Shown one piece after another: positions 1-64,000 of a stretch of DNA of 64,000 nucleotides. The notes under the pieces are model-generated. The model made no database searches, was not told the DNA's origin, and worked only from the letters and a program-made list of their open reading frames with translations. The DNA is taken from sequence record PQ464590.1. One strand, given 5' to 3'. How positions within the stretch are numbered: position 1 is the first letter of the stretch; the number at the start of each line of letters is the position of its first letter. The position numbers and the translations under genes are program-made.

Positions 1-152
1 AGCATTACCCGCCTTTACTAAGCAAAAAAATTTTGCATAGGGATCAAATAAAAATTTTAGAAAAGTCAAGGTATCCCTTACTCAACTAATAATTGAATGG
101 GATATAATTTGACTCGTCTAAAATTTCAGTACTGAACAATTTCAATCATTCA

Positions 153-365
153 TTATTCATCACGCAGATGAATGGTCACGCCGCTGCCGCCATAGTCCAG
201 GTGTACAGTGCCGCCTACCCGTGCCGCTGCCAGCTTGTTGCGTAGTGTACGCTGTGCCTTGTCGCTTAGGGCTAGCTGTCCTAACACGATACGCTGTACC
301 TCTTCAGTACTGTCAGTACGTCCTACAACGCTCCCTAACACGCCCTCGATAATGTATACTGTCAT
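153..365 (-). CDS. hypothetical protein
   Basis: ORF track 153..392; start moved to the ATG at 365, which follows a GAGG RBS. Confidence 0.6.
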   Translation of the reverse strand: MTVYIIEGVLGSVVGRTDSTEEVQRIVLGQLALSDKAQRTLRNKLAAARVGGTVHLDYGGSGVTIHLRDE

Positions 366-431
366 AGTACTATCCTCATATGATAAAGCCACCAGCAGTG
401 TGCTAGTGGCCTTGTAGTTAATGCTTACAGC

Positions 432-830
432 TTAGAACCCAAAGGCTTTAGCTGCTGCGTTACGCAGAGCAATCTCGTTGAGTACTTTACCCAACTGTTC
501 AGGGTTGATAATGTATTGTTCCATAGCCTCACGTACTGTACCACTAAAGGAACCAAAACCAGTACGGATGATGGTGATCTGGTCCAGACCAGTGATGTGC
601 ATACCTGCAACCTTCTCGGTCACGAACACAGCATCAATGCTGTATTCATTGTTGCCGTCATTGAAGTTCTCAATGCTGACAGTCTGGTTAGCTGCCCATG
701 CCATACACTCGCAGATAGTGCGGGTCGCTCCGGTTGATACGGTGCGGTTGTCCATCGCGTATCGAAGAGCATCAACACCAAAGGTGTTAGCAACGGCAAC
801 AACATCAGAGAAATGATTTAATGTGAACAT
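432..830 (-). CDS. hypothetical early protein
   Basis: AGGAG RBS before ATG 830; promoter TTGCAA-N16-TATAAT at 885-912. Confidence 0.75.
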   Translation of the reverse strand: MFTLNHFSDVVAVANTFGVDALRYAMDNRTVSTGATRTICECMAWAANQTVSIENFNDGNNEYSIDAVFVTEKVAGMHITGLDQITIIRTGFGSFSGTVREAMEQYIINPEQLGKVLNEIALRNAAAKAFGF

Positions 831-924
831 GGTGTATCTCCTGGTAATCTGAGGGAGAACCATTTCCCCCTCTCGATGTAAACAATTATACAGTACTAAA
901 CATTCATTGCAAGTGTTTTTTCAA

Positions 925-1008
925 AGTATTTTTTACTGTTCATTTGTACAGTACTAATCCACCAGCTACACTTCCGCACCCTGTGGGCTTGAGCATTGTT
1001 CTTGCTAT
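925..1008 (-). ncRNA. CCCACAGGGTGC element copy 1
   Basis: Core 976-987; H1 AGC/GCT; promoter TTGACA-17-TATTAT at 1015-1043; ends approximate. Confidence 0.55.
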
Positions 1009-2449
1009 GTACTAATAATAGCAAAGGGGCTGAACGATGTCAACCCCTTATTAATTAAACTAAACAATTGATATTGTTTACAGTACTGCTACTCTCTTCC
1101 TCTTCCCACTCTTTGAAGTACTTCACCGCATCATAGTATGTGTGGTTAACTTCTTTCTTGTGCTCGTCTGATAGTGCTTTATAATCATCGCGAGCGTGCA
1201 GGGAGTGAATAGGGAGCTTACTTGCTGCCAGGTCCGCTGCGTCACGGATGAGGTTCTGTACAACGGTTGGCATGTCTTCAAAATTCATTTCATAATCTCC
1301 GCTTGCAAATCGTCTGCACCTGCTTTATGGTGCTCCAGTACTTCACTACGTTGCCAGTAGTCAAGCGACTTCAGGAGTATACTATCATCCGGTGTCAGTA
1401 CTGTCAAGCCTTTACCGATATTATAAAAGCGTGCTTTGAGTGCATCGAGATCAATCTGAATCATTATGCTATCCTATCGTATTGAATCATTATCTGTTGA
1501 ATGTACAGGGCTAGTGAGCCGTCCTGTATCGATGAGGCCACCAGCAAGGCGGCCAGGATAAAGATCATTCCAGCGGGGATTCTCATTCGATAGTCTCACG
1601 CTGCCACAACCGGCGGACTGAGTCATGGTTAGCCAGTGCAGTGAGAGAGTTTTCGTGAACCATTGCCAGTGCTTCACTGCTGAAGGTTGTCCCTGGCTGA
1701 TAGTATACGTGATTGTTATCGTCAATGAAAACAACATCGAACGGGCGAGCGGCAGAGTCAGACCATTTGCGGGTTTCGAATCGAGCCATTATACTATCTC
1801 CAGGTGAGTGGGAAGAGGTGATTCTCTTCCCTATGCAAATGATTATACAGTACTGTTACGCCTTGTCAAGCTCTGCGTCAGTAAAAACAAAACTTTTAAT
1901 ACGTTCTGTTACTTTGCCAGTACTGTCAAGATCTTCCACCGCTACGAAGTAATCCAGTAGATGATCATGTAACAGGTCGATGTAATCCAGTGCGTCAAGA
2001 TCGTCTTGACATGGTTTGAAGAAGGGCATAATGTGTGCAAACTCTTCCGCGAGATCTTCCATCTGGAATACGTGGGCTACAGTTACGCCGCTATTAGTTA
2101 CTCGATGGGCATGGACACGTGCTGCTAAAGTAATCATGGTATATCCTCGTTAAGCGGGGATAGTTGTTACCCCCTATGCAAATGATTATACAGTACTATC
2201 GATTGTTGTCAATACTTTTGATCACCATCTTGCAATATAACTCTAGGGCTACCAGGATGCTTCCTGTGGTTGTTTTGGTTCTACCCTGGCGAACGACATA
2301 GGCATCACCATCACGTTTTAGAGTGACATCATTATACTGCTTCAATGGTGGATTGTACTGTTTGGACTTACTGGACATTCTAAACCTCTCTATTTTACGA
2401 GATCAATTATTGATCAATCTTTGATGGAAGTCAAGTTATATTTGATCAT

Positions 2450-2508
2450 TTCTTGATCAATATATTTTAGATACATTTGTGCACCCTGTGGGTTAGCTTG
2501 TTTCTATG
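2450..2508 (-). ncRNA. CCCACAGGGTGC element copy 2
   Basis: Core 2481-2492; H1 TAG/CTA; promoter 2515-2543; ends approximate. Confidence 0.5.
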
Positions 2509-2554
2509 GGATCTATAATAGCAAAGGGGCTAACCGAAGTCAACCCCTTGTATA

Positions 2555-2983
2555 TTAAATGTATGAGAAATTTGGCTGTACTTTTTTCATTTCTTCTTTA
2601 GGATCTAGTCCTGATTCTATGATAGCACTGTACCATTGTTTAAACTCGTTAAACTCTGCAAACTTGTTACCTCGTAGGTTGTTACATCTACGGCAAACTG
2701 CTTTGACGTTTACTGCGTCACGTGTACCTCCTAAGCTCCTTAACAAGTCATGCTCTACTGTTAGTTTTTGGGAGAAGTCGAAAGTATATACACTAATCCG
2801 TTTCTTAACTGTACCAGATGCTACAACCGCTTTATAACCGCAGCAGTGGCATCGATTACCATCACGAGCCATTGCATTGATGATAGCTAGACTACCTGAA
2901 CTAATAATAATATCATGCTTAGTCGCGTATAAACGTTCTGACGCTTCATTAAAATCATCACCATCTTTGTACAGTACTTTCAT
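2555..2983 (-). CDS. HNH endonuclease-like protein
   Basis: CHCCG ... TVEHD ... GG ... N ... VCRRCNNLRGNK fits the His-Me finger/HNH pattern. Confidence 0.8.
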   Translation of the reverse strand: MKVLYKDGDDFNEASERLYATKHDIIISSGSLAIINAMARDGNRCHCCGYKAVVASGTVKKRISVYTFDFSQKLTVEHDLLRSLGGTRDAVNVKAVCRRCNNLRGNKFAEFNEFKQWYSAIIESGLDPKEEMKKVQPNFSYI

Positions 2984-3068
2984 CTTTTGAACCTCTTAAT
3001 CATCGTTTAATAGATAATAGCAAAGGGGCTAACCGAAGTCAACCCCTTGTATAAACTTTTCAGTACTG

Positions 3069-3659
3069 TTATCTTAGTAGCTCACGCTTCACGCGGCGGC
3101 GATCTGACAGTCCGTAATGCTGGAAGATGGTACGCTTTGATAATCCAAAGTCTAGCATCTTCACACAACCATTTGCAGACATCCCCAGGTTACGAATATG
3201 CATATCAGTAGCATTGACGTAGTTCAAGTGATAGTCCAGTACTTCAACTGCTTTATAATGCAGGTAAGCCTTACGCTGTGCTTTTGTGAGGTTGTTCCTG
3301 AACCGTACAGCAAAGAGATCATTTGCATACTTGCGGCGACCTGTGAACTGTGTTTCAAGACGTTCCATTACGATAAAGTAATCTTTGTAATGGCAAAGGT
3401 TAACATAGATCTTTGCAAAGTATTTCTTCCACCCTGCGAAATCATAGTCCAGCATATGCCATACGCGGATTTCGTTTTCATTCTGTTCTACGCCAGCATG
3501 ACCCAGGGCGATCTTAATTACTAACTTATCGTTAATCGCGAACACTACTCGACAGGAGCCATTACCAATCTTCTGTAGACCAGCAGCCTCGCAAGCCTTG
3601 ATCATTTCTCGATTGCTCATATCTTCCAGTGATTCTAAGAATTTACGATAGTGTTTCAT
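3069..3659 (-). CDS. protein kinase-like (ePK/APH fold)
   Basis: Gly loop IGNGSCRVVF, VIKIA lysine, MERL hinge, DMHIRN catalytic loop, DFG. Confidence 0.8.
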   Translation of the reverse strand: MKHYRKFLESLEDMSNREMIKACEAAGLQKIGNGSCRVVFAINDKLVIKIALGHAGVEQNENEIRVWHMLDYDFAGWKKYFAKIYVNLCHYKDYFIVMERLETQFTGRRKYANDLFAVRFRNNLTKAQRKAYLHYKAVEVLDYHLNYVNATDMHIRNLGMSANGCVKMLDFGLSKRTIFQHYGLSDRRRVKRELLR

Positions 3660-4029
3660 TTGTTTAGTTCCTTTGCTTAAGTGATGAAAAGAGTATACAG
3701 TACTAATCAGTTTAATGCAATAGCCGAGAGTGCAGAAACTTCATTATAATGTACTTTATTGTTAACAGTACTGTAAACGCGTGCTTTACCATTCTCAATG
3801 ATAACCTTTGCAGTATGATCCTTTGAAACCATGATGATAGTTTCTTCAGTACTGAATCGAGATACAACAAAACCCAATGAAACAATTTCATTTAGAGTTT
3901 TAGCAGAGGACGCCTGGATCAGTGTGTTAGTAGTAGATGGCATTTCGTTATTCCTTAATATTGTGTACTTCGTTTCGATGGGTACATAATACTAAAAGGG
4001 TTGAACCACGTCAACCCTTTATTTTCTCT

Positions 4030-4398
4030 TTATTTGCGTTTACAATCCACCAGCCCCGAAACGATTACTTTTGATTCATCGCGAATAGTAACCGAGCCTT
4101 TGTTTGTGATTTCGTTCACACGAATAGTAGTACTGCCCGTGGCGTCCTCTTCGTGCCAGATCAGATCTTTACCCTGGCGTTGATAATCGTCGTATAATGC
4201 AATCTGCTCCTGTACTGCTGCCCCTGTACTCTCTACAGTCATATTGAGCGTGCAAACCTTCTTTGGCTTGGGTGTGCCAGTACTGAAAGTACTACCATAA
4301 CGATCCGCCATCTGCTGTTCAAAGGATAGTGACGCGTTCGCGTTGAAGGTGATAGCTGCCAGCAGGGACGCGATAGACACAAGTTTATATTTTTGCAT
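4030..4398 (-). CDS. exported hypothetical protein
   Basis: Signal peptide-like N-terminus ending ANA-S. Confidence 0.65.
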   Translation of the reverse strand: MQKYKLVSIASLLAAITFNANASLSFEQQMADRYGSTFSTGTPKPKKVCTLNMTVESTGAAVQEQIALYDDYQRQGKDLIWHEEDATGSTTIRVNEITNKGSVTIRDESKVIVSGLVDCKRK

Positions 4399-5061
4399 GT
4401 TAATCTTCCTGTGAGTTTATACAGTACTGAGCCAGTTGCTCAATTGTTTGGCCTTGCTCGTGTAGTGTTACCAGTTCAAAGGCTATCTGTGAACAATGGT
4501 ACACTACTGCTTTGCTTGCGTCAAGTCGTTTTAATTCCTTGACTACTTCTTGATACACGTTCAAAGTTTCTTACTTGCTCCAACGATGATTAGATTTAAC
4601 AGCATCGATAGTACTGGATGTTTCGCATAACCTGGGCGTAACTTCTTAGCCTCAATGATTGTGCGTGCTGCCTCTTCACGGTTTAGCTTATCCAGTACTA
4701 ATTGTACATTTGTCATCTGTGCTGAACCTTCAGCCATTTTATAACGTTTACCCTGAACAATAACAGAATGATAAGTAACGGTTGACATCTTCGATCCCTT
4801 TAGTTTAAGTTATCGCATTAAAGGATCTCCTTACAATTCGTGTACTTGATTTTATAGTACTGGTGAATATTACGAAATTCATAAATGAATGACGTGATGT
4901 TAGCTTGCAGGTCATCAAAGTCCTGACCTTCTACGATGTGTTGTGACTCTTCGTAATTGTCCTCTCCTGGCTTTAAGCCTTTGAGGGTGATTTGTACTTT
5001 CATTGTTTACCCTCCTTTGCTTCAGTACTGACATCTTAACATATCCACGGCCCATGTCAAC

Positions 5062-5131
5062 TGGTTATTTGTACAGTACTTTTAATTTGTTTATTTCTGT
5101 GCACCCTGTGGGCTGCGGCTTATCTGCCAAT
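5062..5131 (-). ncRNA. CCCACAGGGTGC element copy 3
   Basis: Core 5101-5112; H1 GGC/GCC; promoter 5138-5166; ends approximate. Confidence 0.55.
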
Positions 5132-5190
5132 GACTATATAATAGCAAAAGGGTTAACCGAAGTCAACCCTGTTTATTTGTACAGTACTAA

Positions 5191-5544
5191 TTAATTTACT
5201 TGATTAGTTTCGCCGGTTTTGCGATTGTAGATACACTTTGCTTCACCGAGTTTTTTGGCATCAAAGGCTAACAGTGCTTCTTGTTCGGAGCTTGCCTTGA
5301 TGATTACAGAATCTTCAGCATAACGGGCATCATCGGCTGGTTTATAAGTGATGGCGTATTCTACTACGTCAAAGAAAACATCTACAGCAGCTTGCAAGCG
5401 GTCCAGTTCTTCCGCCAGTTTGCGGAGTTGTTCAGGTGAGATCTTCTCACTGTACAGCGTAGCGTAAACACCTTCAGGTGAACCCACCAGCGTAACATCA
5501 TGACCAGCTAACAGAGCTTCGCGAGTTAAAGGAGATTTAGACAT
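5191..5544 (-). CDS. hypothetical protein
   Basis: Start reassigned to MSKSPL; promoter at ~5588-5616. Confidence 0.65.
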   Translation of the reverse strand: MSKSPLTREALLAGHDVTLVGSPEGVYATLYSEKISPEQLRKLAEELDRLQAAVDVFFDVVEYAITYKPADDARYAEDSVIIKASSEQEALLAFDAKKLGEAKCIYNRKTGETNQVN

Positions 5545-5633
5545 TTTGCAATTCCTTATTAAGTTGGGCTGTCGCACTATTGCCGCCCTATGAAACTAAT
5601 TATACAGTACTGTACTGTAAACGCAAGTACTTT

Positions 5634-5876
5634 TTAACGCTGATTCACAAAAAGATTATACTTCTCATGAGTCATTAGATGTAGATCTTCCCCGTCTATT
5701 ACGATACGATCTGTGCGGGATACTTCCAGTACTGAAAACAGCCCATTAGACAGCTTACGCGGCGTTGTGCGGCCTTCAACGTAATCAGTAGCCATCTGTA
5801 CAGCCTTTTGCAAAAGCTTTGCCTGTGGCTTGCCGTGCACCTTCATACATCGGTTGCCGATCTGGATCTTCTTCAT
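5634..5876 (-). CDS. small basic protein, possible RelE/ParE-like fold
   Basis: 80 aa; RKL..G..SVL.V....RIV.....LMTHEKYN pattern recalled from ParE-like phage proteins. Confidence 0.35.
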   Translation of the reverse strand: MKKIQIGNRCMKVHGKPQAKLLQKAVQMATDYVEGRTTPRKLSNGLFSVLEVSRTDRIVIDGEDLHLMTHEKYNLFVNQR

Positions 5877-5925
5877 GTTTTATGTTCTCTTAAAGGTTTG
5901 GGAGGGTTTCCCCTCCCTGGTTAGA

Positions 5926-6426
5926 TTAGATTGCTACGCGACGTTTGACCAGTACTGGAATCACCGCACCTTTGCGATCTTTGTACTCTTCGTGCACATT
6001 ACGCACGATTGACGCTGGGCGAGGGAGTTCAGCTTGTTTGATGTCCAGTGCTGCGAATGCTTCACGCAGGGCATCAGTGGTGCTTTGTGCTGGAATGATT
6101 ACAGCATCTTCATCCAGTTCTGCAAGTACAGCGTTCAATTCATCAGCATTGTCCAGTTCTGCTACAGTTGCCGTTTCTTTCACAGGCCATGATTTAGGCA
6201 TGTTCAATGCTTCGGTCAAGCCGTCGATCAGCTTCTTATCTTCAGCAGTTGGGACATTCATTTCTACCGCTTTGCACGCCGCGATAACGTCTGACAGTTC
6301 TTTAAACTCAACCGCCCAACGTTCACCTTTAGGAGCATCTTTGCCCATGTCTTTGAAGGTTTCACCTTCTTCACGTGCAACGATTCGGGCAGCTTCACGG
6401 GTAGCAAAGAATTTGATAGTAGACAT
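5926..6426 (-). CDS. hypothetical early protein
   Basis: 166-aa ORF with GAGG RBS and own promoter cassette at ~6470-6522. Confidence 0.8.
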   Translation of the reverse strand: MSTIKFFATREAARIVAREEGETFKDMGKDAPKGERWAVEFKELSDVIAACKAVEMNVPTAEDKKLIDGLTEALNMPKSWPVKETATVAELDNADELNAVLAELDEDAVIIPAQSTTDALREAFAALDIKQAELPRPASIVRNVHEEYKDRKGAVIPVLVKRRVAI

Positions 6427-6519
6427 TTGGTAGTTCCTCTGTTTAGTTAATGTGTCGTCTTGATGAAAGTAATTATGCCAGTACTATCAAACGTTGTCAA
6501 TAGTACTGAGTAATTATTT

Positions 6520-6627
6520 TTAACCGATGTTCAAACACATTACAATTGCCAGTACTGCCACTGCTGCTACCTGGATTCGATTGATCTTGATAGCTTTGAT
6601 TTCGCTGTTTCGAATTGCTTGTTTCAT
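6520..6627 (-). CDS. 35-aa membrane peptide (below ORF-track cutoff)
   Basis: MKQAIRNSEIKAIKINRIQVAAVAVLAIVMCLNIG; GGAG RBS; its stop codon is the start of the next promoter cassette. Confidence 0.55.
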   Translation of the reverse strand: MKQAIRNSEIKAIKINRIQVAAVAVLAIVMCLNIG

Positions 6628-6714
6628 TTTTGTTTACTCCGTTGTGTTGTCTTGATGTAATACAGTATACAGTACTGAATGATGAATGCAAGTACTTTCT
6701 GAAAATAATTTCTC

Positions 6715-6790
6715 TTTTCTTCTGTACTTCTATCCCTTAAACTCAGGACGGATTTGTGCACCCTTGAGGGTTAGACCATTTCACTGGATT
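6715..6790 (-). ncRNA. CCCACAGGGTGC element copy 4 (loop variant CCC-TCAA-GGG)
   Basis: Core 6758-6770; H1 CCA/TGG; promoter TTGACA..CATAAT at ~6797-6828; ends approximate. Confidence 0.5.
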
Positions 6791-6845
6791 GAATACATTA
6801 TGCCAAAAAAGAGGGAGACTGTCAAGCCTCCCATTTGTAAAGATT

Positions 6846-7220
6846 TTACTGGTTTTCGATTTGTTCTTTCTGATAGTCTGTCAGTACTAACATGATTTCG
6901 GCAAACTCCAGTACTTTACCGCTAGACACTTCCACTTCCCCAGGGTAGCATTCAAAGTTTTCGTAGTGATCTTTACAGAAGGAATAAACTTCATCGTTTT
7001 CGATGTCCAGTTCGATCTCTTCATCCAGTTCGAACATCGCCCATTCAGTATGGTAATGACCATCGTTCAGGCGTTCAAGTAAAACGTTGACCATTTCAAC
7101 TTGTACCAGGTTATCACCAACCCACTTACTTACCAGTTGTGGTTCGTCCATTTCCAGTACTGCACAGGATTTACCGTTGTGGATGATTACGTCAGTGATT
7201 TTGAGTTCTGAACCTAACAT
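6846..7220 (-). CDS. acidic hypothetical protein
   Basis: GAGAG RBS before ATG 7220; promoter at 7273-7300. Confidence 0.7.
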   Translation of the reverse strand: MLGSELKITDVIIHNGKSCAVLEMDEPQLVSKWVGDNLVQVEMVNVLLERLNDGHYHTEWAMFELDEEIELDIENDEVYSFCKDHYENFECYPGEVEVSSGKVLEFAEIMLVLTDYQKEQIENQ

Positions 7221-7303
7221 GATATATTCTCTCTTAATAGTGGGGAGAGTCATTCTCTCCCCTATGCCAGCCATTATACAGTACTGGCGTATGGTGTCAA
7301 CAA

Positions 7304-8158
7304 TTATTTGATGTTCAGACCAGTGATGGAACTGTTAGGCACAACCGTAGTAGGAGTGATGCCGTTCCACTTTTCCGCGAATGTTAGCTCAACCAGTGCA
7401 GGGTTATCACGTAGTGCTTTACCTTTAGCATTGATTGCTTCAGCTTCTGCTAGACCTTTAGCACGGATTGCCGCTGCTTCAGCATTTGCCATTTTCTCAC
7501 GCTCATATGCTGCCGCATCTGCACGAGTTTTGGTAATGTCAGCGTCGATCTTTTCCTTTTCCCAGGACTGTTGACGTTTAGTTACTTCAATTTCTTCAGC
7601 CATACGAGATTCAATTTTTTCATCGTAAGCTTTAGAGAAAGAAATATCTTCCACTTCAACGCCGTCAATAATTACAATACCGTCTGGAATAGAATCGCTA
7701 ATAGCCTTGCGTAGTGCTGCAACTAAATCCGCACGTTTCTGAATAGCTGATTCAGCGTTGAATTGACCGAATACAGTTTCCAGGCGTCCCAGTGCTAAAC
7801 GGTCAACTACAGCCGCGTTTAGTCCTGCTACGTCATGATACTTGCGATATACGTCCAGTACTTTACCCGCAGGGATATGATAGGTTACACTAAAGCCCAT
7901 CGTTGCCGCTTGCTGGTCACGGGAATAAGCTGAACGCTCACCATAGGTACGGGTCTGTGACTGTACGCTAATTTCATTCACAGAGTCCACAAAAGGAGCC
8001 TTGAACGCAAAACCAGGTTCAGCAGTGCCAATAACCGCACCGTTACGAGTGATCACGCCACGAGAACCTTCTTCAACTGTATACGCTGAAGAGATACCGA
8101 CCGCAACCAGAATTAGTACTAGGAAGATCCCCAGGATGCCTTTGATAGAAATTTCCAT
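7304..8158 (-). CDS. SPFH/band-7 (prohibitin/HflC-like) membrane protein
   Basis: N-terminal TM helix; YTVEEG.RGVITRNG, GFAFKAPFVDSV, AIEAKM-like segment, Ala/Glu coiled coil, KWNG tail. Confidence 0.9.
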   Translation of the reverse strand: MEISIKGILGIFLVLILVAVGISSAYTVEEGSRGVITRNGAVIGTAEPGFAFKAPFVDSVNEISVQSQTRTYGERSAYSRDQQAATMGFSVTYHIPAGKVLDVYRKYHDVAGLNAAVVDRLALGRLETVFGQFNAESAIQKRADLVAALRKAISDSIPDGIVIIDGVEVEDISFSKAYDEKIESRMAEEIEVTKRQQSWEKEKIDADITKTRADAAAYEREKMANAEAAAIRAKGLAEAEAINAKGKALRDNPALVELTFAEKWNGITPTTVVPNSSITGLNIK

Positions 8159-8324
8159 TCTTTCCCCTTATTAGAGTATAATTGCAATTGCTCATTATGA
8201 GCACGGACAGATTGAATCGCCTCAATAAATTCTATTTGAGACTTTTCTTTCTTAAAATTATTAGTACTGTTATTCAGTACTGAATTAATAGGAGTAATCA
8301 TTTCTTTTATTCCTAAATTAAAAA

Positions 8325-8346
8325 GCTGGTGGGTTAAACCACCAGC
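8325..8346. terminator. intrinsic terminator whose stem is an inverted Chi pair
   Basis: GCTGGTGG-GTTAAA-CCACCAGC, followed by TTTTT on the minus strand, directly after the stop of ORF 8353..8712. Confidence 0.75.
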
Positions 8347-8352
8347 ATTATA

Positions 8353-8712
8353 TTATTTCTTTACCTGAACACAGGAGCCAGTATATTTTCCAATTACTTG
8401 TTTATCTTTATAGATATAAGCAATTGCACCAAGCTTACCTGATTCATTCTTCATAACACCCAATTTATCAATAACCAGGGTTACATCTGAACTATCACCG
8501 ATAGGATAGATAAACATTTCTTGTCCCATCCCGATCAACTGATATTTCGTGTATTGCGTTTCATCAGTGACGGTTTCTACGTCTTGCCCGTTCACGTCGA
8601 TGTTACACTTGTACATCGGCCAGGCTTGATCTTTGATAGCTTCAGTGATAGGATTGTTAGCCAGTACTGAAGTACTAAAGAGCAATGCCCCTAACAAGAA
8701 TGCTCGTTTCAT
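8353..8712 (-). CDS. exported hypothetical protein
   Basis: Signal peptide MKRAFLLGALLFSTSVLA-N. Confidence 0.7.
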   Translation of the reverse strand: MKRAFLLGALLFSTSVLANNPITEAIKDQAWPMYKCNIDVNGQDVETVTDETQYTKYQLIGMGQEMFIYPIGDSSDVTLVIDKLGVMKNESGKLGAIAYIYKDKQVIGKYTGSCVQVKK

Positions 8713-8872
8713 AATGCCTTTACCGCCTTTACGATGTCTTTGACTGAACGGTTAGCATACACCATTACTTCGATCATTGCAATGGCTTTTGGTGAAACAT
8801 TGCCAACTTTATTCAGTACTGCTTCAAATACCTGGTCTTGCTTGCTCATGATAGTACTCTCGTTTAGATTAA

Positions 8873-8948
8873 GGGTCGGGGCTGAGTGGATTCGAACCAC
8901 ACTTATTCAGTACTCGAACTGTTCTACCTGTTGAACTATCTAGCCCCG
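8873..8948 (-). tRNA. non-canonical tRNA-like element (76 nt; possible mimic or pseudogene)
   Basis: D-arm GTTC-AACAGGTA-GAAC; T-arm GTGG-TTCGAAT-CCAC; acceptor CGGGGCT/AGCCCCG; degenerate anticodon arm GTTC-GAGTACT-GAAT; ends ACCC. Confidence 0.7.
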
Positions 8949-10216
8949 ATGTAATACATCTTACTCTTCGTCGTCGCCGTTGTCAAGCGAAACATCAAAC
9001 AAATTTAAAATTTCGTGTCTGTGCTGGAGTAGAAATTCTGTGATCGCGATGTTATCATAAGGCGATAAGCCAGTGTTAGGACGTTCAGCACGGACAGTAC
9101 TGATCATTTTACCAACGAGATTATTAATCTCTTCCTCGTTCGCTTCAATGGCTTTCTTTGCTGAATCGTACAGCTTGCCTTTGTATTCGAATTTGGTAAC
9201 AGGTCGAATCTTTGCCATTTCTTTTTCCTCTTAAGGGTTAGGGTACTTCAGTACTGGAATACTGTTTCCCCTGGGGTGTGGCTGGTTACTTGACTTGATT
9301 GATTATACAGTACTGGCTAATGATGTCAATACCTTTTACATGAAATCGATCAGACCCATGTTAGATGCAATTTCGACGGCCTGGACTTTATCAGCGTCAA
9401 CTGGTACAAGATGTTTAAACGTCAACGCCAGATCACCGCAGAAGTAATAGAACGTGTTTTCGTTATAGGTGCAACGTTCGCCAGCGTCCTCAACCTCATC
9501 GCTATGGAAGAAAGGCATCCCTTCGTTGAAAACATATGCAACCGCGAGATCGATGTTATCCGCACGTACCAGGCGTTTAACAGTTTCGGTGTACTCACCC
9601 TGGCGAGCTTCCATAGTACAAACAAACAGGTTCAGGCCAGTAGCTTCGGTCATGGTTACGTTAGACATAATTTAATTCCTTAATGGTTGGTTAGTGTCGT
9701 TTCAATAAAGTTATTATGCCAGTACTATCAATCTATGTCAATAGTACTGGAGTAAAACTTTATGCGGTTTTCTTCTCTATAGTTACGTAAGTACTAAGAC
9801 CCGCGTACCAGTCTTTAAAGCCACGGCATTTACGCCCCGCTTCCTGGATGCTAACATAGAATGTGCCTGGCTCGCGTTCTCCGTTGTCAACTTCGGCGGT
9901 GAGTTTGGTAATGGCTTCAGTCAGTGCTACCTGGCAAGCCGCAACGTTTTTGACATCGTTAAAGATAGTACCGCAGAAGTTAGGAGTACCGTTGTAACGC
10001 ACACGAACGAAACCATCGGATACTTCACAGTTACGGAAAGAGATTTTGAGATCCATGTTAATTCACCTTAATGTTTGAGAGTAGAACCATTTCCCCTCTC
10101 GATGTAAACAATTATACAGTAATGAAGATCTATTGCAAGCATTATTTTAAAATATTCAGTACTTTTATTTGAATCTTTTCGCTTGACATACAACGCCAGT
10201 ACTGTATAATTAGTAC

Positions 10217-10312
10217 ATAAGCCGGACACAAGGCACTAACCCACAGGGTGCGGAAATGTATCTATAGGTTATAGTACTGTACAAATAAACAGGGGGAATT
10301 GCAGTTCCCCCT
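10217..10312 (+). ncRNA. CCCACAGGGTGC element copy 5 (stand-alone small RNA candidate)
   Basis: Promoter 10183-10210; core 10240-10251; terminator-like hairpin 10291-10312; no ORF; opposite to flanking genes. Confidence 0.7.
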
Positions 10313-10822
10313 AACCAGGATAGTCAGCGTTTATTGATTGCGTGCAAATGTGTTATCGGTTAAGATGTCCCAGGTCGCTTTCACGATACGATACATTTCA
10401 CCAGTACTCACACCGCGTACAGTACTCTCAATGCAACCGCCGTTTGCAGAATGCTTTTCTAGTACCATGTAACCATTTTCAGAATGAGACTGATAACGAT
10501 ACGGGGCATCACGGAAGAGTAAAGCACCGTTCAACTTGTCAACCATATCTGCTACATCTTTGCGAGTTTTACGTGACATCTTTTGTTTCCTTAATGTTGT
10601 TTGCTTCAGTAAGTTAATTATGCCAGTACTATCACCTATTGTCAATAGTACTGTGATAATTATTTTAACCGTTAAACCAGAAGTCGAATAATTCTTTTGG
10701 TGTAGCGTCGTAGTACTTTGCAGCCTCTTCAGCAGCAGCCTCTTCAGTGAAACCGTCACGTGTAATTAAGATATGCATAAAGTCACATCCTAACTCCAGG
10801 GCCGCAGTGTCGTTACCGTGGA

Positions 10823-11083
10823 TCATCTCATGCTCCTATGCCAGCAATTACGTTTGCCGCGTGTAAAGATACTATCATGTTCCGCCTGGCAGGTCAAACA
10901 ATATTTTACACCTTTCACAGCTTCACGCCTACGCTCAGGAATCGCCTCTAAGCACTCAAGGCAGTGAGTACGGCTTACAGTAGTACTATCCCCTAGCTGT
11001 TTACGTGCGTGCGATACAGCGGCCTGTATGACCGCCTGTATCTCTTCTTGCTCCGCACCATCTTTAGCGAATCCAACCGCCAC
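10823..11083 (-). CDS. TraR/DksA-family C4 zinc-finger protein (YbiI-like)
   Basis: GTG start after GAGG; (M)AVGFAKDGA N-terminus; CLECLEAIPERRREAVKGVKYCLTCQ. Confidence 0.9.
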   Translation of the reverse strand: MAVGFAKDGAEQEEIQAVIQAAVSHARKQLGDSTTVSRTHCLECLEAIPERRREAVKGVKYCLTCQAEHDSIFTRGKRNCWHRSMR

Positions 11084-11383
11084 AATTATTCCTCTACTAC
11101 AGACCAATACCCGCGATATTCAGTCTCATCATCATCGCAGATGTTTTCCATCACTTCATTAAATTCCCCTTCACGGAAATCATCACCAACCATTTCCAGG
11201 ATGTACGCAATTGCATTTTCACGCAAGCCGTCTACATGGTGCGGGAGAACTTCTTCACCGCTAACCTGTTTTACAGTGAGATTGATTTTGATATTCAGAT
11301 CCATTTGGTTTACCTTAATGTTGTTTCAATAAAGCCATTATGCCAGTACTATCAAACATTGTCAATAGTACTGGAGTAAAACT

Positions 11384-11767
11384 TTATTCGCCCATATAAA
11401 TCAAGTTATCATCGCCCACGTATGGCGAACATTCCCCGATACCTTCACAGTACTTTGTAAGTACATCTCCCAGGTGTCCGAGTTCACGATCCCAGAATCC
11501 AGCACCGTGACGCTCACGGGTTAAAAACAGATCATGCCCTACAGAACTATACGTGTAATGCGGGTGAGTGTCAACTAAAAGATGAATATCATCACCATGA
11601 GCTTTGAGCAAACGAGAACAAGCGATTACTGCGGCCTCATGACCTTCCTGCGATAACTCATAATCTTCCAGTGAGTTATCATCCGCGTCAGTACTAGCCC
11701 AATGCATAGCTCGAATGTAACCGCCCAGGATCTTCGCGTGTACAGTGTCAAGTTCGATACCAGTCAT
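11384..11767 (-). CDS. hypothetical protein
   Basis: 127-aa ORF flanked by promoter cassettes. Confidence 0.75.
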   Translation of the reverse strand: MTGIELDTVHAKILGGYIRAMHWASTDADDNSLEDYELSQEGHEAAVIACSRLLKAHGDDIHLLVDTHPHYTYSSVGHDLFLTRERHGAGFWDRELGHLGDVLTKYCEGIGECSPYVGDDNLIYMGE

Positions 11768-13124
11768 GATTCTTTCCTTAATAGTGTATGTCGTTTCAAT
11801 AAAGTAATTATGCCAGTACTATCAAACTATGTCAATAGTACTGAGTAATTATTTTAACGGTTGTAAATGTCATGAATCAAAATGTATGATTCACGTTTAA
11901 TGTGTGGATGGTAAGGCAAATAATGCTTATCCAGTACTGACATCAAATCCTGTTCGAGATCATTGATATCATCATAGAATGTTGGGGATACCAGGATATG
12001 CAATATATCAGTATCCACCAGCGTTGCATTGAGTTCCTGCACGTTCTCAATATCCGCATTACGCTTCCAATCTTGCATATTGGAAGTCAGCACGGTACGA
12101 ATGTCATTAGCGTTTAATAAAATATCCATTATTGATTCTCCTGTTTAAGTAAAGTAATTATGCCAGTACTATCAAACTATGTCAATAGTACTGTGATAAT
12201 TATTTTACCTTTTTATCCGTAGTAAAGTACATCGCGATCTGGCGGGTAGTCAGGCACGCCGCACGTAAAGCACGCTCAGTATAGGAGGCATGTTGGTTAA
12301 AGCGATGCATCCCCAGGCCGTTACCGATAGTAATGTTTTCAGTTGCTTTGTATTGTTTCTGATTCATTGCCGTACCCTCTTAAGTGTCGTTAAAGTAATT
12401 ATGCCAGTACTATCAAACTATGTCAATAGTACTGTGATAATTATTTTAATCCAGGATTAACAATTCAAACGTGTAAGTACTGTTTTGAACGCGGTACTCA
12501 TGACGGTTTCCCACTTCGCGGATCTTAATCAAACGCGTATGCGATACCAGGTTTAACGCCTCGCGTACATCCACCAGCGTTTTACAGTCACTGATATCTT
12601 TGTTGAAGTTATCAGAATCACAGACCAGTACTCGACGGGCATTTTTCAGAATCTTGTTAATCATTTTCTACTTCCTCTTAAGAGGGGAGGTTGTCTCCCC
12701 TATGCAAAACATTATACAGTACTGAGATTACTTTGCAAGTACTTTCTATTACTTTTCTGCGGAGTACTTGTAAAAGATATCAGTATTCAAAGCATCCAGT
12801 ACAAAGTTTTTAAAATCCATTTCCGCAAGGCTGTAACGCTCTGTGCAGAACTGTACTGGCGTATGCTTCCCGATTTGCTTCAGTACTTCCCAGGTGATAC
12901 CAGTCTCAGTCTCAGGCGTTTCACGGCGAATGATACAAGCGTAGTAAGAGATCAGTTTACCTTCCTGACCATAAGAGAACTCTTTAACTGTAGTAGATGT
13001 TTCTGTGTTTTCGAATAATTCCATTTTGTTACCCTCTTTAAGTTAGGCTTTGTTTGCCTGATGTAATACAGTATACAGTACTGAATAATTAATGCAAGTA
13101 CTTTCTCAAAATATTTTCTCTTTC

Positions 13125-13204
13125 TTTTTCCTGTACATATGTACAGTACTTTTATTTTACTTACTTCTCCGCACCCTGTGGGCTTGAGCATTGTTCTTGC
13201 TATG
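13125..13204 (-). ncRNA. CCCACAGGGTGC element copy 6
   Basis: Core 13171-13182; 5' part identical to copy 1; promoter ~13210-13240; ends approximate. Confidence 0.55.
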
Positions 13205-13555
13205 TGAGTATTATGCCAAAAAAGAGGGAGACTGTCAAGCCTCCCTTTTGTAAAGATTTATGCTTTTGGAATGCGTTTCGGCATCGGTGGAGTAGACCAG
13301 TTATTGTACTGGCGTTCTGTGATTTCGCCACCTTTGCAAAGAGAGTCGATATAGTTCGACCAGGATTCATGGAAAGCTGGCTGGTCATTCTTCCAGCGTG
13401 GATCTTGCTGTACCATCGCAATCCACATTTCTTTGTGAGCTTGTACTACAGTTGCCTTATTCATAATCTTCTCTCTTAAGTTCGGAGGGAGAACCGTTTC
13501 CCCCTCTCGATTTAAAACATTATACAGTACTGAATACTATTTGCAAGCTTTTCTT

Positions 13556-14044
13556 TTACTCTTCTTCTTGTACCTCTTCAACCTGGATAGGATGTAAACG
13601 TCCATCTTCTTTCAATAACTTCCAGTACTGTTTACCCTCGTTAGGATTACCCGCAGCCAACGGTGATCCATACATCTTGTGATAGTGGAATTGATCTGTT
13701 AGTTCGTAGTCGTCGTGATACTCGCGACCGTCAAACACATACACCGGGCAAGGATAATAATTATCAATGTTCGCCGCGATGATATCAGCCATACCAAACA
13801 ACACTTCAACTGTGGTAACAGTCTCGCGTTTTTCACGTCCCCAGTTCAAAGCATGAAACATGCAATCCTGTAACTGTGGGCGTAGAATACTGATCACGCC
13901 GCCACTTGTAACAGCCTGTGCCGCCGAATAGTTATTGTAATGATCCACCAGGATTTTACCAGCCAGATCCCCATCATTCACCAGGTCAACGTAACGGACA
14001 GAACCATCTAAGTTAATGAAAGCGATAAGGGCTTGAGTGCTCAT
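13556..14044 (-). CDS. hypothetical protein
   Basis: AGGA RBS before MSTQAL; cassette promoter TTGACT..TAGAAT upstream. Confidence 0.75.
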   Translation of the reverse strand: MSTQALIAFINLDGSVRYVDLVNDGDLAGKILVDHYNNYSAAQAVTSGGVISILRPQLQDCMFHALNWGREKRETVTTVEVLFGMADIIAANIDNYYPCPVYVFDGREYHDDYELTDQFHYHKMYGSPLAAGNPNEGKQYWKLLKEDGRLHPIQVEEVQEEE

Positions 14045-14764
14045 GATTGTTTCCTTAATGTTGTTTCGTTTCGATAAAGTACATTCTACAGTACTATCAC
14101 ACAAAGTCAATAGTACTGGATGAATATATTTTACCAGCCCGCATTACAACGACGTGACGCGTACACTTCGCCCTGACGAATTACCATGCGGTGAGATCCT
14201 ACCACCTGTGCCACACGGGTTTTAAAATCGTGCTCAGTACTAAAATCTTTTGAATCCACTTCGTCGATGGTTTCAACTTTACCCGCGAATTTCACATTGA
14301 TATAACGTTTCATATTTTGTTTCCTTAAGTGTTGTTTCAATAAAGTACATTCTACAGTACTATCACAGAAAGTCAATAGTACTGGATGAATATATTTTAT
14401 TTGTGTTCTAACATGTAATGATAAGTAATGTATTTTGATTCATCACCAATCAAATCAATATACGCCTGGAGCGTCAAACGATCTGGAAGCGGGGGAAGTT
14501 CTAAACATTCCTGTACTGTAACCATTTCGTCAAACGTGTACTTAACACGCCCCGCACGATTCCATTGATTCAGTAATTCCGCAGGGTGTAAACCAGGGAT
14601 CATGATGCATACAGAATCAATTCGAACGTTATCACCGTTCACAGATACAAACTCAGAGTGATACTTAAAAGCTTTAGTGAATGCATGTTTCATTTTTATT
14701 TCCTCGCTTTGTTTCGATATAGAGAAGTATACAGTACTGAATAATATTTGCAAGCATTATTTTA

Positions 14765-14848
14765 CCTGTTCTTTTATACAGTACTATTTCAGTACTAATA
14801 CTACAGATACACTTCCGCACCCTGTGGGCTTGGCCTTTGTTCCGGCTT
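14765..14848 (-). ncRNA. CCCACAGGGTGC element copy 7
   Basis: Core 14817-14828; H1 GCC/GGC; promoter 14855-14884; ends approximate. Confidence 0.55.
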
Positions 14849-15835
14849 GATAGTACTATAGCAAAAAAACTGGGAGGCTGTCAACCCCCCATTTGTAAAT
14901 TATTTGCTTTCCAGGTAAACGCCGTATTCGTTCGTTTCACCTTCCCACACGCGGTTGATCGTGTACGCGTCCGAATAGATGTTAATCTCATTCGTGGTAT
15001 AGTCTACCGCTATTTCGTTAATGTCGAAAGATCCGTGGGAAGTGGTTACAGTACTGGCATTAGGGAAGATTGTAACGTTCTCCACCTTACTAAGTGCACG
15101 CCCAAATTCATCACGGATAACGATAGTCATGCTCATTGTTCTTTCCTCTTAAGTGGGGGAAGATGTTTCCCCCTTGAGTACTAATATACAGTACTGGAAA
15201 ACTATTGCAAGTACTTTGTGCAATTATTTTTTAGTACTATCGCCACGCCGCCCCTGTGCCATAGCCTGTGCCTGTTCTACACTAAAACGCTCATACAGGC
15301 TTTTCTCTTCAGGGGTTAGTGTGGCGGCTTCCCGCATCATACGCCCCGCACGATCCCAGCTACGCGGCGTAGGGATACCCTGGATATCTTCGGGGGCAAT
15401 GTCGGGCACGCCTGGAACGTCTACAAACTCGATCCCCAGCTTTTCGGCTTGTTCACGGAATACACTAGATAATAGTTTCATCTTTAAAGCTCCTGTATCG
15501 CTCTGTGAGCGGTTTTAATGGTTAATCAGTACCGTACAACGCTTTAACGTCAAAAGCCCCGCTAATCGGCTTACAGGGCTTATCAATGCGATAGTGCACG
15601 CCACGATCCGATACGAAATAACCCTCAATATCTAAGTACATGAAAAACTCTTTCAGCACTCCACCGATTACACAAACCATCCACCCACTAGCACGCTTTT
15701 TGTGTAGACCATCGTTAACGAGAATCTTTCTCATTACGGTGCCAGGTGTTGTGATTTCGCTTAAGTTTCGCATTTCGATCTCCTGAATGATATTAGGATA
15801 GTACTGTACACGTATACAGTACTATCATTAACCAC

Positions 15836-16279
15836 TTAGGCAGTGTAAGCCGGATTAGGCACACGGCGGGTAATGAGGCGTACATCGTGCGGAACGTTCT
15901 CACGGTAGCACTTCAATTGTGCTTTTGCCTCTTTCATGGTTTCCTCGCTGGTGGCATCATCCCAACCATAGCCGCAATTCTCCTGGATCACATACTCATT
16001 GATCCATTTGGTTACACGCTTAGGCTTCATACAAGCCGCCACAATCGCATCCAGGCTGTTCTGTAACATTTCACCGTAGTACTCCCAAAACGCCGGATAG
16101 TTTGCTTTGATAAGCTTGAACTGGATTTTAATCTCATCCAGGTTCGCCTGTGTCAGTACTAAACCGCTTTCCTTCACTTCTTTCACTGACATTGCTTTCT
16201 TGCTTACACGCCAGTTGTAGCCAGAAGCATAACCAGGACGATTCATGATCAGGTGAGTATCTAAGAATAATTTAGCCAT
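15836..16279 (-). CDS. hypothetical protein
   Basis: 147-aa ORF with AGGA RBS. Confidence 0.7.
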   Translation of the reverse strand: MAKLFLDTHLIMNRPGYASGYNWRVSKKAMSVKEVKESGLVLTQANLDEIKIQFKLIKANYPAFWEYYGEMLQNSLDAIVAACMKPKRVTKWINEYVIQENCGYGWDDATSEETMKEAKAQLKCYRENVPHDVRLITRRVPNPAYTA

Positions 16280-16390
16280 TTTGTAATTCCTTAATTAAGT
16301 ACTGTCTCGATTTGATAAAGCTCATTATACAGTACTGGATAACTATTTCAACTGTTAATTTATCCAGTACTGTCGTAATGTACTCTATGC

Positions 16391-17017
16391 TTATGCGTTC
16401 ACGCCGTTTTTAGCTTCCAGGGTAGCGGCTGCCGCCTCTTTGTCTACCGCGTACTTGGTAATGAATGCCGCACGGTCATCGCCAAACTCAGCAGATACAC
16501 GCTCTTTCCAAATGTTCGGCATGTTGCCAGTAGTAGGCATGTCGTATGCTTCGCCGTTGAAATCAATCGCTACGCGGTTGAACGTGAACGACTTTTCAGA
16601 TTTAGCAGGGTACTTTTTAGCCATCGCCGTGTCTACCATACCCTGTGCCACTTCCAGATCCAGGCCCATCTTTTCAACGATGTCTTTCAACATGTTTTCC
16701 GCTTCCTGTTTACGGGCTGCCAGTTCTGCCGCGTTCTCAGCTTCACGCTGTGCTTTACGGGTCGCCAGGGTGTCATTCAGTTTTGCCAGGCGTGCGATTT
16801 TGTTCGCTTCTTTCTGCTCTGCGGCTTCTTTCTGGCGGGTCTTAACCTGCTCTTTCGCGGACTTCACAGCCAGGGAGAAATTCAGCCCCATCTTCTGTAC
16901 CAGTGCAACCGCATCATCACCACCAGCAGCGATAGCCAGGTCAGTCAGTTTAGTTGCCAGTACTTCCACATTACCAGATTCGATAGCAGCTTTCAGAGTT
17001 ACGATTGATTTAGACAT
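16391..17017 (-). CDS. divergent H-NS/StpA-like protein
   Basis: Manual alignment: LAKL..coiled coil..GLD..PAK, then IDFNGEAYDMPTTGNMP..K..G..F versus H-NS [19 protein letters not shown]..F. Confidence 0.6.
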   Translation of the reverse strand: MSKSIVTLKAAIESGNVEVLATKLTDLAIAAGGDDAVALVQKMGLNFSLAVKSAKEQVKTRQKEAAEQKEANKIARLAKLNDTLATRKAQREAENAAELAARKQEAENMLKDIVEKMGLDLEVAQGMVDTAMAKKYPAKSEKSFTFNRVAIDFNGEAYDMPTTGNMPNIWKERVSAEFGDDRAAFITKYAVDKEAAAATLEAKNGVNA

Positions 17018-17430
17018 TTTTAAATCCTCAGTTAGTAAGTTAGGTTATTTGTTTGCTTCGGGGTTAGTATTACATTTTGCTAACCATCCGTCAAGTACTA
17101 TTTTAAATCTTTTTTTCATCTTTCGGTCGCCTGGTTTTCGTTTGACTTACAGGCTGTCTACTTAGTGTTGCCCCGTTCGATGTAATACATATTACCAGAG
17201 TAGAAACTATTTGCAAGTACTTTCTACAAAATAAATGAATCTTTTTACTTTCCTTATACTTTACCAGTACTTAAGATGCAACGCCACCAGCAGCCTTGTA
17301 ACGTGTTTAAATCAGTACAGAACCCTATGACATACCCCAGGGAGTAAAAGCCCGTACAACGCGTTACAGGCCATTTAAATTGATTGAAAATAGTTGTTGA
17401 CTTCATATGCCAGTACTGTATAATGACCCC

Positions 17431-17524
17431 ATAGCTTAGACAAATAGCTCAGCCCACGGGGTGCGGAATTGTGTCTAATGAATATAGTACTGTACAAATA
17501 AACAGGGGAAGCCGTAGCCTCCCC
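17431..17524 (+). ncRNA. CCCACAGGGTGC element copy 8 (stand-alone small RNA candidate)
   Basis: Promoter 17397-17424; H1 AGCT/AGCT; core variant 17453-17464; terminator hairpin 17505-17524 followed by a T-run. Confidence 0.7.
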
Positions 17525-18315
17525 ATTGTTTTTATACTCGTTTTAATGCCAGGGCAAAATCCCCTACTTCGGCCACCGATCCCGTAAAGCGTTGCATATA
17601 ATCCACTACCGTGCTGTTTTCCATCGGGGCAATGATTAGATTATCCTGATCACGTGCGGCGATGTCAAAGAAAACAACCTGCGGATCATAGTTACCGACT
17701 TTCGCTGCGGCTTCAGCCATATCCGCACAAATACGCTGTAAGTCACTTAAACGCATAACAGTACTCATGATACTTCTCCTTAATAATGGGGGAAGTTGTT
17801 TCCCCCTATGCAAAACATTATACAGTACTGAATGAGTTATGCAAGTACTTTTTTTACAAGCAAGGGGCGTAAACTTTACCAGTGTTTACCCAGACGTTGA
17901 ATTTCGGCATCTTATCCCATTCATCCATCGTTAACCCCAGGGCGTGCAGGTAGTCAGTACTGAATACGCCGCCACGTGGTTCAATGCGATAATCTTTATG
18001 TACTGCGTAAAGCTTCCCTTTGTACTCATACGCCAGGGTTAAATCACTGGTATTCATCGCATGAATCAAAGTGTCTAACATCGCGTGCATTGCGAATTGT
18101 TCACGCTTAAGAGGCTGTGAACGTGCGACGGCACGCCAGGCTGCAATAGTACTGTTAACAGTTTCACGGGACTGATTATTCATATCAGCACGGAAGTTAA
18201 TCAGGTCATTCATTGCGTTAATCATAGACATAATATTTTCTCTCTTAAGTTAGTAGGGGAAGTTGTTTCCCCTATGCAAAACATTATACAGTACTGAATG
18301 AGTTATGCAAGTACT

Positions 18316-18732
18316 TTATGCATTTTCTTTTTTATGTTCTGCGGCTTTAATCCAGGCCATTTCCGCATTGTCGGAATGACTAACCCAATGACCCTCAAAG
18401 CGTACTACCCAAGATGGCTCGCTTTCACCGTGAAACTCGCGTTGTACAGTGTAACGCTTATCGGCTTTTGCAGTACTGATATATTCACCGAACAATTGTT
18501 TAACCAGGCGTTTCCATTGCGTGCGAGCGTCTGTGAGATTCTCTTCTGATACCCACTCAATACGGCCTACAGAATCATAGTTGTGTGCTCTTACATGCCA
18601 GCAACCATGCTCAAGCCACAAATCAATGCGGATCTCTTCCCCTGATACTTTTGATTCTACGCGTTGAATATAACCACACAGGAAAGAATAAGCAGTTAAA
18701 CCCTGGCCATTTCGAAATTTAGTATTGAACAT
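18316..18732 (-). CDS. hypothetical early protein
   Basis: 138-aa ORF with AGGA RBS, leader hairpin and promoter. Confidence 0.75.
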   Translation of the reverse strand: MFNTKFRNGQGLTAYSFLCGYIQRVESKVSGEEIRIDLWLEHGCWHVRAHNYDSVGRIEWVSEENLTDARTQWKRLVKQLFGEYISTAKADKRYTVQREFHGESEPSWVVRFEGHWVSHSDNAEMAWIKAAEHKKENA

Positions 18733-18803
18733 TGTTTTGTTTCCTTAAGTAGTGGGGCGAACCATTCCGCCCCGTTGAGATACACTATACAGTACTGAAT
18801 ATT

Positions 18804-19187
18804 TTATGCAAGCTCTTTCGACAAAATATTTTCAAAGTACTTGATAAGATCTTCCAGGAGTTTAACACGGATCACACCCGTTTCCCCTTTGTACAGGTTA
18901 GGAGAACGCCCGTATAATTCACCTGCTAACGCGTTACTGTCTACTAACTGCCGCTCTACTGGATAGTCTATATTAAGACCCATTTCAACAAATACAGGCT
19001 CAAGGGCATGATAATCTACTCCGTCCCGTGGTGGAGTGAACGCGTATACATGCCAGCAGATACCTGCTGCCTCTTCCAGGTTGAAAGCTATGCCGTGTGC
19101 ACGGGTATATGTATCATCTGTCTCTACACAGGTTTTAATGCTTTTCAGTACTGGTAAAATATGGTTAACCTGATTTAATGTAAACAT
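18804..19187 (-). CDS. hypothetical protein, GIC/YPxE paralog family
   Basis: Shares GIC..YPVE..G..R..LL..LI.Y with ORFs at 52014, 52387 and 59361. Confidence 0.7.
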   Translation of the reverse strand: MFTLNQVNHILPVLKSIKTCVETDDTYTRAHGIAFNLEEAAGICWHVYAFTPPRDGVDYHALEPVFVEMGLNIDYPVERQLVDSNALAGELYGRSPNLYKGETGVIRVKLLEDLIKYFENILSKELA

Positions 19188-19324
19188 GTTGTTTCCTTAA
19201 TAGTGTTGTTTTGCTTCAGTCCCTATATAGTACAGTACTGACAAAAGAATGCAAGTACTATTTTCATAAAAAAGATTTTGCATTTAGGTATTGACTCCAC
19301 CCACAGAACCTGTATAATTAGTAC

Positions 19325-19400
19325 ATAAGCCGGACACAAGGCACTAACCCACAGGGTGCGGAAAACCGTCCAGTACTGTAAATGATTATCATTCTCATTC
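19325..19400 (+). ncRNA. CCCACAGGGTGC element copy 9
   Basis: Promoter 19291-19318; core 19348-19359; first ~47 nt identical to copy 5. Confidence 0.6.
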
Positions 19401-19447
19401 GCCGGGTGTACCTCCGCACCCTGTGGGCTACGTCATTTCGCTGACTT
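19380..19447 (-). ncRNA. CCCACAGGGTGC element copy 10 (convergent with copy 9)
   Basis: Core 19416-19427; H1 GTCA/TGAC; promoter TTGCAA..TACAAT at ~19454-19482. Confidence 0.6.
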
Positions 19448-19864
19448 GTACTAATTGTACAGTACTGAAAAATTATTGCAAGCTTTATTTTCAGGGAGGG
19501 CGAACCCTCCCAGAGTCCCTACGCCGCGTTGTGAGGCGTTATTACAATCAGTGGTATATAGTCCCGTAATTCTAGCGTATCGCCGTCTGTGAGGGCTTCC
19601 AGGGCTTCCACGGTGCAAGCCTCGCACGGGTAGTACATGAGAACATCACCCATAGTCATGATAGTTCCATTAACTTTAAAGTACTGTTTAGAATATTTCT
19701 GTCGCATGATAATCATTCTCATTAACCAGGTTCGACTATCTCCCCTGTTCTGAAATTCATTATACAGTACTGAATTGTTATTACCAGCATATTTTTCACA
19801 TTCTTTTTGAATCTTTTTGCGTTTAGGGTATTGACATAAAATCGCAGTACTGTATAATTACTAC

Positions 19865-19940
19865 ATAGACGCGAGATGCGGGAACCCCAGGGGGTGCGGG
19901 AATATAACCATAAAGCGAAATGATTCTCATTCTCATTTAG
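19865..19940 (+). ncRNA. CCCACAGGGTGC element copy 11
   Basis: Promoter 19831-19858; H1 CGC/GCG; core variant 19885-19897. Confidence 0.55.
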
Positions 19941-19996
19941 CTTTTAACGGACGGACTCCCGCACCCTGTGGGCTTGTCCTGTTACGCCAGGATTGA
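19920..19996 (-). ncRNA. CCCACAGGGTGC element copy 12 (convergent with copy 11)
   Basis: Core 19961-19972; H1 TCCTG/CAGGA; promoter TTGCAA-17-TATAAT at 20002-20030. Confidence 0.6.
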
Positions 19997-21198
19997 AACT
20001 AATTATACAGTACTGAATTATTTTTTGCAAGTACTAAAAATAGTAGTAGACAATTCATTTCTATGTGATAAGATGATTCCAGATTTAAAACAATTCGATT
20101 CCAGATACTGCCAGGGAAAAAACAACCCTGACGCGGTAGGCTAGCCGCACCCCGCGATCTAGCAAAGGTAAATGCGAATCATTCCTATTTGCAAATGAGA
20201 ATCAATCTCATATGCGAACGAGTATCATTTGCAAATGCAGATGATAACCATTCTCATCTGGCTCAAAATTCGAGTCGGCTTTAGCTCGCCCTAAAGAAAG
20301 CCACCAGCAACCCTTCGTGTATCCATAGTACTGCCATAGTACTGCCATAATTCTTCAATTAATCTCAGTACTGAATGCTTAGCCAAACAGTACTGTTTAT
20401 GTTTTCCGATGGAGGTCAGAAATCTTATTAAGTGGTGAATCCAATTCACTATTCACAGTACTATAGGGATAGGTGGTCCCATGTTAATAGTACTACTATA
20501 GTGAACTGCACTTACTTAAACAACATTCGGGCAGTCATGAAGTTCACCGTGTTCATGAAAGTAGACAGTCCCTAGGCTTAGCAGTACTGGAATGATGGAA
20601 GGCACACACTTCAGTACTGAAAGCTTTCTTTTACTCTTTGACGATGTACACCAGGATATAACGTAGGAGCTTAGCTGGTGTGCCTATCTCCCTCGTAGGA
20701 CGCTATTATCACATATACGCGTGTCCACGTCAAGCTTTATTTTCAATAATGCAGTACTGAATTTTTGGGCCAGGCATGATCGAGATTTAGGATGGAGCAC
20801 CTTCCAGATTTTTGCTGGAGGGTCATTGACTTTTTTAAATTTTCAACTTTTTGCTGGAGGGTCATCGGGAATTTCCCTGAAGCCTGGTTCCCTCCTTTCT
20901 CCCCACCTCATTGTACACCCCTCTTGTAGTACTGTCAAGAAATACTTCTTGTACTCTGACGTTACAAGAAGATATAGTTGCAGGGGTGGTACAGTACTGA
21001 ATAGTACTTAAGAATGCTTTGCCGTGTTTACCTGTACTTCTGTACATATGTAATTATACCCATACATATAAAAATGTACAGTACTGTACGTATATACAAA
21101 TGTGCCTTTTACGGGGTGTTGAATCCTTTCGATAACGTTTTGTCCAGGGGGAATTTACCCCCTGTGTAAGATTACGTTCTCTTTCAGGAACTAACACC

Positions 21199-21903
21199 CT
21201 ATAGACCTGCTGCGTATCTAAGGATATGTAGTACTGTAAGTTTATCTCCCTGTGCTATTAGGGAATCTATTTTATGTTGTATCTGTATAGCTCTTTGATA
21301 CACGGGTATATAGTACTGTGTATGTGGAACTATAGTATCTAATTGGAATTGTAGTTCCTCTGGTATTTCTTTGTCGGTGATATTATACGTTTGTACTATA
21401 TCATTGAGTTCTTTATCTAGTTCTCCTTCACTGAATTGGGGATGAGATATTAGTCTGAATTTGAATTGCTGGGATTGTTGGGAATGTCTCATCCTTCTTA
21501 CTGATGAAGCTGGGATTGTGATACCTTCGTTATACAGTACTACATAGTCATTGAATGTATCTTCTACTGGATCGTATCCCATATGGATTGCGTGTACTTT
21601 ATTGTTCGAGAATACTATGAGGCACGGGACATTATTGATAGTACAGATAACATCTATTACATATGGAGCTTTTGTTCTTAGGGAGTATTTTGTTTTTCCT
21701 TGTTCTGCATATGATGTTGCTAGAAGGATTTGGACGCCGAGATATTTGGCGTACTGTTTAGTTCTTTTATCTGCGTTATAGATAATATTAGTATCTACTG
21801 ACTTTACGTTCTTTACGTACATAGGAGCTTTACCTGGAGTTGTATGTCTCCGGTTCGCATTGAAAGTACGTTGGTAATGTTTTTGTAGGTTAGATAGTTT
21901 CAT
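21199..21903 (-). CDS. hypothetical protein
   Basis: 234-aa AT-rich ORF; probable paralog of 21904..22557. Confidence 0.75.
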   Translation of the reverse strand: MKLSNLQKHYQRTFNANRRHTTPGKAPMYVKNVKSVDTNIIYNADKRTKQYAKYLGVQILLATSYAEQGKTKYSLRTKAPYVIDVICTINNVPCLIVFSNNKVHAIHMGYDPVEDTFNDYVVLYNEGITIPASSVRRMRHSQQSQQFKFRLISHPQFSEGELDKELNDIVQTYNITDKEIPEELQFQLDTIVPHTQYYIPVYQRAIQIQHKIDSLIAQGDKLTVLHILRYAAGL

Positions 21904-22557
21904 TTATTGTTCCGTGTTAGTATAGTTCAGTACTGTGCAGATGTTTAGGAGTTCTAGTACTGTGATATCTTTGTGAATGTTCCTGGCGATATGTAGGCGT
22001 AATTCGTTCGCTGAGATAAAGATGTGAGGATCGGGAAGAACGAATTCGAGTTGTGCGATTTCTTCTTCTGAGTACGGTTTATCGTCTTGAATATGTTCTT
22101 GTAGTACTGGTATTAGTTGTGTTGATTGTTCGGAGTTCCTGATGAATTTGCCGTGGCTTTGGTCATGCATAATATTAGTACTGTACGGATGTAGTTCTAT
22201 ATCGTCATCCCCGAACATATATGGGAAGTATTGTTCTTTGGTACAATGTGTGACGATGCCATACAGATCTGACTCATCGAACATAAGTACTGTTGGGGTG
22301 TTATGGATATAGATTTCCATATCGAAAGTTTCGGGCATAGTACTGGAAGTATTGAGGGCATGTTCTGATTGTTTTACGTCCACGCGGAAGATGTTTGCGT
22401 GTTTAGTTTTCTGGTACTGTTGTAGTACTTTAGTGAGTTTATCGTTCCCGAATTTCTTATGCGGCATGTAGTGGAAGTTCGAGGATGTGGTATTGAATTC
22501 TTTGCGTAATTTTTTGAAGTGCAGGTGGTAGTGCAGTGAGTGTTTAGAGAGTTTCAT
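21904..22557 (-). CDS. hypothetical protein
   Basis: 217 aa; promoter TAGACA-17-TATAAT at ~22588-22616 with a 14-bp palindrome TCACAGTACTGTGA in the spacer. Confidence 0.75.
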   Translation of the reverse strand: MKLSKHSLHYHLHFKKLRKEFNTTSSNFHYMPHKKFGNDKLTKVLQQYQKTKHANIFRVDVKQSEHALNTSSTMPETFDMEIYIHNTPTVLMFDESDLYGIVTHCTKEQYFPYMFGDDDIELHPYSTNIMHDQSHGKFIRNSEQSTQLIPVLQEHIQDDKPYSEEEIAQLEFVLPDPHIFISANELRLHIARNIHKDITVLELLNICTVLNYTNTEQ

Positions 22558-22629
22558 ATAGGATTCCTTTGGGGTTAATTTTGCATGATTATATCACAGT
22601 ACTGTGATGATGTCTAGTGGTGTTTTGGG

Positions 22630-22635
22630 TAAATA
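22630..22635 (+). promoter_or_regulatory. T4-type late-promoter-like TAAATA (also 27080-27085 and 31818-31823)
   Basis: TAAATAC(G/T)(T/G)TATATT recurs ~30 nt before the first gene of each plus-strand unit; no -35 box. Confidence 0.65.
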
Positions 22636-22667
22636 CGTTATATTCATTTTTATATGGAGATTTTTAG

Positions 22668-23531
22668 ATGATACCTTTTGCAAGAATGTTACAGTACGGA
22701 AATGTAGTTTCTGTGATTAATAACATGGGTACACGTACCTTGATAACTCCTTCACCGTCGCCTACTGCGAGATTTTCTTTTGGGTATACAACATTAGGGG
22801 ATTCTGCGTATTTGTATGGTGGTGCGGTAGTTGGTTCAGATTATAACAATGAATTTTGGAGATTTGACAGTACTACAGAGACTTGGACACAATTACAGAG
22901 TGGTTTGCTTTCTATGCATGGTTCAGGGTTAGCTGCTTACAATGGTAAGGTATATATGTTCGGTGGGAACACTGGGACAACGGTTAATAGGTTTTTCATT
23001 TATGATATTGCGAGTAATACATGGACTGAGAACACGACGAGTATAAATCCCCCGACTGCAAGGCATCATTGTCGATTTGTCAGTACAGGTAATGGGAAGT
23101 TATATTTGTGGGGAAGTTTGAATGGTTCTGAGTTATATTCGTATGACATTGCGAGTAATACGTGGGTGAAATTAGCTTCCAGTACTATTCAGAATTCATT
23201 AGCTGGGGATATGGCGACTGATGGAACTAATTTGTACTGTTCTGGGACATCTAATCAGAAATACAATATAAGTACTGGCACCTGGAGTACAATGGGTGCA
23301 TTAGAGGGTAGAATGACTTACAGTACAATAGAATCGCGTTTGTACTGTGTGAACAGTGAGCGTTTATATCAATATAGTACTGGATTAAATTCATGGGTAC
23401 AGGTTGGTGATAACAGTGCTATTGGTATTTCACGTGGGGCATTATATTCATTTGTTAGTTCATCTAAAGTACTGAGTGCATTTGGTTCAGTAGGCAGTAC
23501 TGCTAACAGTAGTCAATATAAATTTATATAA
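22668..23531 (+). CDS. Kelch-repeat beta-propeller with MIPF tag
   Basis: Repeats of YLYGG/YMFGG...YD..S.TW. Confidence 0.85.
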   Translation: MIPFARMLQYGNVVSVINNMGTRTLITPSPSPTARFSFGYTTLGDSAYLYGGAVVGSDYNNEFWRFDSTTETWTQLQSGLLSMHGSGLAAYNGKVYMFGGNTGTTVNRFFIYDIASNTWTENTTSINPPTARHHCRFVSTGNGKLYLWGSLNGSELYSYDIASNTWVKLASSTIQNSLAGDMATDGTNLYCSGTSNQKYNISTGTWSTMGALEGRMTYSTIESRLYCVNSERLYQYSTGLNSWVQVGDNSAIGISRGALYSFVSSSKVLSAFGSVGSTANSSQYKFI

Positions 23532-23541
23532 GGAAACGGAG

Positions 23542-24750
23542 ATGATACCTTTTGCAAGAATGATACAGTACGGGAATGTTGTACAAGAAAATAAGATAGT
23601 TAAGATTGATAATAATGTTGCTGCTGGGGTGTTGTTATTATCTAGTACTGGTGATTTATATGGTTTCGGTCCTAATGGTGCATATCAATTAGGGTTAGGA
23701 CATAACAATGCGGTGACTACACCGACATTATTATTCAGTGGTGTTAAGAATTTTTGGAGTGCTGGAGGTGATTCGGTACTACAGACTACGGATGATAAAT
23801 TTTATGCTGCTGGGGTTGGTAATATAATTGACGCGGCGAACACTTCCAGGCAGGTATGGACTGATATAACTTCTGTCTTTTCTGCTGTTGACATATCAGA
23901 TATTAAGAAAGTAGATATAAAGGCGAACTGTTTAGCAGTACTGACAAATTCGGGGAATTTATATTGTGCAGGATACAATGGTTATATGGCATATAATGGT
24001 ACTGCTACAGTTCGGTACGCGAACTTAACATTAGTTCGTTCTGATGTAATTGATATTAAGGGCAATTACAATTTAGGTTTATTTACATTAAGGACTAATG
24101 GTAAAATATATGGTGGGGGATATAATACATCTGCCCAGATGGGTTCAAACGGTGGTGATTCACAGAATCCTAATACAGTAGTATATTATTCTGGGATTAC
24201 AGGGTCAAGTGATTGGTCTTATGCAAATTTAGATTGTTTATACACATGTAGGACTGGTACATTTTTGAACAACGCAAAATTAGTAACTGGTTCTGATACC
24301 TCTCTAAAAATGCGTGTAAGTGGTACTGGTACTGATGGTTCCTTATCTGGGGTAACTGGTAAATGGTCGGGATTCCAGACTGCATGGGGTTCTGAAAACA
24401 TACTACAAGCTGAAAACATTTTAAAGGGATTTGATAGTAGTGCTAATACTACATCTCCATTTTTACTTACTAGTGATGGTATATGGACATGTGGTAATAA
24501 TGCATATGGTCAGCAGGGAACAGGTGACGTATCGAACAAATTAATTTATACTAGAAATAGTAAAATAGATAGTATTGTTAAAGATTATAGTAAATTAACT
24601 ATTTTTAATGCAGCATTTTATACTTCGTACTTCGTATATGATAATAAATTATACGGGACTGGTGCGTTAGGTTTTGCCAATGCTGGATCGTTAATACCTG
24701 GTCACAGTACTGGGTCTAGTGTATATGTAGAAATACCACTACCATTTTAA
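23542..24750 (+). CDS. RCC1/BLIP-II-like beta-propeller with MIPF tag
   Basis: G.LY..G.N..GQLG.G repeats. Confidence 0.8.
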   Translation: MIPFARMIQYGNVVQENKIVKIDNNVAAGVLLLSSTGDLYGFGPNGAYQLGLGHNNAVTTPTLLFSGVKNFWSAGGDSVLQTTDDKFYAAGVGNIIDAANTSRQVWTDITSVFSAVDISDIKKVDIKANCLAVLTNSGNLYCAGYNGYMAYNGTATVRYANLTLVRSDVIDIKGNYNLGLFTLRTNGKIYGGGYNTSAQMGSNGGDSQNPNTVVYYSGITGSSDWSYANLDCLYTCRTGTFLNNAKLVTGSDTSLKMRVSGTGTDGSLSGVTGKWSGFQTAWGSENILQAENILKGFDSSANTTSPFLLTSDGIWTCGNNAYGQQGTGDVSNKLIYTRNSKIDSIVKDYSKLTIFNAAFYTSYFVYDNKLYGTGALGFANAGSLIPGHSTGSSVYVEIPLPF

Positions 24751-24762
24751 GGAGAGAGAGAA

Positions 24763-25890
24763 ATGATACCGTTTGCAAGGATGATACAATACGGGAATGT
24801 TGTTACCCCAATAGAAGAATATGACAGAAGTATGCAATCTCAATATAATGCGGTATATTATTTGCATCGTAATGGGGATTTATATTCGTACGGGAATAAT
24901 AACTTAGGTCAATTGGGCGTTGGTGATGCTGCGAACCGAACTGTATGGACAAAAGTACTGCAAGATGTTAAAAAGTACTGGTTAGGTGTTCATGGATGTT
25001 TAGCAGTAAAGACCGATGGTTCATTGTGGTACACTGGTAGTGCTACTGCGTTTCCACAGTTAGGTTCAACAACATATGTGTTTATTAATGTGGACTCATA
25101 TTTTTCTGGTGTTGGAATTGATAGTGCCATGATTCGAGATGTTATGATAACAGATAGTATTAAGGTTATAACAACTGATGGAAGATTTTTATATTGTGGT
25201 TCAAACGGGTCTAGACAACTAGGTACTGGTTTAACAGCTAACGTTCCAACATTAACATTTGATCCTAATTTTACAAATATAGTATCTATGGGTGGAGCAT
25301 TTGATAACACAGTACTGATATTATCTAATGGTGAAGCATGGCAAGCGGGTGCTTATCGTAATAATACAGGCGGGAGCACGAACCGAAATCCATTTGCTAA
25401 AGTTCTTGATGGTGTAAAATATTGCGGTTCTGCATTTCAAAGTACATATTATTTCATGTTAGATGGGACAATCAAAGTTACTGGATATAATAGTTATGGT
25501 CAATTGAGTACTGGTAATACTACAAATACACCAGAGGGTTCAATGGTACAAATATCACATACGTACGATCCAAATTCGGATATTAAAATTTATACATCTT
25601 TATCTAACAATGCTGGAACATCACCAGTACTGTATCATAATGGATTATTATGGAGATGTGGGAGTAACTCAACAGGACAGGTAGGTATTGGTTCAGTTGT
25701 ATCACCACAAACACTGTTAGTTAATCCTTTAATGACAAACGTTCCTAGTGTTAAATATTTCAGTGCTGATAATATAAGATTCTTTGTTATTGATAATGAA
25801 TATAAATTATATACATGTGGGTCGGTGTCATTAAATGGTGTTCCTAATTTGGATACATTAACATACGCTGGCGTACAGCCGTGGAATTAA
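24763..25890 (+). CDS. RCC1/BLIP-II-like beta-propeller with MIPF tag
   Basis: GDLYSYGNNNLGQLGVG and related repeats. Confidence 0.8.
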   Translation: MIPFARMIQYGNVVTPIEEYDRSMQSQYNAVYYLHRNGDLYSYGNNNLGQLGVGDAANRTVWTKVLQDVKKYWLGVHGCLAVKTDGSLWYTGSATAFPQLGSTTYVFINVDSYFSGVGIDSAMIRDVMITDSIKVITTDGRFLYCGSNGSRQLGTGLTANVPTLTFDPNFTNIVSMGGAFDNTVLILSNGEAWQAGAYRNNTGGSTNRNPFAKVLDGVKYCGSAFQSTYYFMLDGTIKVTGYNSYGQLSTGNTTNTPEGSMVQISHTYDPNSDIKIYTSLSNNAGTSPVLYHNGLLWRCGSNSTGQVGIGSVVSPQTLLVNPLMTNVPSVKYFSADNIRFFVIDNEYKLYTCGSVSLNGVPNLDTLTYAGVQPWN

Positions 25891-25900
25891 GGAGAGAGAT

Positions 25901-27040
25901 ATGTTACCATTCGCAAGAATGATACAGTACGGAAATGTTGTACAGGTAAAGGATATAGTTGATATACAAGTATCCAGAACTCACGCATTAGTACTGGATA
26001 GTGATGGAAACTTATGGGGTCGTGGAACTAACACGAACAACATATTAAACCACACTGGAATGAGTAATACTAGTACTTTTGTATTAGTTGATACTGGAGT
26101 GACTGCAATGTTTTGTGGTTATATCCTTACCCTGTATGTAAAGAACGGGGTATTATATAGAATTGGTTCATCAATGACATGGGACACCGGAGCGGTTCTA
26201 GTACCGACTGCGGTTTCTATTCCATTTTCTGCTGCATCCATTAAGAAGATTCAATGCGTTACCAGTACTAGTATAATGATACTATTGAATGATGGTACTA
26301 TGTGGTACAAAGGTGCAGGTACTAACGGTAGATTTGGTAATGGCAGTACTGCATCTGTTAGTACATGGACATTAAGTACTGTTACTGATATAAAAGACAT
26401 ATATCATTGTGTATGCTTTTTAGAAGGTAGTACAGCGTTTAGTATCTTATTGAAGAATGATGGTACTGTATGGGGAGCAGGTAGTGTAGCACTGAATACT
26501 ACGTCTAATACATTTAGATTCAATTCATACTTAAGCACTGCAACGTGGTTCCAGCGTACAATACAGAGTGATATAGTTCAGATTGCGGCTGGATCAGGTA
26601 GTAGTGTTTTATTCCTGGACAGTACTGGTGTATTGCGTGGAGATGGAAATACCAATGGTGAATTAAGTGGGAATACCACGTCTGGTACGTACAATAATAC
26701 ATTAATGGCTAACGGTGTGAAGTTATTTGGTCTGAACTGGGAAAGTTCATATTATGTACAGACTGCTACGCCTACGGTATTAAATGCTGGTGGACGAAAT
26801 TATAATTTATCGTCCTCATTCACTTCACCTGGTTCGTATGTAGGTAGAGTCAGTACTGATTTATCAGAGGAGATTAAGGCAATATATACAACCAGGGGTG
26901 TTGATATTGGTTTTGGTATTACTTATATTTCATTACAGGGTAATAACGTAGTAATGGGTGGTAACAGTACTGCTTATCAGTTAGGTGTGAATACTGGGAA
27001 TATCAATTTAGTTCAAAGTAACTTACCTGGTGTAAGTTAA
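25901..27040 (+). CDS. RCC1/BLIP-II-like beta-propeller with MLPF tag
   Basis: HALVLDSDGNLWGRGTN repeats. Confidence 0.8.
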   Translation: MLPFARMIQYGNVVQVKDIVDIQVSRTHALVLDSDGNLWGRGTNTNNILNHTGMSNTSTFVLVDTGVTAMFCGYILTLYVKNGVLYRIGSSMTWDTGAVLVPTAVSIPFSAASIKKIQCVTSTSIMILLNDGTMWYKGAGTNGRFGNGSTASVSTWTLSTVTDIKDIYHCVCFLEGSTAFSILLKNDGTVWGAGSVALNTTSNTFRFNSYLSTATWFQRTIQSDIVQIAAGSGSSVLFLDSTGVLRGDGNTNGELSGNTTSGTYNNTLMANGVKLFGLNWESSYYVQTATPTVLNAGGRNYNLSSSFTSPGSYVGRVSTDLSEEIKAIYTTRGVDIGFGITYISLQGNNVVMGGNSTAYQLGVNTGNINLVQSNLPGVS

Positions 27041-27044
27041 CAGG

Positions 27045-27077
27045 ATGCCTGGTACTTTTGGGTACTGGGCATTTTTA
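27045..27077 (+). terminator. intrinsic terminator
   Basis: ATGCCTGGTAC/GTACTGGGCAT 11-bp stem plus TTTTT; near copy at 31782-31814. Confidence 0.75.
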
Positions 27078-27110
27078 ATTAAATACTGTATATTAAATGA
27101 GGGGATTTAT

Positions 27111-28304
27111 ATGATACCTTTTTCAAGGATGATAAAATACGGGAATGTTGTTGACCCTATTAGTACTGATAATATTAAACGGGTGGATGCGAATTCATCA
27201 GGAGGTATGGGAATATTGTACAACAATGGTGATTTGTGGGTTCGTGGAACTAATAACTTTGGATGTTTAGGCACTGGTAATAATTCTCCAGTTACTTCAT
27301 GGACGTTAGTTCGTTCAGGCGTAGATGACTTTTGTTTAGGTGTTACTGGAATGTTGGTAAAGAGTTCCGATGGTAAATTATTATATAATGGGCGTGACTC
27401 AATTTTGAATAATAATACAACATTTTTACAATTTGCTGATTACACCGCACAATTTACGCCATCTGGTTTTTCGGTTCATAATATTAAGCAGATGCAGGTA
27501 GGACAATATAGTGTATTAATACTAATGAATAATGGGGTATTATTGGCATTTGGAAGAAATAACTCAGGAGAATTCGGTGACGGGTCATCTAGTAGTACTT
27601 CAGGGTTGGCAATCCGACAGGTAGCGGCTAATGTTGATAAAATCCAATTATACAATTTAAATTCTGGATATTTAAGTGATGGAAAATTCTATCGTGCTGG
27701 ATATAATGCTAACTATGCGTTAGGTAATGGAACTACTAGTGATATACGGACTTTTCAGGTATATAATCCACCAAGTGGTGAAAGTGCAATTATAGATTTC
27801 AACATAACAAATTACGGTACACGATTATTAACCTTATCAAGTACTTCAGGATATAACATGTATCAGTGTGGTATTAACACGAGTTATCATTTAGGGGTAA
27901 ACAGTACTACTGCTACTTTTGTTATTCCAACATTTAGTACTATGCAATCTATATTGCCATCATCAAATATAGAGTCGCACGCACTTAATATAAAGGGTCA
28001 AGTTAGTTTAGGGGATTTAATATTGCCTAAACAGAATCCTAATTCTTATTTCTGGGTTAGTGGTGATAATAGAAATGGTGCATTTGGTACGGGTGATACG
28101 GCTAACATTTCTGCGTTGTCAATGATTGGTGGTAAAGGTTTACCTAATAATATTGATTATAGTTCTGAATATGTACATGTAGTTTCTTGTTCATTTAATT
28201 CTAATTTTATACTCATGAACAATACCATTTATGGGTGCGGGGTGAACTCTGGATTCGGTTTAAATAGTACAACGTTTGTTAGTTTAGGAACATATCCAAC
28301 TTAG
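27111..28304 (+). CDS. RCC1/BLIP-II-like beta-propeller with MIPF tag
   Basis: Start reassigned to MIPFSRM after GAGGGG RBS; RCC1-like repeats. Confidence 0.8.
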   Translation: MIPFSRMIKYGNVVDPISTDNIKRVDANSSGGMGILYNNGDLWVRGTNNFGCLGTGNNSPVTSWTLVRSGVDDFCLGVTGMLVKSSDGKLLYNGRDSILNNNTTFLQFADYTAQFTPSGFSVHNIKQMQVGQYSVLILMNNGVLLAFGRNNSGEFGDGSSSSTSGLAIRQVAANVDKIQLYNLNSGYLSDGKFYRAGYNANYALGNGTTSDIRTFQVYNPPSGESAIIDFNITNYGTRLLTLSSTSGYNMYQCGINTSYHLGVNSTTATFVIPTFSTMQSILPSSNIESHALNIKGQVSLGDLILPKQNPNSYFWVSGDNRNGAFGTGDTANISALSMIGGKGLPNNIDYSSEYVHVVSCSFNSNFILMNNTIYGCGVNSGFGLNSTTFVSLGTYPT

Positions 28305-28316
28305 GAGAATAAAAAA

Positions 28317-29468
28317 ATGATACCTTTTGCGAGGATGATAAAGTACGGGCAAGTTATCCAACCATTGCCTGGAGTAAAGAAGATATTAGCTGCGTCTTCA
28401 TGGTGTATGGTGCTATATGAGAATGGTGATTTATATGCACGTGGGCGGAATGCTGGAAGTACATTTGGTGATGGTTCAGCATCTAACACAGACGTTATTG
28501 GTGATTGGAAATTAATACAGTCCAGTGTCAAGGATGTATGGAGTTCATTAGGAACAACGTTCTGTATTACAATGGACAATAGAGTGTTAAGTTCAGGAGC
28601 AATACGTGGATTAACTGGTGGAACTGCTAATAGTACTCAAATATTCACTGACAGAACTAGTATTTTTACGGATGCTGGTTTAGCAGTACAAGATATAGTT
28701 GATATGTCAGTTGGCCCGTACGATGTATATGCATTGACAGTTTCAGGTACAGTATATAGTGGTGGCACTAACTTTTCAGGCCAGCACGGTACTGGAAATA
28801 CCACAGCTAGGGCATTTGCATTGAATACGAATTTTGTGAATGTTAAGAAGATCAGTTCATATGGTGCACAGGGCGGAACCTTCTGGTACTTAGACACATC
28901 TAACACATTATATGGCACCGGAAATGGTTCTGTTGGTCAGTTATTATCGGTATCCGGCACTGTCAGTACTAAGAGAGTTTTGAGTACTGATGTAATTGAT
29001 TACAGTGCGAATATTAACTGTTTCTTTATTATAAAGAGTGATGGTTTATATTGTGCTGGTTCTCAATTCAACGGACAATTAGGTGATGGAGTTAACAGTT
29101 CTAACATAGGTAATGTCGGTAGGACTACATTATTTAAGCATGAACAATTTACATCAGCCCCGTCATATGTTTATAACGATACATATATGACTGTTGTTCG
29201 TTATAATGATACTTGGTACGTATGTGGTAACGTAGCTAAGAGTGGTTATGGTCAAAATAATAGCTCCGCGTCTTTTGTAGTTAACAGTACTACAGTACCG
29301 AAAGTGTCTGATCCTAAATGGGCAATTGGCAATAATAACTCTTATGTAATATCGGAGTTCGGGGTATTACATGGTACTGGTACATATTCAGCAGCTACTG
29401 ATTTGTTACCTGGCTATACTGTTGCCCAATATACGTTTGTACCATTAAGCACGGCAGGGATACAATAA
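28317..29468 (+). CDS. RCC1/BLIP-II-like beta-propeller with MIPF tag
   Basis: GDLYARGRN and GQLGDG repeats. Confidence 0.8.
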   Translation: MIPFARMIKYGQVIQPLPGVKKILAASSWCMVLYENGDLYARGRNAGSTFGDGSASNTDVIGDWKLIQSSVKDVWSSLGTTFCITMDNRVLSSGAIRGLTGGTANSTQIFTDRTSIFTDAGLAVQDIVDMSVGPYDVYALTVSGTVYSGGTNFSGQHGTGNTTARAFALNTNFVNVKKISSYGAQGGTFWYLDTSNTLYGTGNGSVGQLLSVSGTVSTKRVLSTDVIDYSANINCFFIIKSDGLYCAGSQFNGQLGDGVNSSNIGNVGRTTLFKHEQFTSAPSYVYNDTYMTVVRYNDTWYVCGNVAKSGYGQNNSSASFVVNSTTVPKVSDPKWAIGNNNSYVISEFGVLHGTGTYSAATDLLPGYTVAQYTFVPLSTAGIQ

Positions 29469-29483
29469 GGAGATTAAAAAAAA

Positions 29484-30620
29484 ATGATACCGTTTTCTAG
29501 ATTAATAAAGTATGGTAACATACGAGAGGTTAAAATACAAAAAATTGATACGACGAACACAAGTACGGTCGTACTATTTGATAATGGTGAACTTTATGGC
29601 TTCGGTCAAAATTCCTTTGGTGTTCTTGGGTTGGGACATACTGATATAGTATTTGATATGACACTATTGAATACGGGCGTTAGTGACGTATGGTGTGCAC
29701 AGTCTGATATATTAATTAGAAAAGGTGACAACTTTTATTATGCAGGTGCTGGTCAAATTATTGGTAGTACTAGTGTATCAAGTAGCGTTTTTGTTGATTG
29801 TACATCGATGTTTGGAACTCTCAATAAGGGAAATATCAAAAAAATACAGTTAAGTTTAGGTACATTAGTACTAATGAATGATAATAAGCTTTATGCTTGT
29901 GGTTTCAATAATGGTTTTTATGGTAATGGCTCATTCAACCGAGTTTCAGCACTAACACAGGTTCAAACTGATGTTCTTGACGTGAAGACTAACAGAAATG
30001 GTACAGCCTGGATAAAGAAAACTGATAATAGACTTTATGCTTGTGGTCAGAACAGTTCATATCAAACAGGTGCAGGTACTAGTTCAACGGTAGCTTCCTA
30101 TACTTTAATATCTAAATTTACTACAGTTGATTTAGATAATTTATCAGTAGCTGATAGTACTGCATTTTATTACACTGGGGCTGCTTTATATGGTTCAGGA
30201 ACCAAAATGGGAAATGGAAATAACACCAGTACTTCACAGAACTTTAATGGTTCCGTTGTTTTTAATTTAGCTAACTATGTTAGGATGTATAGTACGAATT
30301 GGGGAACGACCGCTCCATTTATTATGGGTTCTAGTACTGGTAATGGTATTCCTGATTCATTAAATTTCTGTGGTTCAAATACATACGGTGCATATGGTAC
30401 GGGTACTACTGGGACAGTAACTGCATTTACACCTATGAGTACCTTGAATTCGGTACTGTCTGATTTTACAAAGATTACGCATATTCAATCCAACGCATAT
30501 GGTACATATGTGGTGGCTGATAATAAATTGTACTGTGCAGGGAATGCTGCTGGTGGTGCGGTTCCAGGAGTTAACACTGGTAATCAATTATCATTTATAG
30601 AAGTTGAGTTACCCATATAA
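29484..30620 (+). CDS. RCC1/BLIP-II-like beta-propeller with MIPF tag
   Basis: GELYGFGQNSFGVLGLG; closest in pattern to 23542..24750. Confidence 0.8.
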   Translation: MIPFSRLIKYGNIREVKIQKIDTTNTSTVVLFDNGELYGFGQNSFGVLGLGHTDIVFDMTLLNTGVSDVWCAQSDILIRKGDNFYYAGAGQIIGSTSVSSSVFVDCTSMFGTLNKGNIKKIQLSLGTLVLMNDNKLYACGFNNGFYGNGSFNRVSALTQVQTDVLDVKTNRNGTAWIKKTDNRLYACGQNSSYQTGAGTSSTVASYTLISKFTTVDLDNLSVADSTAFYYTGAALYGSGTKMGNGNNTSTSQNFNGSVVFNLANYVRMYSTNWGTTAPFIMGSSTGNGIPDSLNFCGSNTYGAYGTGTTGTVTAFTPMSTLNSVLSDFTKITHIQSNAYGTYVVADNKLYCAGNAAGGAVPGVNTGNQLSFIEVELPI

Positions 30621-30629
30621 GGAGGGATT

Positions 30630-31775
30630 ATGATACCATTCGCAAGAATGATACAGTACGGGAATAATATTCCCAGGGCTGCAAGAATACAAACAGTAAA
30701 AACATTACAGTACAACGTGTTTATTTTATTGGATGATGGTAGGTTATATGGTCGTGGACGAAATCAAAACTATCAATTAGGTACTGGTGTAAACACACCA
30801 ACTATAGTTGAAGAATGGACTTTATGTTTAGAGAACGTAAAGGAATTTTGGTGCACTGGCTCAGTTAGTGGTATATTGGCTGTAAAGTACGATGGCACTT
30901 GGTGGAGTACTGGACAGCAAACCTACAGAGGTATTACAACTATACACCAAACCTGGACCGATGTTACGTCTATTTTTAGTACTGTAACTAATACATATCA
31001 GAAAATAGTAATTGGTAGTGGTGTTACACTATTACTAACTAACACTGGTGAATTGTACAAAATGGGATATAATGTAAATGGTGAAGTTTTCACTGGAAAT
31101 GCAACTACACGGGTTACAACATTAACATTAACCCCTGAAGTTAATGTTGTTGATATTGGTGCATCAATGGATACATCATCATTTGTATTATACGCAGATG
31201 GTACATTGAAGGGTTCTGGTAATAATGGCTCTTGGACTAGTGGCTCTACACTAGTAACCACATTAACTACAATAACGACTGGTGTATTAAAGATTAACTC
31301 TGAGAATTCTTATAATGCTGTGTACGTACAAAAGAGTGATGGTATATATGTTGCAGGTTCACAATTCATGGGCCAATTGGGTGATGGTGTAAATGGTTCT
31401 GCCAGTACTTCACGCTCTATATACAAGATTCCAGTAGCTACGAATCCAGGGGAAGTAGATTACATTGGTTCTTCTAACTACGTAGTACATATGCGTAGTA
31501 CTAGTGGTGTGTGGTATTTTGCTGGTCGTGATGGTAGACAGGCTGGTAATGGAATAACATCTAGTTCAGCAATAACAACATATACTGCGTTGCCAAACAT
31601 CGGAATGAACAGTACTGAAATGTCACACACGTATTTGATTACATTCGTTGTAATTGATGGCGTTTTATATGGCTCAGGAAATGGAAGCACGACTTCTGGA
31701 TTAGGAGTTATACCATATGTAGAAGCTGGTGCTGGTAGTACTGGTTTATTCAAGATGATAAACACGCCTAGTTAA
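30630..31775 (+). CDS. RCC1/BLIP-II-like beta-propeller with MIPF tag
   Basis: GRLYGRGRNQNYQLGTG repeats. Confidence 0.8.
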   Translation: MIPFARMIQYGNNIPRAARIQTVKTLQYNVFILLDDGRLYGRGRNQNYQLGTGVNTPTIVEEWTLCLENVKEFWCTGSVSGILAVKYDGTWWSTGQQTYRGITTIHQTWTDVTSIFSTVTNTYQKIVIGSGVTLLLTNTGELYKMGYNVNGEVFTGNATTRVTTLTLTPEVNVVDIGASMDTSSFVLYADGTLKGSGNNGSWTSGSTLVTTLTTITTGVLKINSENSYNAVYVQKSDGIYVAGSQFMGQLGDGVNGSASTSRSIYKIPVATNPGEVDYIGSSNYVVHMRSTSGVWYFAGRDGRQAGNGITSSSAITTYTALPNIGMNSTEMSHTYLITFVVIDGVLYGSGNGSTTSGLGVIPYVEAGAGSTGLFKMINTPS

Positions 31776-31848
31776 GTATATATGCCTAGTACTTCAACAG
31801 TACTGGGCATTTTTAATTAAATACGTTATATTATAAATGGAGGTACAG

Positions 31849-33003
31849 ATGATACCATTTACAAGAATGATAAAATACGGAAGAAATATAGTTACAAATG
31901 ATATTAAGAAGATGGTAGCCAGTACGAACAGTATTGCCCTTCTATATAATAATGGTAATTTATATATGAGGGGTGAGAACTCATTGTCATTATGGGGGAC
32001 TACTGATGCAAATAATAAGTTAGATTGGACATTAGTTCTTACTGATGTACAAGATGTATGGATTGGAGCATATCATACAATAGCACTAATGAATGATGGT
32101 ACGTATTATTGTTGTGGTTATGCTAGGTCGTTAGGTGTAGCTGGAAGTAATAGATTGTGGGAACCATATGCGTTGCTTAATAATCTTATTAGTTCAACTG
32201 GTGATACTGTGAAGAAAATAGAGTGCGGTGTACAGGGTTCTCAAATTCTAATGAGTAATGGGGATTTATATTTTACTGGATTTAATAATGCTTCATGTAT
32301 GGCTCCCTCTTCATTTGGGACCACAGTAACTTCGTTTATTAAATCACTTACGGGTGTAAAAGATGTTAGTTATAATATGAACGCAACGATGGTAATAACA
32401 AATGATAATTTACTTAGAGTTGTGGGTACATCAGATAACCAAAAACTAGCAACACCCTCTAATGGAACAGTATTGTCTGTATGGACAACTAAAAGCTTAC
32501 CTACTGGTTACACATATCCGGTTAGCCTATATGAAGCTTATAGGTCCACATATATATATTGTGCATCGGATAGTTCAGTGACCGACACGGCATTAGTTGG
32601 TGCAGGTTACAACGGATATAATCAGTTAGGGCAACCAGGAACCTTCAACACACCACTAGCAACTTACACTGCTGGTGCAACTAATATTAAAATTACATCA
32701 TTTGGTACTGGCTGGTGGCCTACTGCGTATAGTACTATGTGTACTGATGGTTTACAACTATATTCTGCTGGTCAATTGGGTGCAGCTATGGGCAGTGCGA
32801 CGAACAAGACCACTGGGTTTACAGCGATCCCATTTGAAGCAGGTGCAAGTGCTAGTACAGTTGATGAGTTTTGTATGGCTGGTTCAGCAACAACAACTGG
32901 AGTTACTATGATGAGGTCTGGTAATACTGTATTCGCATGTGGTGTAGCAGCTTGGTTGGGGACTGATCATTTTAATTTAGTTCCAGTATCATTACCAGAA
33001 TAA
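31849..33003 (+). CDS. RCC1/BLIP-II-like beta-propeller with MIPF tag
   Basis: Start reassigned to MIPFTRM after GGAGG RBS. Confidence 0.8.
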   Translation: MIPFTRMIKYGRNIVTNDIKKMVASTNSIALLYNNGNLYMRGENSLSLWGTTDANNKLDWTLVLTDVQDVWIGAYHTIALMNDGTYYCCGYARSLGVAGSNRLWEPYALLNNLISSTGDTVKKIECGVQGSQILMSNGDLYFTGFNNASCMAPSSFGTTVTSFIKSLTGVKDVSYNMNATMVITNDNLLRVVGTSDNQKLATPSNGTVLSVWTTKSLPTGYTYPVSLYEAYRSTYIYCASDSSVTDTALVGAGYNGYNQLGQPGTFNTPLATYTAGATNIKITSFGTGWWPTAYSTMCTDGLQLYSAGQLGAAMGSATNKTTGFTAIPFEAGASASTVDEFCMAGSATTTGVTMMRSGNTVFACGVAAWLGTDHFNLVPVSLPE

Positions 33004-33016
33004 CAAGGAGAATTAA

Positions 33017-33688
33017 ATGATACCTTTTACAAGAATGATTAATTTTGGTAATGTAGTTCGTAACACCAATATTATTGATTTGGATTTTAGAAATGCAATG
33101 TTAGGAACATCAGATGTTCTGGATGTTTCCGATCATCATTATCCATTTACTAAAATTAATAGTACTGGTACTAACGTCATTCAATTTGATAGTACTTTAA
33201 ATACGAATGTTATGTATTTTAATGGAGCACTATATAGTACTCCTATGGTTTCGGACTTATATTTGAGTTCAAAGAACTTCGAAATAGAATTCGTTTACAA
33301 AAGTTTAGCTGGTGGTGTTTCAGTACTATTCGGTACTGGATATTATCCTGATACTGCGAATAGAATATCTGGAATATGCTACCAGATGCATCAGAATACT
33401 GATGCACCACAAACATTTGTTACCGGAACAATTGAAACAAGCTACTGGCGAAATCAAATGTCCGGTGTAGGTGATAATACATGGTACAGAGTTGTTATAA
33501 CACGAACAGGCACTACTGTTTCAGTTTCATGTTACAACATGGCTGGTGCGTTAATTGCTTCACGTTCAGACGGTTCTGGGCAAACATTTGGCAATGGTAC
33601 GTCTTTTGGCATTGGTGGTTACTATAAAACACTAACATCGAACCTGTTTTATGGTTACGTACAGTACTTAAAAATTAAAGAATTATAA
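33017..33688 (+). CDS. ConA/LamG-like lectin-fold protein with MIPF tag
   Basis: YFNG...FEIEF..., WYRVVITRTGT.VS.Y, IGG...F.GYVQYLKI pattern. Confidence 0.7.
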   Translation: MIPFTRMINFGNVVRNTNIIDLDFRNAMLGTSDVLDVSDHHYPFTKINSTGTNVIQFDSTLNTNVMYFNGALYSTPMVSDLYLSSKNFEIEFVYKSLAGGVSVLFGTGYYPDTANRISGICYQMHQNTDAPQTFVTGTIETSYWRNQMSGVGDNTWYRVVITRTGTTVSVSCYNMAGALIASRSDGSGQTFGNGTSFGIGGYYKTLTSNLFYGYVQYLKIKEL

Positions 33689-33690
33689 TT

Positions 33691-33720
33691 AAAAAAAGCC
33701 CCTCAATTGAGGGGCTTTTT
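33691..33720. terminator. bidirectional intrinsic terminator
   Basis: AAAAAAAGCCCCTC-AATT-GAGGGGCTTTTT between convergent gene blocks. Confidence 0.9.
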
Positions 33721-33722
33721 GT

Positions 33723-36700
33723 TTACCATTCCATATCCAGAAGTTTATGAATAGCATAAACTACTATACTGAATATTACAGTACCTATTAGGACAAGTGT
33801 AATCATCCACAAAGTACTCATGATTGGGACGCTATTCATGAAGTAACCAACACCTCCCATTATTGCCATACAAATTTCCACAAAGATGAGGAATGAACAA
33901 TAAGGAGTATCCATTGCTTCACGAACGCCAGAGAATATATCTGTTTCAAAGACATAATCTAACCCAATTACCACCGCTGAACTAATAAAGAACACGTGGT
34001 AATATACTACGAAAAATGTAAGTATTTCCATTGCCATATTATTTTACCGGTTTTGAGGTATTGCGTTATTGAGGACAACGAATGCATTGAATGCTTCGTT
34101 GAGTTCTACTGAATCATAGCGGTCCTGTTTACGAGCACGATGTACTTCATGTTTGCTGTACGTCGTATTCTTATCCATGAACTCTTCGAACTTATCACGG
34201 ATCAGGTTGTTGACACGGTCTGCATACTGTTTAGGAGTGCATTTTGAATCGAAGTTTATGTACTCTTTCGTGACGGTTTCAGTGAATTGTTGCACAGCAA
34301 GGATACGATCCAGTAAGCGACCTTTCGCGTACAGGGCATCGATTTCTTCTTGTGCTTCTTCCTGTGTGCCGAAAGAAAGACGGTGCTGCCATTCACCATT
34401 CTTCTCATTATGATCATAGAACTTATCCCCACCCATAGTACTGAACAGGGTTTTGGATGGATCTTTAGCGTCGATAATAAAGAAACGAGTTACTGAATGG
34501 GTGTTGTTAATGTTCATAGTAGTTCCTCTTGGTATAGATAAAAAGTTTGCTATCTAAAGAAGTATTTAATCAGATGCGACTAAATCCAGTACAGTTATAT
34601 TAGCAGTACTGGATTCAGAAGTCAAGCTTTTTTAGTAACGATTTCTGCGGCGACGTAAAACAACTTCTTCACGGAGGTCAGAGAGCCAGCACCAGCCATA
34701 TATAGCGATGAAGACTACACCAATAAGACTGAAGCAGACAGTACTAATGATGTGTGGATATAGTCTGTATTCCCACCCGAAGATTGCACAACAAATGTAC
34801 CACGCTCCGAATACTACACCTAAAGAAATGAGGATTACCTGAACCTCTTCAACCAAGTCCTCGAACCAATTCCAGATACGAGTATCGAAGAACCAGGACA
34901 CTAACAGGATTCCGTACATTGTCATGATTGCATAAAGTACACAATCAAATACTGCCATGTGATTCAGAACAAATTGCTCCATCAGTATTACCTCAAGTTA
35001 TTAGCACGTTTCAGATCATGACGTTTCATTTTGACCCAGAAGTGAATCTTATCCCACAATGCTTTAGCACCAAGTACTGTGTACATCAGAACAATGAATA
35101 CAGTACTAAACATGATAGATAGTCCTGCGATTGCTAGGATTGGTCTAGACTCCATGAAGTACCCTAACCACAAGAACACACTGAACAGTGAAATGCAGAT
35201 CCAGTACTTGTACAAGTAACGATGTTCATGTTCAGTTACTGTATCATTCAGGCGGTACAGAGTTGGAATACAGAACAGTACTCCAAGTTTCAGTACTACG
35301 AACAGTGTACACATGATACTTGATACAATGATGATGGTCATCATCAGTGGTGTAATAATCATTCTTTTCTCCCGTGCTTACGTTCGTGAATTTTGTGATG
35401 CAGATTCACAAAGAATTTTATAATCGGATTACCTTCACTGAACACTAGTAACCAGATGATTATCGTATTGAACAGCATGATAATCGCACCGAATATGGTG
35501 AATAGGAATGTACCGAAATCAGCTTCAATGAACCACATCGTCCACCATAATAATGTAAGAATGATGTTCGATGCGAACAAGCCGTGGATCGAATCACCTT
35601 CGCTGTCAATATCTTTGTAAGCTTTTTCTGCAATAGTTACACAGAAGAACTTTCCAACGTACAGAAGGATGAACAAAGTACTGTACACTGTCATTGGATA
35701 GATTACACATTTCAATGCTAAGTGCATTGTTTCGAAGTTGATCATTCTTTAGTCCTCTTCTCAATAATCTTTTGGTGCAGCCGCTGCATGAACGGGACAA
35801 TCCCTAAACAAATTAGAATGATTGAACCAGCAGTGAATGCGAACCATGCAAAGAATGCAATCAGAAGCCCAAGCATAACAAGACCTTCAACTTCTGTCAA
35901 CAATCCTAGCCACATCACTACAGTACTAACAATGCCGATAACACCTACAATGATAGGGATGTTGTCTTTCTTCATCTTATCGTACCAATTCCTGAACGGT
36001 GATACGTAGAAGAACTTACCTACAAGTACCCCAAAGAACAGTACTGAGTATACTGTTACAATTGATACCATCTTTACACCTGCTGGTGAGAGTATATCCA
36101 TTAGTAATCCTTTAGTCTACGTAAACGTTTATGGAAATCACGTAGTGCGAACACACTAAACGAAATGAGCCACGCGATTAGACAGCCTCCAGCAATCGCT
36201 GCTGCGGCGATTCCGATCCCGATATCAATATCAGGGAAGTACGCATAAACGAAGCCTAGAGCCGCTGCAATCGTTGCCAGTACAGTAGTGATGATGGCGA
36301 ACGGTAGCCCGTCGAAGTCCCATGACTCGTACTGGATTTGGTTATCGAACCATTTAGAACCAGGGAGGCAGAAGAACCACATCACCCAGCACAGGAGCCA
36401 CAATGTCAGTACTGCAAATGAGAAGATAGCCATTATTTTATCTTATTCCCCACAATGTTTTCACGGAACGCCATTAGTTTCTTATGAACCGTTGGAATCA
36501 CGGCCACAACAAAGAACCCGAAGAAGAATAGACCATTGATGTAAATTCCAATCTTAGGTCCAAGAGCCAGATCTATAAGATATACCAAACTCGTGAACAA
36601 TGCAAGTGTTGGTACGCAGCGTACAAAATCTGCATTAGGGAATAACCACAAGAAGCTATCCCGTTTGAAGAACCACAGTACTAAACCGAGTAGTGACCAC

Positions 36701-38246
36701 GTTCCGAACGTAATAGCAATCACTGCATTTATTGTATCAAAAGTAGCTGGAGTCATTTTTCTTAGTCCTTGAATCTGGAAGTTTCTCACGTAGCTCCATT
36801 AGATAGTGCATTACTGTAATTAGAATACCAACACTATACAGGCAGCCACACAAATACAATGCACGGTCAACCATTTCCCCATGCATGAGGTAGCTAGTCA
36901 TAGTACTGAATGCTGACACAAAGAACAAAATACAAGTTGCTGTAATTGAAGCTTCTTCCTGAAGGAATGGCGAGTCCTTCTTGAAATACCATAGTACTGC
37001 ACGTAAGAACAGAAGGAATCCTAGTGCAATTATGGCGATGTTGTTCAGAGTAATAAGGGTTTGCATATCTTAGTCCTGTTTAGGGAATTTCTCACGAAGT
37101 TCTACGAGGTACTTACCACCTAGTACCATGACGAATCCAAATACAAGTACTATCAGTACTGACACATTAGCAAAGAATGCGAACGGATAGTACTCCATGT
37201 TAGGATCTGCGTACTGACCTAACGCGAACAACAATGAACCTCCAAGCAATAAGATATAAATGATCTCACATGGAAAGTTCGGGAACATCTTATAGCGTTC
37301 ACCGCGACGGAAGTACCACAGAATTATATACAACGCACCGTAGAATGTCAATACAATTGTGTAGATATTTGATACAGTCATCAGCGTTGCAGTTCCAAAA
37401 TACTCGATGATGCTACCAGCTAACTCGTTCATACTATTCCTTACTGTTCAGTACTTTAACGTACCAGGTCAAAAGGTTCAGATATGATTCTTGTACTTCA
37501 GAGCGGTCTTTAATAGACCGCATAGCACGCATATCTTCAATAATCCATTGTTCAGGTTTCATGATATTCCTTAGCGTTCTGGCAGTCTGTCACGGATACT
37601 GGACAGTACTACAAAGATAAAGATGCATAGAATCACTGCACCAGCAACACTTCCGTAGATGAAGTTCACCCAGAATGCAAATGGCGGTGCATGACCATCT
37701 GATAAGAAATTAGCTAAGTACTGGAACAAGCTAATCACTGCACAGATACCGAATGATACCCAGAACGTTGCCTGTACTCCTTCAGTTGGTGGAAAGATTT
37801 TGTGCCGTACACTCAACTTGAAGAACCACAGTACTGAATAGAATACTAGGAACATGAGGTACGAAAGGAAGTACACGTTGTTGATAGTTTTTAGTAAATC
37901 AGCATCTTGGAACATGTTATTCCTCCCAACGATTAGGAATTTTATTACGTAAACTGGTAATCAGTTCTGGTAAGAACCATAGTAACATCAACCCGAACAA
38001 AATACAAGACCCAATGAACGTGAACGGTGGTGATTCTTTCCCGTCATAGTATATGATACCCATTTCTATACCCATTGCACTTGATGCAATCATAAAGTAC
38101 GCCATACAAAAGATCTGGGCTGGTTCACAGTCATTGATTAGCATCTTTTTGTAGTACGGGACTTTGAAGAACCACATAATCCAGTACATAAGGATGTACA
38201 TAACCACTGTACCGTAAATCAGAACTCCTACACTGTTAAGGCTCAT
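33723..38246 (-). other. tandem array of ~11 paralogous 105-130 aa three-TM membrane proteins
   Basis: ORFs 33723, 34632, 34988, 35359, 35742, 36101, 36433(-36756), 36737, 37070, 37571, 37917; shared W/K-(F/Y)-F-K-like motif after TM1 and a basic tail. Confidence 0.75.
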
Positions 38247-38247
38247 A

Positions 38248-39018
38248 TTATTTCTCCAGGAACATGTTTTCAGCCATATCTTCCCAATCGAACGGGAACT
38301 TATTGTACAAGCCAGCCATCAGTACTGGCATACGCAGAGAAGGTGAACGGAGAGATTCTTCGTTCTTCAGCATCCAGTTCAGGATCTGCTGTGAACCTTC
38401 TTTACTAACGAACTGGTTTTCCAGGATGTTAGTTTTCTTCATGATGTTCTCAATGTGAATCATCACTTCTTCATTGGTGAACAGTTGCAGGTCAATGAAG
38501 ATACTACGTGTAATCAGAGCATCGATATGTGGAGACAATGCTGTTTTACCTTTCGCAATCTGTGACAGATTCTTGTTCGTCAGGAAGATAACCTTCCCAC
38601 GGAATTCGAACTGCTTAGGAATGCCCTGCTGGTCCAGGTACTTGCTTGATGTACTGTATGATACTACACGTTTAGCGGACGTGTCCAGTACTGCTTTCAG
38701 CAAATCGATATTAGTTTCATCACTGAAGATATCAACATCATCCAGTAACAGTACTGAAGCAGCGTGACGGGACTTGTACAGAGCTTCGTACAGACCCATA
38801 GTAGTAACTTTACCAGAGATCTTCTTGTAGTCAATCTCGTACGCTTGGTCAGCTTCGGTTAGACGTTTGTCCACATTGTAAGTCTTGCCAACGCCGCCTT
38901 TACCAGAAACGATCAGGCTGTTAACGGAGTTAGCTTGAGTATCCAGAAGACATTCAAGAGCAGCGGACATGGACTTAAAGTTCTTTTCAATCTGTAATGC
39001 TTTTTCTTCGCGAGTCAT
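38248..39018 (-). CDS. AAA+ family P-loop ATPase
   Basis: Walker A GKGGVGKT, Walker B LLLDDVD, sensor-like FLTN; start reassigned to MTREEK. Confidence 0.85.
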   Translation of the reverse strand: MTREEKALQIEKNFKSMSAALECLLDTQANSVNSLIVSGKGGVGKTYNVDKRLTEADQAYEIDYKKISGKVTTMGLYEALYKSRHAASVLLLDDVDIFSDETNIDLLKAVLDTSAKRVVSYSTSSKYLDQQGIPKQFEFRGKVIFLTNKNLSQIAKGKTALSPHIDALITRSIFIDLQLFTNEEVMIHIENIMKKTNILENQFVSKEGSQQILNWMLKNEESLRSPSLRMPVLMAGLYNKFPFDWEDMAENMFLEK

Positions 39019-39023
39019 GATTC

Positions 39024-40139
39024 TCTCCTTCGTTTCGATGCATGTATAATAGCAAAAGGGCTGCCGATTGGCAACCCTTTTTGTCACTTCTTATCTAAAA
39101 TTTGTACTTCACCGTAGATCTGTACAATTTGTTTATCTTGGTGTTTAAGTACTAGAGCCAAGAAGGACTCTAACGCTTGAACATGGTCTTCAGAGTATTT
39201 TATACGAATAAAGTTATATCCGTTATTGATTGCGTACTCTGTTTTTATTTTATCACGACGAACCAAATCACTGAATGAATCATCTGGATTCCAGACTTTG
39301 TTAATTCTAAAATGTTGCTCGCCATCATACTCTAGAAGTATGTTTTTACTTTTCACATACCGGTCAAAGCGTAGCTTCTTTTTATCCTTACAACCATCAA
39401 ATGTAGCTTCTCTTTTAGATCTACCTAAAATAGTGTCTATGTCCTCAAATTTATAAGACTCCCCAGTTGCACACATAGGACAACCTGCACCCATCTTACC
39501 ATAATGAATTGATGCTTGCTGTAGGAATGAACCGTGAACTGGGCAAATGATTTCTACTTTATTAAATGCACCAGTATATACCGATTTCGAGTAATCATAG
39601 AAGTAATCATGTCTTTTATTTGACATTTCTATGAATTTGTTAGTGTCATACATCTGTGATTGACCACGTTTAATGGTTCCACACTTATTACAACCACGAC
39701 CACGTTGATGGTCATGTGCTATTTGTGTAAATTCACCATGAACCTTACATATTACTGTAATTTGGTTGAACACTCCAGTGTATTTGGTATTACTGTAGTC
39801 GTATGCATCACCATGCATAACACGACATTCCATGATGAATTCATCTTGTGTCTTGGTTTTTTTAAGTGATTTTACTTTATCACCACATTGAGGGCAGCGT
39901 TGACCGAAGCAATGATTAGCTGGAGTCTGTGTAAAATCACCATGTTCAGGGCAAGTTATAATAACTTTTTTGTGCGTGGTTGTATAAACTGATTTAGAAT
40001 AATCATAAAAGTCACCATGTGTAGCTCTTGCATTCTTAATGAACTGCTCCTGAGTAATACGAACACCCATTTTTTGTATATCTCCTTCGTTTCGATGCAT
40101 GTATAATAGCAAAAGGGCTGCCGATTGGCAACCCTTTTT
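39024..40139. mobile_element. endonuclease module flanked by 59-bp identical direct repeats
   Basis: 39024-39082 is identical to 40081-40139 (terminator, promoter and RBS). Confidence 0.7.
39084..40070 (-). CDS. homing-type endonuclease with four Zn-binding (DUF723-like) repeats and a C-terminal PD-(D/E)xK/Vsr-like domain
   Basis: YDYS...Y......V.I.CP.HG.F.Q....H..G..CP.C repeated four times; LRFD...NILLEYDGEQHF...D..K. Confidence 0.8.
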   Translation of the reverse strand: MGVRITQEQFIKNARATHGDFYDYSKSVYTTTHKKVIITCPEHGDFTQTPANHCFGQRCPQCGDKVKSLKKTKTQDEFIMECRVMHGDAYDYSNTKYTGVFNQITVICKVHGEFTQIAHDHQRGRGCNKCGTIKRGQSQMYDTNKFIEMSNKRHDYFYDYSKSVYTGAFNKVEIICPVHGSFLQQASIHYGKMGAGCPMCATGESYKFEDIDTILGRSKREATFDGCKDKKKLRFDRYVKSKNILLEYDGEQHFRINKVWNPDDSFSDLVRRDKIKTEYAINNGYNFIRIKYSEDHVQALESFLALVLKHQDKQIVQIYGEVQILDKK

Positions 40140-42919
40140 ATTCAATAAACATCCTCATACATCCAGTACTGCATTGCTTCAGATAGAAGCTTGTCTGTTT
40201 CTTTACGTGCAAGACGTGCAGGATAGCGATACTTAATCATAAGTTCACGCTTAACCTGGTTCTCAGTTTTACGTTCAAAGTACAGTGCATCTTCTAATTC
40301 ACGGCGAATATAATAACTGATCTTTTTCATCTTATTTCACTCCAATGGCTTGAAGATATTCACGTTCACGTTTGAGGAACTCATGTTGTTCATCAAGTAC
40401 TGCAATGTGTTCAGAGAACATATTTTGTAACTCTTCACAACCTTTCAGTACTTCATTGAGTTCTTCATCTTTCGGTCCAATAAAGTATGCCAGTACTGTA
40501 ACAATTACCAATGCGATGATTGTAGATATTAACATAAGACTTTCCTCTATTGAATCAAATACATTATTGAATCAACTAACCAAGATACAACTGCAATAGC
40601 ACCGAATACAAGGAACAGTACTAATGCGAATGGAAGTAATGTGTTAATAAACAAACCAAGTGCTCCTAGTATAATCGCCCCACATACTCCACCAAGACCA
40701 AATATAAAAATCTTATCAAATAATTCTGAATACATGATGTTCACCTTACATACCCAACGTGATTCTTGCAACTGCATCGAACTGCGTATTCCACAGTTTA
40801 TCGTACGCTTTACCACGAGGGAAAAGATTACGTGCATGTTTATCAGAACCCCATGACGAACGATGCGTCTTGCGTGCACAGTGCTCATCGAAGTTCAGCG
40901 ATACTGTTGAACCAACACCCAGTGGATCTTTCTTGCTGAAATAGATAGACATTATTTCTTCTCCTTTAACTCTTTGATTTGATCCAAGATCTCATCCACT
41001 TTACCTTCTAGACGAGTAATCTTTTCGTCAGTACTTTCAGATTGTGTTTTAACACATTTTTCCAACTCACATGCGAGCATTAACCCAAGCCCCATTGTTC
41101 CCAAAAGTAGCATTACTTCAAACATGTTAACTCCTTAGAATGGATCACAGTGACAGTAGCAAAGGTAATTAGGCATCAAACAACCTTTGCATGTCTCGTA
41201 CTCGTTGGACTTCACAGAGAATACTATCATAGGAGCTTATTCATGTCAAGTACTGTTTGTGGGTGCTTCAGTACTGATACCGCGTCTTCCCATGTTTCAT
41301 GGAATGAAACGTAATCGTCGTTCTCATCCACTACAGCGAACTTAGCATAGGAACCATCAGCCTGGACAGTTGCAGTCCCTTCAGAGTGCTTACGGAGCTT
41401 ATCAAAGCGATCATAACGAGCGATATTCTCAATGATGTTCTGAAGTTCTTTGACCAGAGTCAGTTTAGTTTCAGCAGTGACTTCGATAGTTACTTTCATT
41501 ATTTCCACCATTTAGGACAGATGCATTGATAGTCAAGGAACTTACATTCTTCACATACGTGATTGTAAACCTTCAGTACTTTCATAACATGTCTCTCGCT
41601 CTACGTACGATTGGTGTTAAATCTGACACTACTTTCAGAAAGTATGGATAGTAATCGGACTTCGGAATTGTGCGTTTTTGTGTCAGTTCGCGAATGAAGT
41701 TCACCTTCTCTTTTAAGGTGTACTTCTCATTACTCATCACGGATTGTAGCATAACATCTACTTCTTGTACATACTCACCGTGAATGAATTTTTCGATAAT
41801 CGTTGCAAGTGCAGCACGAAAGTCAGGGTCGATAACACTGAACGAATGTTCCAAGCTATATGCGATCTCTGCAATCTCTTCATCACTTACAGTACTGGGA
41901 ATATTCATTATAGTTCCTCAATAAAATACGCGAGACAAACTGCCAGTAACATAATCAATGCTGTGCATACAGAACAGAACAGCATCATATCTGCGAAATC
42001 ATTCGGATTAGGAGTCATTATACACCTACCGTCACTAGAGTCAAGTTTTCATTTCTACATGTAGACATCAGGAAGCAGATACATGCACGAATAGCATCAG
42101 AATTATCTTTTGCATTGATGGCATCATGTACTACATCAGTTTCCAGATAGAACTCAAAGTAACGATCACGAGAACGAATGATTTTAACATCAGGGAAACA
42201 GCTAATCTTTTCAGACATTTCTTTCATGATACGTTCTTCAGCCAGGCGTACTTCTTCTGACTCTCCACGCTTCCAACCTTCGATTGGACGGAAGTAAAAA
42301 GTCTTAGTACGTTGTGTAGTACGGATACTCATTGGGTTCAGGTCCGCCACATCATCAAGAGATACGAATTTAGTCATGTCTTAATCCTCGTTTGTTTGTG
42401 TCCGTACATAATAACAAGAGGGCTGACCGAAGTCAACCCTTAATATTATTTTTTACTAAATGAACCATTCTTGCCCTGGTCATTTTGAGTTTATTCACCA
42501 GCCGTTCTGTATCAAAACCTCGTGCTGAATGAAGTTCATCTATTGTCTTTTCATATTCTTCTAAACGTTTGATGAACTCATCATAGTTGTTCATATTACA
42601 TCCCAATCAGTAAAGGGCTGACTGAAGTCAGCCCTTGTCTTTTAGTTTTCCAGTACTGTAAATTCTTCGTCCTGGAGTGTTTCAATGAACTGCTGTACGG
42701 CTTCCCCAAACGTATCATCCATCACTCCATCCTCATTTACTTCTAAGTTAGAAATGTAAATGATTGTCAGTTCAGGGTTTGCTGATGGTGGTAGATTGAT
42801 ACAGTATCCAGTTTCTGCACGGAAACCATCAATTACATCATACAAGTCAACCAGCGTTTCACGCTCCGCATTGTGAGTGACCATGATGTTAGTACTTTGT
42901 GTTGTTGTAATACGCATTG

Positions 42920-43234
42920 TTATTCCTCAAGTAGTACGACTTCAGAGTTGTGTGGGAGTTTGTCCAGATCGTCAATGTAACCGTCTGTGAGAACGTACGT
43001 GTAATCGTACTTGTTCACCTCTTCGAGTACTGGACGAAGTGAAGTACCAGCACCGCCAACAAAGTTACCAGAACGAAGCTGTTCGATTGAAATGAAATCA
43101 ATCCATGCCAGGTCGAACGTGCGAATGAATACCACTGCACCAGCAGGAATCTTAGCGTGCAATTCTTCAACTTTACGTGCAACTTCTTGCAGATTGATAG
43201 AACCACTTACGTCTAATGCGATTAGTACTTTCAT
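42920..43234 (-). CDS. small stand-alone vWA (MIDAS) domain protein
   Basis: LDVSGS, TFD, GGAGT, LTDG. Confidence 0.75.
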   Translation of the reverse strand: MKVLIALDVSGSINLQEVARKVEELHAKIPAGAVVFIRTFDLAWIDFISIEQLRSGNFVGGAGTSLRPVLEEVNKYDYTYVLTDGYIDDLDKLPHNSEVVLLEE

Positions 43235-43249
43235 TTTGTATTCCCCGAA

Positions 43250-43672
43250 TTACTTACCGTTATACAACGCGTTCAGTAGCCAGTTTTTGGTTTGTTTAGT
43301 ACTTGGTTTATCTAGTGATTCCAGTACATCTTGCACCACCCATGCAGCAGTCAGTGGGTTACTAATAGAACGGATAATATCCAAAGCGTCGGTGTTTTTG
43401 TTATCAATGAACTTATCCAGTACTGCAAATGCTAGTTCTTCATTCACTTCAGCTTGTGATTTGCGTTTTACTGGTTTAATTTCAGCACCCCAATCATCTT
43501 CAGTACGTTCACCAGAGTACGGATGAATACCGAAGTGGATTTTACGAGTTACCACTACACCATGACCGCAACATTCAGTACTGGCAAGTGATGAACCACC
43601 ATATGTTTCTACGTTAGCGAATACACAATCGGCAATTTTAAATTCTTCATTACAATGTGGGCATTTAGACAT
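43250..43672 (-). CDS. Zn-finger-containing hypothetical protein
   Basis: CPHC ... CCGH at the N-terminus. Confidence 0.55.
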   Translation of the reverse strand: MSKCPHCNEEFKIADCVFANVETYGGSSLASTECCGHGVVVTRKIHFGIHPYSGERTEDDWGAEIKPVKRKSQAEVNEELAFAVLDKFIDNKNTDALDIIRSISNPLTAAWVVQDVLESLDKPSTKQTKNWLLNALYNGK

Positions 43673-44847
43673 GATTTAATCCTCGTTTGTTTGTGTTCGT
43701 ACATAATACAAAAAGGGCTGACCGAAGTCAACCCTTTTCTTTTATTTTTTCACTTCAATTAGTTCTTTGATTCTTTCGGACCAACGTTTCATGAATCCTT
43801 TACTGTAGCATTCGTACACCCAAACCCATGAACAGAACATAGTGTAGTACATGATACCTTGACCTACCTGAATCCATAATGAATTCGGATCGATATCATC
43901 AGGGGTATCATGAGTTAGTGCAACACACAGAATCAGAATCACAATAGCAATGATCCCAGTAATCACATTGGCTATCCACTTCGATTCAAACGGATTCAAA
44001 TTCAAGAAATCAGTAATCTTATTGTCGTGGATTGACTCTAAGATAGTTCCAATTGTGAACAGAATACCGATGAAAAACATTGGTAGAGCTAAAAAATCCA
44101 TCATGTTCATTATTCTTCATCCTTACGTTTTGCTGGTGGTACGGAACGTTCAAACTTCCAGGCCACATCTTTATTCAATGACCAAATGAGAGCAAGTACC
44201 CATAATACGACCATCTGACTAAGTGCCAGATGTACACTAACATCCGATAACATACTCATAGTGAATCCACCAATCATGATAAGACAGTTGATGAACGCTA
44301 ATTTGTTGTGCTTACGAATCACAGCAATGATTACTGGAATAAAACACACAACAAGACTAAAAATAAGAATCCAAATCTCTAACATCAAAACTCTCCTATA
44401 GAAGTAATTTCACAATCACCAGGGAACAGTACTCCATTCAGTTCTACAGACATTGAACAGTACTTACGACCATCAGCATACAGGCCAGTACGAACAGAGT
44501 GCAGATCAGGCATCTCAATTGGCTTAGGTTCAGGGGCAGCCGTGCTCATCACCAACATCAGTAACATACTATTCATTACTTCTCCACTACTGTAAAGTTA
44601 GCTTTCATAGCCATTTCAATCATATCTTCAGTACAGCACATGATTGCATGTGTTAGTGTATTACAATCCCAGTTCTCATGGAGAACGATGAACTTCATAT
44701 TGAAGTTCGGATCAACACGAATAGTTAGTTCAGGATACTTGTCACGTAGAGTATGAAGGATGACACGCTCTAACTGGAATGTATCATCACCATCCCAACC
44801 AGTGTTTGGTTGAAAGCGAACGATACATTCTTGTGTTGTTTTTATAT

Positions 44848-45558
44848 TCATACCATTACCTCAAAATCTGGATCAGCTTCAGTTATTGGGATCTCACGGC
44901 GGAGGTCGTTAGCCAGTGGATCAGTGATAATTACCTTCTGGTCAACCGTGAGCATGATGTTGCCACGATGCACATCTAAGCGATGCGTATCTTTGAAGGT
45001 ATCATAGATTGCCTTGGCTAGCATAACATACTCTCTCATTTCATTCAAGTACTTATCACGCTTAGGCTTTCTCATACCACGTGTATTCATATTGTTCTTT
45101 AGCTGATAGTCAATCATATCAATACTGTACGATGCGTGCTGGATGATATTTACAATGTCACCAATTTTTGGTGTTGGGAACTCACAATAACCAAAGCCAT
45201 GTTGTGCCCATTTTGCACATGGATAATACTTCTCAAGTTCGTACCATGCGAAGTTACCTTGTTCCATCGCACTATACACGTTAGGGATTAAAGGCTCTCC
45301 AGCGTGCTCTATGCAATACTTAGCGTACGCCCTGTACCCATCCCAGCGTGAAGTACTGACCTTGAATACGCGGCCTGGATGCTCTTCATGCTCTACTACC
45401 ACGGAGTACATACCGATACCCAGGACGGTTAAGCCAGTATTCTTTAAACCAGAGTTTATTGCTTCCTGTGCGTTCTTCGTTGAGAACTCCATATCAGTAC
45501 GGATAGTTTCTGATTTCAGGACGTTGATTAATGTTTTGAAGATTTCATAACTGGTCAT
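44848..45558 (-). CDS. T7 gp0.7-like Ser/Thr protein kinase domain
   Basis: LGIGMYSVV..H..HPGRVFKV, IPNVY, DVHRGNIM, IITDP match the T7-kinase pattern as recalled. Confidence 0.8.
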   Translation of the reverse strand: MTSYEIFKTLINVLKSETIRTDMEFSTKNAQEAINSGLKNTGLTVLGIGMYSVVVEHEEHPGRVFKVSTSRWDGYRAYAKYCIEHAGEPLIPNVYSAMEQGNFAWYELEKYYPCAKWAQHGFGYCEFPTPKIGDIVNIIQHASYSIDMIDYQLKNNMNTRGMRKPKRDKYLNEMREYVMLAKAIYDTFKDTHRLDVHRGNIMLTVDQKVIITDPLANDLRREIPITEADPDFEVMV

Positions 45559-47402
45559 AACAGTTCTCCTTAATGTGTCTGTATATAATACAAAAAGGGC
45601 TGACCGAAGTCAACCCTTTTCTTTAACCGAGCATCCCTTTATATTTCAGGATGTAGTAATCAATCACAAATACCCAGTACAATAAACACATGACATTAGT
45701 TATACAGTACCACAGTACTACGGCTGGATGGTTTACCGGTACACCAGCCAGCAAACCCGCAGTGGTACAGAAGAAGCTTATTAGCATTGCTACAGTTACA
45801 CTACAGTTATAGGCTTGTGACCATTCACTGAACTTGTTCATGTATTTGTTTGTTTTATACATGTAATACAGTGAATGAAAATATGAAATAACTAAGGTAC
45901 TAACTAATGCTACAATAGTTAATACAGGTACAACCCAGAATGCCAGTACTAACCAGTTAGGGATTGAAAACATTTAAATCTCCTTAGTCACAAATACCAA
46001 TAGACATTTCAGAACCTTCGATAACATGCAGTTTAGTACTAGCAGTGTTACTATTCTTGTTTGTTACTACAGATATCAATACTATCGCACCGTTTGAATC
46101 CTGTAGCCACGTTGAATGGATGTTCGTATCAGGATCATTAAACTCTTCAACACGAATTTCATGAAATGGCATTTCATTCAGAAGTATAGCACTATCACCG
46201 TAAGGTTCAATGAAGTACTTGTTCTGTCCTTCATCGACACACGTCATAGCCGATGCGAATGGTGAACAGAGTGCCAGTACTATGGCAAATATAATGTGTT
46301 TCATATATTCTCCTGTCGTTTAATTACGTACATAATAAAGAAAAGGTTGACCGAAGTCAACCTTTATTTTCTTATTCTTTATTCTTGCTCTTCTTATGAT
46401 TTTTCTGTCTTGTGAACTTGAAGTGACCTTGTTTATTCAACCACATGCAGAGCCAGATTGTGGCGATGAACTTCAGTGTCCAGAATGCTTCGGCGTTATG
46501 CCATGCATCAACTTCGTAGTTATGCAGATAAACAAGTGAAGCAAGGAACCACAAACACACCACACCGTCCACGATACCGAGTAGTCCATCCAAGCAGTGC
46601 TCTTTGTTCAGCTTCGTATTCACTTCCTGACGCTCATCTTTCGAAGCCTGGAAGGTAGGGATTGCTACCTTTGTTACCTGAACGAAACACATGAAGGCCA
46701 GTGGTAGGATCGATAGTGCTGAAATAATATTCGACATTAGAAGTTCCTTAGATTTTTTAGAGATTTTAGTTTATCAAATACCAGTACTGCTAGCCATGAA
46801 TAGCCTAGTACTGCAAGTACATGTCCAGAAATCAGTTTTAGGTGCATCTTGATAATGGTAGGATCTTGTACTAAGTCCTCTCCAATCATCGCCAAAATAA
46901 ACGCTGCACTAAGATAAACGTACACTTGGTTTATCTTACCATCTAGACACCAGAACTTCAATCTGGTATCAAGAATGTATTGACGGTCTTTCGGTTCGTA
47001 CAGTACCAGATGAAATATCAGGATAATGTACATCATACACATGCTTAGGTACGGAATCGTGAACCAGATGTTAGAGGACATTAGCAGCCTCTTCTTCAGT
47101 CATGGTAGCAGTGATGCACAGTACTGAGGAACATGCAAAGAATACTGTGAGGGTAGCAATACCCCAGATGGTATTCATGTCCATGCCACCCAGTGGAGTA
47201 CCTGGAGTATTGTACGCCACGATACCCAGTACTGCGTTCAGTACGATGGTAGGCAGTGCAGTGCGTGGTTCGACCATAGTGCGAACGATTGCAGGAGTCA
47301 TCAGAATCATGAACACAGCCAGAACTTCAGAAACGTACAGTGCGTATTGCATATTAGTATCCTTGTATTGAATTAGGTTATTTTGCTAAATGGTGTTTCT
47401 TG

Positions 47403-48053
47403 TCACTGAACACAGTATACATGGAACGTTACGATCTTGTCAATATGTTTATCATCATAAAAATATTCGTGCTGCGGATTCTTTGTACCGATGTATTTGC
47501 CGTTCTTATGCCAACGGAAACCACCACTTGAACTTTGCTTTTCACGATTCAACTCACGTAACGCAATCACTACTTTGTTCTTCGGATTACCAATGACTGC
47601 ATGGTAGTACCCTACAATCTGCTCAATGCTATCAGCAATACCATATGCACCCGTTTGAAAGTGATGCCACTGCTGTTCATCAGGAACTTCTTCATCAAGC
47701 TTTTCCCAACCTAAGTTGAACTGGCGTTGCATCTCATCACGAGTCATGTACTCACCTGTACCTAAGTTAAAGGTCAAGTACGGATCGATGCATGGTGTAG
47801 TACTCATCTCATCGAGTACATGTTCCATATCATTAGCGTAGTACAGCCCAGTACTGTAACGTAATGTATGGGATAGATCGAAGTCCAGATTGATGTTGTG
47901 CTCTTTAATGAAAGGATGGTCTGGATTCACAGTTGTACGTAGAATCTGATACTCTTTACCTTCGTACGTGTGTGGTCTGTAACCACTAATGAAACCACGC
48001 TCTTCAGCTTGTTCTTTTAACTTCTGCTCATCAAGTACGAAATCGTATAACAT
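47403..48053 (-). CDS. conserved phage hypothetical protein (GGFRWHKNGKYIG motif)
   Basis: Start reassigned to MLYDFV; promoter ~48084-48112. Confidence 0.7.
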   Translation of the reverse strand: MLYDFVLDEQKLKEQAEERGFISGYRPHTYEGKEYQILRTTVNPDHPFIKEHNINLDFDLSHTLRYSTGLYYANDMEHVLDEMSTTPCIDPYLTFNLGTGEYMTRDEMQRQFNLGWEKLDEEVPDEQQWHHFQTGAYGIADSIEQIVGYYHAVIGNPKNKVVIALRELNREKQSSSGGFRWHKNGKYIGTKNPQHEYFYDDKHIDKIVTFHVYCVQ

Positions 48054-51000
48054 TTCAGAACCCTCTCGTTTAATGTATGCCAGTATTATAACAGTACTGG
48101 CATTATTGTCAATCACCGTTCACGATATTTTTGATCTCTTCCAGACGAGGATAAGCTTCAATCACAACGGCCTCAATCGCTTGCATGATGTCGCCATTAT
48201 GTTTGCGGTACACGAGCGGCTCGCCGTACAGTACACCATCGTACTGACGATCTATCTCTACTGATACGGACACACACCATGAATCAACCAAGATGGTTGC
48301 TCCAGCTTGCACAATCTCTTCTGCCATTTTACTAATAGTCATGTTATCTCCAAATAGAAACGGGTACTCATTGAGTACCCATTATTGTTACTGGCAAATA
48401 CCTTCTTCAAGGATATTCATCTGACTGTTACGGATCTGATAAACAACACCGTCAGTACTTTGAGCCATAGCTAGCATTTTACCGGCTTTGTTACCCTGGA
48501 ACACGTACACTTCAGTACCGTCATCGAGTGATCCAGTTTTGACGAAGGTGAAGATTACGCTACCAAATTGCAACTTAGACCCAGAAGAGTACACGCGATG
48601 TTGTGTACCATCTGCACGCTGACACTGTAGAACATCAGCGGCTGCTGTACCAGATACCAGTGCAGAAACTGCCAGTACTGCACCGATCACTAAACGTTTC
48701 ATTTTGAACCCCTTATTCTTTGATGATACCCATAATTTCGTCGAACTTTTCACCAATACTTTTGGTGGCAGAATCAACACAAGTTCCTGCGGTTACTGGA
48801 GTTTCGTACACTACTTTACCAGCGTAGAAACCTGCACCTAAACCAATTACTAATGCTAAAACATACGGCATATTTTAAATCTCCTAAAGGATTACGTAAA
48901 TTGCAGAGAAGTATACCATCACGAATGTCAGAAAGCAAGCTGATGGTGCTAGTATTTCTAAAATATCCAGTACTGAATATTTCATTACGCGTACACACCA
49001 GCCATGATGTCATTGATGACCTGCTCTACACTCGCGGGTACGTAGAACTCTTTGTTCGTTTCGAGGTTATGAATGTAGATCTCTTGCAGACAACCACCAC
49101 TTTCAACCGATCCACCAGTACTAACTGATACACGATAACCGTTCAGATTGAAGATGAACGCAGCATCAACTGGTTTCATGAAGGTATCTGGACGTTTAGT
49201 GCTCAGAGAGATGATGGTGAAGCCTTGGATATTCAGTTCATGTGACATAGTTTAATCCTCTTTGTTAGTTAAGGGTGACGGGAGAGGGATTGTAACCCCC
49301 AAAGACATCCAGCATTACCTGTTTAGATGCTGCTTTTTAACTTTTAAGCTACCCCGTCTTGTTGAAGCTAGTATCTCAGAAACCGTCAAACTCGTCAAGC
49401 ATTATTTTACTCTTTTTTAGTAGCAGAACCACGCACGACACGCAGGGCATTTTACACCACCACCTGGAGCACAAGCAGTGTCTGGATGTAAACAGTACTT
49501 CTCGCCACTGTACAGTTCGTTGTTCGCTTCGTATACTTTATTGATTTTCTCGAAACCAATAACCTGATGACCGTATCCGTCAGTAAGACTAACGTACTCG
49601 CAGTTGTCTTTGCGAATACGATTCACAAAGTTCACGCCATCACGAACATTGTCGTACTGTTGGAGTGAGGATTTCGGATAGTCTTTCATCTTGTAGTTGA
49701 TTGATACAACACTCATTTTACTTCTCCTTCACTGCACAAACAAATGCCCACTCTGAATTGGTTAGTAATGCGATCTTACCTTTGGAAGTTATAAGGTAAA
49801 TGTCTTCCCCGCTATAATCCAATTTGTCATAGCTAACATCGTATTTTTTATACTTAGTGAACGCCGCCTTAAATCCAGCGTCCAGTACTTTGTTTAGGAA
49901 ATCACGTACCTTTGTATTTTTATAAAATACAGTACGTTCAATAGTAACTTCACTAAGATCACGCCACTTCTCATCACCTAGTAGGTCATGCACATTCACA
50001 GGTTGTTCTCCTTCATGAATTTTTCAGCTTTATAGTTGAAACAGTAGTTCACATTAGCAGGGAACCCCATGTTACTCAGGATGGTATTCAGACGCTGTGC
50101 AGCATCATCTTCACCACATGCCCAGAAACCAGGAAGACCCAAGAACTCACACCAGTACGCACGACCATAATCGTCAATGTCAGCAGGGCAAGTCTCATCG
50201 GACTCTACCCAACGAGCCATACCATAACCGCTCATGTTGTCTTTGTACAGTACTAAATCATCCATGCAATCGCAGTTCGCTTCCAGGTCGCATTCACATG
50301 CAGATACATCAGTGCGGATAACGTAGTGAGGGATGATAGATTTGATATTTTTGATGTTCATTTGTATTTCCTCTTAAACGGTGGGGAGACATTCCCCACT
50401 TGATGTAATCAGTATAACAGACTATTCAGTACTGTCAACTATTTTAGAACGCGTGACAACGACAGTCTACTAATTCTTCGCGACAATCGAAGCAGGTGCT
50501 TTCAACCTCATGATGTTCTGCGTTGTCAACATCACCGACGCGACATTCATCAGTCGGACCAAAGGTGATAGTGAGTAGTTCATGGTTCTTAGTACACCAC
50601 AACCCAATAGTTTTGAATGGTCCATCTTCACTGAACTGCACTACAAAACCTTCAACACGTTTCTTGATAGATTCGAGTTGGCGTTTGAACTCAACGAATA
50701 CTTCTCCCTTACTGAAGCGTAGGGAATCAGTGAAATCTTCCAGGTGCTTACCGATATGGGCATCGCGTGGTAGCTGGATGTAGTTACGATTCAGTACTTT
50801 AGCGTTATGTTCTGCTTCTACCAGGGCTGCATCTAATTCAATACGAGTCATCTTTTATCCTCTGTGTTGTTGTTGGTGCTGATTATACATTACTGTTCAG
50901 CAGTGTCAAGCTCTTCTGGAACTTTTCTTAGAGCCACGTCCATACTCAATAATATGAACACCATGTACAGAAGAACATTCAGTACAGTAGGCGAGTCCAT

Positions 51001-51152
51001 CAATGTAAAGAACGATGTCAGTATTGCATTCGTCCCACACAATGCCGCACACAGTACACGTAATCCCGATGAGCTACGGCTATTAGCGAATGCAACACCG
51101 AGTGGGACAAACATTACTAACAAGCCAACGATGAATAACGATACGAAATGCA

Positions 51153-51995
51153 TTATTTGAATCCTCTTGTTCTTGACATGTCACGTCCAGGACGCATGAA
51201 GGTAGTACTGAATAGGCCAGCTTCTTCTGTCAGGTGTGGGTGTTCATCGAAAATATCACACCAGATGCAAGATACCGTGTCGTATTCTATCACTCCCTTG
51301 CGGTACAAGTCAAGTGCATCCTTCCAATAAATTTTATCCGAAAGGTGCACAAGGTCTTTCCCTAATGATGCAACGGGTGCATCAATCAGGTATTCACTCT
51401 TCGAGATCCAGCAATCACCAGGATATGGCAACCGCAATTCTTTTAGCATCTCATCAGGTAAACAAATAGGAGTGTAGTCGGGTATTTCTCCTATACTAAC
51501 TGCGAGATGGTTAGTATCTTTCAAGTACTGGAACAAACTATCTTGACCAATACGATTGTCGTTCAGTATGTGCCAGTCAACAATGTCATACGATACGTTG
51601 ATGGTATTCAGATTGATTATACCCTTCTGTGCTAAAGCAAGTTCAAAGTACTGGTAACATCCCTTATCACGTAGACGCTGGAAGAATCCGAAGTTCTTTT
51701 GGATGAACTCAACAGTACACCACTCGTCCACTATCTCGCGAAGGATTAGGTCTTTGAAGTGATTGGTAGTGCCATTACCTAAAGCACGTTTGATGACCTT
51801 CAGTGCTAAACTATTTTCAATATCAGTGCACGGAATGTTTTCAAAAACTTTATCCATATCACTAACATGTAATAGTAGATCATGTCTCAATTCACGGTAC
51901 TGAGAATTAGGAACGGACGCCCACTCTAATTCTTTCAGTTCGTTTTCGGTTAGTTCATTTACGTGCTTGTTTACAGTTTTAATCAAGCGTAGCAT
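51153..51995 (-). CDS. hypothetical protein
   Basis: 280-aa ORF with AAGG RBS. Confidence 0.7.
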   Translation of the reverse strand: MLRLIKTVNKHVNELTENELKELEWASVPNSQYRELRHDLLLHVSDMDKVFENIPCTDIENSLALKVIKRALGNGTTNHFKDLILREIVDEWCTVEFIQKNFGFFQRLRDKGCYQYFELALAQKGIINLNTINVSYDIVDWHILNDNRIGQDSLFQYLKDTNHLAVSIGEIPDYTPICLPDEMLKELRLPYPGDCWISKSEYLIDAPVASLGKDLVHLSDKIYWKDALDLYRKGVIEYDTVSCIWCDIFDEHPHLTEEAGLFSTTFMRPGRDMSRTRGFK

Positions 51996-52013
51996 AATTA
52001 TTACCTTATTTTG

Positions 52014-52328
52014 TTATATTAGGGTATTACAGTACTTAATTAATTTGTCCAAAAATATATATCTATCTCTTCCGTACTTAGTGTTTTTGTCCCATTTATC
52101 CATATTACCTAAGAACGCGTCACGAGTTCCCTCGATTGGATAAGGATTGTACTTACCAAACAAATGGTGCATAGCATCATTCATGAATGCACCAGTATTG
52201 CTAGATCTTGGTGTACTTAGTAACAGGTTAACACATATTCCGTAACCCACATGTTCTACTTCCCCGTTCTTTAATTTCATTAAAGAATCAAGAATGTGTT
52301 TGGGATTGTAATAACGTTTATCATCCAT
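52014..52328 (-). CDS. GIC/YPxEG paralog family protein
   Basis: See paralog finding. Confidence 0.7.
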   Translation of the reverse strand: MDDKRYYNPKHILDSLMKLKNGEVEHVGYGICVNLLLSTPRSSNTGAFMNDAMHHLFGKYNPYPIEGTRDAFLGNMDKWDKNTKYGRDRYIFLDKLIKYCNTLI

Positions 52329-52386
52329 ATAAACTCCTTTATTATGTTACAAAGTATTTACATACAGAATATGTTTTGCTCACATA

Positions 52387-52704
52387 TTACATATGAGATT
52401 CACAGTACTGAATTAGTGCATCCAGTAGTTCTAAACGCTTCTTACCGAAGTTATTATTCGGTGCGTATTTGTTCAGAAGAAGTTCATACTTGCGTTGTTC
52501 TCCTTCAATTGGGTACGGCTCCCACTTACCATTGATGTGAGTCAATGCATCGACCATGAATTTATCAGTGAGTCGTTTGTTACCTAATCTGAATGCAATA
52601 TTGTAGCAAAGACCTGCATTGGTACGTGTAAACACTGGTTCTTTTCTTTTTAGATCTTCTTTGATTAGGGTTAAGATTTGATGTATTTGGTGGATATAGA
52701 ACAT
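52387..52704 (-). CDS. GIC/YPxEG paralog family protein
   Basis: See paralog finding; promoter TTGACT-17-TATAAT at ~52733-52761. Confidence 0.7.
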   Translation of the reverse strand: MFYIHQIHQILTLIKEDLKRKEPVFTRTNAGLCYNIAFRLGNKRLTDKFMVDALTHINGKWEPYPIEGEQRKYELLLNKYAPNNNFGKKRLELLDALIQYCESHM

Positions 52705-52799
52705 ACTTAGATCCTCTTATTGATTTACAAGGATTATAACTTTCCTCTCTGCGAGAGTCAAGAGAATTTTCACTTCGTTCAATTCTATTTTTTAATTAT

Positions 52800-53285
52800 T
52801 AATCCTGACGAGGTTTGATGAGGAGATTTCTATCCCCCACGAGGGAGGGATGAAGAGTCTGACGCTGGTAGCATCGGAGTACTGTATAGAGAATTGTCTT
52901 ACTAATGTATTGACACGGAAGCGGGTTGCCCTGTTTCTCCCTATCTCTGTTCTTGCAACGGTCGTGATCTTATCACACTTCAGTACTGAACTATACAGTC
53001 AATTCAGTACTGTGTTCGTCAAATTCAGGACGGATCTATAGCCAGCCTCTTTGACGAACTCCCTTGGATATTTGGTAGGAGTTGTCCTATATGTCTATCG
53101 AGGATTCCGTATCATCTTACCAGGAATCTTTATAGTGCCGCATTGCCGTGAGTGGTAGTTAGCCATCTTCTAACGGGTTTCATTTGCACTTCGTTGCGAT
53201 TGCCAACTCATCTACCCTCTACATTTTCGAGTGGATTAGGAACACGTAAACTCCAGCACATTTCTGTACTGGAGCCAATCGGACT
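52800..53285 (-). ncRNA. candidate ~490-nt structured non-coding RNA
   Basis: Promoter (TG-A-TATAAT at ~53293-53301); no minus-strand ORF; several stems of 6-10 bp; more GC-rich than its flanks. Confidence 0.6.
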
Positions 53286-55030
53286 TGTATCTATTATATC
53301 ACATTTTATGGAGTTATCCCAATTATTTTAGGACAACTTCCAATTCAACGATCTCATACTCTTCCAGTGGAACATACAGTACTGGCTCATCGAATGTACC
53401 CGCGAACTCATCATGTGTATGTTTTTGCTTCTCGAACGCAGTGAAAAGTTTTTCAAGTAAATCAGCATGAGGTTGAACATAAATGGTTGTACCTTCGTAC
53501 TGATAGTCTTTGAGATTCTTCTCTTCAACTAGTATGATTACTGCATTGTTACCCCAGTTATCAGTTTCGTACGTTTGGTACATGAAAGTACCTGTGAATT
53601 TATGGCGGAGTGCGAACATGTGTTCCCCTTAGTATTTGTTATCTTGTTTCATCATCTCTGTTAGCTCATCATCCAAGTACTGATTAACACCCAAATACCC
53701 GAATGCAACTGCTTCATCATCTTTGAGGATAGCAGAACTTACTAACTCACCTGAAGTGTACAGTTCATCATAGTTCTGCATAGCCAAGATGTACACATGT
53801 TTCAGTGTACCATCTAATGAAGCAACTAGCCCATTACGTGTTTCATACACTAACTTGTACAGAGGGAGTTTATTGTACTCCAGTACAGTCTTATGCATGT
53901 TTCAGTTCAACGATTTCAAAACCATCGAGGAAGCCCATGTCTACTTCAATGAACCGGATACTACCACCGTCGCCATAGTTGCCAGCTTGGTAAGATGTTA
54001 GAATCTTCTCCAGTACTGAACGATCTGCGTGCACAAATAGAAGTTCATCGCTATCACGATCAAGTGAATGAATAATTTCTTCATAGTAATGATACGGGTA
54101 GTAATGCATGTACTTCTTAGTTTCTGGATTATAGAATGCGAACATATTAGACCTCGAATTTTTTATTCATCAGGAACTTAGTGACATCGTACAGAGTATC
54201 ACGATGAATCATTCCATCCACTTCTAATTGAATACCTTTCAGGAGTCCGTTACGTGCTTCCACGCTAACCTCTTTATCCATGTACTCAATACACTGTTCA
54301 ACTGTACCGTCAAAGTCACGATACGTAATCTCGTATCCAGTACTGACTTCGGTCTTGATACGATACTTCGGTTCAATGTGACCAATCTCTACAATCTTGA
54401 ACCCCTTTAGGAGTTTGATATCACATGGCGTATCCAGATCACCGTAATTGATACTGTGATCAGTAATGGTCAAATCGCGGATACGTAGGATGTTCTCTAG
54501 CGTTGAACGATTTTGGTGCGTGTACAACGTACCACCGATAGTTACGAATGAGTACATTACTTCAGCCTGGTCATAACAATGTTCTTCGTAACCAATTTCT
54601 GCTTCAACGTGTGCGTATTCGTTTGTAGTCGGATTATAGAAAGCAAACATACTTATTCCTCTTTGTATTGCAATGCGGCTTGGGTAAGTGGTGATAATTT
54701 AGTTACAAAATCTTTGAAGTCAGGGTATTCGACAAAAGTCATACTAAATTTCCGCTGCACTACCATGCGTATAAACGCTACCATACCTACAAAACTCACT
54801 TCATCATGAGTACAAACATGACTGAACAGTTCTGCTAACTTAGGCTTGTATTCTTCTCCATCACAATCCCACGTTGCTAACAATTCTTCTGCATCGTTTA
54901 GTACTTTCAACTCCGGTGCATTCAGTGAAGAAAAGTCTTTATCCAGTATAGCATGAGCTTCACTAACTGTAATAGTGTTCAGGTGTACATCACATGGAAT
55001 ATCACGAAACTTCAGTTCATAAGGCACGTG

Positions 55031-55743
55031 TCAATCCTCATCGTATTGTTCTTCTGGAATGTATGAACGTATCTTACCAACAATCCAGATCAATGCCCAG
55101 ATCAATAATATCGGTATACCTACTGAACATAACAAGGACAGAATGAATCCAGTAGGTGATAGCTCTTTGCCAGGCTGAACACCTAAGCCCATCAGATCAC
55201 CAATGACTGCAATGACTGCAACGAACCCAACCATCAGCACGATATCAGCATCACCCGTGATAGCGTACTTATCGGCAGTTCTCCGGCGTTTGAAGAACTT
55301 CAACGTTAGCAGTACTAAAGCGTAAAATGAAATTGTTACGCCAATGTACCATCCAGCGGTGTTGAAGCATTTAGCTAAAAACGAGATTTCGTTCATCATG
55401 ACCCCTGTATTGATTTATACCAACTAGAAAGAGAAACATATAAAGCTGCTTCTGTAATCCAACCAACTAATGCATACAGTACAAGTACTGACGGGAACAG
55501 TTCGTTCGGTGTAGTATACTCTGTAGTGATATCAAAAATACCAACTACACCCAATAGTAAGCCTAAGAATACAAACATACCAAAGGCATCGTTCTCTGCA
55601 ATGAACTTAGGAAGAATACGACGAATGATAATCTTCCGTTTGAAGAACCCAAGAACCATCAGCACTAATGCGTACACTAAAGCTGAGAACATGAACACAT
55701 TACTGATAGTATGAGTAATAGGATTGAAGAAGAATTCAAACAT
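55031..55743 (-). other. two further members of the three-TM membrane paralog family (55031..55399, 55396..55743)
   Basis: LTLKFFKRR and MVLGFFKRK after TM1. Confidence 0.65.
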
Positions 55744-56703
55744 TACAGTACTCCATCAAAAAAGTCTTGAACTTCATCAAAACCAACACAAGTTGGCACA
55801 TAGTCAGATTCGTAGGATACTTCGATATCCTCAATCTCACCTTCGTTGTAGTGCTCGATTGCGGTAGTTTCATTGAAGAAGTCACGGACGTTCTCAAATG
55901 AACCAACACATTCGATATGTTCACCTTCGTAGATGTAACGTAGTACTACATTGTTTTTAATCTTCATCGTCTTCTCCCCATTCATCATCTTCATTCCAAG
56001 GGTTGGTTTCATCCAGTTCTTCATCACACCAGCCATCGCTGTAGTCTTTGCTATTTTTCTGTTTCACACACATTCTCCAGAAATAAAATTTGAGTTATTG
56101 ATATGTGAGTTCATTTTCACGTGCATTTTCGAAACCTTTTGTTTCGTAAGACTGAAACTGAAATGAACAGTACTGTCAGAGTTATAATACCACACTTTGT
56201 TCAGATCACCAACAGTTTTTTCATCCATGAATAAAAATTTATCCGAATTGATTTCAATACTGTCAGGATGTGAATTGTCGAACTTCACTTTGAGTGTTGT
56301 ATTGTGCTCTTTATCAGTGCATGTGTAATTACTTACAGAATTTGCAAATGCTACAGTACTGAACAAGAAACATAATACAACCGCAACGTATTTCATTAGA
56401 AATCCTCATCATCCGAAAAGAAACGTTTGTTCTGCTGAATATCAATCATAATATCAATCTCTTCATCAGAAGTCAACGGGAATAGCTTGTGTTGAATACG
56501 ACGAAGTTCCTGGTAAGAAACATCATCGAAGTAAGAGCGATTCATGATCATGCGAATCACATAATGTTTGTACTGGAATATTAACGATTTGCGATTATGA
56601 ACGAATAAATTCTTAGTCTTATGGATATGAGTAACCATTTTATATCTCCTGTTTTGAAGTCCCATAATACAAAAAGGGCTGACCGAAGTCAACCCTTTTC
56701 TCG

Positions 56704-57513
56704 TTATACTTTACTACCCTTGTTCCACTGGTACATGCCGTTCACCGAGTTCAACCAGAACGTGATCCACATCGCCAGTACTGCGAAGCCTTGTGTTTCA
56801 TGATGCAACACTGCACTAATCCACAACGCGATAGCTACCGTGTTCACCAGAACCCACACGAACCATTGTTCTGCGAAACGCATGACCATCAAGGTTGTAG
56901 CAAGGATACTTAGGATAGCTGTACCTGCATCCAGACCAGGGAATGAACCCTCCAGAAGACGTAGCAACAACGCGTACAGTACGATAGCAACAACTGTACC
57001 AATAGCCACCATCCAGCGAACCTTAGTACTCATGCGTTTCATGATAACGTCAGTACTGTTAGACTTCTTATTCTTGATCCAGTAGTAGTAACCGGAGACT
57101 TGCATTGGTAAGAACAGGATTGCGTAAGTGATTACTTCACCGTACAGTTTGTAATCCAGTGAGATGTACAAGTATAATGCAGTACCCACGAATCCCCAGA
57201 TGTACGAACTAATCTTACCTTTTGCTACCAGAATCGCACCTACAATACTGGTGAATGAACAGATGAACTCAATCCACCCACCTCCCATGATTAGGGATGT
57301 AGCACAGATGATTGCTGGTGCAGTGAACAACCACAAGTATTCACCCTTTGACCAACCTTGAAAGTCAGTCCAACAAGTACTGATAACCTCCTTGAAAGTG
57401 ATCTCTGTACCACTGATACGATAGATGTAGTACCCGCAGATGATACTAAGGAACAGGGCATAACTGTACAGTACTGTTGGTGATATATTCAAGTTACTTA
57501 CTAAGTAGTTCAT
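56704..57513 (-). CDS. pnuC: PnuC nicotinamide riboside transporter
   Basis: Multi-TM; GKISSYIWG, LYGE...Y...P.Q..G.Y.W, FPGLDA..AILSILAT.LM..RFAEQWFVW..VN. Confidence 0.9.
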   Translation of the reverse strand: MNYLVSNLNISPTVLYSYALFLSIICGYYIYRISGTEITFKEVISTCWTDFQGWSKGEYLWLFTAPAIICATSLIMGGGWIEFICSFTSIVGAILVAKGKISSYIWGFVGTALYLYISLDYKLYGEVITYAILFLPMQVSGYYYWIKNKKSNSTDVIMKRMSTKVRWMVAIGTVVAIVLYALLLRLLEGSFPGLDAGTAILSILATTLMVMRFAEQWFVWVLVNTVAIALWISAVLHHETQGFAVLAMWITFWLNSVNGMYQWNKGSKV

Positions 57514-57517
57514 GATG

Positions 57518-58555
57518 TTATCCTTGCAGTTCTTCACGTACTAATTGGATTGCCGATTTCAGGCGTTCGTTGTACGTACCACTGATGAGTTTATATTGTA
57601 CACCAAATTCATTGCATAGACGTTTCAGATGTTCAAACGTGCTTTGGCGTTTATCTGGTGTGTTGTTCAGACGTAGCGGATCATATACCCACGGAACATC
57701 GATGTCAAGCATAATAACCAAATCATAATCTTCAGCTTGAGCCATATCGTACAGAAGGTCCGACCCGAACTTACCAGAACATTCAGCACTGAACAAAGTG
57801 ATAAGGTTATTGGTATCACTGAACAGTACTTTGTTAGCTGTTTTCAGAAGCTTGTGTTCTTTTACTTTATGCTCCATCGCTACGTATTCGTAGTCCTCCA
57901 GAAGCATCATATCTTCTGTGAAGTGGTACTCATCTTCGCAGATAGTACGCCCAACTTCCTCAACGTATTGAGTACCGAAGTGATGGGCGAGATTGATAGT
58001 CATAGTACTCTTGCCAGTACTTTCAACGCCGATAATACAAACCTTCTTCACGAAGTGTTTCTTCGCAGCATTAGCCAGGTAATCCCAATGCTCGTAAGGA
58101 TTGGAACGTACACGAGTGGCACTGATGTTCACGAATGAACGTTTTGGATCAATCAGTACGTGCTGGGAGAAAGGCCAGTACGTTTTGAAATAATCGTTGT
58201 ATTCAGTTTCAGAACTAAACACGTAGTCCACCAAATCCAGGCCGCTTACATCACGTAATGCTTCACGTACAATCGTAGTGAATTGCTTCTGTCCAACTGG
58301 ATATGCAGGTACTGGCGTTTCATCCACGTGAGTAATCTTCACGTGCGGCATGTGCCTGAAAGTATCCTTGAGCCACATCAAGCGATTACGTAAAGTCATA
58401 CGCTTCTGTAGATCATCAGAGAGAGTTCTCTGGAACTTCTCATCCCAACACAGTACTACAATCAGTTCATCTACTGCACCCGCAGCAGAAGTGATTGCTG
58501 ATACATGCCCCGTGGTTAGTGGGGCGAACTTACCAAAGAATAGACCTGTTTTCAT
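57518..58555 (-). CDS. nadR: NadR-like bifunctional NMN adenylyltransferase / ribosylnicotinamide kinase (no HTH domain)
   Basis: GKFAPLTTGH (T/HxxH motif), ISATRVR, P-loop GVESTGKST, EEVGR, DTN, YDL..MLD.DVPWV.DPLR. Confidence 0.92.
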   Translation of the reverse strand: MKTGLFFGKFAPLTTGHVSAITSAAGAVDELIVVLCWDEKFQRTLSDDLQKRMTLRNRLMWLKDTFRHMPHVKITHVDETPVPAYPVGQKQFTTIVREALRDVSGLDLVDYVFSSETEYNDYFKTYWPFSQHVLIDPKRSFVNISATRVRSNPYEHWDYLANAAKKHFVKKVCIIGVESTGKSTMTINLAHHFGTQYVEEVGRTICEDEYHFTEDMMLLEDYEYVAMEHKVKEHKLLKTANKVLFSDTNNLITLFSAECSGKFGSDLLYDMAQAEDYDLVIMLDIDVPWVYDPLRLNNTPDKRQSTFEHLKRLCNEFGVQYKLISGTYNERLKSAIQLVREELQG

Positions 58556-59360
58556 TTCTGTACATTATCCACTAATTTACGAATGAGGTTCATTGCCAGT
58601 TCGGTATCGTGCTGTTGAATAAGGTTCTCGATACGTTCTAGTTCAGCATTCACGTACAGACCTTTCCAATCTGTTTGTGCTTTCTGCTTTTCACCAACTT
58701 CTGGCTTTTCAATATCGAACCAATCTGTCAGTACTTTGAAAGTATCTACAGTGTTATCACACAGTACTGTGGCAGATACAGTTTTGTCCCATTTAGGGTA
58801 CGCTACTAATTCAAAATTACTCTCAGCAAAATCAGAGTACTGACCTTGTAGTGCATTCACTACACGCTTCACTGGACCAGTAATCAGTACTACCTTCGTG
58901 TCTGGATGACGCACTTCAATAACGTAATGATGAGCACGGGAGAGCAGGAATTGCCATGAGTTTGCCCATGAACTTACCAGTACTTTAGCATCGCTATCAA
59001 GTACCTGGAAGAAGTTACTGTTACGTCCCAGATTGTAATGGAACATGTCAATCAGTAACGAATCTGGTGTACCAGAACGGTAGCACTTCTCACCATTTTC
59101 TTTGAATACAATTTTGAAATCGCTCATCTCTTTAAATCCTCGTTTGTTTCTGTTCGTACATAATACAAAAAGGGCTGACCGAAGTCAACCCTTTTCTTTA
59201 AATCTTCACCCATTCATTTTGAAATTCTTCTAGGCTAATATACACTCGTTCATTTGGGATACAGTAGTAATACAGTACATTGCCAGTACTGACCTCGATA
59301 CAGGAACGGATTTTAGCATATCTATTGCCGTTCACGAATGTACCCAGTGATATAGAGTTT

Positions 59361-59894
59361 TTAGTTTTCATTACTATATTCCTCAATCAAACGATCCAGA
59401 AGTTCAATACGCTTCAGGCCGAACTTAGTATTAGCCGCCCACTTCTTAGGATTATTCATGTACCCGACTTTCTTCAGGTCAGTACTTTGACTTTCCTGTT
59501 TACCTTCTACTGGGTACGCTGCCTTGTTACCGAACCATTCATCAAACTTGGTCATCACTGCATCGGATGCATCGATAGTACCCCCGACTGCGATATCAAT
59601 GTTCAGGCAGATACCATGATTCGGTGCTGGAACATAAGGTACTGCATCTTGCAGTTCCTTGAGTTTAGTCAGAAGTACATTCCCTTCGAGTGGGAATTGA
59701 TACTTATAAATCATGCCTAGTACTTGACGAATACTACTACCCACTGAAGGTTCTTCACCTTCTGTTTTACGGATAAGTTGGCTATATTCCAGTACTGTCA
59801 TGTGGTACTTCACAATTTTCAGTTCATGGACAGTACGAATTTCACCATCAAGAACCCATTGAAGGAAGCCACGTTTTAGTGTGTAGTTCAGCAT
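59361..59894 (-). CDS. GIC/YPxEG paralog family protein with N-terminal extension
   Basis: See paralog finding. Confidence 0.7.
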   Translation of the reverse strand: MLNYTLKRGFLQWVLDGEIRTVHELKIVKYHMTVLEYSQLIRKTEGEEPSVGSSIRQVLGMIYKYQFPLEGNVLLTKLKELQDAVPYVPAPNHGICLNIDIAVGGTIDASDAVMTKFDEWFGNKAAYPVEGKQESQSTDLKKVGYMNNPKKWAANTKFGLKRIELLDRLIEEYSNEN

Positions 59895-61077
59895 TATTTG
59901 TCCTCGTAGAACTTTTGAAGTTCATACATAGCCGCATTGTCTTTGTTGATGCGGTCATTGATTTTGGCTTGCTCAATGTAACCGATAGCCCAGTTATACA
60001 ATGCTTCTAGTACTACGTCACTTACGTACATGATACCTTTACCAGAAGTTGGATAAGCTACGCTTAGTACACCACCATGAGTATCGATATTGATAGATAT
60101 TGCACGATACACATTTGAAATAGTGTACACTGAATGATCACGACCACAATCTAATGATGCGTGAAAATCTTCAGGACGAGCCTTTAGTAATTCCAGAAAT
60201 GCTTCAGCAGCTTCGAATTGTCCCATGTTACTCTCCAGTGTTGAATGCAATAATTTCGTTGATAGCGTGCAGTACAGTAATGATGTCATATGACAGTACT
60301 GAACCGGATTGTTTGTGTTGTTCGAGATTGTAAGTACTCAACTTGAATGGTTTTTCCACTACTGCGTCATCTTTGGCATTATAGATAATAACAACACGGT
60401 CATTGTCACGATCCATTTTTATAACCCCACGTGAACTCGCGTATAAACTATAGCTAGGGATCTGGTCGTCATCAACAGTTTGTGCTGGTAAAAATAACAT
60501 AGTATCAGAATCAACACCGATGTGCAATGTGAATGGATTACTGATATGTTTTACCGTTTTACCTTCGAAGAAAGGAAGATTCAAGATGTCCTGTACTAAT
60601 TGCTCGTTCATTGTTTAACCCTCGTTTGTTTATGTTCGTACATAATACAAAAAGGGCTGACCGAAGTCAACCCTTATTTTTTATAGACCACCATTACCTA
60701 CGATAGTGTTCGAATAGAACCCATGACCGTAATAACCATTGTGTGCGTTATACAGGTGCAGGAACGATTCGTAACCATCATCAGTCACCATTCTGAAAAT
60801 CGCGATGCCGCCATCATCCAGTACGTCAACAACCACTTCAGCTACTGACGGATCGAATGTGTACTGCGTGAAATCCACCTCTAATTGGAACATAGGGGAT
60901 TCTTCAATTGCATTGAACTCTGCATCAGTCTTGACCATAACATCAGCCACGAACCATCCAGCAGACTCACAGCATGAAACACTTGTATCATAACCTACAA
61001 ATACATCGTTCTTGTCAATCCAGTTTACTTTATCACCAACTTGTTTGAATAGCATAGTACTCCTATATTCTTATATT

Positions 61078-62778
61078 TTATTTTCCATGAAGTTGATTGT
61101 ATAAATCAATAAATGCCTCTTCATGGTTAGTTAGATTACCACGATCATAGTCTTCTAGACCACTTTCGAAGGACAGCATATTGTGCTCAAGCTCTGAACC
61201 TTCATCTGGATCATATGCTTCAGCGTTATGAATCATTGAGTTTTGTGCTTTAAGGAACTTATAGTAGTTGTCCTTAAGCTGACTCATGTAATGGTTCAGT
61301 GTCTTGTTTATGGAAGCAGGTTTAACACCTTCTTTCTTCATTTCATCAGCAAAGTACTCAAGAAGTTCTTTTAGTTCTTTACCATGACCCTTGGACTTAC
61401 GAAGGATGTCAAGACCAGTTTCGAGATCAGGAGCATCGTATGCTTCTTTGTCACGCTCATAAGCATGTTTAGCACCAGGACTCATTTTGGATACATCAAA
61501 GCCAGTAGACTCTTCTGTACTTTCTGAACCAGAAGATTGTTGTACATCTTCACCATCTTTCAGAATACTAAAGAATGCATCAGCGATGTTAATGAAACGA
61601 GAGTCTTCACCTTCTTCTGAATTGAAATCATTTAGCTTATGCATCGCTAGATCGTACAATGGTTTTGTTTTTTCATTACGTGCAGTCATGTCCATATAAC
61701 TTTGTAACAACCGCAAATCCTTATTATTTTTTGCTAAGTCTGCATATGAATCATAACTGTCTATTGGTGCAGTACCATTAGTTGCAAATGCATTGTTTGT
61801 GATTTTACGAATCCAATCAATAGAACCTTCTTCTGGTTCAGCCTGTGCAGATTGAACTTCTTCTTCATCACTGAAATCTAGTTCATCAGGTACTTCTTCC
61901 TCTTCTTCACGGCCTTTAAGTTCAAAGCCATTCGCTGCTAAGTCATCAGCCGCACTTGCCATCGAACTACGAACTGCACGAACATCGTTAACATCGTCCA
62001 CGTTCTCAATAGCCATATCAATCATGAAGAGTGCCTTATCAGCTTCTTCAAACTGGTTCGCTTGGTCAATCATGGATTGGACAAACTTATCACCTAAGTA
62101 CTCATTAGTCTTACGGAACTCTTCTTCTGTCATGCTTGCAGTACGATCACGTGGCTCCGGTCTAGCTTCTGGTGCAGGTTCATCAACCACATCAAGTTCT
62201 AGATCGTCTTCTTTTCCTGGACCTTCGATAGCACCCATTACAGTACTGAAGACTTCAGTAGGTTCAGTACTACTATTACCTTCCATACTATCAAGTACAC
62301 GCTGTGCAGTATCTTTCATTTGTTCTTTAGGAACAGCTTGAAGTGCCTGAACGATACCCTGAATGAGATTAGGCTTCTGTGCGAAAATCTTCATTAAGCG
62401 GTCTGAAAGCTCCTTCACGGGGTTTTGTGCTTTAGGAGCAGCAGCAGGTTCAGCTTTAGGAGCAGGGGCTTCAGGAGCCTTTGGTGCAGCTTGAGCGGTA
62501 CGTGCAGCATCCATATCTGCTAGCTGTTGTTTCTGGGCTGGATTCAGTAAACCCAAAGAGTTGAAGTACTTCAACTTTTCATGTGGATTCATCTTAGATG
62601 TATCAGTGCCAGCAGATGCAACGGTGTTTGCTTTACCAGCAGCACCAGTACCCTGATTACGGGAACCACGGGAACCTTGACCAGCATCATGTGAGTTTTT
62701 GCGACGGTTTTCATCACTCCACTTAGCTGAGTGACCGGACAGCGTAGCACCGTTCTTGGACTTAAAATTTTCAGGCAT
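61078..62778 (-). CDS. large acidic protein, probably late/virion-associated
   Basis: 566 aa, Glu/Asp-rich with a PAA/PKA linker; TATAAATA at 62816-62823 upstream; GGAGG RBS. Confidence 0.65.
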   Translation of the reverse strand: MPENFKSKNGATLSGHSAKWSDENRRKNSHDAGQGSRGSRNQGTGAAGKANTVASAGTDTSKMNPHEKLKYFNSLGLLNPAQKQQLADMDAARTAQAAPKAPEAPAPKAEPAAAPKAQNPVKELSDRLMKIFAQKPNLIQGIVQALQAVPKEQMKDTAQRVLDSMEGNSSTEPTEVFSTVMGAIEGPGKEDDLELDVVDEPAPEARPEPRDRTASMTEEEFRKTNEYLGDKFVQSMIDQANQFEEADKALFMIDMAIENVDDVNDVRAVRSSMASAADDLAANGFELKGREEEEEVPDELDFSDEEEVQSAQAEPEEGSIDWIRKITNNAFATNGTAPIDSYDSYADLAKNNKDLRLLQSYMDMTARNEKTKPLYDLAMHKLNDFNSEEGEDSRFINIADAFFSILKDGEDVQQSSGSESTEESTGFDVSKMSPGAKHAYERDKEAYDAPDLETGLDILRKSKGHGKELKELLEYFADEMKKEGVKPASINKTLNHYMSQLKDNYYKFLKAQNSMIHNAEAYDPDEGSELEHNMLSFESGLEDYDRGNLTNHEEAFIDLYNQLHGK

Positions 62779-62862
62779 AACGCCTCCTATAATTAATTAC
62801 ATTAAACTATGTGATTATTTATAGCATATCAAAAAGGGCTGACCGAAGTCAACCCCTTGTAC

Positions 62863-63669
62863 TTATTTTCTTTTCGCAATAGCCACGATATCAGTATATG
62901 GTAAATTGAATTCACGGAAAATTTCCAGTGCTTCATCTTTATCACATGCCAGTACATCAACGTCGTGGTAATATGGACCATTCTCGAACTTCACATTGTA
63001 CAGTACCGCATCACGTTTCGGTTCTTTCTTTTCAGGAACAACTTCAGGTTCCATTACGTACTTCAGTACTGAACTTAGTTCGTGAATACGCTTCTCATTA
63101 CCAGGTTTAGTGGCAAGAGATTGAATCTCTGTTACTAAACGCAGAATGTCAACTTCACGGATGAAGTCAGTTTTTACTGGCTCTTGCAGTACTGGATTCA
63201 GAATATGATCTTCCATCTTTGGAAGTTCAGTACTTTGTTTATAGAACCGCAGGATTGCATCATAACCAACCAATACATAACCATGTGGAAGATGAAGCTT
63301 GTGTTTCTCTTTGAAATCACTATATTTCAGGTTTTCAAGAATTTTACCGACTTGTTGCATCGTAAGGTTCGGGTGAATATACGATCCAGACCGTGTACCT
63401 TCTTCAAATGTAAACACGTTGTTATTCATCTTAGTGCCTTTATTCTCGTAATACCCGTTGTTCCCGTAACTGAAGTTTTGGATTGCTGAATATCCCACCA
63501 AATATAAATTATCTGGACCGTGAAGTTCGTGTAAATGGTTATACGCACTTTTCTTCAAGGTTTTGAGAAGTTCACGTACATCAGCAAGTGTCAACTCGTA
63601 GTGATAAAAATTACCATAATCTTTATCATTTTTCATTTCAACGAATGTATAAGTTCCAGATGTTGCCAT
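62863..63669 (-). CDS. hypothetical protein with an internal tandem domain duplication
   Basis: Two ~60-aa units, each ending LVGY(S/D)AI; start reassigned to MATSG. Confidence 0.65.
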   Translation of the reverse strand: MATSGTYTFVEMKNDKDYGNFYHYELTLADVRELLKTLKKSAYNHLHELHGPDNLYLVGYSAIQNFSYGNNGYYENKGTKMNNNVFTFEEGTRSGSYIHPNLTMQQVGKILENLKYSDFKEKHKLHLPHGYVLVGYDAILRFYKQSTELPKMEDHILNPVLQEPVKTDFIREVDILRLVTEIQSLATKPGNEKRIHELSSVLKYVMEPEVVPEKKEPKRDAVLYNVKFENGPYYHDVDVLACDKDEALEIFREFNLPYTDIVAIAKRK

Positions 63670-64000
63670 ATTATTATCCGATTTTTGTTGTGGGCGGCGT
63701 GGTGGAATTGGCATTAGTGAACCTCCACACGATAAGACCAGTCATACATAATTCCATCATCGTCATCATCTTTTTCATGAAGACGTAGTGTACCCTTTTC
63801 TGCAAGAATGTCAAGCATTTCGTACGGTACTAACGAATTTCCGTCAGCGTCAAAGAACTTACCCAGCTTCAACAAACGATCTTGAAGTTCACGCGGGGTA
63901 CGATACACCATCACGTTGTATCCTTCATCTACTGAAGTAAACACTTTACCTTCAAACGGTTTCATAGGATCTTTCATTAGATAGTCTCCATGCTGTCAAT

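Follow-up and report, generated by a model that had tools for sequence, protein, structure and literature searches.

The first 64,000 nucleotides of the giant (jumbo) Erwinia phage Hallingskeid (nt 1-64000 of the 366-kb genome PQ464590.1; hereafter the window) raise the question of why a single six-base palindrome, AGTACT, is so abundant in this DNA, and what might read it.

Excess of AGTACT in the window and in the clade

A preliminary description of this DNA had counted six AGTACT in the first kb and proposed a similar density throughout, against an expectation of about 0.3-0.4 per kb, that is, an excess of at least 10-fold. Systematic counting bore this out. The six copies in the first kb are located at positions 128, 306, 366, 481, 892 and 950, all 2-kb bins of the window contain 3-10 copies per kb, and the window as a whole contains 327 copies against about 22 expected (22.4, or 0.35 per kb, by first-order Markov model, with an observed/expected ratio, O/E, of 14.6; 22.0 ± 4.7, maximum 34, in dinucleotide-preserving shuffles, z about 65). 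No hexamer is more frequent in the window than AGTACT, and its z-score is the highest of all 4096 hexamers under the order-4 Markov model (250.6 expected, z = 11.2), which already includes the counts of AGTAC, GTACT and GTAC. The excess in the window is thereby confirmed as real. It also runs, as had been pointed out, opposite to the usual depletion of palindromes: 22 GC-rich 6-bp palindromes are missing from the window altogether, making AGTACT an exception within an extremely palindrome-avoiding genome.

1..64000, no strand: dispersed AGTACT copies, 327 in total, 110 of them as the preferred 8-mer CAGTACTG

The density is 7.0 per kb in the early small-gene block (1-22.6 kb), 4.5 in the array of RCC1-repeat paralogs and 3.9 in the remainder of the window. 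Coding sequences hold 261 copies (4.5 per kb), in excess in all three frames (111 as Ser-Thr, 39 as xAG-TAC-Txx and 111 as Val-Leu), and the other 66 are intergenic or partly intergenic (11.3 per kb).

Codon usage, GTAC bias or repeated sequence could in principle generate such an excess, since the codons AGT, ACT, GTA, CTG and TAC are preferred, GTAC is enriched 2.6-fold, and repeated promoter cassettes supply about 36 copies. The preliminary description had itself allowed for an excess that disappears on codon- and amino-acid-aware shuffling or follows from GTAC bias. The 261 coding sites, however, compare with 29.6 ± 5.4 after codon permutation, 72.9 ± 6.7 after synonymous shuffling within genes and 51.9 after resampling from the codon usage of the window, leaving a 3.6- to 9-fold excess. 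The order-4 z-score of 11 points the same way, and the remaining NGTACN hexamers are present at only 1.3-2.9 times expectation, with GGTACC at zero and the half-site variants AGTACN/NGTACT mildly enriched (1.9-2.8 times). The codon preference is itself largely a consequence of the word, because 111 of the 384 AGT codons lie in AGT-ACT. Given the shuffling, Markov and NGTACN controls, we reject an artefact of this kind as having practically no probability.

The whole Hallingskeid genome contains 1313 AGTACT (3.6 per kb, about one per 280 bp), with O/E between 6 and 16 in all seven 50-kb blocks that were tested, which together span 1-350 kb. All relatives of about 350 kb that were tested carry the excess, at 5-11 times expectation. 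The carriers have a TerL at least 71 % identical and include RaK2 (O/E 10.6), PBECO4, EJP2, GAP32, Kaldavass, Munch and IMG/VR contigs. Among IMG/VR loci, O/E was 5.3-10.9 in 15 of 15 with TerL identity of at least 71 %, and 0.5-2.1 in 10 of 10 with 41-45 %. T4 shows an O/E of 1.3, and in PA5oct, a related Pseudomonas phage, the word is depleted (0.09), the trait being confined to phages of Enterobacterales. The excess thus characterises the entire clade of enterobacterial jumbo phages with genomes of ~350 kb, comprising the RaK2, PBECO4, GAP32 and Hallingskeid lineages. A literature search found no prior report of it, although the GAP32 genome paper (Virology 2014) might contain a mention. 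Chromosomes of the host order contain 0.069 copies per kb, or one per ~15 kb (O/E 0.66; 80 loci, 1.59 Mb). The word is therefore 50-75 times denser in the phage than in host-order DNA, and could serve as a mark of self.

Symmetry, conservation and protein cost of the word

The six central bases, a perfect palindrome, are essentially invariant, and the adjacent base on each side is constrained in every reading frame (C at -1 in 50-54 %, G at +1 in 46-74 %), with G at -1 and C at +1 disfavoured. The base after the word follows the order G > A = T >> C, giving CTG or CTA triplets; no information was found beyond ±1. Of the two frequent contexts named in the preliminary description, CAGTACTG held (110 of the 327 window sites; genome-wide 389 against 6.6 expected), and TAGTACTA, with 14 window sites, proved to be nothing special. 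The same flank rule was seen in EJP2, PBECO4 with Munch, GAP32 with Kaldavass, and RaK2. The best reading is that AGTACT is a highly iterated word under positive selection, recognised with two-fold symmetry as an 8-bp palindrome, H-AGTACT-D, of which CAGTACTG is the preferred form.

Copies are spaced almost as in a Poisson process (coefficient of variation 0.93), and the periodicity test gave no helical periodicity, so that a regular lattice is not indicated. Helical-phase spacing, which a compaction lattice might predict, is absent among AGTACT sites.

In 33 ortholog codon alignments from six phages, AGTACT positions are kept about twice as often as controls, synonymous positions included. 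Between Hallingskeid and EJP2, 54-57 % of AGTACT positions are shared, against 27 % for all hexamers, and at positions with conserved amino acids 61-93 % of AGTACT sites also keep identical nucleotides, against 33-48 % for frame-matched controls. This pattern speaks for purifying selection on the sites. Sites with the optimal flanks are conserved no better than other sites. The four most over-represented dipeptides of the window proteome, Tyr-Cys, Ser-Thr, Gln-Tyr and Val-Leu, are those obtained by translating CAGTACTG in three frames, and AGT-ACT spells 111 of the 168 Ser-Thr pairs. Selection on the word is strong enough to distort protein sequences, a cost that the phage accepts. Survival of shuffling, symmetric flanks in all frames, positional conservation and dipeptide distortion together support AGTACT as a selected feature at the DNA level, not a by-product of composition. 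Selection acts mainly on density, with individual sites turning over, yet preserved about twice as well as neutral sequence.

The word itself would need no function if sequence-directed repair or gene conversion created and restored AGTACT from near-cognate hexamers, as very-short-patch (VSP) repair favours CCWGG in E. coli. Site-restoring repair would mimic conservation at synonymous positions and could work equally in non-coding DNA and in every reading frame. A C5 methyltransferase and several nucleases are among the phage gene products, and the half-site enrichment of 1.9-2.8 times might fit as well. None of the nine one-mismatch neighbour classes, however, acts as a mutational sink (O/E 1.35 for the transition neighbours AATACT/AGTATT and 1.51 for AGCACT/AGTGCT), which argues against such a drive. 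Known VSP-type drive gives enrichment far weaker than 10-60 fold, and the replacements implied by the Ser-Thr, Val-Leu, Gln-Tyr and Tyr-Cys excess would have to be passively tolerated. Methylation of AGTACT is also not among the modifications reported (PMC11780129). We consider molecular drive unlikely, though not negligible.

AGTACT pairs in early promoters

Eighteen early sigma-70 promoters, belonging to two unrelated sequence families and lying between numerous small early genes in the 5-20 kb part of the window, each contain two precisely placed AGTACT. In family A the order is AGTACT, 1 nt, TTGACA, a 17-nt spacer ending in AGTACTGG, and CATAAT, the two copies starting 22 bp apart. In family B the upstream copy shares bases with the -35 element (AGTACTTGCR), the second lies directly against the -10 element (AGTACTGTATAAT), and the starts are 20 bp apart; most of these promoters are followed by a GC-rich stem-loop in the leader.

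6472..6507, minus strand: family A promoter, two AGTACT 22 bp apart
9713..9748, minus strand: family A promoter, two AGTACT 22 bp apart
10617..10652, minus strand: family A promoter, two AGTACT 22 bp apart
11337..11372, minus strand: family A promoter, two AGTACT 22 bp apart
11807..11842, minus strand: family A promoter, two AGTACT 22 bp apart
12157..12192, minus strand: family A promoter, two AGTACT 22 bp apart
12398..12433, minus strand: family A promoter, two AGTACT 22 bp apart
14083..14117, minus strand: family A variant (TTGACT / TAGAAT), two AGTACT 22 bp apart
14349..14383, minus strand: family A variant (TTGACT / TAGAAT), two AGTACT 22 bp apart
5599..5631, minus strand: family B promoter, AGTACT starts 20 bp apart
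6664..6696, minus strand: family B promoter, copies 20 bp apart, within the annotated small ORF 6624-6761
12711..12743, minus strand: family B promoter, copies 20 bp apart
13070..13102, minus strand: family B promoter, copies 20 bp apart, overlapping the start of the annotated plus-strand ORF 13092-13187
15183..15215, minus strand: family B promoter, copies 20 bp apart, with extra AGTACT at 15177 and 15233
17817..17849, minus strand: family B promoter, copies 20 bp apart
18283..18315, minus strand: family B promoter, copies 20 bp apart
19227..19259, minus strand: family B promoter, copies 20 bp apart
20002..20035, minus strand: family B promoter, copies 21 bp apart, within the annotated plus-strand ORF 19968-20144

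A distance of 20 or 22 bp places both copies on the same face of the DNA. The two-copy arrangement is conserved in EJP2, which has in addition a third promoter type with two AGTACT 11 bp apart bracketing the -35 element. In the lineage of Hallingskeid and EJP2, the word was also built into early promoters, adjoining -35 and -10. Since a reader bound at these copies would occlude RNA polymerase, the arrangement suggests a second use of AGTACT as an operator for the shut-off of early transcription.

The same evidence, 18 promoters of two families with fixed pairs beside -35 and -10 and the conservation of the pairs in EJP2 together with its third type, could be taken to mean that AGTACT is primarily a repressor site for the early-to-middle switch, the coding copies being secondary (decoys, a buffering sink or weak roadblocks). 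The cassettes, however, account for just ~36 of the 327 window copies (~11 %), and in the genome part at 100-350 kb no AGTACT copy belongs to a two-copy promoter. The published RpoD-like promoters of the relative CBB lack AGTACT in the portions examined, which points to a lineage-specific promoter use. Operators alone would also leave unexplained a proteome-distorting selection on ~1250 coding copies, and we regard a primarily transcriptional role as improbable.

From T4-type phages, Arbiol, Comeau and Krisch reportedly described PeSL (promoter-early stem-loop) cassettes in 2010, repeated units of an early sigma-70 promoter that often include a stem-loop. The Hallingskeid cassettes resemble them but differ in that each has two AGTACT at fixed places. 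To our knowledge, PeSLs have not been described together with a genome-wide palindrome.

The putative reader and the proposed marking of phage DNA

The preliminary description had proposed a selected self-mark, possibly bound by a protein for DNA compaction or protection, serving as a modification target, or acting as a signal for packaging or ejection. Its first part, a selected DNA-level feature, agrees with the shuffles, flanks, conservation, dipeptides and host contrast given above. Covalent modification (methylation or hypermodification) of AGTACT is suggested by the fact that palindromic hexamers are typical methyltransferase targets, by the methylated CGATCG embedded in cyanobacterial HIP1 and by the two methyltransferases that the phage encodes. 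These enzymes, one Dam (PF05869) and one C5 enzyme, are nevertheless of families that fit GATC and CCWGG, and with ~1300 sites an AGTACT signal would be hard to miss. Nanopore sequencing of native versus amplified Hallingskeid DNA reported only GATC and CCWGG (PMC11780129), which weakly refutes a modification target and makes it, in our judgement, very unlikely.

The reading that we favour, with rather less than even confidence, is that AGTACT is a selected, dispersed binding site of a putative dimeric DNA-binding protein, which would label the DNA of the phage as self. The word would be recognised by a homodimeric protein binding double-stranded DNA, most probably phage-encoded; with one site per 280 bp in the phage and one per ~15 kb in the host, this reader would load densely and selectively on phage DNA. 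The deposited annotations of the whole record contain no HTH or RHH regulator, and no reader candidate emerged when ~30 proteins, most of them from window genes, were scanned against Pfam and PHROGs. The reader could instead be a host protein or a DNA-processing enzyme.

AGTACT might recruit or titrate an enterobacterial host factor, for instance a protein of the nucleoid or of the cell cycle, to the benefit of the phage. The restriction of the trait to phages of Enterobacterales and its reversal in PA5oct would fit, as would the E. coli SlmA-binding sequence GTGAGTACTCAC, which is centred on AGTACT (PMC3020112). SlmA as the reader is, however, opposed by its flank requirement (GT, then a purine, before the core), which is not enriched in the phage, the purine being of the disfavoured class; the experimentally defined site GTRAGYRCTYAC has no match in 350 kb of the phage genome. 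T4, with the same hosts, lacks the trait, and we know of no other enterobacterial protein with AGTACT specificity. A host reader thus seems a poor prospect.

As a signal for a DNA-processing enzyme, AGTACT might be an extended recognition site for the DnaG-type primase of the phage or a two-way Chi-like attenuator of an exonuclease (RecBCD of the host, or the Mre11/Rad50-like gp46/47 of the phage). The even dispersal of the sites over the genome (about one per 280 bp) and their lack of orientation would suit such a signal, and the preference after the site yields CTG or CTA; with the classical CTG initiation triplet present on each strand, CAGTACTG could serve for priming whichever way the fork moves. 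True Chi sites are ~12-fold enriched in the Hallingskeid genome, indicating that it uses dispersed nuclease signals, and the phage has genes for a primase, a DnaB-like helicase and SbcCD-like proteins. On the other hand, an essentially invariant perfect palindrome is what a dimeric binding protein typically recognises, and neither priming nor a Chi-like signal requires one. The known primases recognise trinucleotides, which counts against an extended primase site. T4 and PA5oct lack the enrichment although the stretches listed for them carry related replication and recombination genes (in T4, gp41 helicase, gp61 primase and gp46/47). Overall, a processing signal has a small probability.

Among known dispersed words, the closest analogue is the cyanobacterial HIP1, GCGATCGC, likewise a short perfect palindrome that is present about once per few hundred bp in coding (all frames) and non-coding DNA, and that the literature describes as better conserved between orthologs than expected and as biasing the choice of codons and amino acids. 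HIP1 is chromosomal (also found in some cyanophages), GC-rich and methylated at CGATCG by cognate orphan methyltransferases, whereas AGTACT is an AT-rich word of a lytic jumbo-phage clade, has no reported modification and is rare in the hosts. Chi (GCTGGTGG), KOPS and the DUS/USS uptake sequences are similar in being spread through genes and selected for density over exact position; they are read by dedicated protein machines and distinguish or process 'own' DNA. These words are asymmetric and strand- or orientation-biased, in contrast to the perfect palindrome AGTACT with its symmetric flanks, whose 3.6 copies per kb are several-fold to more than tenfold above the density of Chi in E. coli or of DUS/USS.

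The self-mark that we propose for AGTACT also recalls the base modification of T-even phages, by which phage DNA can be told apart from that of the host, allowing phage functions to act selectively; the hydroxymethylcytosine mark is recognised by Alc and endonucleases II and IV. The carriers of AGTACT are distant T4 relatives in which cytosine is unmodified except for Dam/Dcm-type methylation, and their mark would be in the sequence itself, not added chemically. It could serve for protection from nucleases or defence systems, for segregation into a replication or packaging pool, or for selective packaging. Conceptually, AGTACT would thus be a sequence-encoded substitute for the hydroxymethylcytosine mark.

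Abundance of AGTACT in the window, the genome and the clade

In sequence, the window is the same as nt 1-64000 of PQ464590.1, the genome of Erwinia phage Hallingskeid. This phage, isolated on Erwinia aphidicola, is a myovirus with a genome of 366,158 bp and is placed in 'group 2.2', the RaK2-like jumbo phages, a group distantly related to T4 (PMC11780129). Of the 163 genes annotated in the window, 141 are on the minus strand; the annotation includes the following.

1-22.6 kb: block of very small early genes (window annotation)
23542-33003, plus strand: eight tandem RCC1-repeat paralogs of 375-402 aa, annotated 'regulator of chromosome condensation'
38248-39018, minus strand: gene for a 256-aa protein (phrog_1250) with a weak P-loop/ORC-like match
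39084-40100, minus strand: HNH/homing-type endonuclease gene, adjoining the phrog_1250 gene
Remainder of the window: other small genes, PnuC and NMN adenylyltransferase

The RCC1 annotation is unlikely to mean DNA compaction because these are beta-propeller repeat proteins. A similar array is present in EJP2, and a long tandem array of hypothetical proteins of about 170-220 aa, apparently paralogs, lies near the right end of the Hallingskeid genome (about 345-358 kb). The phrog_1250 gene is the sole part of 20-40 kb that E. coli jumbo phages match at 78-84% nucleotide identity, and since a homing-type endonuclease gene adjoins it, homing-associated gene conversion may account for its conservation.

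The 6-bp palindrome AGTACT occurs 327 times in the window and is the commonest hexamer of this 40% G+C sequence. Dinucleotide-preserving shuffles of the window gave 22.0 ± 4.7 copies (maximum, 34), and the numbers expected from Markov models of order 1, 3 and 4 were 22.4, 129.5 and 250.6, respectively. The observed/expected ratio (O/E) of 14.6 agrees with the preliminary description, which had estimated an enrichment of order 10-fold or more, and the hexamer z-scores proposed there placed AGTACT first among all 4096 hexamers (order-4 z, 11.2). The gene coordinates in GenBank place 261 sites in coding DNA (4.5/kb) and the other 66 wholly or partly between genes (11.3/kb), indicating that the word is present, as claimed, in both coding and non-coding DNA, with about 80% of the copies genic. 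The 261 coding sites compare with 72.9 ± 6.7 after within-gene synonymous shuffling, 29.6 ± 5.4 after codon permutation and 51.9 after resampling of the window codon usage; every reading frame was enriched (111/39/111 sites versus 28/16/28 in the synonymous shuffles). The preliminary description had allowed that the excess might vanish in such codon- and amino-acid-aware shuffles or be explained by a general GTAC bias. A composition or codon artefact is ruled out by the three codon-aware null models and Markov orders 1-4. A GTAC effect is likewise ruled out, because the other NGTACN hexamers reach just 1.3-2.9 times expectation over 350 kb and GGTACC is absent there (0 versus 42 expected).

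Phage genomes are textbook examples of palindrome avoidance. As many as 22 GC-rich 6-bp palindromes have zero copies in the window, indicating that this genome otherwise shuns palindromes to an extreme degree and that AGTACT runs, as first noticed, in the opposite direction. In each 16-42-kb stretch of the relatives, 23-31 of the 6-bp palindromes were without a copy. A few GC-rich palindromes escape avoidance, such as TCGCGA (12) and ACGCGT (15).

Over the whole Hallingskeid genome, 1313 copies of AGTACT were detected (3.6/kb). Among the seven 50-kb blocks of 1-350 kb, O/E ranged from 15.6 in the early region down to 6.2 in the structural module, the region of highest protein constraint, and the last 16 kb added 65 more sites. 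In EJP2, PBECO4, Munch, GAP32, Kaldavass and RaK2, each sampled by one stretch of about 40 kb, AGTACT ranked first or second by O/E (5.3-10.6). For the IMG/VR comparison, 25 loci were fetched with TerL. All 15 loci with TerL identity of at least 71% showed O/E of 5.3-10.9 (rank 1-5 of 4096), and all 10 with identity of 41-45% showed O/E of 0.5-2.1. In T4, 9 copies compare with 7 expected. PA5oct, a related jumbo phage of Pseudomonas, carries a single copy at 100-140 kb versus 11.3 expected, a depletion of about 10-fold. Host-type DNA, represented by 80 loci on the chromosomes of Enterobacterales and of neighbouring orders (E. coli K-12 was also sampled), gave 110 copies in 1.59 Mb, or 0.069/kb (O/E 0.66), and phage DNA is therefore 50-75 times richer in the word.

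Other words were also over-represented. The Chi sequence (GCTGGTGG) occurs 54 times in Hallingskeid 1-350 kb versus about 4.6 expected, mostly within genes; 18 of the 54 lie in the first 50 kb (window positions 389-44139), and 11 of 13 at 1-21 kb are on the minus strand. Chi is likewise enriched in EJP2, GAP32 and Kaldavass, and none was found in the T4 and PA5oct samples. An intergenic hairpin at 8325-8346, with a stem of Chi and inverted Chi (GCTGGTGG, 6-nt loop, CCACCAGC), received a terminator score on either strand. In the TerL/core regions of the relatives, the hexamers ranking next in over-representation (4-7 fold) were CAGCAG (the EcoP15I site), GCAGCA, AGCAGC and CTGGTG, the last being part of Chi.

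Flanks, spacing and early promoters

The base 5' of AGTACT is C in 53-60% and G in 2-7% of cases, and the 3' base mirrors this preference. No information was found beyond +/-1. The preferred 8-mer form, CAGTACTG, is present at 389 copies in 350 kb versus 6.6 expected. The flank rule is valid in each reading frame separately, regardless of the codon position of the flank, and the same rule was detected in EJP2, PBECO4 with Munch, GAP32 with Kaldavass, and RaK2. Such two-fold symmetry, which depends on neither translation nor gene strand, suggests that the word is read as double-stranded DNA. A signal for a primase or for Chi-like processing is a rival explanation; a polar signal of the Chi or KOPS kind would be asymmetric, with strand or orientation bias, and does not fit, since the word and its flank preferences proved two-fold symmetric. 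An interspersed repeat element (REP/BIME or MITE) was also rejected, given flanks unconserved beyond +/-1 and mostly genic copies, the exception being about 36 copies within promoter cassettes. A LexA-box half-site (ACAGTA/TACTGT) was dropped since position -2 was uninformative after genome-wide dilution of these cassettes.

The placement of AGTACT along genes is uniform, without positional bias within them, and the gaps are near-Poisson (mean, 280 bp; coefficient of variation, 0.93; largest, 2.2 kb). The periodicity test suggested in the preliminary description gave no helical or other periodicity, the sole peaks being at 20 and 22 bp. These two peaks arise from pairs of AGTACT that mark 18 minus-strand sigma-70 promoters among the small early genes at 5.6-20 kb. 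The promoters fall into two sequence types, each with two AGTACT copies.

Family A, 9 copies, minus strand: AGTACT, 1 nt, TTGACA, 17-nt spacer ending AGTACTGG, CATAAT
Family B, 9 copies, minus strand: AGTACTTGCR, 10 nt, AGTACTGTATAAT, with a GC-rich stem-loop usually downstream

In family A, the TG of the extended -10 element is supplied by the second AGTACT copy. Both families are present in the EJP2 early region with AGTACT at the same places, together with a third promoter type, whose -35 element lies between two copies spaced 11 bp apart. The layout is operator-like, such that a bound protein would cover the -35 and -10 contacts. An operator function as the primary role of the word is thus a rival reading, favoured by the fixed place of AGTACT relative to -35 and -10 in these 18 promoters; against it, the other copies, about 290, have no such fixed place, and the cassettes hold just about 36 of the 327 window copies, with none elsewhere in the genome. 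For the relative CBB, AGTACT was absent from the portions covered of its 18 published RpoD-like promoters. Promoter use was for this reason rejected as a general feature of the clade, and is instead a later, lineage-specific addition to a trait of the whole genome that is older. Three short annotated ORFs (6624-6761, 13092-13187 and 19968-20144) contain or overlap complete family B promoters and may be over-annotations.

Conservation of sites and cost to proteins

Codon alignments were made gene-wise for 33 orthologous genes of the portal-to-RNR core region in six phages. Between Hallingskeid and EJP2, 54-57% of AGTACT positions are shared versus 26.8% for arbitrary hexamers; between Hallingskeid and PBECO4, 26-52% are shared versus 16.5%. 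Within windows of identical amino acids, all six nucleotides were identical in 61-93% of AGTACT sites versus 33-48% of frame-matched controls. The conservation of AGTACT is about 2-fold over both the all-hexamer and the amino-acid/frame-matched controls. Turnover occurs as well: 104 of 193 occupied positions are species-specific and 8 are common to all six phages. Sharing together with turnover is the pattern that would be expected of selection on density, with moderate constraint at the level of individual sites. Sites with optimal flanks were not better conserved, and Hallingskeid-specific gains via amino-acid change are represented by only 3 informative cases. Of the window proteins, 34/163 have detectable relatives within the fetched parts of related phages.

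A repair drive of the VSP type, converting near-cognate sequences into AGTACT, might also generate an excess. The one-mismatch neighbours of the word stand at O/E of 1.26-2.8, except for AGGACT/AGTCCT (0.66); the transition neighbours are not depleted, giving no sign of a VSP-type mutational sink.

The four most over-represented dipeptides of the window proteome, Tyr-Cys (2.28), Ser-Thr (1.99), Gln-Tyr (1.96) and Val-Leu (1.68), are exactly those encoded by CAGTACTG across its three frames, indicating that protein sequence has been shaped by the DNA word and not the reverse. Among Ser-Thr pairs, 111 of 168 are written AGT-ACT, and among Val-Leu pairs, 146 of 218 are written GTA-CTN. AGT is the most used Ser codon in the window (384/1273, including the 111 within AGT-ACT). 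At genome position 114573-114663, on the minus strand, ARAGORN predicts a tRNA-Ser of the phage whose anticodon, ACT, is cognate to AGU; it may represent a translational adaptation to the word. The published CBB tRNA list, in the part consulted, shows no tRNA-Ser with this anticodon.

Possible readers and biological meaning

Covalent modification of AGTACT, one of the roles put forward in the preliminary description, is not supported by the published data. Comparison of native and amplified Hallingskeid DNA by nanopore sequencing yielded only the motifs GATC and CCWGG (PMC11780129), and the two phage methyltransferases are of the Dam family (PF05869) and a C5 enzyme. That AGTACT is not the embedded target of a cognate methyltransferase is judged here from the published motifs, not from raw signal.

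We tentatively propose, at somewhat less than an even chance, that AGTACT is a dispersed site for a homodimeric double-stranded-DNA-binding protein, probably phage-encoded and clade-specific. This putative reader would load densely and selectively onto phage DNA, and candidate purposes include protection, compartmentalisation, selective packaging and early shut-off; the existence of the reader, its identity and its purpose are the steps of the model that we infer, while the enrichment, symmetry, conservation, protein cost, clade distribution, host contrast and operator-like promoter placement are observed. No such reader emerged from the annotations, from PDB scans or from Pfam and PHROGs scans of about 30 proteins, mostly window-encoded; the matches of the Pfam and PHROGs scans were limited to a zinc finger of the DksA type, nucleases of the HNH, homing and PD-(D/E)XK kinds, and a weak P-loop. 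A rival reading assigns recognition to a host protein. The SlmA-binding sequence GTGAGTACTCAC has AGTACT as its core, with a measured specificity of GTRAGYRCTYAC (PMC3020112). SlmA sites were rejected because 350 kb contained no match to GTRAGYRCTYAC and the purine needed 5' of the core is disfavoured; even one correct half-flank was present at only 30 of 1248 AGTACT sites.

A more specific form of the dispersed-site proposal, which we consider possible but rather doubtful, is that the word serves as a sequence-written tag of self-identity, 50-75 times denser in phage than in host, read by a dedicated phage protein for selective protection, compartmentalisation or packaging. If true, such a tag, encoded in the sequence itself, would be an alternative to the base hypermodification of T-even phages or to the protein nucleus of Chimalliviridae, and its upkeep would cost the distortion of hundreds of proteins.

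Among described phenomena, cyanobacterial HIP1 comes nearest. As with HIP1, AGTACT exceeds Markov expectation throughout the genome (O/E 14.6 in the window; 6-16 in each of the seven 50-kb blocks; order-4 z 11.2), occurs in all frames and in non-coding DNA independently of codon usage, and is conserved at ortholog positions beyond background (about 2-fold). Unlike HIP1, it is carried by a lytic phage clade, with no cognate methylation reported and a strong contrast to the host. To our knowledge, highly iterated palindromes are still unexplained in cyanobacteria. No paper linking AGTACT or ScaI with these phages was found in the literature searched, including the RaK2, CBB, EJP2 and Hallingskeid genome papers and a comparative jumbo-phage review; the GAP32 paper (Virology 2014) was outside this scope.

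That a clade should lack more than 20 hexameric palindromes altogether and still carry one at about 1300 copies demands explanation. The signal is unusually clean (10-60 fold, sharply bounded at the edge of the clade, symmetric in its flank rule and conserved at synonymous sites), and its strength and immediate testability by oligonucleotide pull-down (comparison duplex sequence, GAGTACTC) make it of high interest. In practice, AGTACT is usable as a one-line diagnostic of the clade in metagenomes, its abundance implies exceptional vulnerability of these phages to ScaI-type restriction, and any recoding or engineering of them would have to respect it. The reader protein, if it exists, would for the first time make a 'highly iterated palindrome' accessible to mechanistic study, and would show how jumbo phages that form no nucleus and have ordinary DNA distinguish or organise genomes of 350 kb.

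Follow-up and report, generated by a model that had tools for sequence, protein, structure and literature searches.

Among the closest described systems, phage P1 and its relatives P7 and D6 have a Chi-dense terminal redundancy (Subramaniam & Smith, bioRxiv 10.1101/2021.07.08.451572). P1 contains 50 Chi sites, mostly in or near terminally repeated DNA and at a higher density than the host chromosome, and its two terminal copies were proposed to recombine through RecBCD/RecA once the DNA has been injected. P1 is temperate, however, and is packaged by the headful from pac with a permuted and variable redundancy, and circularisation by Cre-lox is also possible. Chi-rich phages also include the lambdoid LLS, together with about 60 others of its kind across Enterobacterales hosts (Genome Res 2025, PMC12315714). 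LLS shows a strong excess (23 sites) toward one DNA end, mostly oriented for RecBCD entering there, but its DNA has cos ends instead of a terminal repeat; its class lacks an own recombination module or anti-RecBCD function, and RecBCD-enhanced growth was shown experimentally (PMC12315714). In enterobacterial chromosomes the same octamer occurs in excess, with a bias toward the strand rich in G, leading or coding. Exact direct terminal repeats occur in T5-, T7- and SPO1-type phages. In T5 and SPO1 the repeats contain early genes for host takeover, transcribed from strong host promoters, and T7 depends on its RecBCD inhibitor Gp5.9. Chi densities in T3, T5 and T7 are at least that of E. coli (Subramaniam & Smith, 10.1101/2021.07.08.451572), and no description of a repeat-confined Chi array in T5-, T7- or SPO1-type phages was found in the literature examined.

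The window analysed here (64,000 nt) corresponds to nt 1–64,000 of Erwinia phage Hallingskeid (PQ464590.1), a 366-kb RaK2-like jumbo phage and virulent myovirus whose replication and recombination genes are of the T4 type. An earlier note on this DNA had listed 11 CCACCAGC sites in the first 20 kb, that is, GCTGGTGG on the minus strand. All 11 coordinates were exact (Table 1), and no further site in that orientation was present through 64,000, the next in the genome being at 88,340. The expectation of less than one site per 20 kb also held, as 100 dinucleotide shuffles gave 0.88 sites per 64-kb window on both strands (maximum 4). However, seven plus-strand Chi sites had been overlooked, five of them outside the block; with the two inside it (8325 and 15947), the block contains 13 Chi sites, 11 of them co-oriented. 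The note had considered at least four of the 11 to be intergenic, but the deposited annotation places only 389 and 8339 between genes. Four others lie inside annotated ORFs of 40–52 aa that may not be real genes. From composition, about 0.05 intergenic Chi sites are expected, compared to the 3–4 observed.

Table 1. Chi sites, terminal-repeat features and hairpins in the window.
Feature	Coordinates	Strand	Observation
Predicted direct terminal repeat (DTR)	1..20974		homology to mapped DTRs; both edges align
Conserved left-terminus sequence (AGCATTACCCGCCTTTACTAAG...)	1..84	+	75-82% identity to DTR edge of fENko, Muenster and Yersinia phage fHe-Yen9-04
Terminator-like hairpin GCCACUAGC-N5-GCUGGUGGC, conserved	388..410	-	alignment; -19.7 kcal/mol, z = -5.65
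Chi 1	389..396	-	intergenic, 389 bp from terminus; position kept in five genomes
Chi 2	959..966	-	annotated 42-aa ORF, probably leader or non-coding
Chi 3	1538..1545	-	annotated 40-aa ORF
Chi 4	4047..4054	-	sense strand, frame G-CTG-GTG-G, close to 3' end of 122-aa gene
Chi 5	5484..5491	-	sense strand, Leu-Val frame
Intergenic hairpin GCTGGTGG-N6-CCACCAGC, then T-run	8325..8346		-15.3 and -17.1 kcal/mol; Chi at 8325 (+) and 8339 (-)
Chi	12015..12022	-	sense strand, Leu-Val frame
Chi	12571..12578	-	sense strand, Leu-Val frame
Chi, opposite orientation	15947..15954	+	antisense in 147-aa gene
Chi	16920..16927	-	sense strand, Ala-Gly-Gly frame
Chi	17284..17291	-	annotated 50-aa ORF
Chi, last of the array	20301..20308	-	annotated 52-aa ORF, poorly coding zone by terminus
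Conserved right-terminus region, end ...AAGAAGATA	20746..20974	+	alignment to fENko/Munch terminus ...GAGAAGATA/TAGCGGAAGGGG
Chi outside DTR	26786..26793	+	sense strand, plus-strand RCC1-like paralog
Chi outside DTR	30549..30556	+	sense strand, plus-strand RCC1-like paralog
Chi outside DTR	32711..32718	+	sense strand, plus-strand RCC1-like paralog
Chi outside DTR	33308..33315	+	sense strand, plus-strand virion protein gene
Chi outside DTR	44132..44139	+	antisense in minus-strand gene

The Chi block coincides with the predicted DTR. By homology to DTRs mapped by PhageTerm or coverage in fENko-Kae01 (19,736 bp), Muenster (20,030 bp) and vB_Ec-M-J (21,525 bp), this region is predicted to be one copy of a DTR of about 21 kb. 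Coordinate 1 is the exact junction ...G(G)CTA/AGCAT.AC...CTTTACTAAG when the left-terminus sequence is aligned to the PhageTerm-mapped DTR edge of the Klebsiella phages fENko-Kae01 and Muenster. Since the DTR edges align nucleotide for nucleotide with the mapped termini of relatives, coordinate 1 very probably marks a physical genome end, as the earlier note had supposed; besides, the authors of the Hallingskeid genome reported that assemblies were reoriented to "their correct start sites" (source paper). The DTR is present in a single copy in the deposited record, and no internal duplicate of the record ends was found in PQ464590.1. The virion DNA should carry the DTR at both ends, about 387 kb in total. 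Because the block is a terminal repeat, an identical Chi array would also be present at the opposite genome end, facing inward. A mirror-image Chi bias at the other end, for which the earlier note had proposed a check, is absent: no Chi was found in the final 28.7 kb of the record, just outside coordinate 1. The DTR comprises about 65 small minus-strand genes and is an immediate-early module with strong host sigma-70-type promoters.

Genome-wide, 54 Chi sites were observed, compared to 4.0, 10.8 and 16.9 expected from models of order 0, 3 and 5, and Chi ranked second for over-representation among all octamers at order 5; its commonest one-mismatch neighbour had 24 copies. Within the DTR, the 24 one-mismatch neighbours together had 5 copies and octamers of the same composition at most 3. 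Minus-strand Chi showed a density of 0.525/kb in 1–20,974 and 0.070/kb in the other 345 kb, a 7.5-times difference (binomial P = 2.5e-6). In both orientations the DTR density was 0.62/kb, or one site per 1.6 kb, which is about three times that of the E. coli chromosome (one per 4.6 kb) at only 42% GC. In 300 synonymous shuffles that kept proteins and codon usage, the observed counts were never reached (0/300); these were 7 compared to 1.4 in the shuffles for DTR sense, 25 compared to 8.8 for sense in the rest of the genome, and 15 compared to 5.2 for antisense in the rest. The sequences flanking Chi were heterogeneous, and Chi is therefore no part of a longer repeat. In the explanation favoured here, enterobacterial Chi has been selected into the Hallingskeid genome, most strongly in the DTR and above all in the approximately 5 kb beside the coordinate-1 terminus.

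A DTR-confined Chi cluster was also found in nine other genomes from Escherichia, Salmonella, Klebsiella and Yersinia hosts or metagenomes, mostly at different positions. Co-oriented plus opposite sites inside the DTR or its homolog, compared to the flanks, were 12+2 in fENko (4 in 28 kb), 7+1 in Muenster (0 in 6 kb), 8+1 in RaK2 (1 in 29 kb), 11+2 in Munch (0 in 19.6 kb), 9+2 in vB_Ec-M-J (0 in 26.5 kb), 6+0 in fHe-Yen9-04 (3 in 31.5 kb) and 9+2 in each of two IMG/VR contigs (1 and 0 in 9.5 kb). In all genomes examined, Chi density shifted abruptly right at the DTR edges. The DTR quarter adjoining the terminus at coordinate 1 held 17 of 39 co-oriented sites (P = 0.009). Pseudomonas phage PA5oct (MK797984) served as negative control. 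Like Hallingskeid it has a long terminal repeat with many small co-oriented genes and a GC content above its flank, and a related terminase (43% identity), but its 39-kb repeat (GC 36.5%) contained no GCTGGTGG; the Pseudomonas octamer GCTGGCGC showed no excess there.

The earlier note had all sites oriented against RecBCD entering from the left end. This applies to the 11 co-oriented sites, while two of the 13 are reversed and the bias is no stronger than the coding strand predicts: codon shuffles predicted 5.7:1, due to the G-rich coding strand, compared to the observed 11:2. Moreover, Chi changes strand along with the genes at 22.7–33.7 kb (RCC1 block). Orientation alone is therefore weak evidence for the end at which RecBCD enters. 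With the repeat at both ends, RecBCD from the other terminus would find just two sites in the right orientation, after about 5.0 and 12.6 kb; the first of them, read from 20,974, is that at 15947.

Chi in the terminal repeat most likely lets the phage use host RecBCD as a recombination helper, and we give a probability of roughly 0.65 to the whole explanation that the array switches RecBCD to recombination inside redundant terminal DNA. Linear phage DNA, whether injected or replicating, has free double-stranded ends. Host RecBCD would load there and begin unwinding and degradation, reach a correctly oriented Chi within redundant DNA somewhere between a few hundred bp and a few kb from the end, and go to its recombinogenic mode, with RecA loaded on a 3′ tail homologous to the other DTR copy. 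DNA loss would be confined to the repeat, and DTR-by-DTR recombination would promote circle or concatemer formation and prime recombination-dependent replication. This route could act ahead of synthesis of UvsX/UvsY/gp46-47-type proteins and without a RecBCD inhibitor. No dbAPIS match to such an inhibitor was reported in the Hallingskeid source paper, 20 DTR proteins scanned for known function gave no assignment and no known RecBCD inhibitor, and the deposited annotation has no label of a Gam-type inhibitor or end-protector. The proposal that host Chi is in use is supported by the exact-octamer excess, its survival of the synonymous-codon null, its recurrence in relatives and its absence from the PA5oct repeat. 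The host was predicted to be a Chi user, and Erwinia aphidicola is indeed an enteric bacterium whose RecBCD would be expected to read GCTGGTGG; no literature on Chi activity in Erwinia was found. Against this explanation, Hallingskeid encodes UvsX-, UvsY-, SbcCD- and DprA-like proteins, whereas the known Chi-rich lambdoid phages have no recombination modules. Besides, since phages without Chi do grow on recBCD+ hosts, "protection from destruction" by Chi has been argued to be a myth (Subramaniam & Smith, 10.1101/2021.07.08.451572). Compared to P1, the predicted exact 21-kb DTR of this virulent 366-kb myovirus has a cluster ending exactly at the repeat edges.

It is rather unlikely that Chi was selected genome-wide in both orientations so that RecBCD directs double-strand breaks of every kind into repair, be they caused by restriction, CRISPR or packaging cuts or by collapsed forks, with the DTR as the strongest or earliest exposed compartment and orientation to coordinate 1 incidental to gene direction. 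Fold enrichment was alike in sense and antisense (5x/8x in the DTR, 2.8x/2.9x in the rest), 41 sites lie beyond the DTR, the strand switches with the genes in the RCC1 block, and the Chi/anti-Chi hairpins of the DTR offer both orientations. But a general benefit for repair would not lead one to expect Chi restricted to a terminal repeat, and this reading is opposed by the density jump that every genome examined shows at the edges of its DTR, the gradient toward one terminus and the Chi-free 28.7 kb outside coordinate 1.

An improbable reading is that Chi near the ends shortens the stretch degraded by RecBCD, leaving fewer fragments for CRISPR spacer acquisition, or that Chi in place of an inhibitor protein avoids defences sensing RecBCD inhibition. 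It draws on the CRISPR adaptation literature and on the described link of RecBCD and Chi to spacer acquisition and retrons, and agrees with a conserved first Chi as close as 389 bp to the terminus and with no inhibitor being detected. The sequence gives no distinction from a recombination role, and one or two sites would do, leaving 11–14 unexplained. We consider it very improbable that the array has no RecBCD-related function and is a by-product of composition, of host-like codon usage in early genes, of host-derived DNA or of a phage-specific motif (for instance the stem of terminators or a site bound by a protein). The DTR is indeed GC-richer (42.4% compared to 38% in the flanks) and richer in CTG, GGC and GCG codons than the remaining genome, and three of its sites lie in hairpin stems. 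However, this reading is largely refuted by the Markov models, neighbour octamers, codon shuffles and the PA5oct control, whose repeat of similar GC has zero sites; same-composition octamers do not match the excess either, flanks are heterogeneous, the DTR proteins belong to phage families and not to host genes, Chi is denser in the DTR than on the E. coli chromosome, and the motif is the exact Chi of the host clade.

In the conserved hairpin near coordinate 1, one arm is Chi and its partner gives GCTAGTGG in plus-strand reading. The hairpin at 8325, with one Chi per orientation, looks like a bidirectional terminator. The right-terminus region contains TTTTTGCTGGAGGGTCAT twice (20811–20828 and 20850–20867), each copy with the one-mismatch Chi variant GCTGGAGG.

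An exact search of the window for GCTGGTGG, the Chi octamer that regulates RecBCD, gave 18 matches compared to 0.88 from dinucleotide-preserving shuffles. The eleven minus-strand positions listed by the earlier note for the first 20 kb were all recovered, as was the gap it had claimed after 20301, with no further minus-strand Chi up to 64,000; seven sites on the plus strand had been overlooked, two of them within the block of eleven. The count of at least four intergenic sites among the eleven could not be upheld, as the deposited annotation places only 389 and 8339 between genes and four more within doubtful ORFs of 40–52 aa. Five of the block sites are read as nnG-CTG-GTG-Gnn and two as Ala-Gly-Gly, one of these in an ORF of 52 aa. 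The window corresponds to nt 1–64,000 of the Erwinia phage Hallingskeid (PQ464590.1). In the whole Hallingskeid genome (366,158 bp), the exact strand-specific count was 54 Chi sites, 19 on the plus and 35 on the minus strand, and the block was found to be followed by a 68-kb gap in co-oriented sites. A mirror-image bias at the opposite end of the record, which the note had proposed to look for, is absent, because the last 28.7 kb is without Chi in both orientations.

Positions of Chi sites and associated features in Hallingskeid (window coordinates unless the record is named)
Feature	Position (nt)	Strand	Description
Co-oriented Chi of the block	389, 959, 1538, 4047, 5484, 8339, 12015, 12571, 16920, 17284, 20301	minus	
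Opposite Chi within the block	8325, 15947	plus	Site at 15947 antisense to its gene
Further Chi (n = 5)	26.8–44.1 kb	plus	Four at 26.8–33.3 kb, within plus-strand genes
Predicted direct terminal repeat	1–20,974		
Conserved hairpin	388–410		Chi at 389 in one arm; opposite arm reads GCTAGTGG
Composite terminator-promoter elements (examples from 1–20,000)	13225–13246, 6813–6832, 14871–14891		-35 hexamer TTGACA within terminator hairpin loop/stem; extended -10 (TG-n-CATAAT) 17 nt later
Short repeats by the predicted right terminus	20,746–20,974		GATTTAGGATGGAGCAC and 2x TTTTTGCTGGAGGGTCAT; conserved in fENko-Kae01 and Munch
Annotated small ORFs (n = 11)	19,200–21,200	both	29–67 aa
RCC1-like array	23,542–33,003	plus	Eight tandem ~380-aa paralogs annotated 'regulator of chromosome condensation'
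Chi-free end of the record	337.5–366.2 kb of the record	both	
Tandem paralog arrays	349,000–366,112 of the record		~170–200 aa, then ~110 aa, occupying the final 17 kb ahead of the repeat

Compared to the 54 sites observed, 4.0 were expected genome-wide from base composition, 10.8 from an order-3 and 16.9 from an order-5 Markov model. Under order 5, only one of the 65,536 octamers ranked above Chi, and under order 6 it belonged to the three highest-ranking words; its frequency was at least 2.25 times that of every one-mismatch neighbour. Within 1–20,974, the predicted direct terminal repeat (DTR), minus-strand Chi reached 0.525/kb compared to 0.070/kb outside it, a 7.5-fold difference (binomial P = 2.5e-6), while the 24 one-mismatch neighbours summed to 5 copies and octamers of the same composition to at most 3 each. 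For both strands together the density was 0.62/kb in the DTR and 0.12/kb in the rest of the genome, the reported figure for E. coli being 0.22/kb. Chi in the DTR is denser than in the E. coli chromosome and concentrated at the predicted ends of the packaged DNA, the pattern by which phage P1 and the lambdoid LLS class are recognized. In a codon-shuffle null, in which synonymous codons were permuted inside each gene with proteins and codon usage unchanged (300 runs), 1.4 sense sites were obtained in the DTR (7 observed), and 8.8 sense and 5.2 antisense sites outside it (25 and 15 observed, respectively); none of the 300 shuffles reached the observed counts. An artefact of composition or codon usage is ruled out by the Markov models of orders 0–6, the one-mismatch neighbours, the same-composition octamers and the synonymous shuffles, and the Chi excess is genuine and octamer-specific. 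That Chi is part of some longer repeat or motif was ruled out as well: the flanks of all 54 sites were heterogeneous, with only T at -1 reaching 50%, and since they share nothing, the unit is the octamer itself.

Hallingskeid, from the host Erwinia aphidicola, is a RaK2-like jumbo myovirus of 'group 2.2'. Direct terminal repeats have been reported for the Klebsiella phages fENko-Kae01 (19,736 bp, mapped by PhageTerm) and Muenster (20,030 bp) and for the E. coli phage vB_Ec-M-J (21,525 bp), and the first 21 kb of the window was found to be homologous to and syntenic with these repeats, which were mapped by PhageTerm or coverage, with shared gene order. In nucleotide alignments, the fENko/Muenster repeat junction (...G(G)CTA / AGCAT.AC...CTTTACTAAG, with the junction at the slash) coincides exactly with window coordinate 1, and the fENko/Munch terminus (...GAGAAGATA / TAGCGGAAGGGG) aligns with window ...AAGAAGATA (20,974) / TAGTTGCAGGGG; conserved sequence is present at both boundaries. 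The authors of the Hallingskeid genome reported that assemblies were reoriented to correct start sites, and their paper mentions neither a repeat nor Chi. Both the mapped repeat edge of the relatives and this reorientation agree with the earlier claim that coordinate 1 lies at or near a physical end. From the edge alignments and the reorientation, a DTR of 20,974 bp is therefore predicted, collapsed to a single copy in the record: no second copy was found within the 366 kb, and the record ends are not duplicated. In Hallingskeid DNA the repeat would be present in two copies, and if it is doubled, the packaged DNA would be ~387 kb, not 366 kb.

At both DTR edges GC falls from 42.4% to ~38%, and repeat GC exceeds that of the flanks by 3.5–7 points in every relative. 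Codon usage in the DTR leans toward host-like codons (CTG 27% of Leu and GGC 27% of Gly, compared to 15 and 10% in the rest), which fits early genes whose translation precedes the supply of phage tRNAs. On its minus strand the DTR has at least 35 sigma-70-type promoters close to consensus, many of them fused to terminator hairpins, and the DTR looks like an immediate-early module dependent on host RNA polymerase. Comparison of 20 of the larger DTR proteins with PHROGs gave only families of unknown function and one lipoprotein family, and no known RecBCD inhibitor or end protector. Dozens of intergenic elements of 45–95 nt showed 80–93% conservation with fENko-Kae01 and Muenster; the intervening genes have diverged. 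The short repeats by the predicted right terminus are candidate terminase recognition elements, and they contain GCTGGAGG, a one-mismatch variant of Chi facing the 20,974 terminus. The eleven small ORFs annotated around this terminus are probably not genes, because they lie where the relatives have a conserved, non-coding terminus region.

Chi is read by RecBCD that approaches from the 3′ side of the octamer, so the eleven minus-strand sites are oriented toward an enzyme starting from coordinate 1, in agreement with the earlier note. In total, 11 of the 13 DTR sites face such an entry and two face the opposite way; because the repeat would sit at both ends, an enzyme coming from the other terminus would meet only 15947 and 8325. 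A hairpin CCACCAGC-N4-GCTGGTGG was found ~500 bp from the other terminus in some relatives. From coding-strand composition alone, a codon-aware null gave an orientation ratio of 5.7:1 compared to 11:2 observed. The fold enrichment in the codon-shuffle comparison was similar on both strands, and Chi was found to switch strand where the genes flip. Orientation as evidence is weakened by the two reverse sites, by this following of the coding strand and by the codon-null ratio.

For the relatives, co-oriented and opposite sites inside the repeat or its homolog were counted and compared with the flanks.

Chi in related phages and contigs (inside the repeat or its homolog: co-oriented + opposite)
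Genome	Inside	Flanks
fENko-Kae01	12+2	4 in 28 kb
Muenster	7+1	0 in 6 kb
RaK2	8+1	1 in 29 kb
Munch	11+2	0 in 19.6 kb
vB_Ec-M-J	9+2	0 in 26.5 kb
Yersinia phage fHe-Yen9-04	6+0 (13.5 kb covered)	3 in 31.5 kb
Two IMG/VR contigs	9+2 each (10.8 kb each)	1 and 0 in 9.5 kb
A further IMG/VR contig	6+0, all within one half	0 in the other half

The genomes of the relatives contain almost no DNA alignable to the window, and Chi positions mostly differ among lineages; across lineages it is the density of Chi that is maintained rather than particular sites. Site-by-site comparison with close IMG/VR relatives covered only ~570 alignable nt (78%), and a second protein query was without matches. One Chi, at 389 in an arm of the conserved hairpin, is positionally conserved. 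When four lineages were pooled, the co-oriented sites showed a modest positional gradient, 17 of 39 falling in the repeat quarter that adjoins the terminus at coordinate 1 (P = 0.009; KS P = 0.08). Flanking arrays are also held in common, namely RCC1-like paralogs with fENko-Kae01 and ~190-aa paralogs with fENko-Kae01 and Munch. The RCC1-like array of Hallingskeid lies ~2.6 kb past the repeat on the opposite strand, and the fENko-Kae01 repeat is flanked likewise (ENKO_515c–528c). The ~170–200-aa and ~110-aa paralog arrays are included in the Chi-free last 28.7 kb of the record.

The Pseudomonas jumbo phage PA5oct, whose terminase is related to that of Hallingskeid (43% identity), contains an annotated terminal repeat of 39,080 bp with double coverage and a GC content of 36.5%. 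No copy of GCTGGTGG was found on either strand across 50 kb of PA5oct, and the Pseudomonas octamer GCTGGCGC was ruled out as a host-matched equivalent, as it showed no enrichment. From the absence of GCTGGTGG in this analogous repeat, the Chi octamer tracks enteric hosts and not phage family or repeat composition. The same octamer is common to relatives on four other enteric genera, the Pseudomonas relative being without it. Chi is reported to be active in all enteric bacteria tested; our literature search on Chi in Erwinia gave nothing relevant, and the RecBCD of Erwinia, a member of Enterobacterales, may recognize it, for which this distribution among relatives is indirect support.

By analogy, the best-supported reading is RecBCD/Chi-driven recombination between terminal repeats, which has already been proposed for two other phage groups. 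RecBCD would enter the free DNA end, encounter Chi within redundant DNA, cease degradation there and load RecA, after which the two repeat copies would recombine. In an illustrative calculation in which RecBCD was taken to recognize each Chi in 20–40% of passages, 0.4–9% of entries would pass all eleven. In Hallingskeid no anti-defence match was found in dbAPIS, and in the annotation of the whole record no gene is labelled as a Gam-type inhibitor or an end protector. For the lambdoid LLS class, oriented Chi clustered toward the termini has been described, along with growth that is enhanced by RecBCD (PMC12315714). This class, however, is defined by having no phage recombination module, whereas Hallingskeid is annotated with a UvsX-like recombinase, a UvsY-like mediator, an SbcC/SbcD-like nuclease and a DprA-like protein, besides endonuclease VII, and falls outside the definition. 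By this comparison, Hallingskeid would act like the LLS class without belonging to the Rec-less lambdoids.

More tentatively, at a probability of roughly 0.3, the ~20-kb terminal repeat of enteric RaK2-like jumbo phages may serve as a recombination cassette that is sacrificial and armoured with Chi. RecBCD would be pacified, not inhibited, by the host-Chi array in redundant DNA, partly within terminator hairpins, and would make the RecA filament that joins both repeats, so that recombination-dependent replication starts. If true, this would mean early dependence on host RecBCD and RecA despite UvsX/UvsY, as well as escape from defences that sense RecBCD inhibition, and dependence on RecBCD, if true, would have consequences for host range, for defence and counter-defence and for the start of replication in linear genomes of 350–390 kb. 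We found no report in the literature on Chi clustering in jumbo phages or direct terminal repeats. The clustering of Chi in jumbo-phage terminal repeats is well supported by sequence evidence; it would extend the recruitment of Chi near DNA termini beyond temperate P1 and the Rec-less lambdoids to a large, virulent jumbo-phage family with its own recombinases, and runs counter to the prevailing rule that richness in Chi goes with the lack of recombination genes. The abrupt onset of Chi together with the GC step provides a purely sequence-based marker of terminal repeats in the RaK2-like family, and a second copy of the 21-kb repeat is predicted to be missing from the Hallingskeid record.

Other words were also found to deviate strongly from expectation. 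Zero copies of the six hexamer palindromes CCGCGG, CCCGGG, CCATGG, CAGCTG, AGGCCT and AGCGCT were found in the 366 kb (21–50 expected for each), which looks like strong restriction-site avoidance. The palindrome AGTACT was found 1,313 times in the genome compared to ~118 expected (11 times over), with 327 copies in the window, and no other octamer is nearly as over-represented as its extended form CAGTACTG (412 in the genome, 110 in the window; ~87% in coding DNA). AGTACT occurs in all three reading frames with no strong positional tie to gene starts, and no literature on its excess was found. It is depleted in PA5oct (4 compared to 17 expected) and 11–19 times over-represented in all enteric-host relatives (3–6.5 per kb).

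Follow-up and report, generated by a model that had tools for sequence, protein, structure and literature searches.

A two-hairpin RNA module coupled to sigma-70-type promoters in the early region of Rak2-like jumbo phages

Erwinia phage Hallingskeid is a Rak2-like jumbo myovirus with a 366-kb genome. In its first 64 kb, the window analyzed here, a short repeated element is found twelve times, eight on the minus strand (976, 2481, 5101, 6758, 13171, 14817, 19416, and 19961) and four on the plus strand (10240, 17453, 19348, and 19886). Allowing up to two mismatches, we found the core at 11 sites compared with 2.1 expected, and none of 100 shuffles got to 11. The twelfth copy (6758) is a variant of the second hairpin with a 4-nt loop, and the same variant is present in RaK2. 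A covariance model built from relatives recovered all 12 copies, the weakest match being 19863-19913(+) (14.8 bits, E 0.23); it returned nothing further in the 64-kb window at E≤1 and no matches in the last 48 kb of the genome. The twelve positions and the restriction to the early region proposed in the original prediction were thus both confirmed. The copies and two associated hairpins are as follows (bit scores from the covariance model).

960..1043, minus: copy 1; promoter 1015-1043 (11/12; -35 within terminator hairpin 1049-1024), module 960-1010; 43.1 bits, E 1.5e-10
2465..2543, minus: copy 2; promoter 2515-2543 (-35 in hairpin), module 2465-2509; 35.7 bits
5085..5166, minus: copy 3; promoter 5138-5166 (-35 in hairpin 5170-5149), module 5085-5133; 29.5 bits
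6742..6825, minus: copy 4; promoter 6797-6825 (-35 in hairpin 6832-6813), module 6742-6792; 28.6 bits; 4-nt loop in hairpin 2
10183..10267, plus: copy 5; promoter 10183-10210 (12/12), module 10218-10267; 45.3 bits; stand-alone, antisense to the genes around it
10290..10313, no strand assigned: GC-rich hairpin past copy 5, ~75 nt from the copy 5 start
13155..13238, minus: copy 6; promoter 13210-13238 (-35 in hairpin 13246-13225), module 13155-13205; 38.0 bits
14801..14884, minus: copy 7; promoter 14855-14884 (-35 in hairpin 14891-14871), module 14801-14850; 54.1 bits, the best in the window
17397..17480, plus: copy 8; promoter 17397-17424 (11/12), module 17431-17480; 35.4 bits; stand-alone, antisense
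17505..17535, no strand assigned: hairpin past copy 8, with an A-run before and a T-run after it, a two-way terminator
19291..19375, plus: copy 9; promoter 19291-19318, module 19326-19375; 37.6 bits; plus member of face-to-face pair 1
19400..19481, minus: copy 10; promoter 19454-19481, module 19400-19449; 50.9 bits; gene-sense member of pair 1
19831..19913, plus: copy 11; promoter 19831-19858 (12/12), module 19863-19913; 14.8 bits, E 0.23; plus member of pair 2; the most divergent copy
19945..20030, minus: copy 12; promoter 20002-20030 (10/12), module 19945-19996; 42.5 bits; gene-sense member of pair 2

As had been predicted, a near-consensus sigma-70-type promoter precedes every copy in the window (12/12, scoring 9-12 of 12), and the 5' end of the module coincides with the predicted +1 of that promoter. 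Of 96 model hits, 88 have a promoter of 9/12 or better at a fixed distance, compared with 4% of random positions, and 62 of those 88 promoter-coupled hits have a conserved A exactly 7 nt past the -10. This placement of the module start exactly at +1 was not part of the earlier description. The module comes with two promoter builds, one with its -35 inside a terminator hairpin and one with an extended -10 after AGTACTG. The first, an 8-10-bp GC-rich hairpin with a T-run, is found in six of the eight minus-strand copies; the -35 hairpin is absent from the four plus-strand copies and two paired minus copies. Between every sense copy in the window and its gene lies a second promoter-like site, so that gene expression does not necessarily require the leader; among relatives, only 14 of 38 sense copies have such a site at a strict 10/12 threshold. 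The module marks approximately one-third of strong early promoters.

The predicted RNA starts at the conserved A and runs through 2-4 free bases into hairpin 1, which has a freely covarying stem of 3-5 bp and a purine-rich loop, mostly of 6 nt and with AA at its end. A 3-nt linker leads to hairpin 2, whose 4-bp stem is invariant and whose loop is 3-4 nt long; G and C, five variable purine-rich bases, and finally a conserved, unpaired, pyrimidine-rich tail of ~9 nt follow, for a total length of ~50 nt. Hairpin 2 is unchanged in 92-95 of 96 copies, and its loop variants in the window (ACA, ACG, TCAA, and CAGG) are as originally listed. Columns of the tail are pyrimidine or purine in up to 100% of copies, and no pairing signal was detected when the tail was tested. 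The stability of the hairpins is ordinary (z-scores -2.2 to +0.7).

Hairpin 1 had been described as changing in sequence while always pairing, and the data bear this out. Its stem has at least 3 bp in 12 of 12 window copies and at least 4 bp in 6 of 12. All four modelled pairs show two-sided change, with 90% of cells paired compared with 19-59% in slid controls. We counted 147 double-change cells versus 54±5 in shuffles, with 0 of 500 shuffles equaling the observed value, a number that owes part of its size to the model-fitted alignment and to lineages sharing common old variants and that corresponds to some tens of independent events. A model-independent test agreed: among 67 distinct copies, which include 40 different hairpin-1 arm pairs, 63% form a stem of at least 4 bp versus 25±5% in shuffles. 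G-U combinations outnumber A-C combinations 54 to 6, which places the structure on the transcribed strand. Identical hairpin-1 variants turn up in different genera. A third hairpin, said to follow most copies, did not hold up; the site lies directly 3' of just 5 of the 12, with a sixth upstream of the 5113 promoter, and it is not shown to be a hairpin because its arms never vary.

Three arrangements occur: sense copies ahead of genes, stand-alone antisense units of ~100 nt that run to a terminator hairpin, and face-to-face pairs. Eight of the 12 window copies precede genes in the sense orientation, and no terminator intervenes. Among 81 copies in eight annotated genomes, 38 are gene sense, 13 are antisense stand-alone, and 30 form 15 face-to-face pairs; the antisense units and pairs together therefore leave ~28 of the 81 copies leading no gene. 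The pairs, which account for more than one-third of copies in relatives and had gone unmentioned previously, have starts ~120-135 nt apart (~122 nt between the predicted starts of copies 9 and 10) and sit close to the ends of the early region in eight genomes. Antisense units align over ~105 nt and usually finish at terminator hairpins with differing stems; the terminator ~75 nt after them is conserved across genomes, and the units run into the terminator of the upstream sense gene. Units syntenic with copy 5 are present in seven other genomes, and synteny of the stand-alone antisense copies extends to other genera.

The element had been proposed to be a small-RNA family, two of whose stand-alone copies carry their own terminators. 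The part that stands is the syntenic antisense copies without a credible ORF (none was found on the plus strand at copy 5). The element is not simply a small-RNA gene family, because 8 of the 12 copies lie in sense upstream of genes. Judged by the features of a small-RNA gene (own promoter, no ORF, 50-300 nt, intrinsic terminator), 17431-17535(+) fits by sequence; across genomes, ~10 of 13 antisense units fit by fold reading and 6 of 13 by a strict terminator rule; the fit of 10217(+), which has no T-run, is weak; and the eight sense copies do not fit. Both hairpins, the one past 10240 and the one past 17453, are better formed on the opposite strand, and only the latter has a plus-strand T-run. 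The former (10290..10313) terminates the minus-strand gene 10331-10579 and lacks a T-run on the plus strand, so an own terminator for that copy is poorly supported. Read on the plus strand, the latter (17505..17535) has a T-rich run 3' of a stem with one A-C mismatch; at this imperfect hairpin, the copy-8 RNA would end at ~100 nt.

We asked how widely the module is distributed. It matches ~55 phage records by blastn, all with Enterobacterales hosts, and is present in ~10-13 copies in each of the eight related annotated phage genomes sampled, within the early region, which in relatives is the terminal repeat. In 20 kb, these short stretches alone match other genera at the DNA level (79-93%); the copy 3 promoter and module, for example, match CBB 6500-6562 at 81% (blastn). 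The module is the most conserved nucleotide feature of the early region in at least seven genera, a clade-wide sharing that the original prediction did not include. No copy matched any family in Rfam 15, which covers CRISPR direct repeats, ToxI, and known phage RNAs, whether at the gathering threshold or at E≤5-10 with lax filters, in keeping with the absence of a sequence match to Racr RNAs and pseudo-ToxI noted in the original prediction, and we found no description of the module in the literature.

The closest precedent for part of the element is the promoter-early stem-loop (PeSL) cassette of T4-type phages (Arbiol et al. 2010, PMC2839356; Comeau et al. 2014, PMC4122927), of which Rak2-like phages are distant relatives (PMC11780129). 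In both, a strong sigma-70-type early promoter is fused with a GC-rich terminator stem-loop overlapping the -35, the cassette lies in a plastic early region among small uncharacterized ORFs, and ~100 bp are conserved while flanking genes differ. The combination of promoter and GC-rich stem-loop at the -35/-10 is seen in six of the eight minus-strand copies. However, a PeSL ends 3' in a ribosome-binding site and the start codon of the next gene, which the module copies do not, and it has no conserved two-hairpin transcribed module. Here, the module, 50-200 more bases, and a second promoter-like site separate the promoter from the first ORF, and there are also a hairpin-less promoter build, antisense units, and face-to-face pairs. 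The promoter/terminator part resembles a PeSL; the transcribed module is new.

As a short structured RNA just past early host-polymerase promoters, the module also recalls lambda nut and HK022 put. In lambda nut, a single-stranded boxA lies 5' of the boxB hairpin with its purine-rich loop, and the N protein is arginine-rich; in HK022 put RNA, two stem-loops in the nascent transcript bind the polymerase and suppress termination in cis. Hairpin 1, a small stem with a purine-rich loop conserved in shape rather than in stem sequence, is boxB-like, and the two-hairpin layout recalls put. Unlike nut, the module has only 2-4 bases ahead of hairpin 1, and its conserved single-stranded block sits 3' of hairpin 2; the conserved terminators after antisense copies argue against put-like action; and there are 10-13 copies per genome rather than two, one-third of which lead no gene. 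With Racr anti-CRISPR RNAs and pseudo-ToxI, the module has in common that it is a multi-copy, structured, non-coding phage RNA made early (here predicted), but it forms no tandem arrays, has no Rfam match, and has its own promoter for each copy. Pseudomonas jumbo phage PA5oct, a distant relative, makes two abundant ORF-less RNAs from its terminal repeat, an early, highly transcribed region, as seen by RNA-seq (PMC7318152). Those RNAs are longer (236 and 451 nt), and the covariance model found no module in them (best 8.1 bits, E 0.34, filters off).

We tentatively favor the view, drawn from sequence comparison, that the ~50-nt RNA module is itself a functional, factor-binding product, because approximately one-third of copies lead no gene. 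A single factor, conserved among Enterobacterales hosts or among these phages, would bind the module and recognize the sequence of hairpin 2 and of the tail, and the shape of hairpin 1. With 10-13 strong promoters per genome (twice that if the region is a terminal repeat), bulk RNA would be made straight after DNA entry; gene-upstream copies would place the module at the 5' end of early mRNAs, and stand-alone and outward-facing copies would release it as a short RNA. The factor could be either titrated, as in the decoy idea of the original prediction, or recruited to the RNA.

Several points count against a product, and some of them equally suit a cis-acting 5' leader that acts only on its own transcript or polymerase, a possible reading that we nonetheless consider doubtful. 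Such a leader could promote terminator or Rho read-through or control pausing in the manner of nut or put, or it could be a 5' stabilizer or processing tag, in which case the antisense and paired copies would yield regulatory antisense RNAs that carry the tag. It fits the eight of 12 sense copies with no terminator before the gene just as well, as it does the 38 of 81 gene-sense copies in relatives; placement exactly at +1 (62/88 copies) is what a cis-acting 5' tag needs; hairpin 1 lies within 2-4 nt of the 5' end, in keeping with what 5'-stem-loop mRNA stabilizers are known to need; the early region is crowded with terminators, possible targets of a read-through device; and the invariant G spacing, the conserved T, and the strict pyrimidine-purine step in the tail may fit the published elemental-pause pattern. 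The thermodynamically ordinary hairpins and the weak (10239) or imperfect (17452) plus-strand terminators likewise weigh against a product. A leader, however, leaves one-third of copies with no gene to lead, and a conserved terminator ~75 nt past the antisense units is odd for an anti-terminator and pointless for a cargo-less tag. There is no lambda boxA-like conserved block 5' of hairpin 1, no N-like arginine-rich protein was evident among the 13 early proteins read, which include those behind modules, and the second promoter-like site precedes the gene after every sense copy in the window.

The remaining explanations account for less. An extended PeSL acting at the DNA level as a regulatory or recombination cassette, kept alike by recombination and with hairpins lacking any RNA function, would explain why six of eight minus-strand copies, placed among small uncharacterized ORFs, have their -35 within a GC-rich terminator hairpin, an arrangement also described for PeSLs (PMC2839356, PMC4122927), why DNA-level conservation between genera is limited to these short stretches, and why identical hairpin-1 variants occur in different genera. 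We consider it improbable, since recombination alone does not explain 40 different yet pairing arm pairs, and the G-U over A-C asymmetry, the fact that hairpin 2 tolerates loops of either 3 or 4 nt, the same module behind two unrelated promoter builds, and the PeSL's different 3' end are not accounted for. It is similarly unlikely that the copies are transcriptional insulators or antisense regulators that fire convergently into terminators and each other, fencing off early transcription units and terminal repeat edges by polymerase collision or double-stranded RNA; the 15 face-to-face pairs near early-region ends and the antisense units firing into the upstream sense gene's terminator suit this idea, but why hairpin 2 and the tail should be invariant and hairpin 1 covarying is left unexplained, as are the 38 sense copies. 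Most improbable of all is a coding role, in which hairpin 2 would supply a ribosome-binding-like stretch ahead of a 3-codon peptide in the tail: a common 3-codon reading is found in 14 copies, and a start codon stands at that column in 47 of 96, but half have none there, peptide lengths and residues vary, and conservation is of pyrimidine or purine at the nucleotide level, not of amino acids.

Returning to the module as a factor-binding product, a narrower and rather unlikely version is that it is an RNA ligand, mass-produced in the first minutes from at least 20 promoters per injected genome, that would soak up or reprogram a core factor shared by all Enterobacterales, such as RNA polymerase, Rho or Nus factors, RNase E, or Hfq. 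We found no candidate partner protein, and the genes behind modules have no arginine-rich or known RNA-binding features. These data establish the Hallingskeid element as an RNA-level module of Rak2-like jumbo phages that is coupled to host-type (sigma-70) promoters in their early region, and they widen the PeSL concept from promoter/terminator cassettes to cassettes carrying a transcribed RNA module. Isolation of Rak2-like jumbo phages for the control of Klebsiella, E. coli, Salmonella, and plant pathogens is widespread, and their early program is a black box of small unknown genes; a module with clear covariation provides a defined handle on how early transcription is organized or protected and a clean candidate for a new RNA family entry. 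If the core-factor ligand reading is true, Rak2-like jumbo phages would possess an RNA-based means of host take-over specific to their group.

We recovered all 12 copies (12/12) of the ~50-nt transcribed module, which consists of two hairpins and a tail, with a covariance model (R1) seeded with 23 copies, 21 of them from relatives; the copies of the original prediction were thus found again by a model built mainly on other phages. In Hallingskeid the scan covered the 64-kb window and the last 48 kb of the genome, and R1 gave no other match at E<=1 in the 64 kb and no match in the last 48 kb. The 12-mer core itself occurs 11 times at up to two mismatches (2.1 expected), and the copy at 6758 is a variant with a 4-nt loop. 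Eight copies run in the gene sense (minus strand) and four are plus-strand.

The anatomy of the module was taken from 96 model matches from ten sources. It starts with C in 72/96 and then A in 91/96, and in 62 of the 88 matches with a promoter of at least 9/12 (match to a sigma-70-type promoter) this A stands exactly 7 nt past the -10 hexamer; such promoters are found at only 4% of random positions. Given this fixed distance and the enrichment of promoters over random positions, we take the conserved A to be the predicted transcription start (+1); among the 12 window copies, 10217, 17431, 19325 and 19447 are examples of predicted +1 positions. Hairpin 1 begins 2-4 bases after it, with a stem of 3-5 bp and a loop that is 6 nt long in 63/96 and whose final two bases are A in 91/96 and 89/96. 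A 3-nt linker leads to hairpin 2, where A (53) or G (41) followed by C, C, C (in 92-95 of 96 copies) faces G, G, G, T (92-95 copies) across a loop of mostly 3 nt and, in some copies, 4 nt; the next bases are G (95) and C (87). Five variable purine-rich bases separate hairpin 2 from the tail, which consists of T (85), one variable column, a 100% pyrimidine column, a 100% purine column, T (76) and C (84), and ends in a mostly pyrimidine column followed by A and T.

The stems had been predicted to covary, and for hairpin 1 this was upheld. In the model alignment both sides change in all four modelled pairs, 90% of cells are paired and slid controls reach 19-59%; double-change cells number 147 against 54±5 in shuffles (0/500 reach 147), in an alignment fitted to R1 whose seed was picked for pairing. 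For that reason we ran a second test, in which copies were defined by hairpin 2 and a -10-like hexamer only. Among the 67 distinct copies obtained, 63% had a stem of at least 4 bp at the right place, compared with 25±5% in shuffles (maximum 40%), and 40 different arm pairs were seen. Because identical arm pairs were found again in different genera, independent covariation events number in the tens. Paired columns contained 54 G-U but only 6 A-C combinations, which places the structure on the promoter-read strand, as RNA or as single-stranded DNA of the same sense. In hairpin 2 the stem is invariant and covariation was never seen, which shows conservation at the level of sequence. Further candidate helices, either lengthening hairpin 2 through linker/spacer pairing or folding the tail into a short hairpin (two registers), showed no covariation and paired at shuffle level, and a pseudoknot between the hairpin-1 loop and the tail, inspected by eye only, was dropped because the tail stays the same whatever the loop. 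Hairpin stability is ordinary (z -2.2 to +0.7), and the case for structure is a comparative one to which energy adds no support. We conclude that an RNA-strand module, combining a shape-conserved hairpin, a sequence-conserved hairpin and a conserved single-stranded tail, sits at the predicted +1 of strong host-type promoters.

By blastn, promoter plus module was found in 53-59 phage records, all Rak2-like, with hosts in Escherichia, Klebsiella, Salmonella, Cronobacter, Yersinia, Serratia, Pectobacterium and Erwinia, and almost nothing in the 20 kb apart from these short stretches matches other genera at the DNA level. Fully sampled early regions carry 10-13 copies, about one-third of them opposite to the gene strand. 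Among the IMG/VR contigs scanned, true copies were confined to jumbo-sized contigs, and the others, in which a -10 fragment precedes an exact copy of the 12-mer, gave no model match; chance matches dominated an exact 14-mer scan of IMG/VR and were still the majority when the -10 fragment was demanded. A match to an Rfam family, considered a possible refutation, was looked for with the whole early region and two short stretches at the gathering threshold and at lax E-values, and none overlaps any copy; these searches also lend no support to Racr and ToxI, which had been put forward as precedents for a decoy RNA. The non-coding RNAs of PA5oct, considered as counterparts of the module, are unrelated, and we found no description of the element in the literature, which was searched both for this phage and for transcript data from these genera.

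We sorted 81 copies from eight annotated genomes by genomic setting. The sense setting accounts for 38/81. In the window, the -35 of 6/8 sense copies lies within the terminator hairpin of the preceding unit, and a second promoter-like site stands between each sense copy and the first ORF (three at >=10/12, the rest at 8-9/12 with an extended -10, partly judged by eye); in relatives, 14/38 sense copies have a promoter scoring 10/12 or better ahead of the first ORF. Another 13/81, including 10239(+) and 17452(+), stand alone in antisense, in units that are syntenic across genera, alignable over ~105 nt and, as predicted, devoid of a credible ORF. They end in a GC-rich hairpin with a stem that varies from genome to genome; in most relatives this hairpin has an A-run 5' and a T-run 3'. 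The two window copies had been credited with their own terminators, which fits 17452, where a plus-strand T-run follows the hairpin, and does not fit 10239, where it is absent. The other 30/81 form 15 face-to-face pairs, located close to where the early region ends in all genomes inspected, in which each predicted RNA would cross the complement of its partner's module. In both window pairs the predicted starts are ~122-129 nt apart:

19347(+)/19428(-), face-to-face pair 1
19884(+)/19973(-), face-to-face pair 2

Fur-box-like palindromes were centred in face-to-face pairs (2 sites at <=3 mismatches, 0.08 expected), and similar ones lie between pairs in RaK2, Munch, fHe-Yen9-03 and two IMG/VR contigs:

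19378-19396 and 19708-19726, Fur-box-like palindromes
~19920-19945 and 20190-20250, similar palindromes

A window scan with an SOS (LexA) box-like pattern gave eight sites, with 10 strand matches against 0.27 expected:

934-953, 4409-4426, 5169-5186, 10275-10292, 13131-13148, 14766-14783, 15802-15821 and 17488-17505, LexA-box-like sites

Five of the eight lie directly 3' of a module and are the same sequence as a third hairpin (AGTA-CTGT..ACAG) described earlier for most copies; it does follow five modules directly, and its arms never vary. In antisense units the site doubles as the complement of the T-run that belongs to the sense terminator. The 9-mer AGTACTGTA occurs 325 times at up to one mismatch in the whole window (25 expected), most densely in 1-23 kb. 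In the second promoter class, AGTACT adjoins the -35 and again the -10, ~21 bp apart, and the same hexamer is invariant ~62 nt into antisense units. A phage regulator may use the AGTACTGTA/AGTACT motif as its operator.

Promoters of at least 10/12 number 39 in 1-20100, 33 of them on the minus strand, and early 5' ends are of three kinds, namely the module (12) and the two leaders listed here with a tRNA-like sequence:

starts near 878, 1835, 2178, 7266, 12704 and 13512 (-), examples of a GC-rich hairpin of 7 bp at the 5' terminus, ahead of the ribosome-binding site
9706, 10610, 11330 and 11800 (-), examples of a short unstructured A-rich leader
8878-8945 (-), tRNA-like sequence, 33.1 bits against the Rfam tRNA model (gathering score 29)

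The 7-bp GC hairpins occur at a subset of module-less early promoters, at which 5'-terminal hairpins show no overall enrichment (57% versus 46±8% in shuffles). The tRNA-like sequence has good D- and T-arms, a shortened anticodon region and a mismatched acceptor stem, was not called by ARAGORN, and lies behind a 10/12 promoter with a predicted start near 8951. At 2400-2465 (-), between copy 2 (2465-2543) and its gene, a cluster of TGATCA/GATC-containing repeats surrounds a second promoter, and PBECO4 has the same arrangement behind the corresponding copy; modification at GATC has been reported for the phage DNA (PMC11780129).

The first 20.1 kb of the window are 100% identical to PQ464590.1 1-20100 of Erwinia phage Hallingskeid, a 366-kb jumbo myovirus of the Rak2-like "group 2.2", distant relatives of T4 (PMC11780129). 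About 60 small minus-strand ORFs fill 1-20 kb, almost all of unknown function. The homologous region of CBB is a direct terminal repeat of 22,456 bp (PMC5259590), the Muenster, fENko-Kae01 and vB_Ec-M-J records likewise annotate it as a terminal repeat, and RNA-seq of the distant relative PA5oct shows its terminal repeat to be the region transcribed early and at high levels (PMC7318152). By analogy with these relatives, we infer that the Hallingskeid early region is a terminal repeat; no second copy is present at the right end of its record. That end (PQ464590.1 343000-366158) holds long arrays of similar-sized minus-strand ORFs of ~110-220 aa and unknown function, without modules, and EJP2, GAP32 and Munch have similar arrays behind their early regions. 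GC skew, at first negative, becomes strongly positive at ~20-22 kb, the point at which the modules cease, and flips back at ~34 kb, in line with the change of coding strand. Short annotated CDS that overlap modules or their promoters are probably not genes:

896-1024, 5054-5194, 13092-13187, 17375-17497, 19318-19419, 19823-19936 and 19968-20144, CDS of 31-58 aa in the GenBank record

We tentatively favor the module itself as the product, a reading whose chances we put a little below even from sequence comparison, because ~28/81 copies lead no gene and conserved terminators follow the antisense copies. The main rival, a purely cis-acting leader serving read-through, pause control or 5' protection, is somewhat unlikely; it would account for the exact +1 placement, for a hairpin near the 5' end and for the spacing of the tail, with invariant G's and then T plus a strict pyrimidine-purine step 9-10 nt on, which would fit the published elemental-pause pattern. 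A nut-type site differs in the position of the conserved single-stranded block, and no sign of an N-like protein was seen among the early proteins read; the comparison with a put-type site covered the two-hairpin layout, which is reminiscent of put. A mini-ORF in the tail was tested and rejected.

The promoter/terminator part of six copies agrees with the structural definition of PeSL, the promoter-early stem-loop cassette of T4-type phages, but that definition includes neither a transcribed module nor the second type of promoter, and neither antisense units nor face-to-face pairs (PMC2839356, PMC4122927). A PeSL-type DNA cassette with no RNA function would leave both the covariation and the strand asymmetry unexplained, and we consider it improbable. 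Insulation by convergent firing has an equally slim chance, as it does not explain why the module is conserved. Returning to the module as product, the RNA-strand location, the fixed +1, the two types of hairpin and the tail together suggest that one conserved factor would recognize it. Large amounts of the module would be produced as infection begins, and some early mRNAs would also carry it at their 5' end.

Follow-up and report, generated by a model that had tools for sequence, protein, structure and literature searches.

A conserved tRNA-shaped element with non-decoding features ahead of a predicted early operon of Erwinia phage Hallingskeid

Erwinia phage Hallingskeid (PQ464590.1; genome 366,158 bp), a remote member of the Rak2-like group of jumbo phages, was found to carry a 76-nt element, designated element 1, which on the sequence evidence appears to be a conserved, non-decoding, tRNA-shaped RNA under selection. 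The window analysed comprised nt 1-64000 of the genome, and element 1 lies at 8948..8873 on its minus strand, where the initial annotation had correctly placed it, in a 111-nt gap between CDS0028 and CDS0027 in which the deposited record annotates no feature. We tentatively regard it as a t-element-like processing or leader module, a reading that we hold at a little under an even chance.

Read from C8948, element 1 consists of a 7-bp helix (CGGGGCU/AGCCCCG), a bulged A, the two pairs GA/UC and then U8-A9, the 5' strand of this extended acceptor-type helix, CGGGGCU(A)GA (8939..8948, minus strand, as are all the parts that follow), being paired with the 3' strand UC-AGCCCCG (8877..8885). The D-arm, GUUC/AACAGGUA/GAAC (8921..8936), retains A14, G18, G19 and A21, and the T-arm, GUGG/UUCGAAU/CCAC (8886..8900), with a 4-bp stem and a canonical loop, is invariant in all copies. 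Between these arms are A26, the equivalent of the anticodon arm, GUUC(G) AGUAC (U)GAAU (8905..8919), and a variable region of 4 bases. In the anticodon-arm equivalent, which holds the genome-wide AGTACTG motif, the four pairs of the stem GUUC/GAAU are invariant, the fifth pair (here G.U) is variable, the AGUAC loop is only 5 nt long and U33 is absent. The 3' tail (8873..8876) reads ACCC (CC in the variant called form B below) and never CCA. The initial description of this element, namely a canonical D-arm and T-loop, a bulged and extended acceptor, a broken anticodon arm and a CCC end, was thus accurate in each of these respects.

A search with the whole Rfam library over the 64 kb matched positions 8878-8945 (minus strand) to the tRNA family RF00005 with 33.1 bits (gathering threshold, 29; E, 0.0045), as against 54-71 bits for the six genuine Hallingskeid tRNAs that were scored. 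ARAGORN, which the initial annotation had suggested as a check, reported neither a tRNA at element 1 nor a tmRNA in the window at default settings, but called element 1 as Tyr (GUA) at a 90% threshold. Searches at E values up to 5 gave no match of element 1 to the Rfam families for tmRNA, YrlA, viral TLS or mascRNA. Element 1 therefore appears to derive from a tRNA. The genuine tRNA nearest to it by model score was Hallingskeid's own tRNA-Arg(UCU), with which it has CGGGGC and A73 in common; since DNA searches of a phage collection with the locus or the element alone returned only the source genome or short T-arm matches, we do not name the ancestral tRNA. Enrichment of the shared tail CACCCTTAA was looked for but not found. 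None of the anticodon loops seen (AGUAC, of 5 nt; G/U/C-AGUAC-U; AGCAGUC) contains U33, and the loop sequence is not conserved. Similarly, no version possesses the 7-bp acceptor and 5-bp T stem, stacked to 12 bp, that are expected of a decoding tRNA, and the encoded 3' end is ACCC or CC(U), whereas the seven genuine tRNAs all end in CCA, although CCA might still be added to element 1 once its end has been trimmed.

Twenty metagenome contigs were obtained by exact-protein look-ups, for which CDS0027 and six CDS0026 homologs (97-54% identical) served as queries, and a pattern scan of JGI metagenomes added one further copy, of form A, giving a total of 21 relatives. Element 1 was present in every one of them, in a gap of 111-112 nt, and occurred in nine distinct versions, all with an acceptor helix of 9 bp with a bulge, or of 10 bp, and a 4-bp T stem. 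None has a canonical anticodon loop, 7/5 stems or CCA; the non-canonical features are accordingly kept in all 21 metagenomic relatives, and a canonical tRNA at this position, a possibility raised in the initial annotation, was found in none. Element 1 remains 93-99% identical where the neighbouring genes fall to 73-87%. For example, in L022/23 the element is 96% identical, compared with 82% for the promoter, 87% for the spacer, 76% for CDS0027 and 77% for CDS0026, and in L013, L016 and L018 the respective values are 97% for the element and 84-90% for CDS0028; in L020/L021, however, CDS0028 is conserved to the same degree as the element. The locus is a mosaic, and element 1 is its best-conserved piece. 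Pattern scans of IMG/VR for element 1 and a CDS0026 protein scan of IMG/VR gave no match. The Rak2-like phages EJP2, SE_PL, fENko-Kae01, Munch and 121Q keep the CDS0027 homolog with no tRNA-like element upstream, and none was found either in Enc34, which alone among other phages has a homolog of CDS0028. Absence from the five more distant Rak2-like phages suggests that the element was acquired in the Hallingskeid lineage.

Among the relatives, variation is found at D-loop positions 16, 17 and 20, at the fifth anticodon-stem pair and at two bases of the variable region, and in L022-24 a C to U change in the acceptor 3' strand leaves a G.U pair. Every substitution either falls in a loop or leaves pairing intact, the one exception being the fifth anticodon-stem pair, where three versions have a mismatch. 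In form B (L026-29), the terminal pair is changed from C-G to A-U, an inserted U pairs with the formerly bulged A so that a perfect 10-bp helix with the unbulged 5' strand AGGGGCUAGA results, and the fifth anticodon-stem pair is changed from G.U to U-A, giving the arm GUUCU AGCAGUC AGAAU with a 7-nt loop; the minimum-energy and centroid folds of form B both reproduce this cloverleaf exactly (z = -3.96). In a model-fitted alignment of element 1, 98.8% of cells pair, but only one pair shows a two-sided change and 57 of 500 shuffles scored as high, because the changes are confined to one lineage and the aligner gapped the terminal pair of form B. The predicted structure is thus well supported by conservation but only suggestively by covariation. 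Since the odd traits are kept across relatives while the changes preserve structure, these traits look selected.

A predicted sigma-70-type promoter, TTGACA-17-TAAGAT, ends 9 nt upstream of element 1. Its -35 hexamer (TTGACA; 8981..8986, minus strand) lies inside the 3' end of the upstream gene CDS0028 (85 aa; 8961..9218, minus strand), and its -10 hexamer (TAAGAT; 8958..8963, minus strand), which is TAATAT in several relatives, includes the CDS0028 stop codon. In all relatives the -35 hexamer is TTGACA or TTGACG, while the 17-nt spacer varies at up to 8 positions. A short leader, gtatt(a/g)cat (8949..8957, minus strand), then runs into C/A-GGGG and resembles the CATAGGGG box found after strong early promoters of the phage, and transcription would start 2-4 nt before element 1. 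Downstream, an A/U-rich spacer of 23 nt (8850..8872, minus strand) contains GAGAG, the Shine-Dalgarno sequence of CDS0027, whose start codon is 24 nt beyond the end of element 1; no terminator is present between the two. CDS0027 (46 aa) overlaps CDS0026 (119 aa, with a signal-peptide-like N-terminus), the pair occupying 8353..8849 on the minus strand, and a gene for a Band_7 protein comes next. In fENko-Kae01, the CDS0027 homolog is located within the terminal repeat. In X20, the only run of clearly metatranscriptomic origin with coverage of the downstream genes, a 255-nt contig spans CDS0027 and ends at 8874 inside ACC|C, 1-2 nt from the 3' end of the element; this is a single contig of depth 4.3 whose end might be an assembly accident, as contigs do not record true RNA ends, and those from RNA runs give no strand information.

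The initial annotation had attached weight to the AGTACT of the anticodon arm. We found 327 copies of this hexamer in the window, against about 22 expected, and 3-7 copies per kb throughout Hallingskeid and the five Rak2-like relatives sampled, a 10- to 20-fold over-representation that is absent from the unrelated Enc34. The extended consensus is CAGTACTG, and the chance of encountering the hexamer in a 76-nt stretch is about one in three. As AGTACT is genome-wide and is missing from form B, its place in the anticodon arm needs no special explanation. Copies occur inside genes as well as in promoters (for example, 8263-8281 and 9303-9314; also in L002-L008 and L032), and palindromic-hexamer enrichment on this scale is unusual for a phage, with no report found in a full-text literature search; a role as a protein-binding site or as a target of modification would be a candidate cause. 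The sequence AGTACTGAATAAG in the anticodon arm was considered as an internal promoter but rejected, as it has no -35 at the right spacing, its -10 lacks the final T and it is missing in form B. Between positions 897 and 21541 of the window we observed a family of early promoters, of which AGTACT forms part, composed of TTGACA/TTGCAA, about 11 nt, AGTACTGTATAAT, 5-6 nt and CATAGGGG(A/G), examples being 9302-9329 and 7274-7285. In at least the latter case, GGGG(A)G also provides a very short leader with its Shine-Dalgarno sequence, and the annotated start of CDS0023 at 7274, which overlaps the -10 box, is probably too far upstream.

Seven genuine tRNAs, each with an encoded CCA, are scattered rather than clustered at 86.8-114.7 kb of the genome (L008 22857-38731; L032 576-663), the nearest being about 78 kb from element 1. 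Five of the seven sit 16-24 nt 5' of an ORF start, and for four of these the spacer contains a Shine-Dalgarno sequence; the other two are tRNA-Ser(UGA), immediately followed by tRNA-Arg, and a second tRNA-Ser, whose anticodon ARAGORN gives as ACT. The common plan is CCA, a short A/U-rich spacer, a Shine-Dalgarno sequence and ATG, and a tRNA-Ser has a -10 box 8 nt upstream. By this comparison, element 1 seems to occupy the position typical of a tRNA gene in Hallingskeid, and the arrangement suggests a general punctuation of mRNAs by tRNAs in this phage. Among its genes for RNA handling are those for polynucleotide kinase (Pnk) and an Rnl1-type RNA ligase (L007 13800-16586) and for a T7 gp0.7-type protein kinase (44848-45558, minus strand), which an annotation note describes as acting on RNase E and RNase III.

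The covariance model of element 1 also matched 49265-49362 on the minus strand, where, with Rfam, it revealed a second tRNA-shaped and CCA-less element with an oversized anticodon arm, el2 (49276..49358, minus strand). The initial statement that element 1 lies alone therefore holds at its own locus but not in the phage. With the Rfam tRNA model, el2 scored 37.1 bits in a small-window scan but was filtered out of the 64-kb scans, and neither Rfam nor ARAGORN reported it in whole-window scans. It has 7/5 stems, A73, CCC-UUAA, the T-loop UUACAAU, a D-loop lacking GG and a 16-nt loop on the anticodon stem, and it is preceded by a promoter-like site and followed by an ORF with a Shine-Dalgarno sequence. 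Relaxed ARAGORN searches of 214 kb of Hallingskeid showed this combination of features only in element 1 and el2, a third match (43930-44023) being discarded as a false positive inside an ORF with a poor T-loop. An intron-bearing tRNA was also rejected for el2, as a canonical anticodon loop is never regained when a short insert is taken out. The deposited annotation lays three short plus-strand ORFs (CDS0126-0128; window 48853-49420) over el2 and also over an 87-aa minus-strand ORF (48985-49248), homologs of which, 69-99% identical, were found in seven 90%-identity protein clusters; this ORF is the likelier gene.

Homologs of el2 occur in Hallingskeid relatives, in Erwinia phage Kaldavass (PQ464595.1), in which an unannotated copy (L041:1194-1274, about 64425-64505) lies 8 nt after tRNA-Tyr, and in two IMG/VR jumbo-phage contigs (L044:6592-6684 and L045:7494-7585), one of them within a cluster of 12 tRNAs. 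The element is thus present in at least three jumbo-phage lineages, and none was found among 185,579 bacterial and archaeal genomes scanned. Copies of the el2 type were seen directly 3' of genuine tRNA-Tyr or tRNA-Ser genes in other jumbo phages or IMG/VR contigs. A model-fitted alignment of seven distinct el2 sequences has 99.4% of its cells paired, and two-sided change is seen in 12 of the 24 pairs; none of 500 shuffles reached the observed score, and in slid controls 44-51% pair. Support from covariation thus appears stronger for el2 than for element 1. The loop core AACAGGUAAUGCUG is conserved, and the tails are ACCC, ACCU, UUCU, AACU or AAAG but never CCA. In the L033 group, el2 follows an ORF by 18 nt, leaving no room for a promoter and leader, and therefore would be internal to the transcript.

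In the course of events that we infer, including promoter use, the cleavages and a benefit to the mRNA, host RNA polymerase would start at the element's own early promoter, so that element 1 makes up roughly the first 76 nt of the CDS0027-CDS0026 operon transcript, and the RNA would fold as an L-shaped tRNA mimic with an acceptor/T stack of 13-14 bp instead of 12. Host tRNA-maturation nucleases may then take it for a pre-tRNA: RNase P would cut at the 5' edge of the element, and either RNase E or RNase Z/BN would cut the A/U-rich stretch just past ACC. These cleavages would free a small stable tRNA-shaped RNA and give the downstream mRNA a defined 5' end a few nucleotides ahead of the Shine-Dalgarno sequence, and the genuine tRNA genes lying 16-24 nt before ORFs would act likewise. 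Consistent with such processing are the homology to tRNA, the same odd traits in 21 relatives, an element that outlasts its flanks, both promoter hexamers conserved over a variable spacer, the layout shared with genuine tRNAs and el2, and the X20 contig end at 8874, from one low-depth contig, which agrees with 3' cleavage. RNase P and RNase Z require only the acceptor/T minihelix. The conservation of the D-arm and anticodon stem, however, goes beyond this need and may reflect a partner that recognises the L-shape as a whole. In addition, a leader of 2-4 nt leaves RNase P little to remove, most early operons of the phage are without such an element, as is the syntenic operon in EJP2, SE_PL, fENko-Kae01, Munch and 121Q, and the formal covariation of element 1 is weak (57/500 shuffles). 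On the other side, the T-arm GGTTCGAATCC, invariant in all copies, matches the motif GGTTCRANYCC by which t-elements are found (PMC1920247). The initial suggestion of an RNase P processing signal fits the position, the layout of true tRNAs and one contig end, while the cleavage itself we only infer.

Conservation of the whole L-shape, with its elbow nucleotides and anticodon stem, in excess of what a processing signal needs, favours a role of the processed RNA in trans as a mimic, decoy or sponge. Produced within minutes of infection, it would tie up a host factor recognising the tRNA body, such as a defence nuclease that cleaves tRNA, a toxin that modifies CCA ends or a sensor of uncharged tRNA. 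The 13-14-bp stack and the lack of CCA and of an anticodon loop would keep such a mimic out of translation, and the consistent replacement of CCA by CCC/CCU would leave it uncharged. The predicted sigma-70 promoter and early region, with the fENko-Kae01 homolog of CDS0027 in a terminal repeat, and the phage's investment in tRNA repair (Pnk and the Rnl1-type ligase) also agree with this role, and numerous defences that target tRNAs, as well as tRNA countermeasures of phages, have been described (PMC10264068, PMC11555353, PMC10802454). Nevertheless, the anticodon loop differs by lineage (AGUAC, UAGUACU, AGCAGUC), which therefore argues against mimicry of one particular anticodon-nuclease substrate, and no precedent for a non-decoding tRNA decoy was found in the literature searched. 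A trans-acting role for element 1, of which the decoy proposed in the initial annotation is one form, has an appreciable chance of being correct but is on the unlikely side, and it is somewhat more doubtful that the element 1 and el2 families together are trans-acting mimics that divert host tRNA-recognising proteins as RNA-based anti-defence factors. Still attached to the mRNA, element 1 might instead be a 5'-terminal structure shielding it against decay that depends on the 5' end, or an operator through which a tRNA-binding protein controls CDS0027 translation. The element starts a few nucleotides from where transcription presumably begins and stops 24 nt short of the start codon, the 5' end would be buried in its GC-rich 9-10-bp helix, and the phage has the T7 gp0.7-type kinase annotated as acting on RNase E/RNase III. 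A plain hairpin, however, would suffice in cis, in which case the tRNA-specific loops should not be conserved; moreover, el2 is internal to the transcript in the L033 group, and the X20 contig end (single, depth 4.3) suggests separation from the mRNA, so that we think a purely cis-acting element rather unlikely.

The decaying tRNA of the initial annotation, that is, a pseudogene drifting to loss whose conservation reflects recent common ancestry or block recombination, would be in keeping with the 'pseudo-tRNA' genes reported in Rak2-like phages (PMC3622015, PMC5259590), the mosaic locus, the equal conservation of CDS0028 and the element in L020/L021 and the weak formal covariation. This account is nonetheless improbable, as, in L013, L016, L018 and L022-25, one flank or both have diverged far more than the element, both having done so in L022-24; the stems are intact in all nine versions, save for the fifth anticodon-stem pair, while the loops vary; and form B requires three coordinated changes, one of them an insertion, which keep and extend the helices. 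Decay is thus at odds with odd traits common to all 21 relatives, an element that outlasts its flanks and compensatory changes in one lineage. Far less probable still is that element 1 works as a decoding tRNA despite its unusual anticodon loop, a reading to which the relaxed ARAGORN call (Tyr GUA) and the above-threshold Rfam score might point: U33 and purine 37 are missing, the loop differs by lineage in length and sequence, the helices are 9-10/4 rather than 7/5, CCA is not encoded and the score is 33 bits against 54-71. A long variable arm is a feature of bacterial tRNA-Tyr, but the variable region of element 1 has 4 nt.

Of the known systems, those closest to the preferred processing or leader module are the t-elements of plant mitochondria, where a 74-nt t-element lies in the cox1 leader and cleavage at its 3' end makes the 5' end of the cox1 mRNA (PMC1920247). 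Like element 1, t-elements have a non-canonical cloverleaf with a well-kept T-arm, are non-decoding and lie in an mRNA 5' leader; a tRNA-processing nuclease cuts their 3' end, and the released element can persist (PMC1920247). They are organellar, whereas element 1 is phage-borne, with presumed cleavages, a canonical D-arm and an acceptor helix of 9-10 bp. The mascRNA/MALAT1 and MEN-beta modules also have a tRNA-like fold with a reduced anticodon loop, serve as an RNase P/RNase Z signal and yield a small tRNA-shaped product, but they are eukaryotic and located at the 3' end of a long non-coding RNA, and element 1 has no Rfam match to this family. In tRNA-Sec, the acceptor/T stack is 13 bp (9/4 in eukaryotes and archaea). 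The 9-bp acceptor and 4-bp T stem of element 1 add up to the same 13 bp, a likeness in geometry only, as the UCA anticodon, long variable arm and 6-bp D stem of tRNA-Sec are lacking. RNAC and RNAD of phage T4 are processed like tRNAs. These small stable RNAs are encoded with tRNA genes and their function is still unknown (PMC9697503); they are likened to element 1 by description and are classed as late, whereas element 1 is behind an early-type promoter. 'Pseudo-tRNA' genes have been listed in RaK2 (His and Val; PMC3622015) and CBB (2 of 33; PMC5259590), and, compared by description, they resemble element 1 in having been picked up by tRNA scanners, in their defective features and in belonging to the same group of phages. 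However, they lie in tRNA clusters and were listed without conservation evidence, whereas element 1 was unannotated, lies behind its own predicted promoter and about 78 kb from the nearest tRNA gene, and is conserved. tRNA-like processing signals are therefore established elsewhere, but the literature searched yielded no phage example that combines conservation of the defects as such with 9-10/4 geometry and a place at the head of an early operon.

Two further observations were made in the window. On the plus strand, positions 23542-33003 contain eight consecutive ORFs of 375-419 aa. The PHROGs matched by the first are of the 'regulator of chromosome condensation' (RCC1-like) type, an annotation that the last also carries; if all eight are paralogs, this stretch is a tandem gene array. 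Between convergent genes at 33633-33792, several weak Rfam matches of the leader/terminator type on both strands probably represent a bidirectional terminator, and a similar match was seen in EJP2 (L002 4547-4704).

Phage 'pseudo-tRNAs' are normally dismissed as decay products. The conserved defects of element 1 suggest that at least some of them are functional RNAs, and the deposited annotation omits both element 1 and el2, one of them overlaid by doubtful ORF calls. Should these elements prove to be processing signals, phages would punctuate their transcripts with tRNAs and retain degenerate copies for this purpose alone; should they be mimics, they would bring a new class of RNA countermeasure to the study of tRNA-targeting immunity, a currently active field.

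Follow-up and report, generated by a model that had tools for sequence, protein, structure and literature searches.

Two short stretches of phage DNA, in each of which two promoters face each other across a sequence resembling a Fur operator, raise the question of what a host iron regulator might do between head-on transcripts. They lie in a 64,000-nucleotide window of record PQ464590.1 (the whole stretch of DNA analysed here), which is part of the 366-kb genome of Erwinia phage Hallingskeid, a RaK2-like jumbo phage. A preliminary description had reported the layout promoter, element, Fur-like box, opposing element and opposing promoter twice (19291-19482 and 19831-20030), and had proposed that Fur acts as an iron-dependent roadblock setting the 3' ends of the converging RNAs. 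The layout was confirmed by a promoter scan, which recovered all four predicted sigma70-type promoters as two convergent pairs with head-on starts 122 and 130 bp apart. All positions and strings given earlier are correct to the base, including the arms of the 15-bp inverted repeat (CCCACAGGGTGCGGA at 19348-19362 and TCCGCACCCTGTGGG at 19413-19427) and the Fur-like strings (AATGATTATCATTCTCATT at 19381-19399 and AAATGATTCTCATTCTCATTT at 19918-19938). The reported lack of obvious terminators was also borne out, as no intrinsic terminator (GC-rich hairpin followed by a T tract) was detected by the promoter/terminator scan within 19291-19482 and 19831-20030, and the long predicted read-through hairpins have no U runs after them. 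The weak leftward promoter preceding CDS0061 shares a common architecture with promoter P2 and the CDS0058 promoter (19228-19256).

Table 1. Sequence features of the two convergent promoter pairs and their surroundings (window coordinates).
Feature	Position	Strand	Description
Promoter P1 (predicted)	19291..19318	+	TTGACT-16-TATAAT, 11/12 (promoter scan); predicted start near 19325
Element L1	19325..19371	+	Hairpin P1 at 19329-19342, CCCACA linker, motif at 19348-19361, hairpin P3 GGGUG-N8-CGUCC at 19354-19371
Fur box 1 (predicted)	19378..19399		Dyad of pair 1; 16/19; 7-1-7 core TGATTATCATTCTCA at 19383-19397; +66 from promoter P1, +58 from promoter P2
Element R1	19400..19447	-	Hairpin GUCA-GCGAAA-UGAC, motif at 19414-19427, hairpin P3 GGGUG/CACCC
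Promoter P2 (predicted)	19454..19481	-	TTGCAA-16-TACAAT, 9/12; predicted start near 19447; repeat family D3
GC-rich hairpin	19493..19513		GGGAGGG-cgaa-CCCTCCC, between the CDS0061 end and promoter P2; T tract absent on either strand; not a terminator by the scan
CDS0061	19519..19722	-	67-aa hypothetical protein; missing at the equivalent RaK2 position
Fur box 3 (predicted)	19702..19726		16/19; perfect 7-1-7 TGATAATCATTCTCA at 19707-19721; repeat families D1, D7
Weak leftward promoter copy	19759..19787	-	-10 TATAAT, poor -35; precedes CDS0061; repeat family D3; below scan threshold
Promoter P3 (predicted)	19831..19858	+	TTGACA-16-TATAAT, 12/12; predicted start near 19865
Element L2	19865..19912	+	Hairpin CGC-GAGAU-GCG, motif variant CCCAGGGGGTGCGG at 19886-19899; hairpin P3 unformed
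Fur box 2 (predicted)	19916..19938		Dyad of pair 2; 14/19; TGATTCTCATTCTCA; +64 from promoter P3, +68 from promoter P4
Element R2	19945..19995	-	Hairpin UCCUG-GCGUAA-CAGGA, motif at 19959-19972, hairpin P3 GGGUG/CGUCC
Promoter P4 (predicted)	20002..20030	-	TTGCAA-17-TATAAT, 10/12; predicted start near 19995
Promoter P5	20047..20074	+	TAGACA-16-TAAGAT with TG; back to back with promoter P4; kept in RaK2, ph0011 and L023
Conserved leader 3' of promoter P5	20081..20160	+	TCCAGAT, ACTGCC-GGGAAAA-CCCT hairpin, ACGCGGTAGG; four-phage alignment
Four Fur-like boxes, 23-bp period	20168..20258		Starts 20168, 20191, 20214, 20237; repeat families D1, D9, I1
Remainder of non-coding region	20259..21198		Predicted genome-terminus equivalent near 20950-20995, from alignment with RaK2 and Muenster (PhageTerm-predicted terminus)
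Eight unpaired promoter-plus-element copies	974..17466		Motifs at 974 (-), 2479 (-), 5099 (-), 6757 (-), 10240 (+), 13169 (-), 14815 (-), 17453 (+)

The promoter pairs are not free-standing switches but belong to a non-coding region of about 2 kb, which also holds at least four further Fur boxes behind two more promoters. By homology with phage Muenster, whose terminal repeat was placed at 20,030 bp by PhageTerm, this region probably forms one end of a terminal repeat of about 20 kb filled with small early genes. The assignment is based on synteny with the Muenster repeat and on the promoter-plus-element copies, which are confined to 1-20 kb of the window. A search of the window for the Muenster terminus sequence gave no match, only an approximate equivalent through the alignment, and a second copy of the repeat was absent from the right end of the sequence record. 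CDS0061 is plausibly the sole gene between the two pairs; it has one weak PHROG match (E = 5e-4), which was the single hit among the eleven annotated ORFs at 19223-21197, with none for the tiny annotated ORFs in 20259-21198. A Pfam search of CDS0061 and its neighbours found no match. No credible ORFs were found in or directly behind the rightward promoters, and no immunity repressor was evident. The small ORFs that the public record annotates throughout this region are probably not genes.

After each paired promoter comes a single copy of a two-hairpin module of about 47 nt, which belongs to a family of 12. Its 14-mer motif (up to three mismatches) occurs 13 times in the window against 1.6 expected, and the 11 matches that are true elements all lie below 20 kb. 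Position-anchored scripts with shuffled controls were used for the hairpin statistics. Hairpin P1 is represented by at least 16 distinct stems with conserved loops (mean best stem 3.07, compared with a mean of 2.19 and a maximum of 2.77 for shuffles), and hairpin P3 (GGGUG-N8-YRYCY) is formed in 28 of the 38 unique copies using nine different 3' strands (shuffles: mean 7.6, maximum 16). With both hairpins above the level of shuffles, the element is an RNA-level feature with two covarying hairpins. RNAalifold on a MAFFT alignment of 13 copies recovered the CCC/GGG pairing alone, the variable hairpin being misaligned. A stem-loop overlaps the -35 in several unpaired copies. No Rfam 15 family for the element or the pairs was detected in the window at the gathering threshold, where a tRNA (8878-8945) was the sole match, and a permissive scan of 19200-21200 produced chance-level matches only. 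An exact-motif scan of IMG/VR returned 117 matches, mostly chance 14-mers, with L023 and L080 as the only relatives. No resemblance of the element to CRISPR repeats or ToxI was apparent. A mobile, MITE-like palindromic element was ruled out because the pair stays beside the CDS0058 homologue in L080.

What follows the motif differs between paired and unpaired copies. The Fur box begins 17-25 nt past the motif in the paired elements, with the dyad boxes starting 7-12 bp beyond the module end, whereas six of the eight unpaired elements have a LexA-like CTG-N10-CAG box 21-32 nt past the motif (21-22 nt in five). Such an operator at a set distance suggests that promoter, element and host operator are combined as modules.

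Fur boxes were scored against the 19-bp consensus GATAATGATAATCATTATC or the 7-1-7 form TGATAATnATTATCA in a scan covering 114 of the 366 kb of the Hallingskeid genome. Matches to the former at 14-16 of 19 positions were obtained for all four single boxes and for two boxes of the array (20191 and 20237), and the single boxes match the latter at 13-15 of 15. With up to two mismatches, the 7-1-7 pattern occurs 15 times in the window (2.0 expected), six of these within 19377-20256, or 1.4% of its length. A score of 16/19 is reached at just two positions of the 64 kb, 19378 and 19708. Among random 52-nt windows from the rest of the sequence, a score of at least 14/19 was reached in 0.8% of trials and 16/19 in none of 3000. 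When the array was used as query in a blind blastn search of 5,426 E. coli genomes, 17 matches were obtained; the three inspected sit just upstream of fhuF and fecI, two promoters under classical Fur repression. One match has an exact 17-mer in common with the E. coli fecI operator, and the array stretch ATGATAACCATTCTCAT is identical to part of that operator. No Fur homologue was detected by tblastn with E. coli Fur in Hallingskeid or in RaK2-, T5- and rV5-like phages, which implies that the binder would be a host protein. The consensus scores, the perfect match to part of the fecI operator and the lack of a phage homologue in this search make it very probable that the central sequences are real Fur operators.

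All Fur boxes lie downstream of a promoter: those on the dyads and at CDS0061 are at +37 to +68 and the array at +88 to +178 from promoter P5. Relative to the weak leftward promoter, Fur box 3 is at about +37, where it overlaps with the start codon annotated for CDS0061. No box overlaps a -35 or -10 element. Classical Fur repression works by covering these elements and not by blocking elongation at about +60, and to our knowledge Fur is poorly documented as a roadblock.

The preliminary description had proposed looking for the layout in related genomes, and there it holds. Nine pairs were compared from five phages (Hallingskeid, RaK2, Muenster and two metagenomic relatives), and all nine keep a 14-16/19 box on the dyad. 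The dyad boxes differ in sequence among the five phages, and the rest of the DNA is too diverged for megablast. Two spacer classes, of 54 nt and 61-65 nt, are common to different phages. Asteriusvirus ph0011 has the same convergent pairs and has kept the inverted repeat, with 43-nt spacers and no Fur box; hence the box is a lineage-specific insert, and the pairs work without Fur. At the position syntenic to the Hallingskeid array, ph0011 carries repeats of quite a different kind (TAGCCGTCTAG).

The explanation that we favour, tentatively and short of considering it probable, is that these units are conserved parts of a terminal-repeat control region, in which head-on promoters and RNA modules are combined with a Fur operator on the dyad serving as a barrier to elongation. 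It includes the proposal that the terminal repeat is the early DNA of Hallingskeid and is transcribed by host RNA polymerase. Under iron-replete conditions, host Fur-Fe2+ would occupy the dyad box as well as the boxes behind the CDS0061 promoter and promoter P5, and bound Fur would present a protein barrier to polymerase elongating from either side. With the barrier in place, the output would be short element RNAs, and the two promoters would be insulated from each other. When Fur left the DNA, either through iron starvation or through later dilution over replicated phage DNA, polymerase would read through. Each RNA would gain the 15-bp inverted repeat and could fold into a hairpin of about 80 nt; the two read-through RNAs would be complementary over about 125 nt, head-on collisions would occur, and leftward transcripts would reach the early genes. 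The roadblock mechanism is plausible; like Fur binding and these consequences of read-through, it is an inference. Two further considerations weigh against it: a polymerase stalled at the box edge would still hold hairpin P3, and a single dimer-of-dimers site that receives polymerases from two strong promoters may simply be cleared of Fur.

A serious rival comes from the presence of the same boxes in unrelated phages. Similar Fur-like arrays were found in 332 phage records from several unrelated groups, and in T5 they coincide with the region where DNA injection stops. The annotated T5 palindrome D is a 19/20 LexA box, and copies 3 and 4 of direct repeat C are 15-16/19 Fur-like boxes at 9574-9640, located around position 9618, the shear point of first-step transfer (10.1101/866236). 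Spc35 and AAS21 have the same box features as T5, and in T5-like phages the Fur-like boxes adjoin near-perfect LexA boxes and DnaA boxes. In one rV5-like phage examined, the array is followed by an AT-rich, origin-like repeat block. The arrays of Hallingskeid, T5-like and rV5-like phages are not enclosed by promoters, which, together with the position of the T5 array at the injection stop, suggests that they have some other role than to set 3' ends. Our literature search turned up no description of Fur boxes for RaK2-like, T5-like or jumbo phages, no paper that names the T5 injection-stop repeats as Fur sites, and no transcriptome for any RaK2-like phage.

A non-transcriptional role has to be weighed, in which the seven boxes bring host Fur, and perhaps LexA as well, to the non-coding end of the repeat that enters first to form a T5-like terminal nucleoprotein structure that pauses or organises DNA entry, or insulates or protects the end, with transcription being secondary. 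The genomic setting suits this proposal, as T5 likewise has pre-early genes followed by a non-coding stretch at the inner end of its left terminal repeat. In contrast, the paired DnaA boxes regarded by Davison as the hallmark of the T5 injection-stop region are absent from Hallingskeid, where TTWTNCACA occurs once in 18.5-21.5 kb and four times in 64 kb (about nine expected). Two-step transfer is not known in RaK2-like phages, and a protein that binds the part of the DNA that has entered the cell would promote entry, not halt it. Such a structure would also leave unexplained why, in five phages, single boxes are placed precisely on promoter-pair dyads, and we regard it as unlikely, although a serious competitor.

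Dense near-consensus boxes in a regular 23-bp array that recurs across unrelated phage groups without a phage Fur homologue could also act as a sponge. About seven to eight boxes per repeat copy, multiplied by replication, would titrate Fur and derepress host iron uptake for the benefit of phage iron enzymes. Titration of Fur by cloned multicopy boxes is established (the fhuF::lacZ assay), but early in infection there are just one or two genome copies, too few to titrate Fur molecules that number in the thousands. A sponge would not need a fixed position on promoter-pair dyads. Moreover, T5 destroys host DNA within minutes (10.64898/2026.04.02.716235), which would leave nothing to derepress, and we consider titration decidedly unlikely.

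It is very doubtful that the boxes are bound by something other than Fur, whether a phage protein or another host protein, their likeness to Fur operators being coincidence or mimicry. The different repeats of the syntenic ph0011 array imply that this position tolerates other types of binding site, and about 80% of Hallingskeid genes have no known function. Against such a binder stand the 17-mer held in common with the fecI operator, the E. coli matches that on inspection proved to be Fur operators, the host-protein sites adjoining the boxes in T5-like phages, and the occurrence of the same box type in phage groups without an obvious common regulator. The hairpin alternative raised in the preliminary description is physically real, in that the predicted read-through RNA folds with -48 to -57 kcal/mol (z -4.5 to -6.3). 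Nevertheless, imperfect palindromes of about 130 bp acting without protein, as RNase III substrates, in antisense control or as replication primers, with an AT-rich apex that merely resembles a Fur box, are highly improbable, for despite these strong folds, the box-free Asteriusvirus pairs that retain the inverted repeat and the origin-like block of the rV5-like phage, the apex is kept as a Fur box of differing sequence in all nine pairs (under 1% of windows in random AT-rich DNA) and the same boxes occur outside palindromes at 19702-19726 and 20168-20258.

If host Fur does bind here, a strictly lytic giant phage would sense iron status before any protein synthesis of its own, using non-coding parts throughout. 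A wider generalisation, possible but hardly likely in our view, is that large virulent enterobacterial phages (RaK2-like jumbo, T5-like and rV5/phi92-like) carry arrays of operators for host global regulators (Fur, LexA and, in T5, DnaA) in non-coding early or terminal DNA, so that host proteins would serve as time-zero sensors or gates. The T5 injection-stop palindromes and direct repeat C copies, which have long lacked an explanation, would then be Fur boxes and palindrome D an SOS box, while jumbo phages would have modules of promoter, small structured RNA and operator, some of them head-on. If true, large lytic phages may read the iron state of the host. Because the same boxes recur in T5, the role of the injection-stop repeats, a 50-year-old question, becomes amenable to testing.

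Individual parts of the Hallingskeid region resemble several known systems. PeSL cassettes of T4-like phages are repeated intergenic, near-consensus sigma70 early promoters among small variable genes; each closes with a Shine-Dalgarno sequence and a start codon, and none carries a conserved RNA module in its transcript (PMC4122927). The Hallingskeid modules are likewise repeated early-promoter cassettes, with a stem-loop over the -35 in several unpaired copies, but the paired copies lack a gene, Shine-Dalgarno sequence and start codon, and the upstream stem-loop is present at promoter P2 only. Like lambda nut (boxA/boxB) and HK022 put, the Hallingskeid element directly follows early promoters and joins a conserved linear stretch to a hairpin whose purine-rich loops are conserved while its stem sequence is free to vary. 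It differs from them in lacking the boxA consensus and in its reversed order, no N-like protein was found, and half of the copies point away from any gene.

The switches of phages 186 (pR/pL) and P2 (Pe/Pc) also have face-to-face promoters, overlapping transcripts and a repressor site that may be decisive. In Hallingskeid, the overlap contains no gene of either promoter in a pair, a host protein with its site mid-way is the candidate repressor rather than a phage immunity repressor at the promoter, the phage is virulent, and alternative gene sets under a phage repressor are not seen. The boxes themselves have the same 19-bp or 7-1-7 inverted repeat as Enterobacterales Fur operators (fecI, fhuF, iucA), including the GAGAAT variant, and share their overlapping or tandem sites. 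However, they are found at +37 to +178 instead of over the -35/-10 elements, and in a virulent phage with no iron-related gene downstream. The T5 iss region occupies a non-coding stretch at one end of a long terminal repeat rich in small early genes, a position that the Hallingskeid region probably shares by homology, and contains arrays of the same Fur-like palindromes with LexA-type boxes in the same repeat. Paired DnaA boxes and the direct repeat D series are features of T5, which has neither CCCACAGGGTGCGG elements nor convergent promoter pairs, whereas Hallingskeid has both of the latter and no DnaA-box cluster. The stx1 promoter of lambdoid prophages is repressed by Fur, so that a host Fur operator couples a phage-borne transcript to iron. 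There, a single box overlaps the promoter of a protein gene in a temperate phage, whereas Hallingskeid, a lytic phage, carries at least seven boxes in a non-coding early region.

By megablast, the window corresponds to positions 1-64000 of Erwinia phage Hallingskeid (PQ464590.1), a 366-kb jumbo phage infecting Erwinia aphidicola. Its two convergent promoter pairs (19291-19482 and 19831-20030) each enclose a Fur-like box, and all strings and coordinates assigned to them in the preliminary description proved exact when the sequence was re-checked. A 16/19 score against the Fur consensus occurs at only two positions in the 64 kb, 19378 and 19708, and the Fur 7-1-7 pattern was found 15 times in the window (2.0 expected), including six matches inside 19377-20256. 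A blind blastn comparison of the four-box array with 5,426 complete E. coli genomes produced 17 weak matches, and the three that were inspected are located directly upstream of fhuF and fecI, with ATGATAACCATTCTCAT being identical between the phage array and the fecI operator. The fhuF and fecI promoters are classical Fur targets. Searches of Hallingskeid and related phages with E. coli Fur (tblastn) revealed no Fur homologue. Based on the consensus scores, these matches and the lack of a phage homologue, the central, CDS0061 and array boxes very probably represent operators of host Fur.

Predicted promoters, Fur-like boxes and LexA-like sites of Hallingskeid
Feature	Position	Strand	Method	Remarks
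Predicted sigma70 promoter, pair 1	19291-19318	+	consensus scan	
Predicted sigma70 promoter, pair 1	19481-19454	-	consensus scan	
Predicted sigma70 promoter, pair 2	19831-19858	+	consensus scan	
Predicted sigma70 promoter, pair 2	20030-20002	-	consensus scan	
Third single box, perfect 7-1-7	19707-19721			~+37 from weak leftward promoter; on annotated CDS0061 start
Four-box array, 23-bp period	20168-20258			downstream of fifth promoter P5
Ten LexA-like sites, 14-17/20	934, 4407, 5059, 5167, 10275, 13129, 14764, 15802, 16350, 17488			

For the layout described earlier, in which a promoter and an element on either side face a central box, a consensus scan identified all four promoters (9-12 of 12 consensus positions matched). 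The same scan detected no terminator-like sites inside either pair, in agreement with the earlier remark that obvious terminators are lacking. Transcription is predicted to start at ~19325 and ~19447 in pair 1 and at ~19865 and ~19995 in pair 2, so the opposing transcripts would overlap by 122 bp and 130 bp, respectively, with the central boxes at +58 to +68 from every predicted start.

The element motif CCCACAGGGTGCGG (up to three mismatches) occurs 13 times in the 64-kb window versus 1.6 expected. Eleven of these matches and a variant at 6757-6770 represent genuine element copies, all twelve of which lie below 20 kb and 25-30 nt past the -10 of a near-consensus sigma70 promoter; no copies occur in the last 50 kb of the Hallingskeid record. 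Between the predicted start and the motif there is a short hairpin with a conserved loop (GNGAAA or AGAACAA) and a stem that varies from copy to copy (at least 16 different stems at six loci), the mean best stem being 3.07 pairs versus 2.19 in shuffles (shuffle maximum 2.77). In 28 of 38 unique copies, the GGGUG of the motif can pair with a pentamer (YRYCY) that lies exactly 8 nt 3' of it, with nine different 3' strands, whereas shuffles average 7.6 such copies and reach 16 at most. Since both hairpins retain pairing above shuffles with changing stems, the element is a predicted transcribed module of ~47 nt made up of two hairpins and an exposed CCCACA linker. It has no match in Rfam and is more similar to the protein-binding RNA sites found close to promoters than to a small-RNA gene ending in a terminator. 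On the minus strand, five terminator-like hairpins (~990-1050, 2495-2545, 5115-5165, 13185-13235 and 14830-14880) contain a -35 in the loop or stem and a -10 within the T tract (e.g. aaggggTTGACAtcgttcagcccctttgcTATTAT), forming a compact terminator/promoter cassette that recalls the PeSLs of T4-like phages.

LexA-like CTG-N10-CAG sites (at least 13/20) number 12 versus 0.4 expected, with ten in the first 17.5 kb and the best being TACTGTACACGTATACAGTA at 15802 and TCCTGTACATATGTACAGTA at 13129. Among the eight unpaired elements, six have such a site behind the motif (21-22 nt on in five, 32 nt in the sixth), and the Fur box of the paired elements begins 17-25 nt past the motif. The presence of both types of site after the motif at such offsets suggests modules in which promoter, element and host operator are combined. 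As evidence, the LexA-like sites are weaker than the Fur boxes, since they belong to a repeated cassette and are absent from Alcyoneusvirus.

Short megablast matches connect the Hallingskeid window with the Klebsiella phages RaK2, K64-1 and Muenster (Alcyoneusvirus) and with Asteriusvirus phages of E. coli. RaK2 and Muenster each have two convergent pairs, both enclosing a box, along with one extra unit of promoter, element and box and an array in which the boxes number about five. Box-enclosing pairs also occur in two IMG/VR relatives, L080 and the 360-kb contig L023, the latter with an array as well. Conservation of the layout in related genomes, which the preliminary description had proposed as a check, extends to nine of nine pairs with a 14-16/19 box, and the spacers of box-bearing pairs fall into two length classes common to different phages (54 nt and 61-65 nt). 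The box sequences vary between phages while the flanks have diverged past megablast detection, which argues for selection acting on the box. In the Asteriusvirus phage ph0011, both pairs have 43-nt spacers without a box (9-10/19), so the convergent pair is the older structure and the Fur box a lineage-specific insert. Fur boxes in pairs co-occur with Fur boxes in the array, and the syntenic array position of ph0011 (L003 2980-3100) is occupied by TAGCCGTCTAG / TAGCCATCTAG repeats. This phage also has ACGCCCAAAAT(C/T)C motifs after its elements.

Genes 1-72 of Hallingskeid are small and nearly all on the minus strand, with one tRNA gene among them (8878-8945, minus strand, Rfam RF00005, 33.1 bits). 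The annotation at 19.2-21.2 kb comprises tiny ORFs only, without PHROG matches except for the 67-aa CDS0061. For Muenster, PhageTerm predicts a 20,030-bp terminal repeat, and the Muenster region syntenic to the Hallingskeid pairs is at most 1.3 kb from the predicted terminus, which aligns with ~20950-20995 of Hallingskeid; the Hallingskeid record holds a single copy of the pair and box region. Thus, judging from this synteny and alignment, the pairs and boxes are probably part of the non-coding end of a long repeat with early genes transcribed by the host polymerase. At two RaK2-like loci (L004 14020-14054 and L002 3820-3860), a motif-like GCCCACTGGGTGCGAC is followed 17 nt on by the PhageTerm-predicted Muenster terminus, and therefore a copy of the element core motif adjoins the physical genome end. 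The leader after P5 (20081-20160; TCCAGAT, an ACTGCC-GGGAAAA-CCCT hairpin and ACGCGGTAGG) is kept in RaK2, ph0011 and L023; together with the TCCAGATTTTTGCTGGAGGGTCAT direct repeats further along (20780-20870), it could represent a non-coding RNA or a site of packaging or replication. Six tandem paralogues (23542-30620, ~380-400 aa each) annotated as 'regulator of chromosome condensation' (RCC1-like repeats) start immediately past the early region.

AGTACT occurs 327 times in the window versus ~20 expected (a 16-fold excess, 5-9 sites per kb), in coding and non-coding DNA alike (22.7-64 kb: 168 versus 13.5 expected), and most early promoters have CAGTACTG (110 occurrences) in their spacer. The AGTACT excess is present in all RaK2-like loci (L002, L003, L004, L023, L080) and not in the T5-like or rV5-like loci. 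The palindromic hexamers CCCGGG, CCATGG, CAGCTG, AGGCCT and AGCGCT are wholly missing from the window (4-9 expected for each), which looks like restriction-site avoidance.

The Hallingskeid array also matches non-coding DNA of unrelated virulent phages, and a Phapecoctavirus array used as query matched 332 phage records including T5-like, rV5/phi92-like and Pectobacterium phages. In Escherichia phage ECO340P2 (Phapecoctavirus), six Fur-like boxes share a ~900-bp non-coding region (L006 1186-1830) with a strong promoter and a structured, GC-rich stretch; an AT-rich block follows, which consists of AAACTTTAAAT-type repeats and resembles a replication origin. The upstream motif TTTGTAAAGA of this region is shared with RaK2. 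Phage AAS21 has about eight Fur-like boxes and an 18/20 LexA box. In Spc35 and T5, Fur-like boxes are located in the left terminal repeat, at its non-coding inner end, and Spc35 combines a LexA box with Fur-like boxes in the manner of the injection-stop region of T5. Within the T5 stretch analysed (AY587007.1, 9150-10450), the annotated 'palindrome D' (9330-9349) is a 19/20 LexA box, and copies 3 and 4 of 'direct repeat C', with palindromes annotated across them, are 15-16/19 Fur-like boxes at 9574-9640, thus around the shear point of first-step transfer (9618, as quoted by Davison, 10.1101/866236). Davison's analysis of this region names DnaA boxes and never Fur or LexA (10.1101/866236).

According to the preliminary description, Fur on the dyad may be an iron-dependent roadblock between head-on transcripts. 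Host Fur-Fe2+ would then form a two-sided barrier to the polymerases, the remaining boxes would act as gates for transcripts of CDS0061 and P5, and read-through would generate ~80-nt hairpins (predicted -48 to -57 kcal/mol) and mutually complementary RNAs from both promoters. We favour this roadblock tentatively, since every box is downstream of a promoter, the element-to-box offset is fixed, and the terminator-free pairs keep the dyad position; overall, the original observation is confirmed and its interpretation supported in part. Against it, Fur repression normally occurs at the promoter and Asteriusvirus manages without the box. The arrays, those of T5 above all, also count against it, since they suggest a structural role at the repeat boundary. 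A T5-like terminal nucleoprotein role is a less likely possibility. Titration of Fur by the boxes seems unlikely, their binding by a protein other than Fur slightly more so, and a role of the palindrome or its RNA with no protein on the box is the least probable.

Full-text searches, whose coverage is incomplete so that an earlier mention is possible, returned no report of Fur sites in RaK2-like, T5-like or jumbo phages, and none that names the T5, Spc35 and AAS21 boxes as Fur or LexA sites. The arrangement appears undescribed in the literature searched, and so does its recurrence in several groups of lytic phages, where it occupies terminal or early non-coding DNA. Its components, sigma70 promoters, Fur operators and convergent transcription, are each already known.
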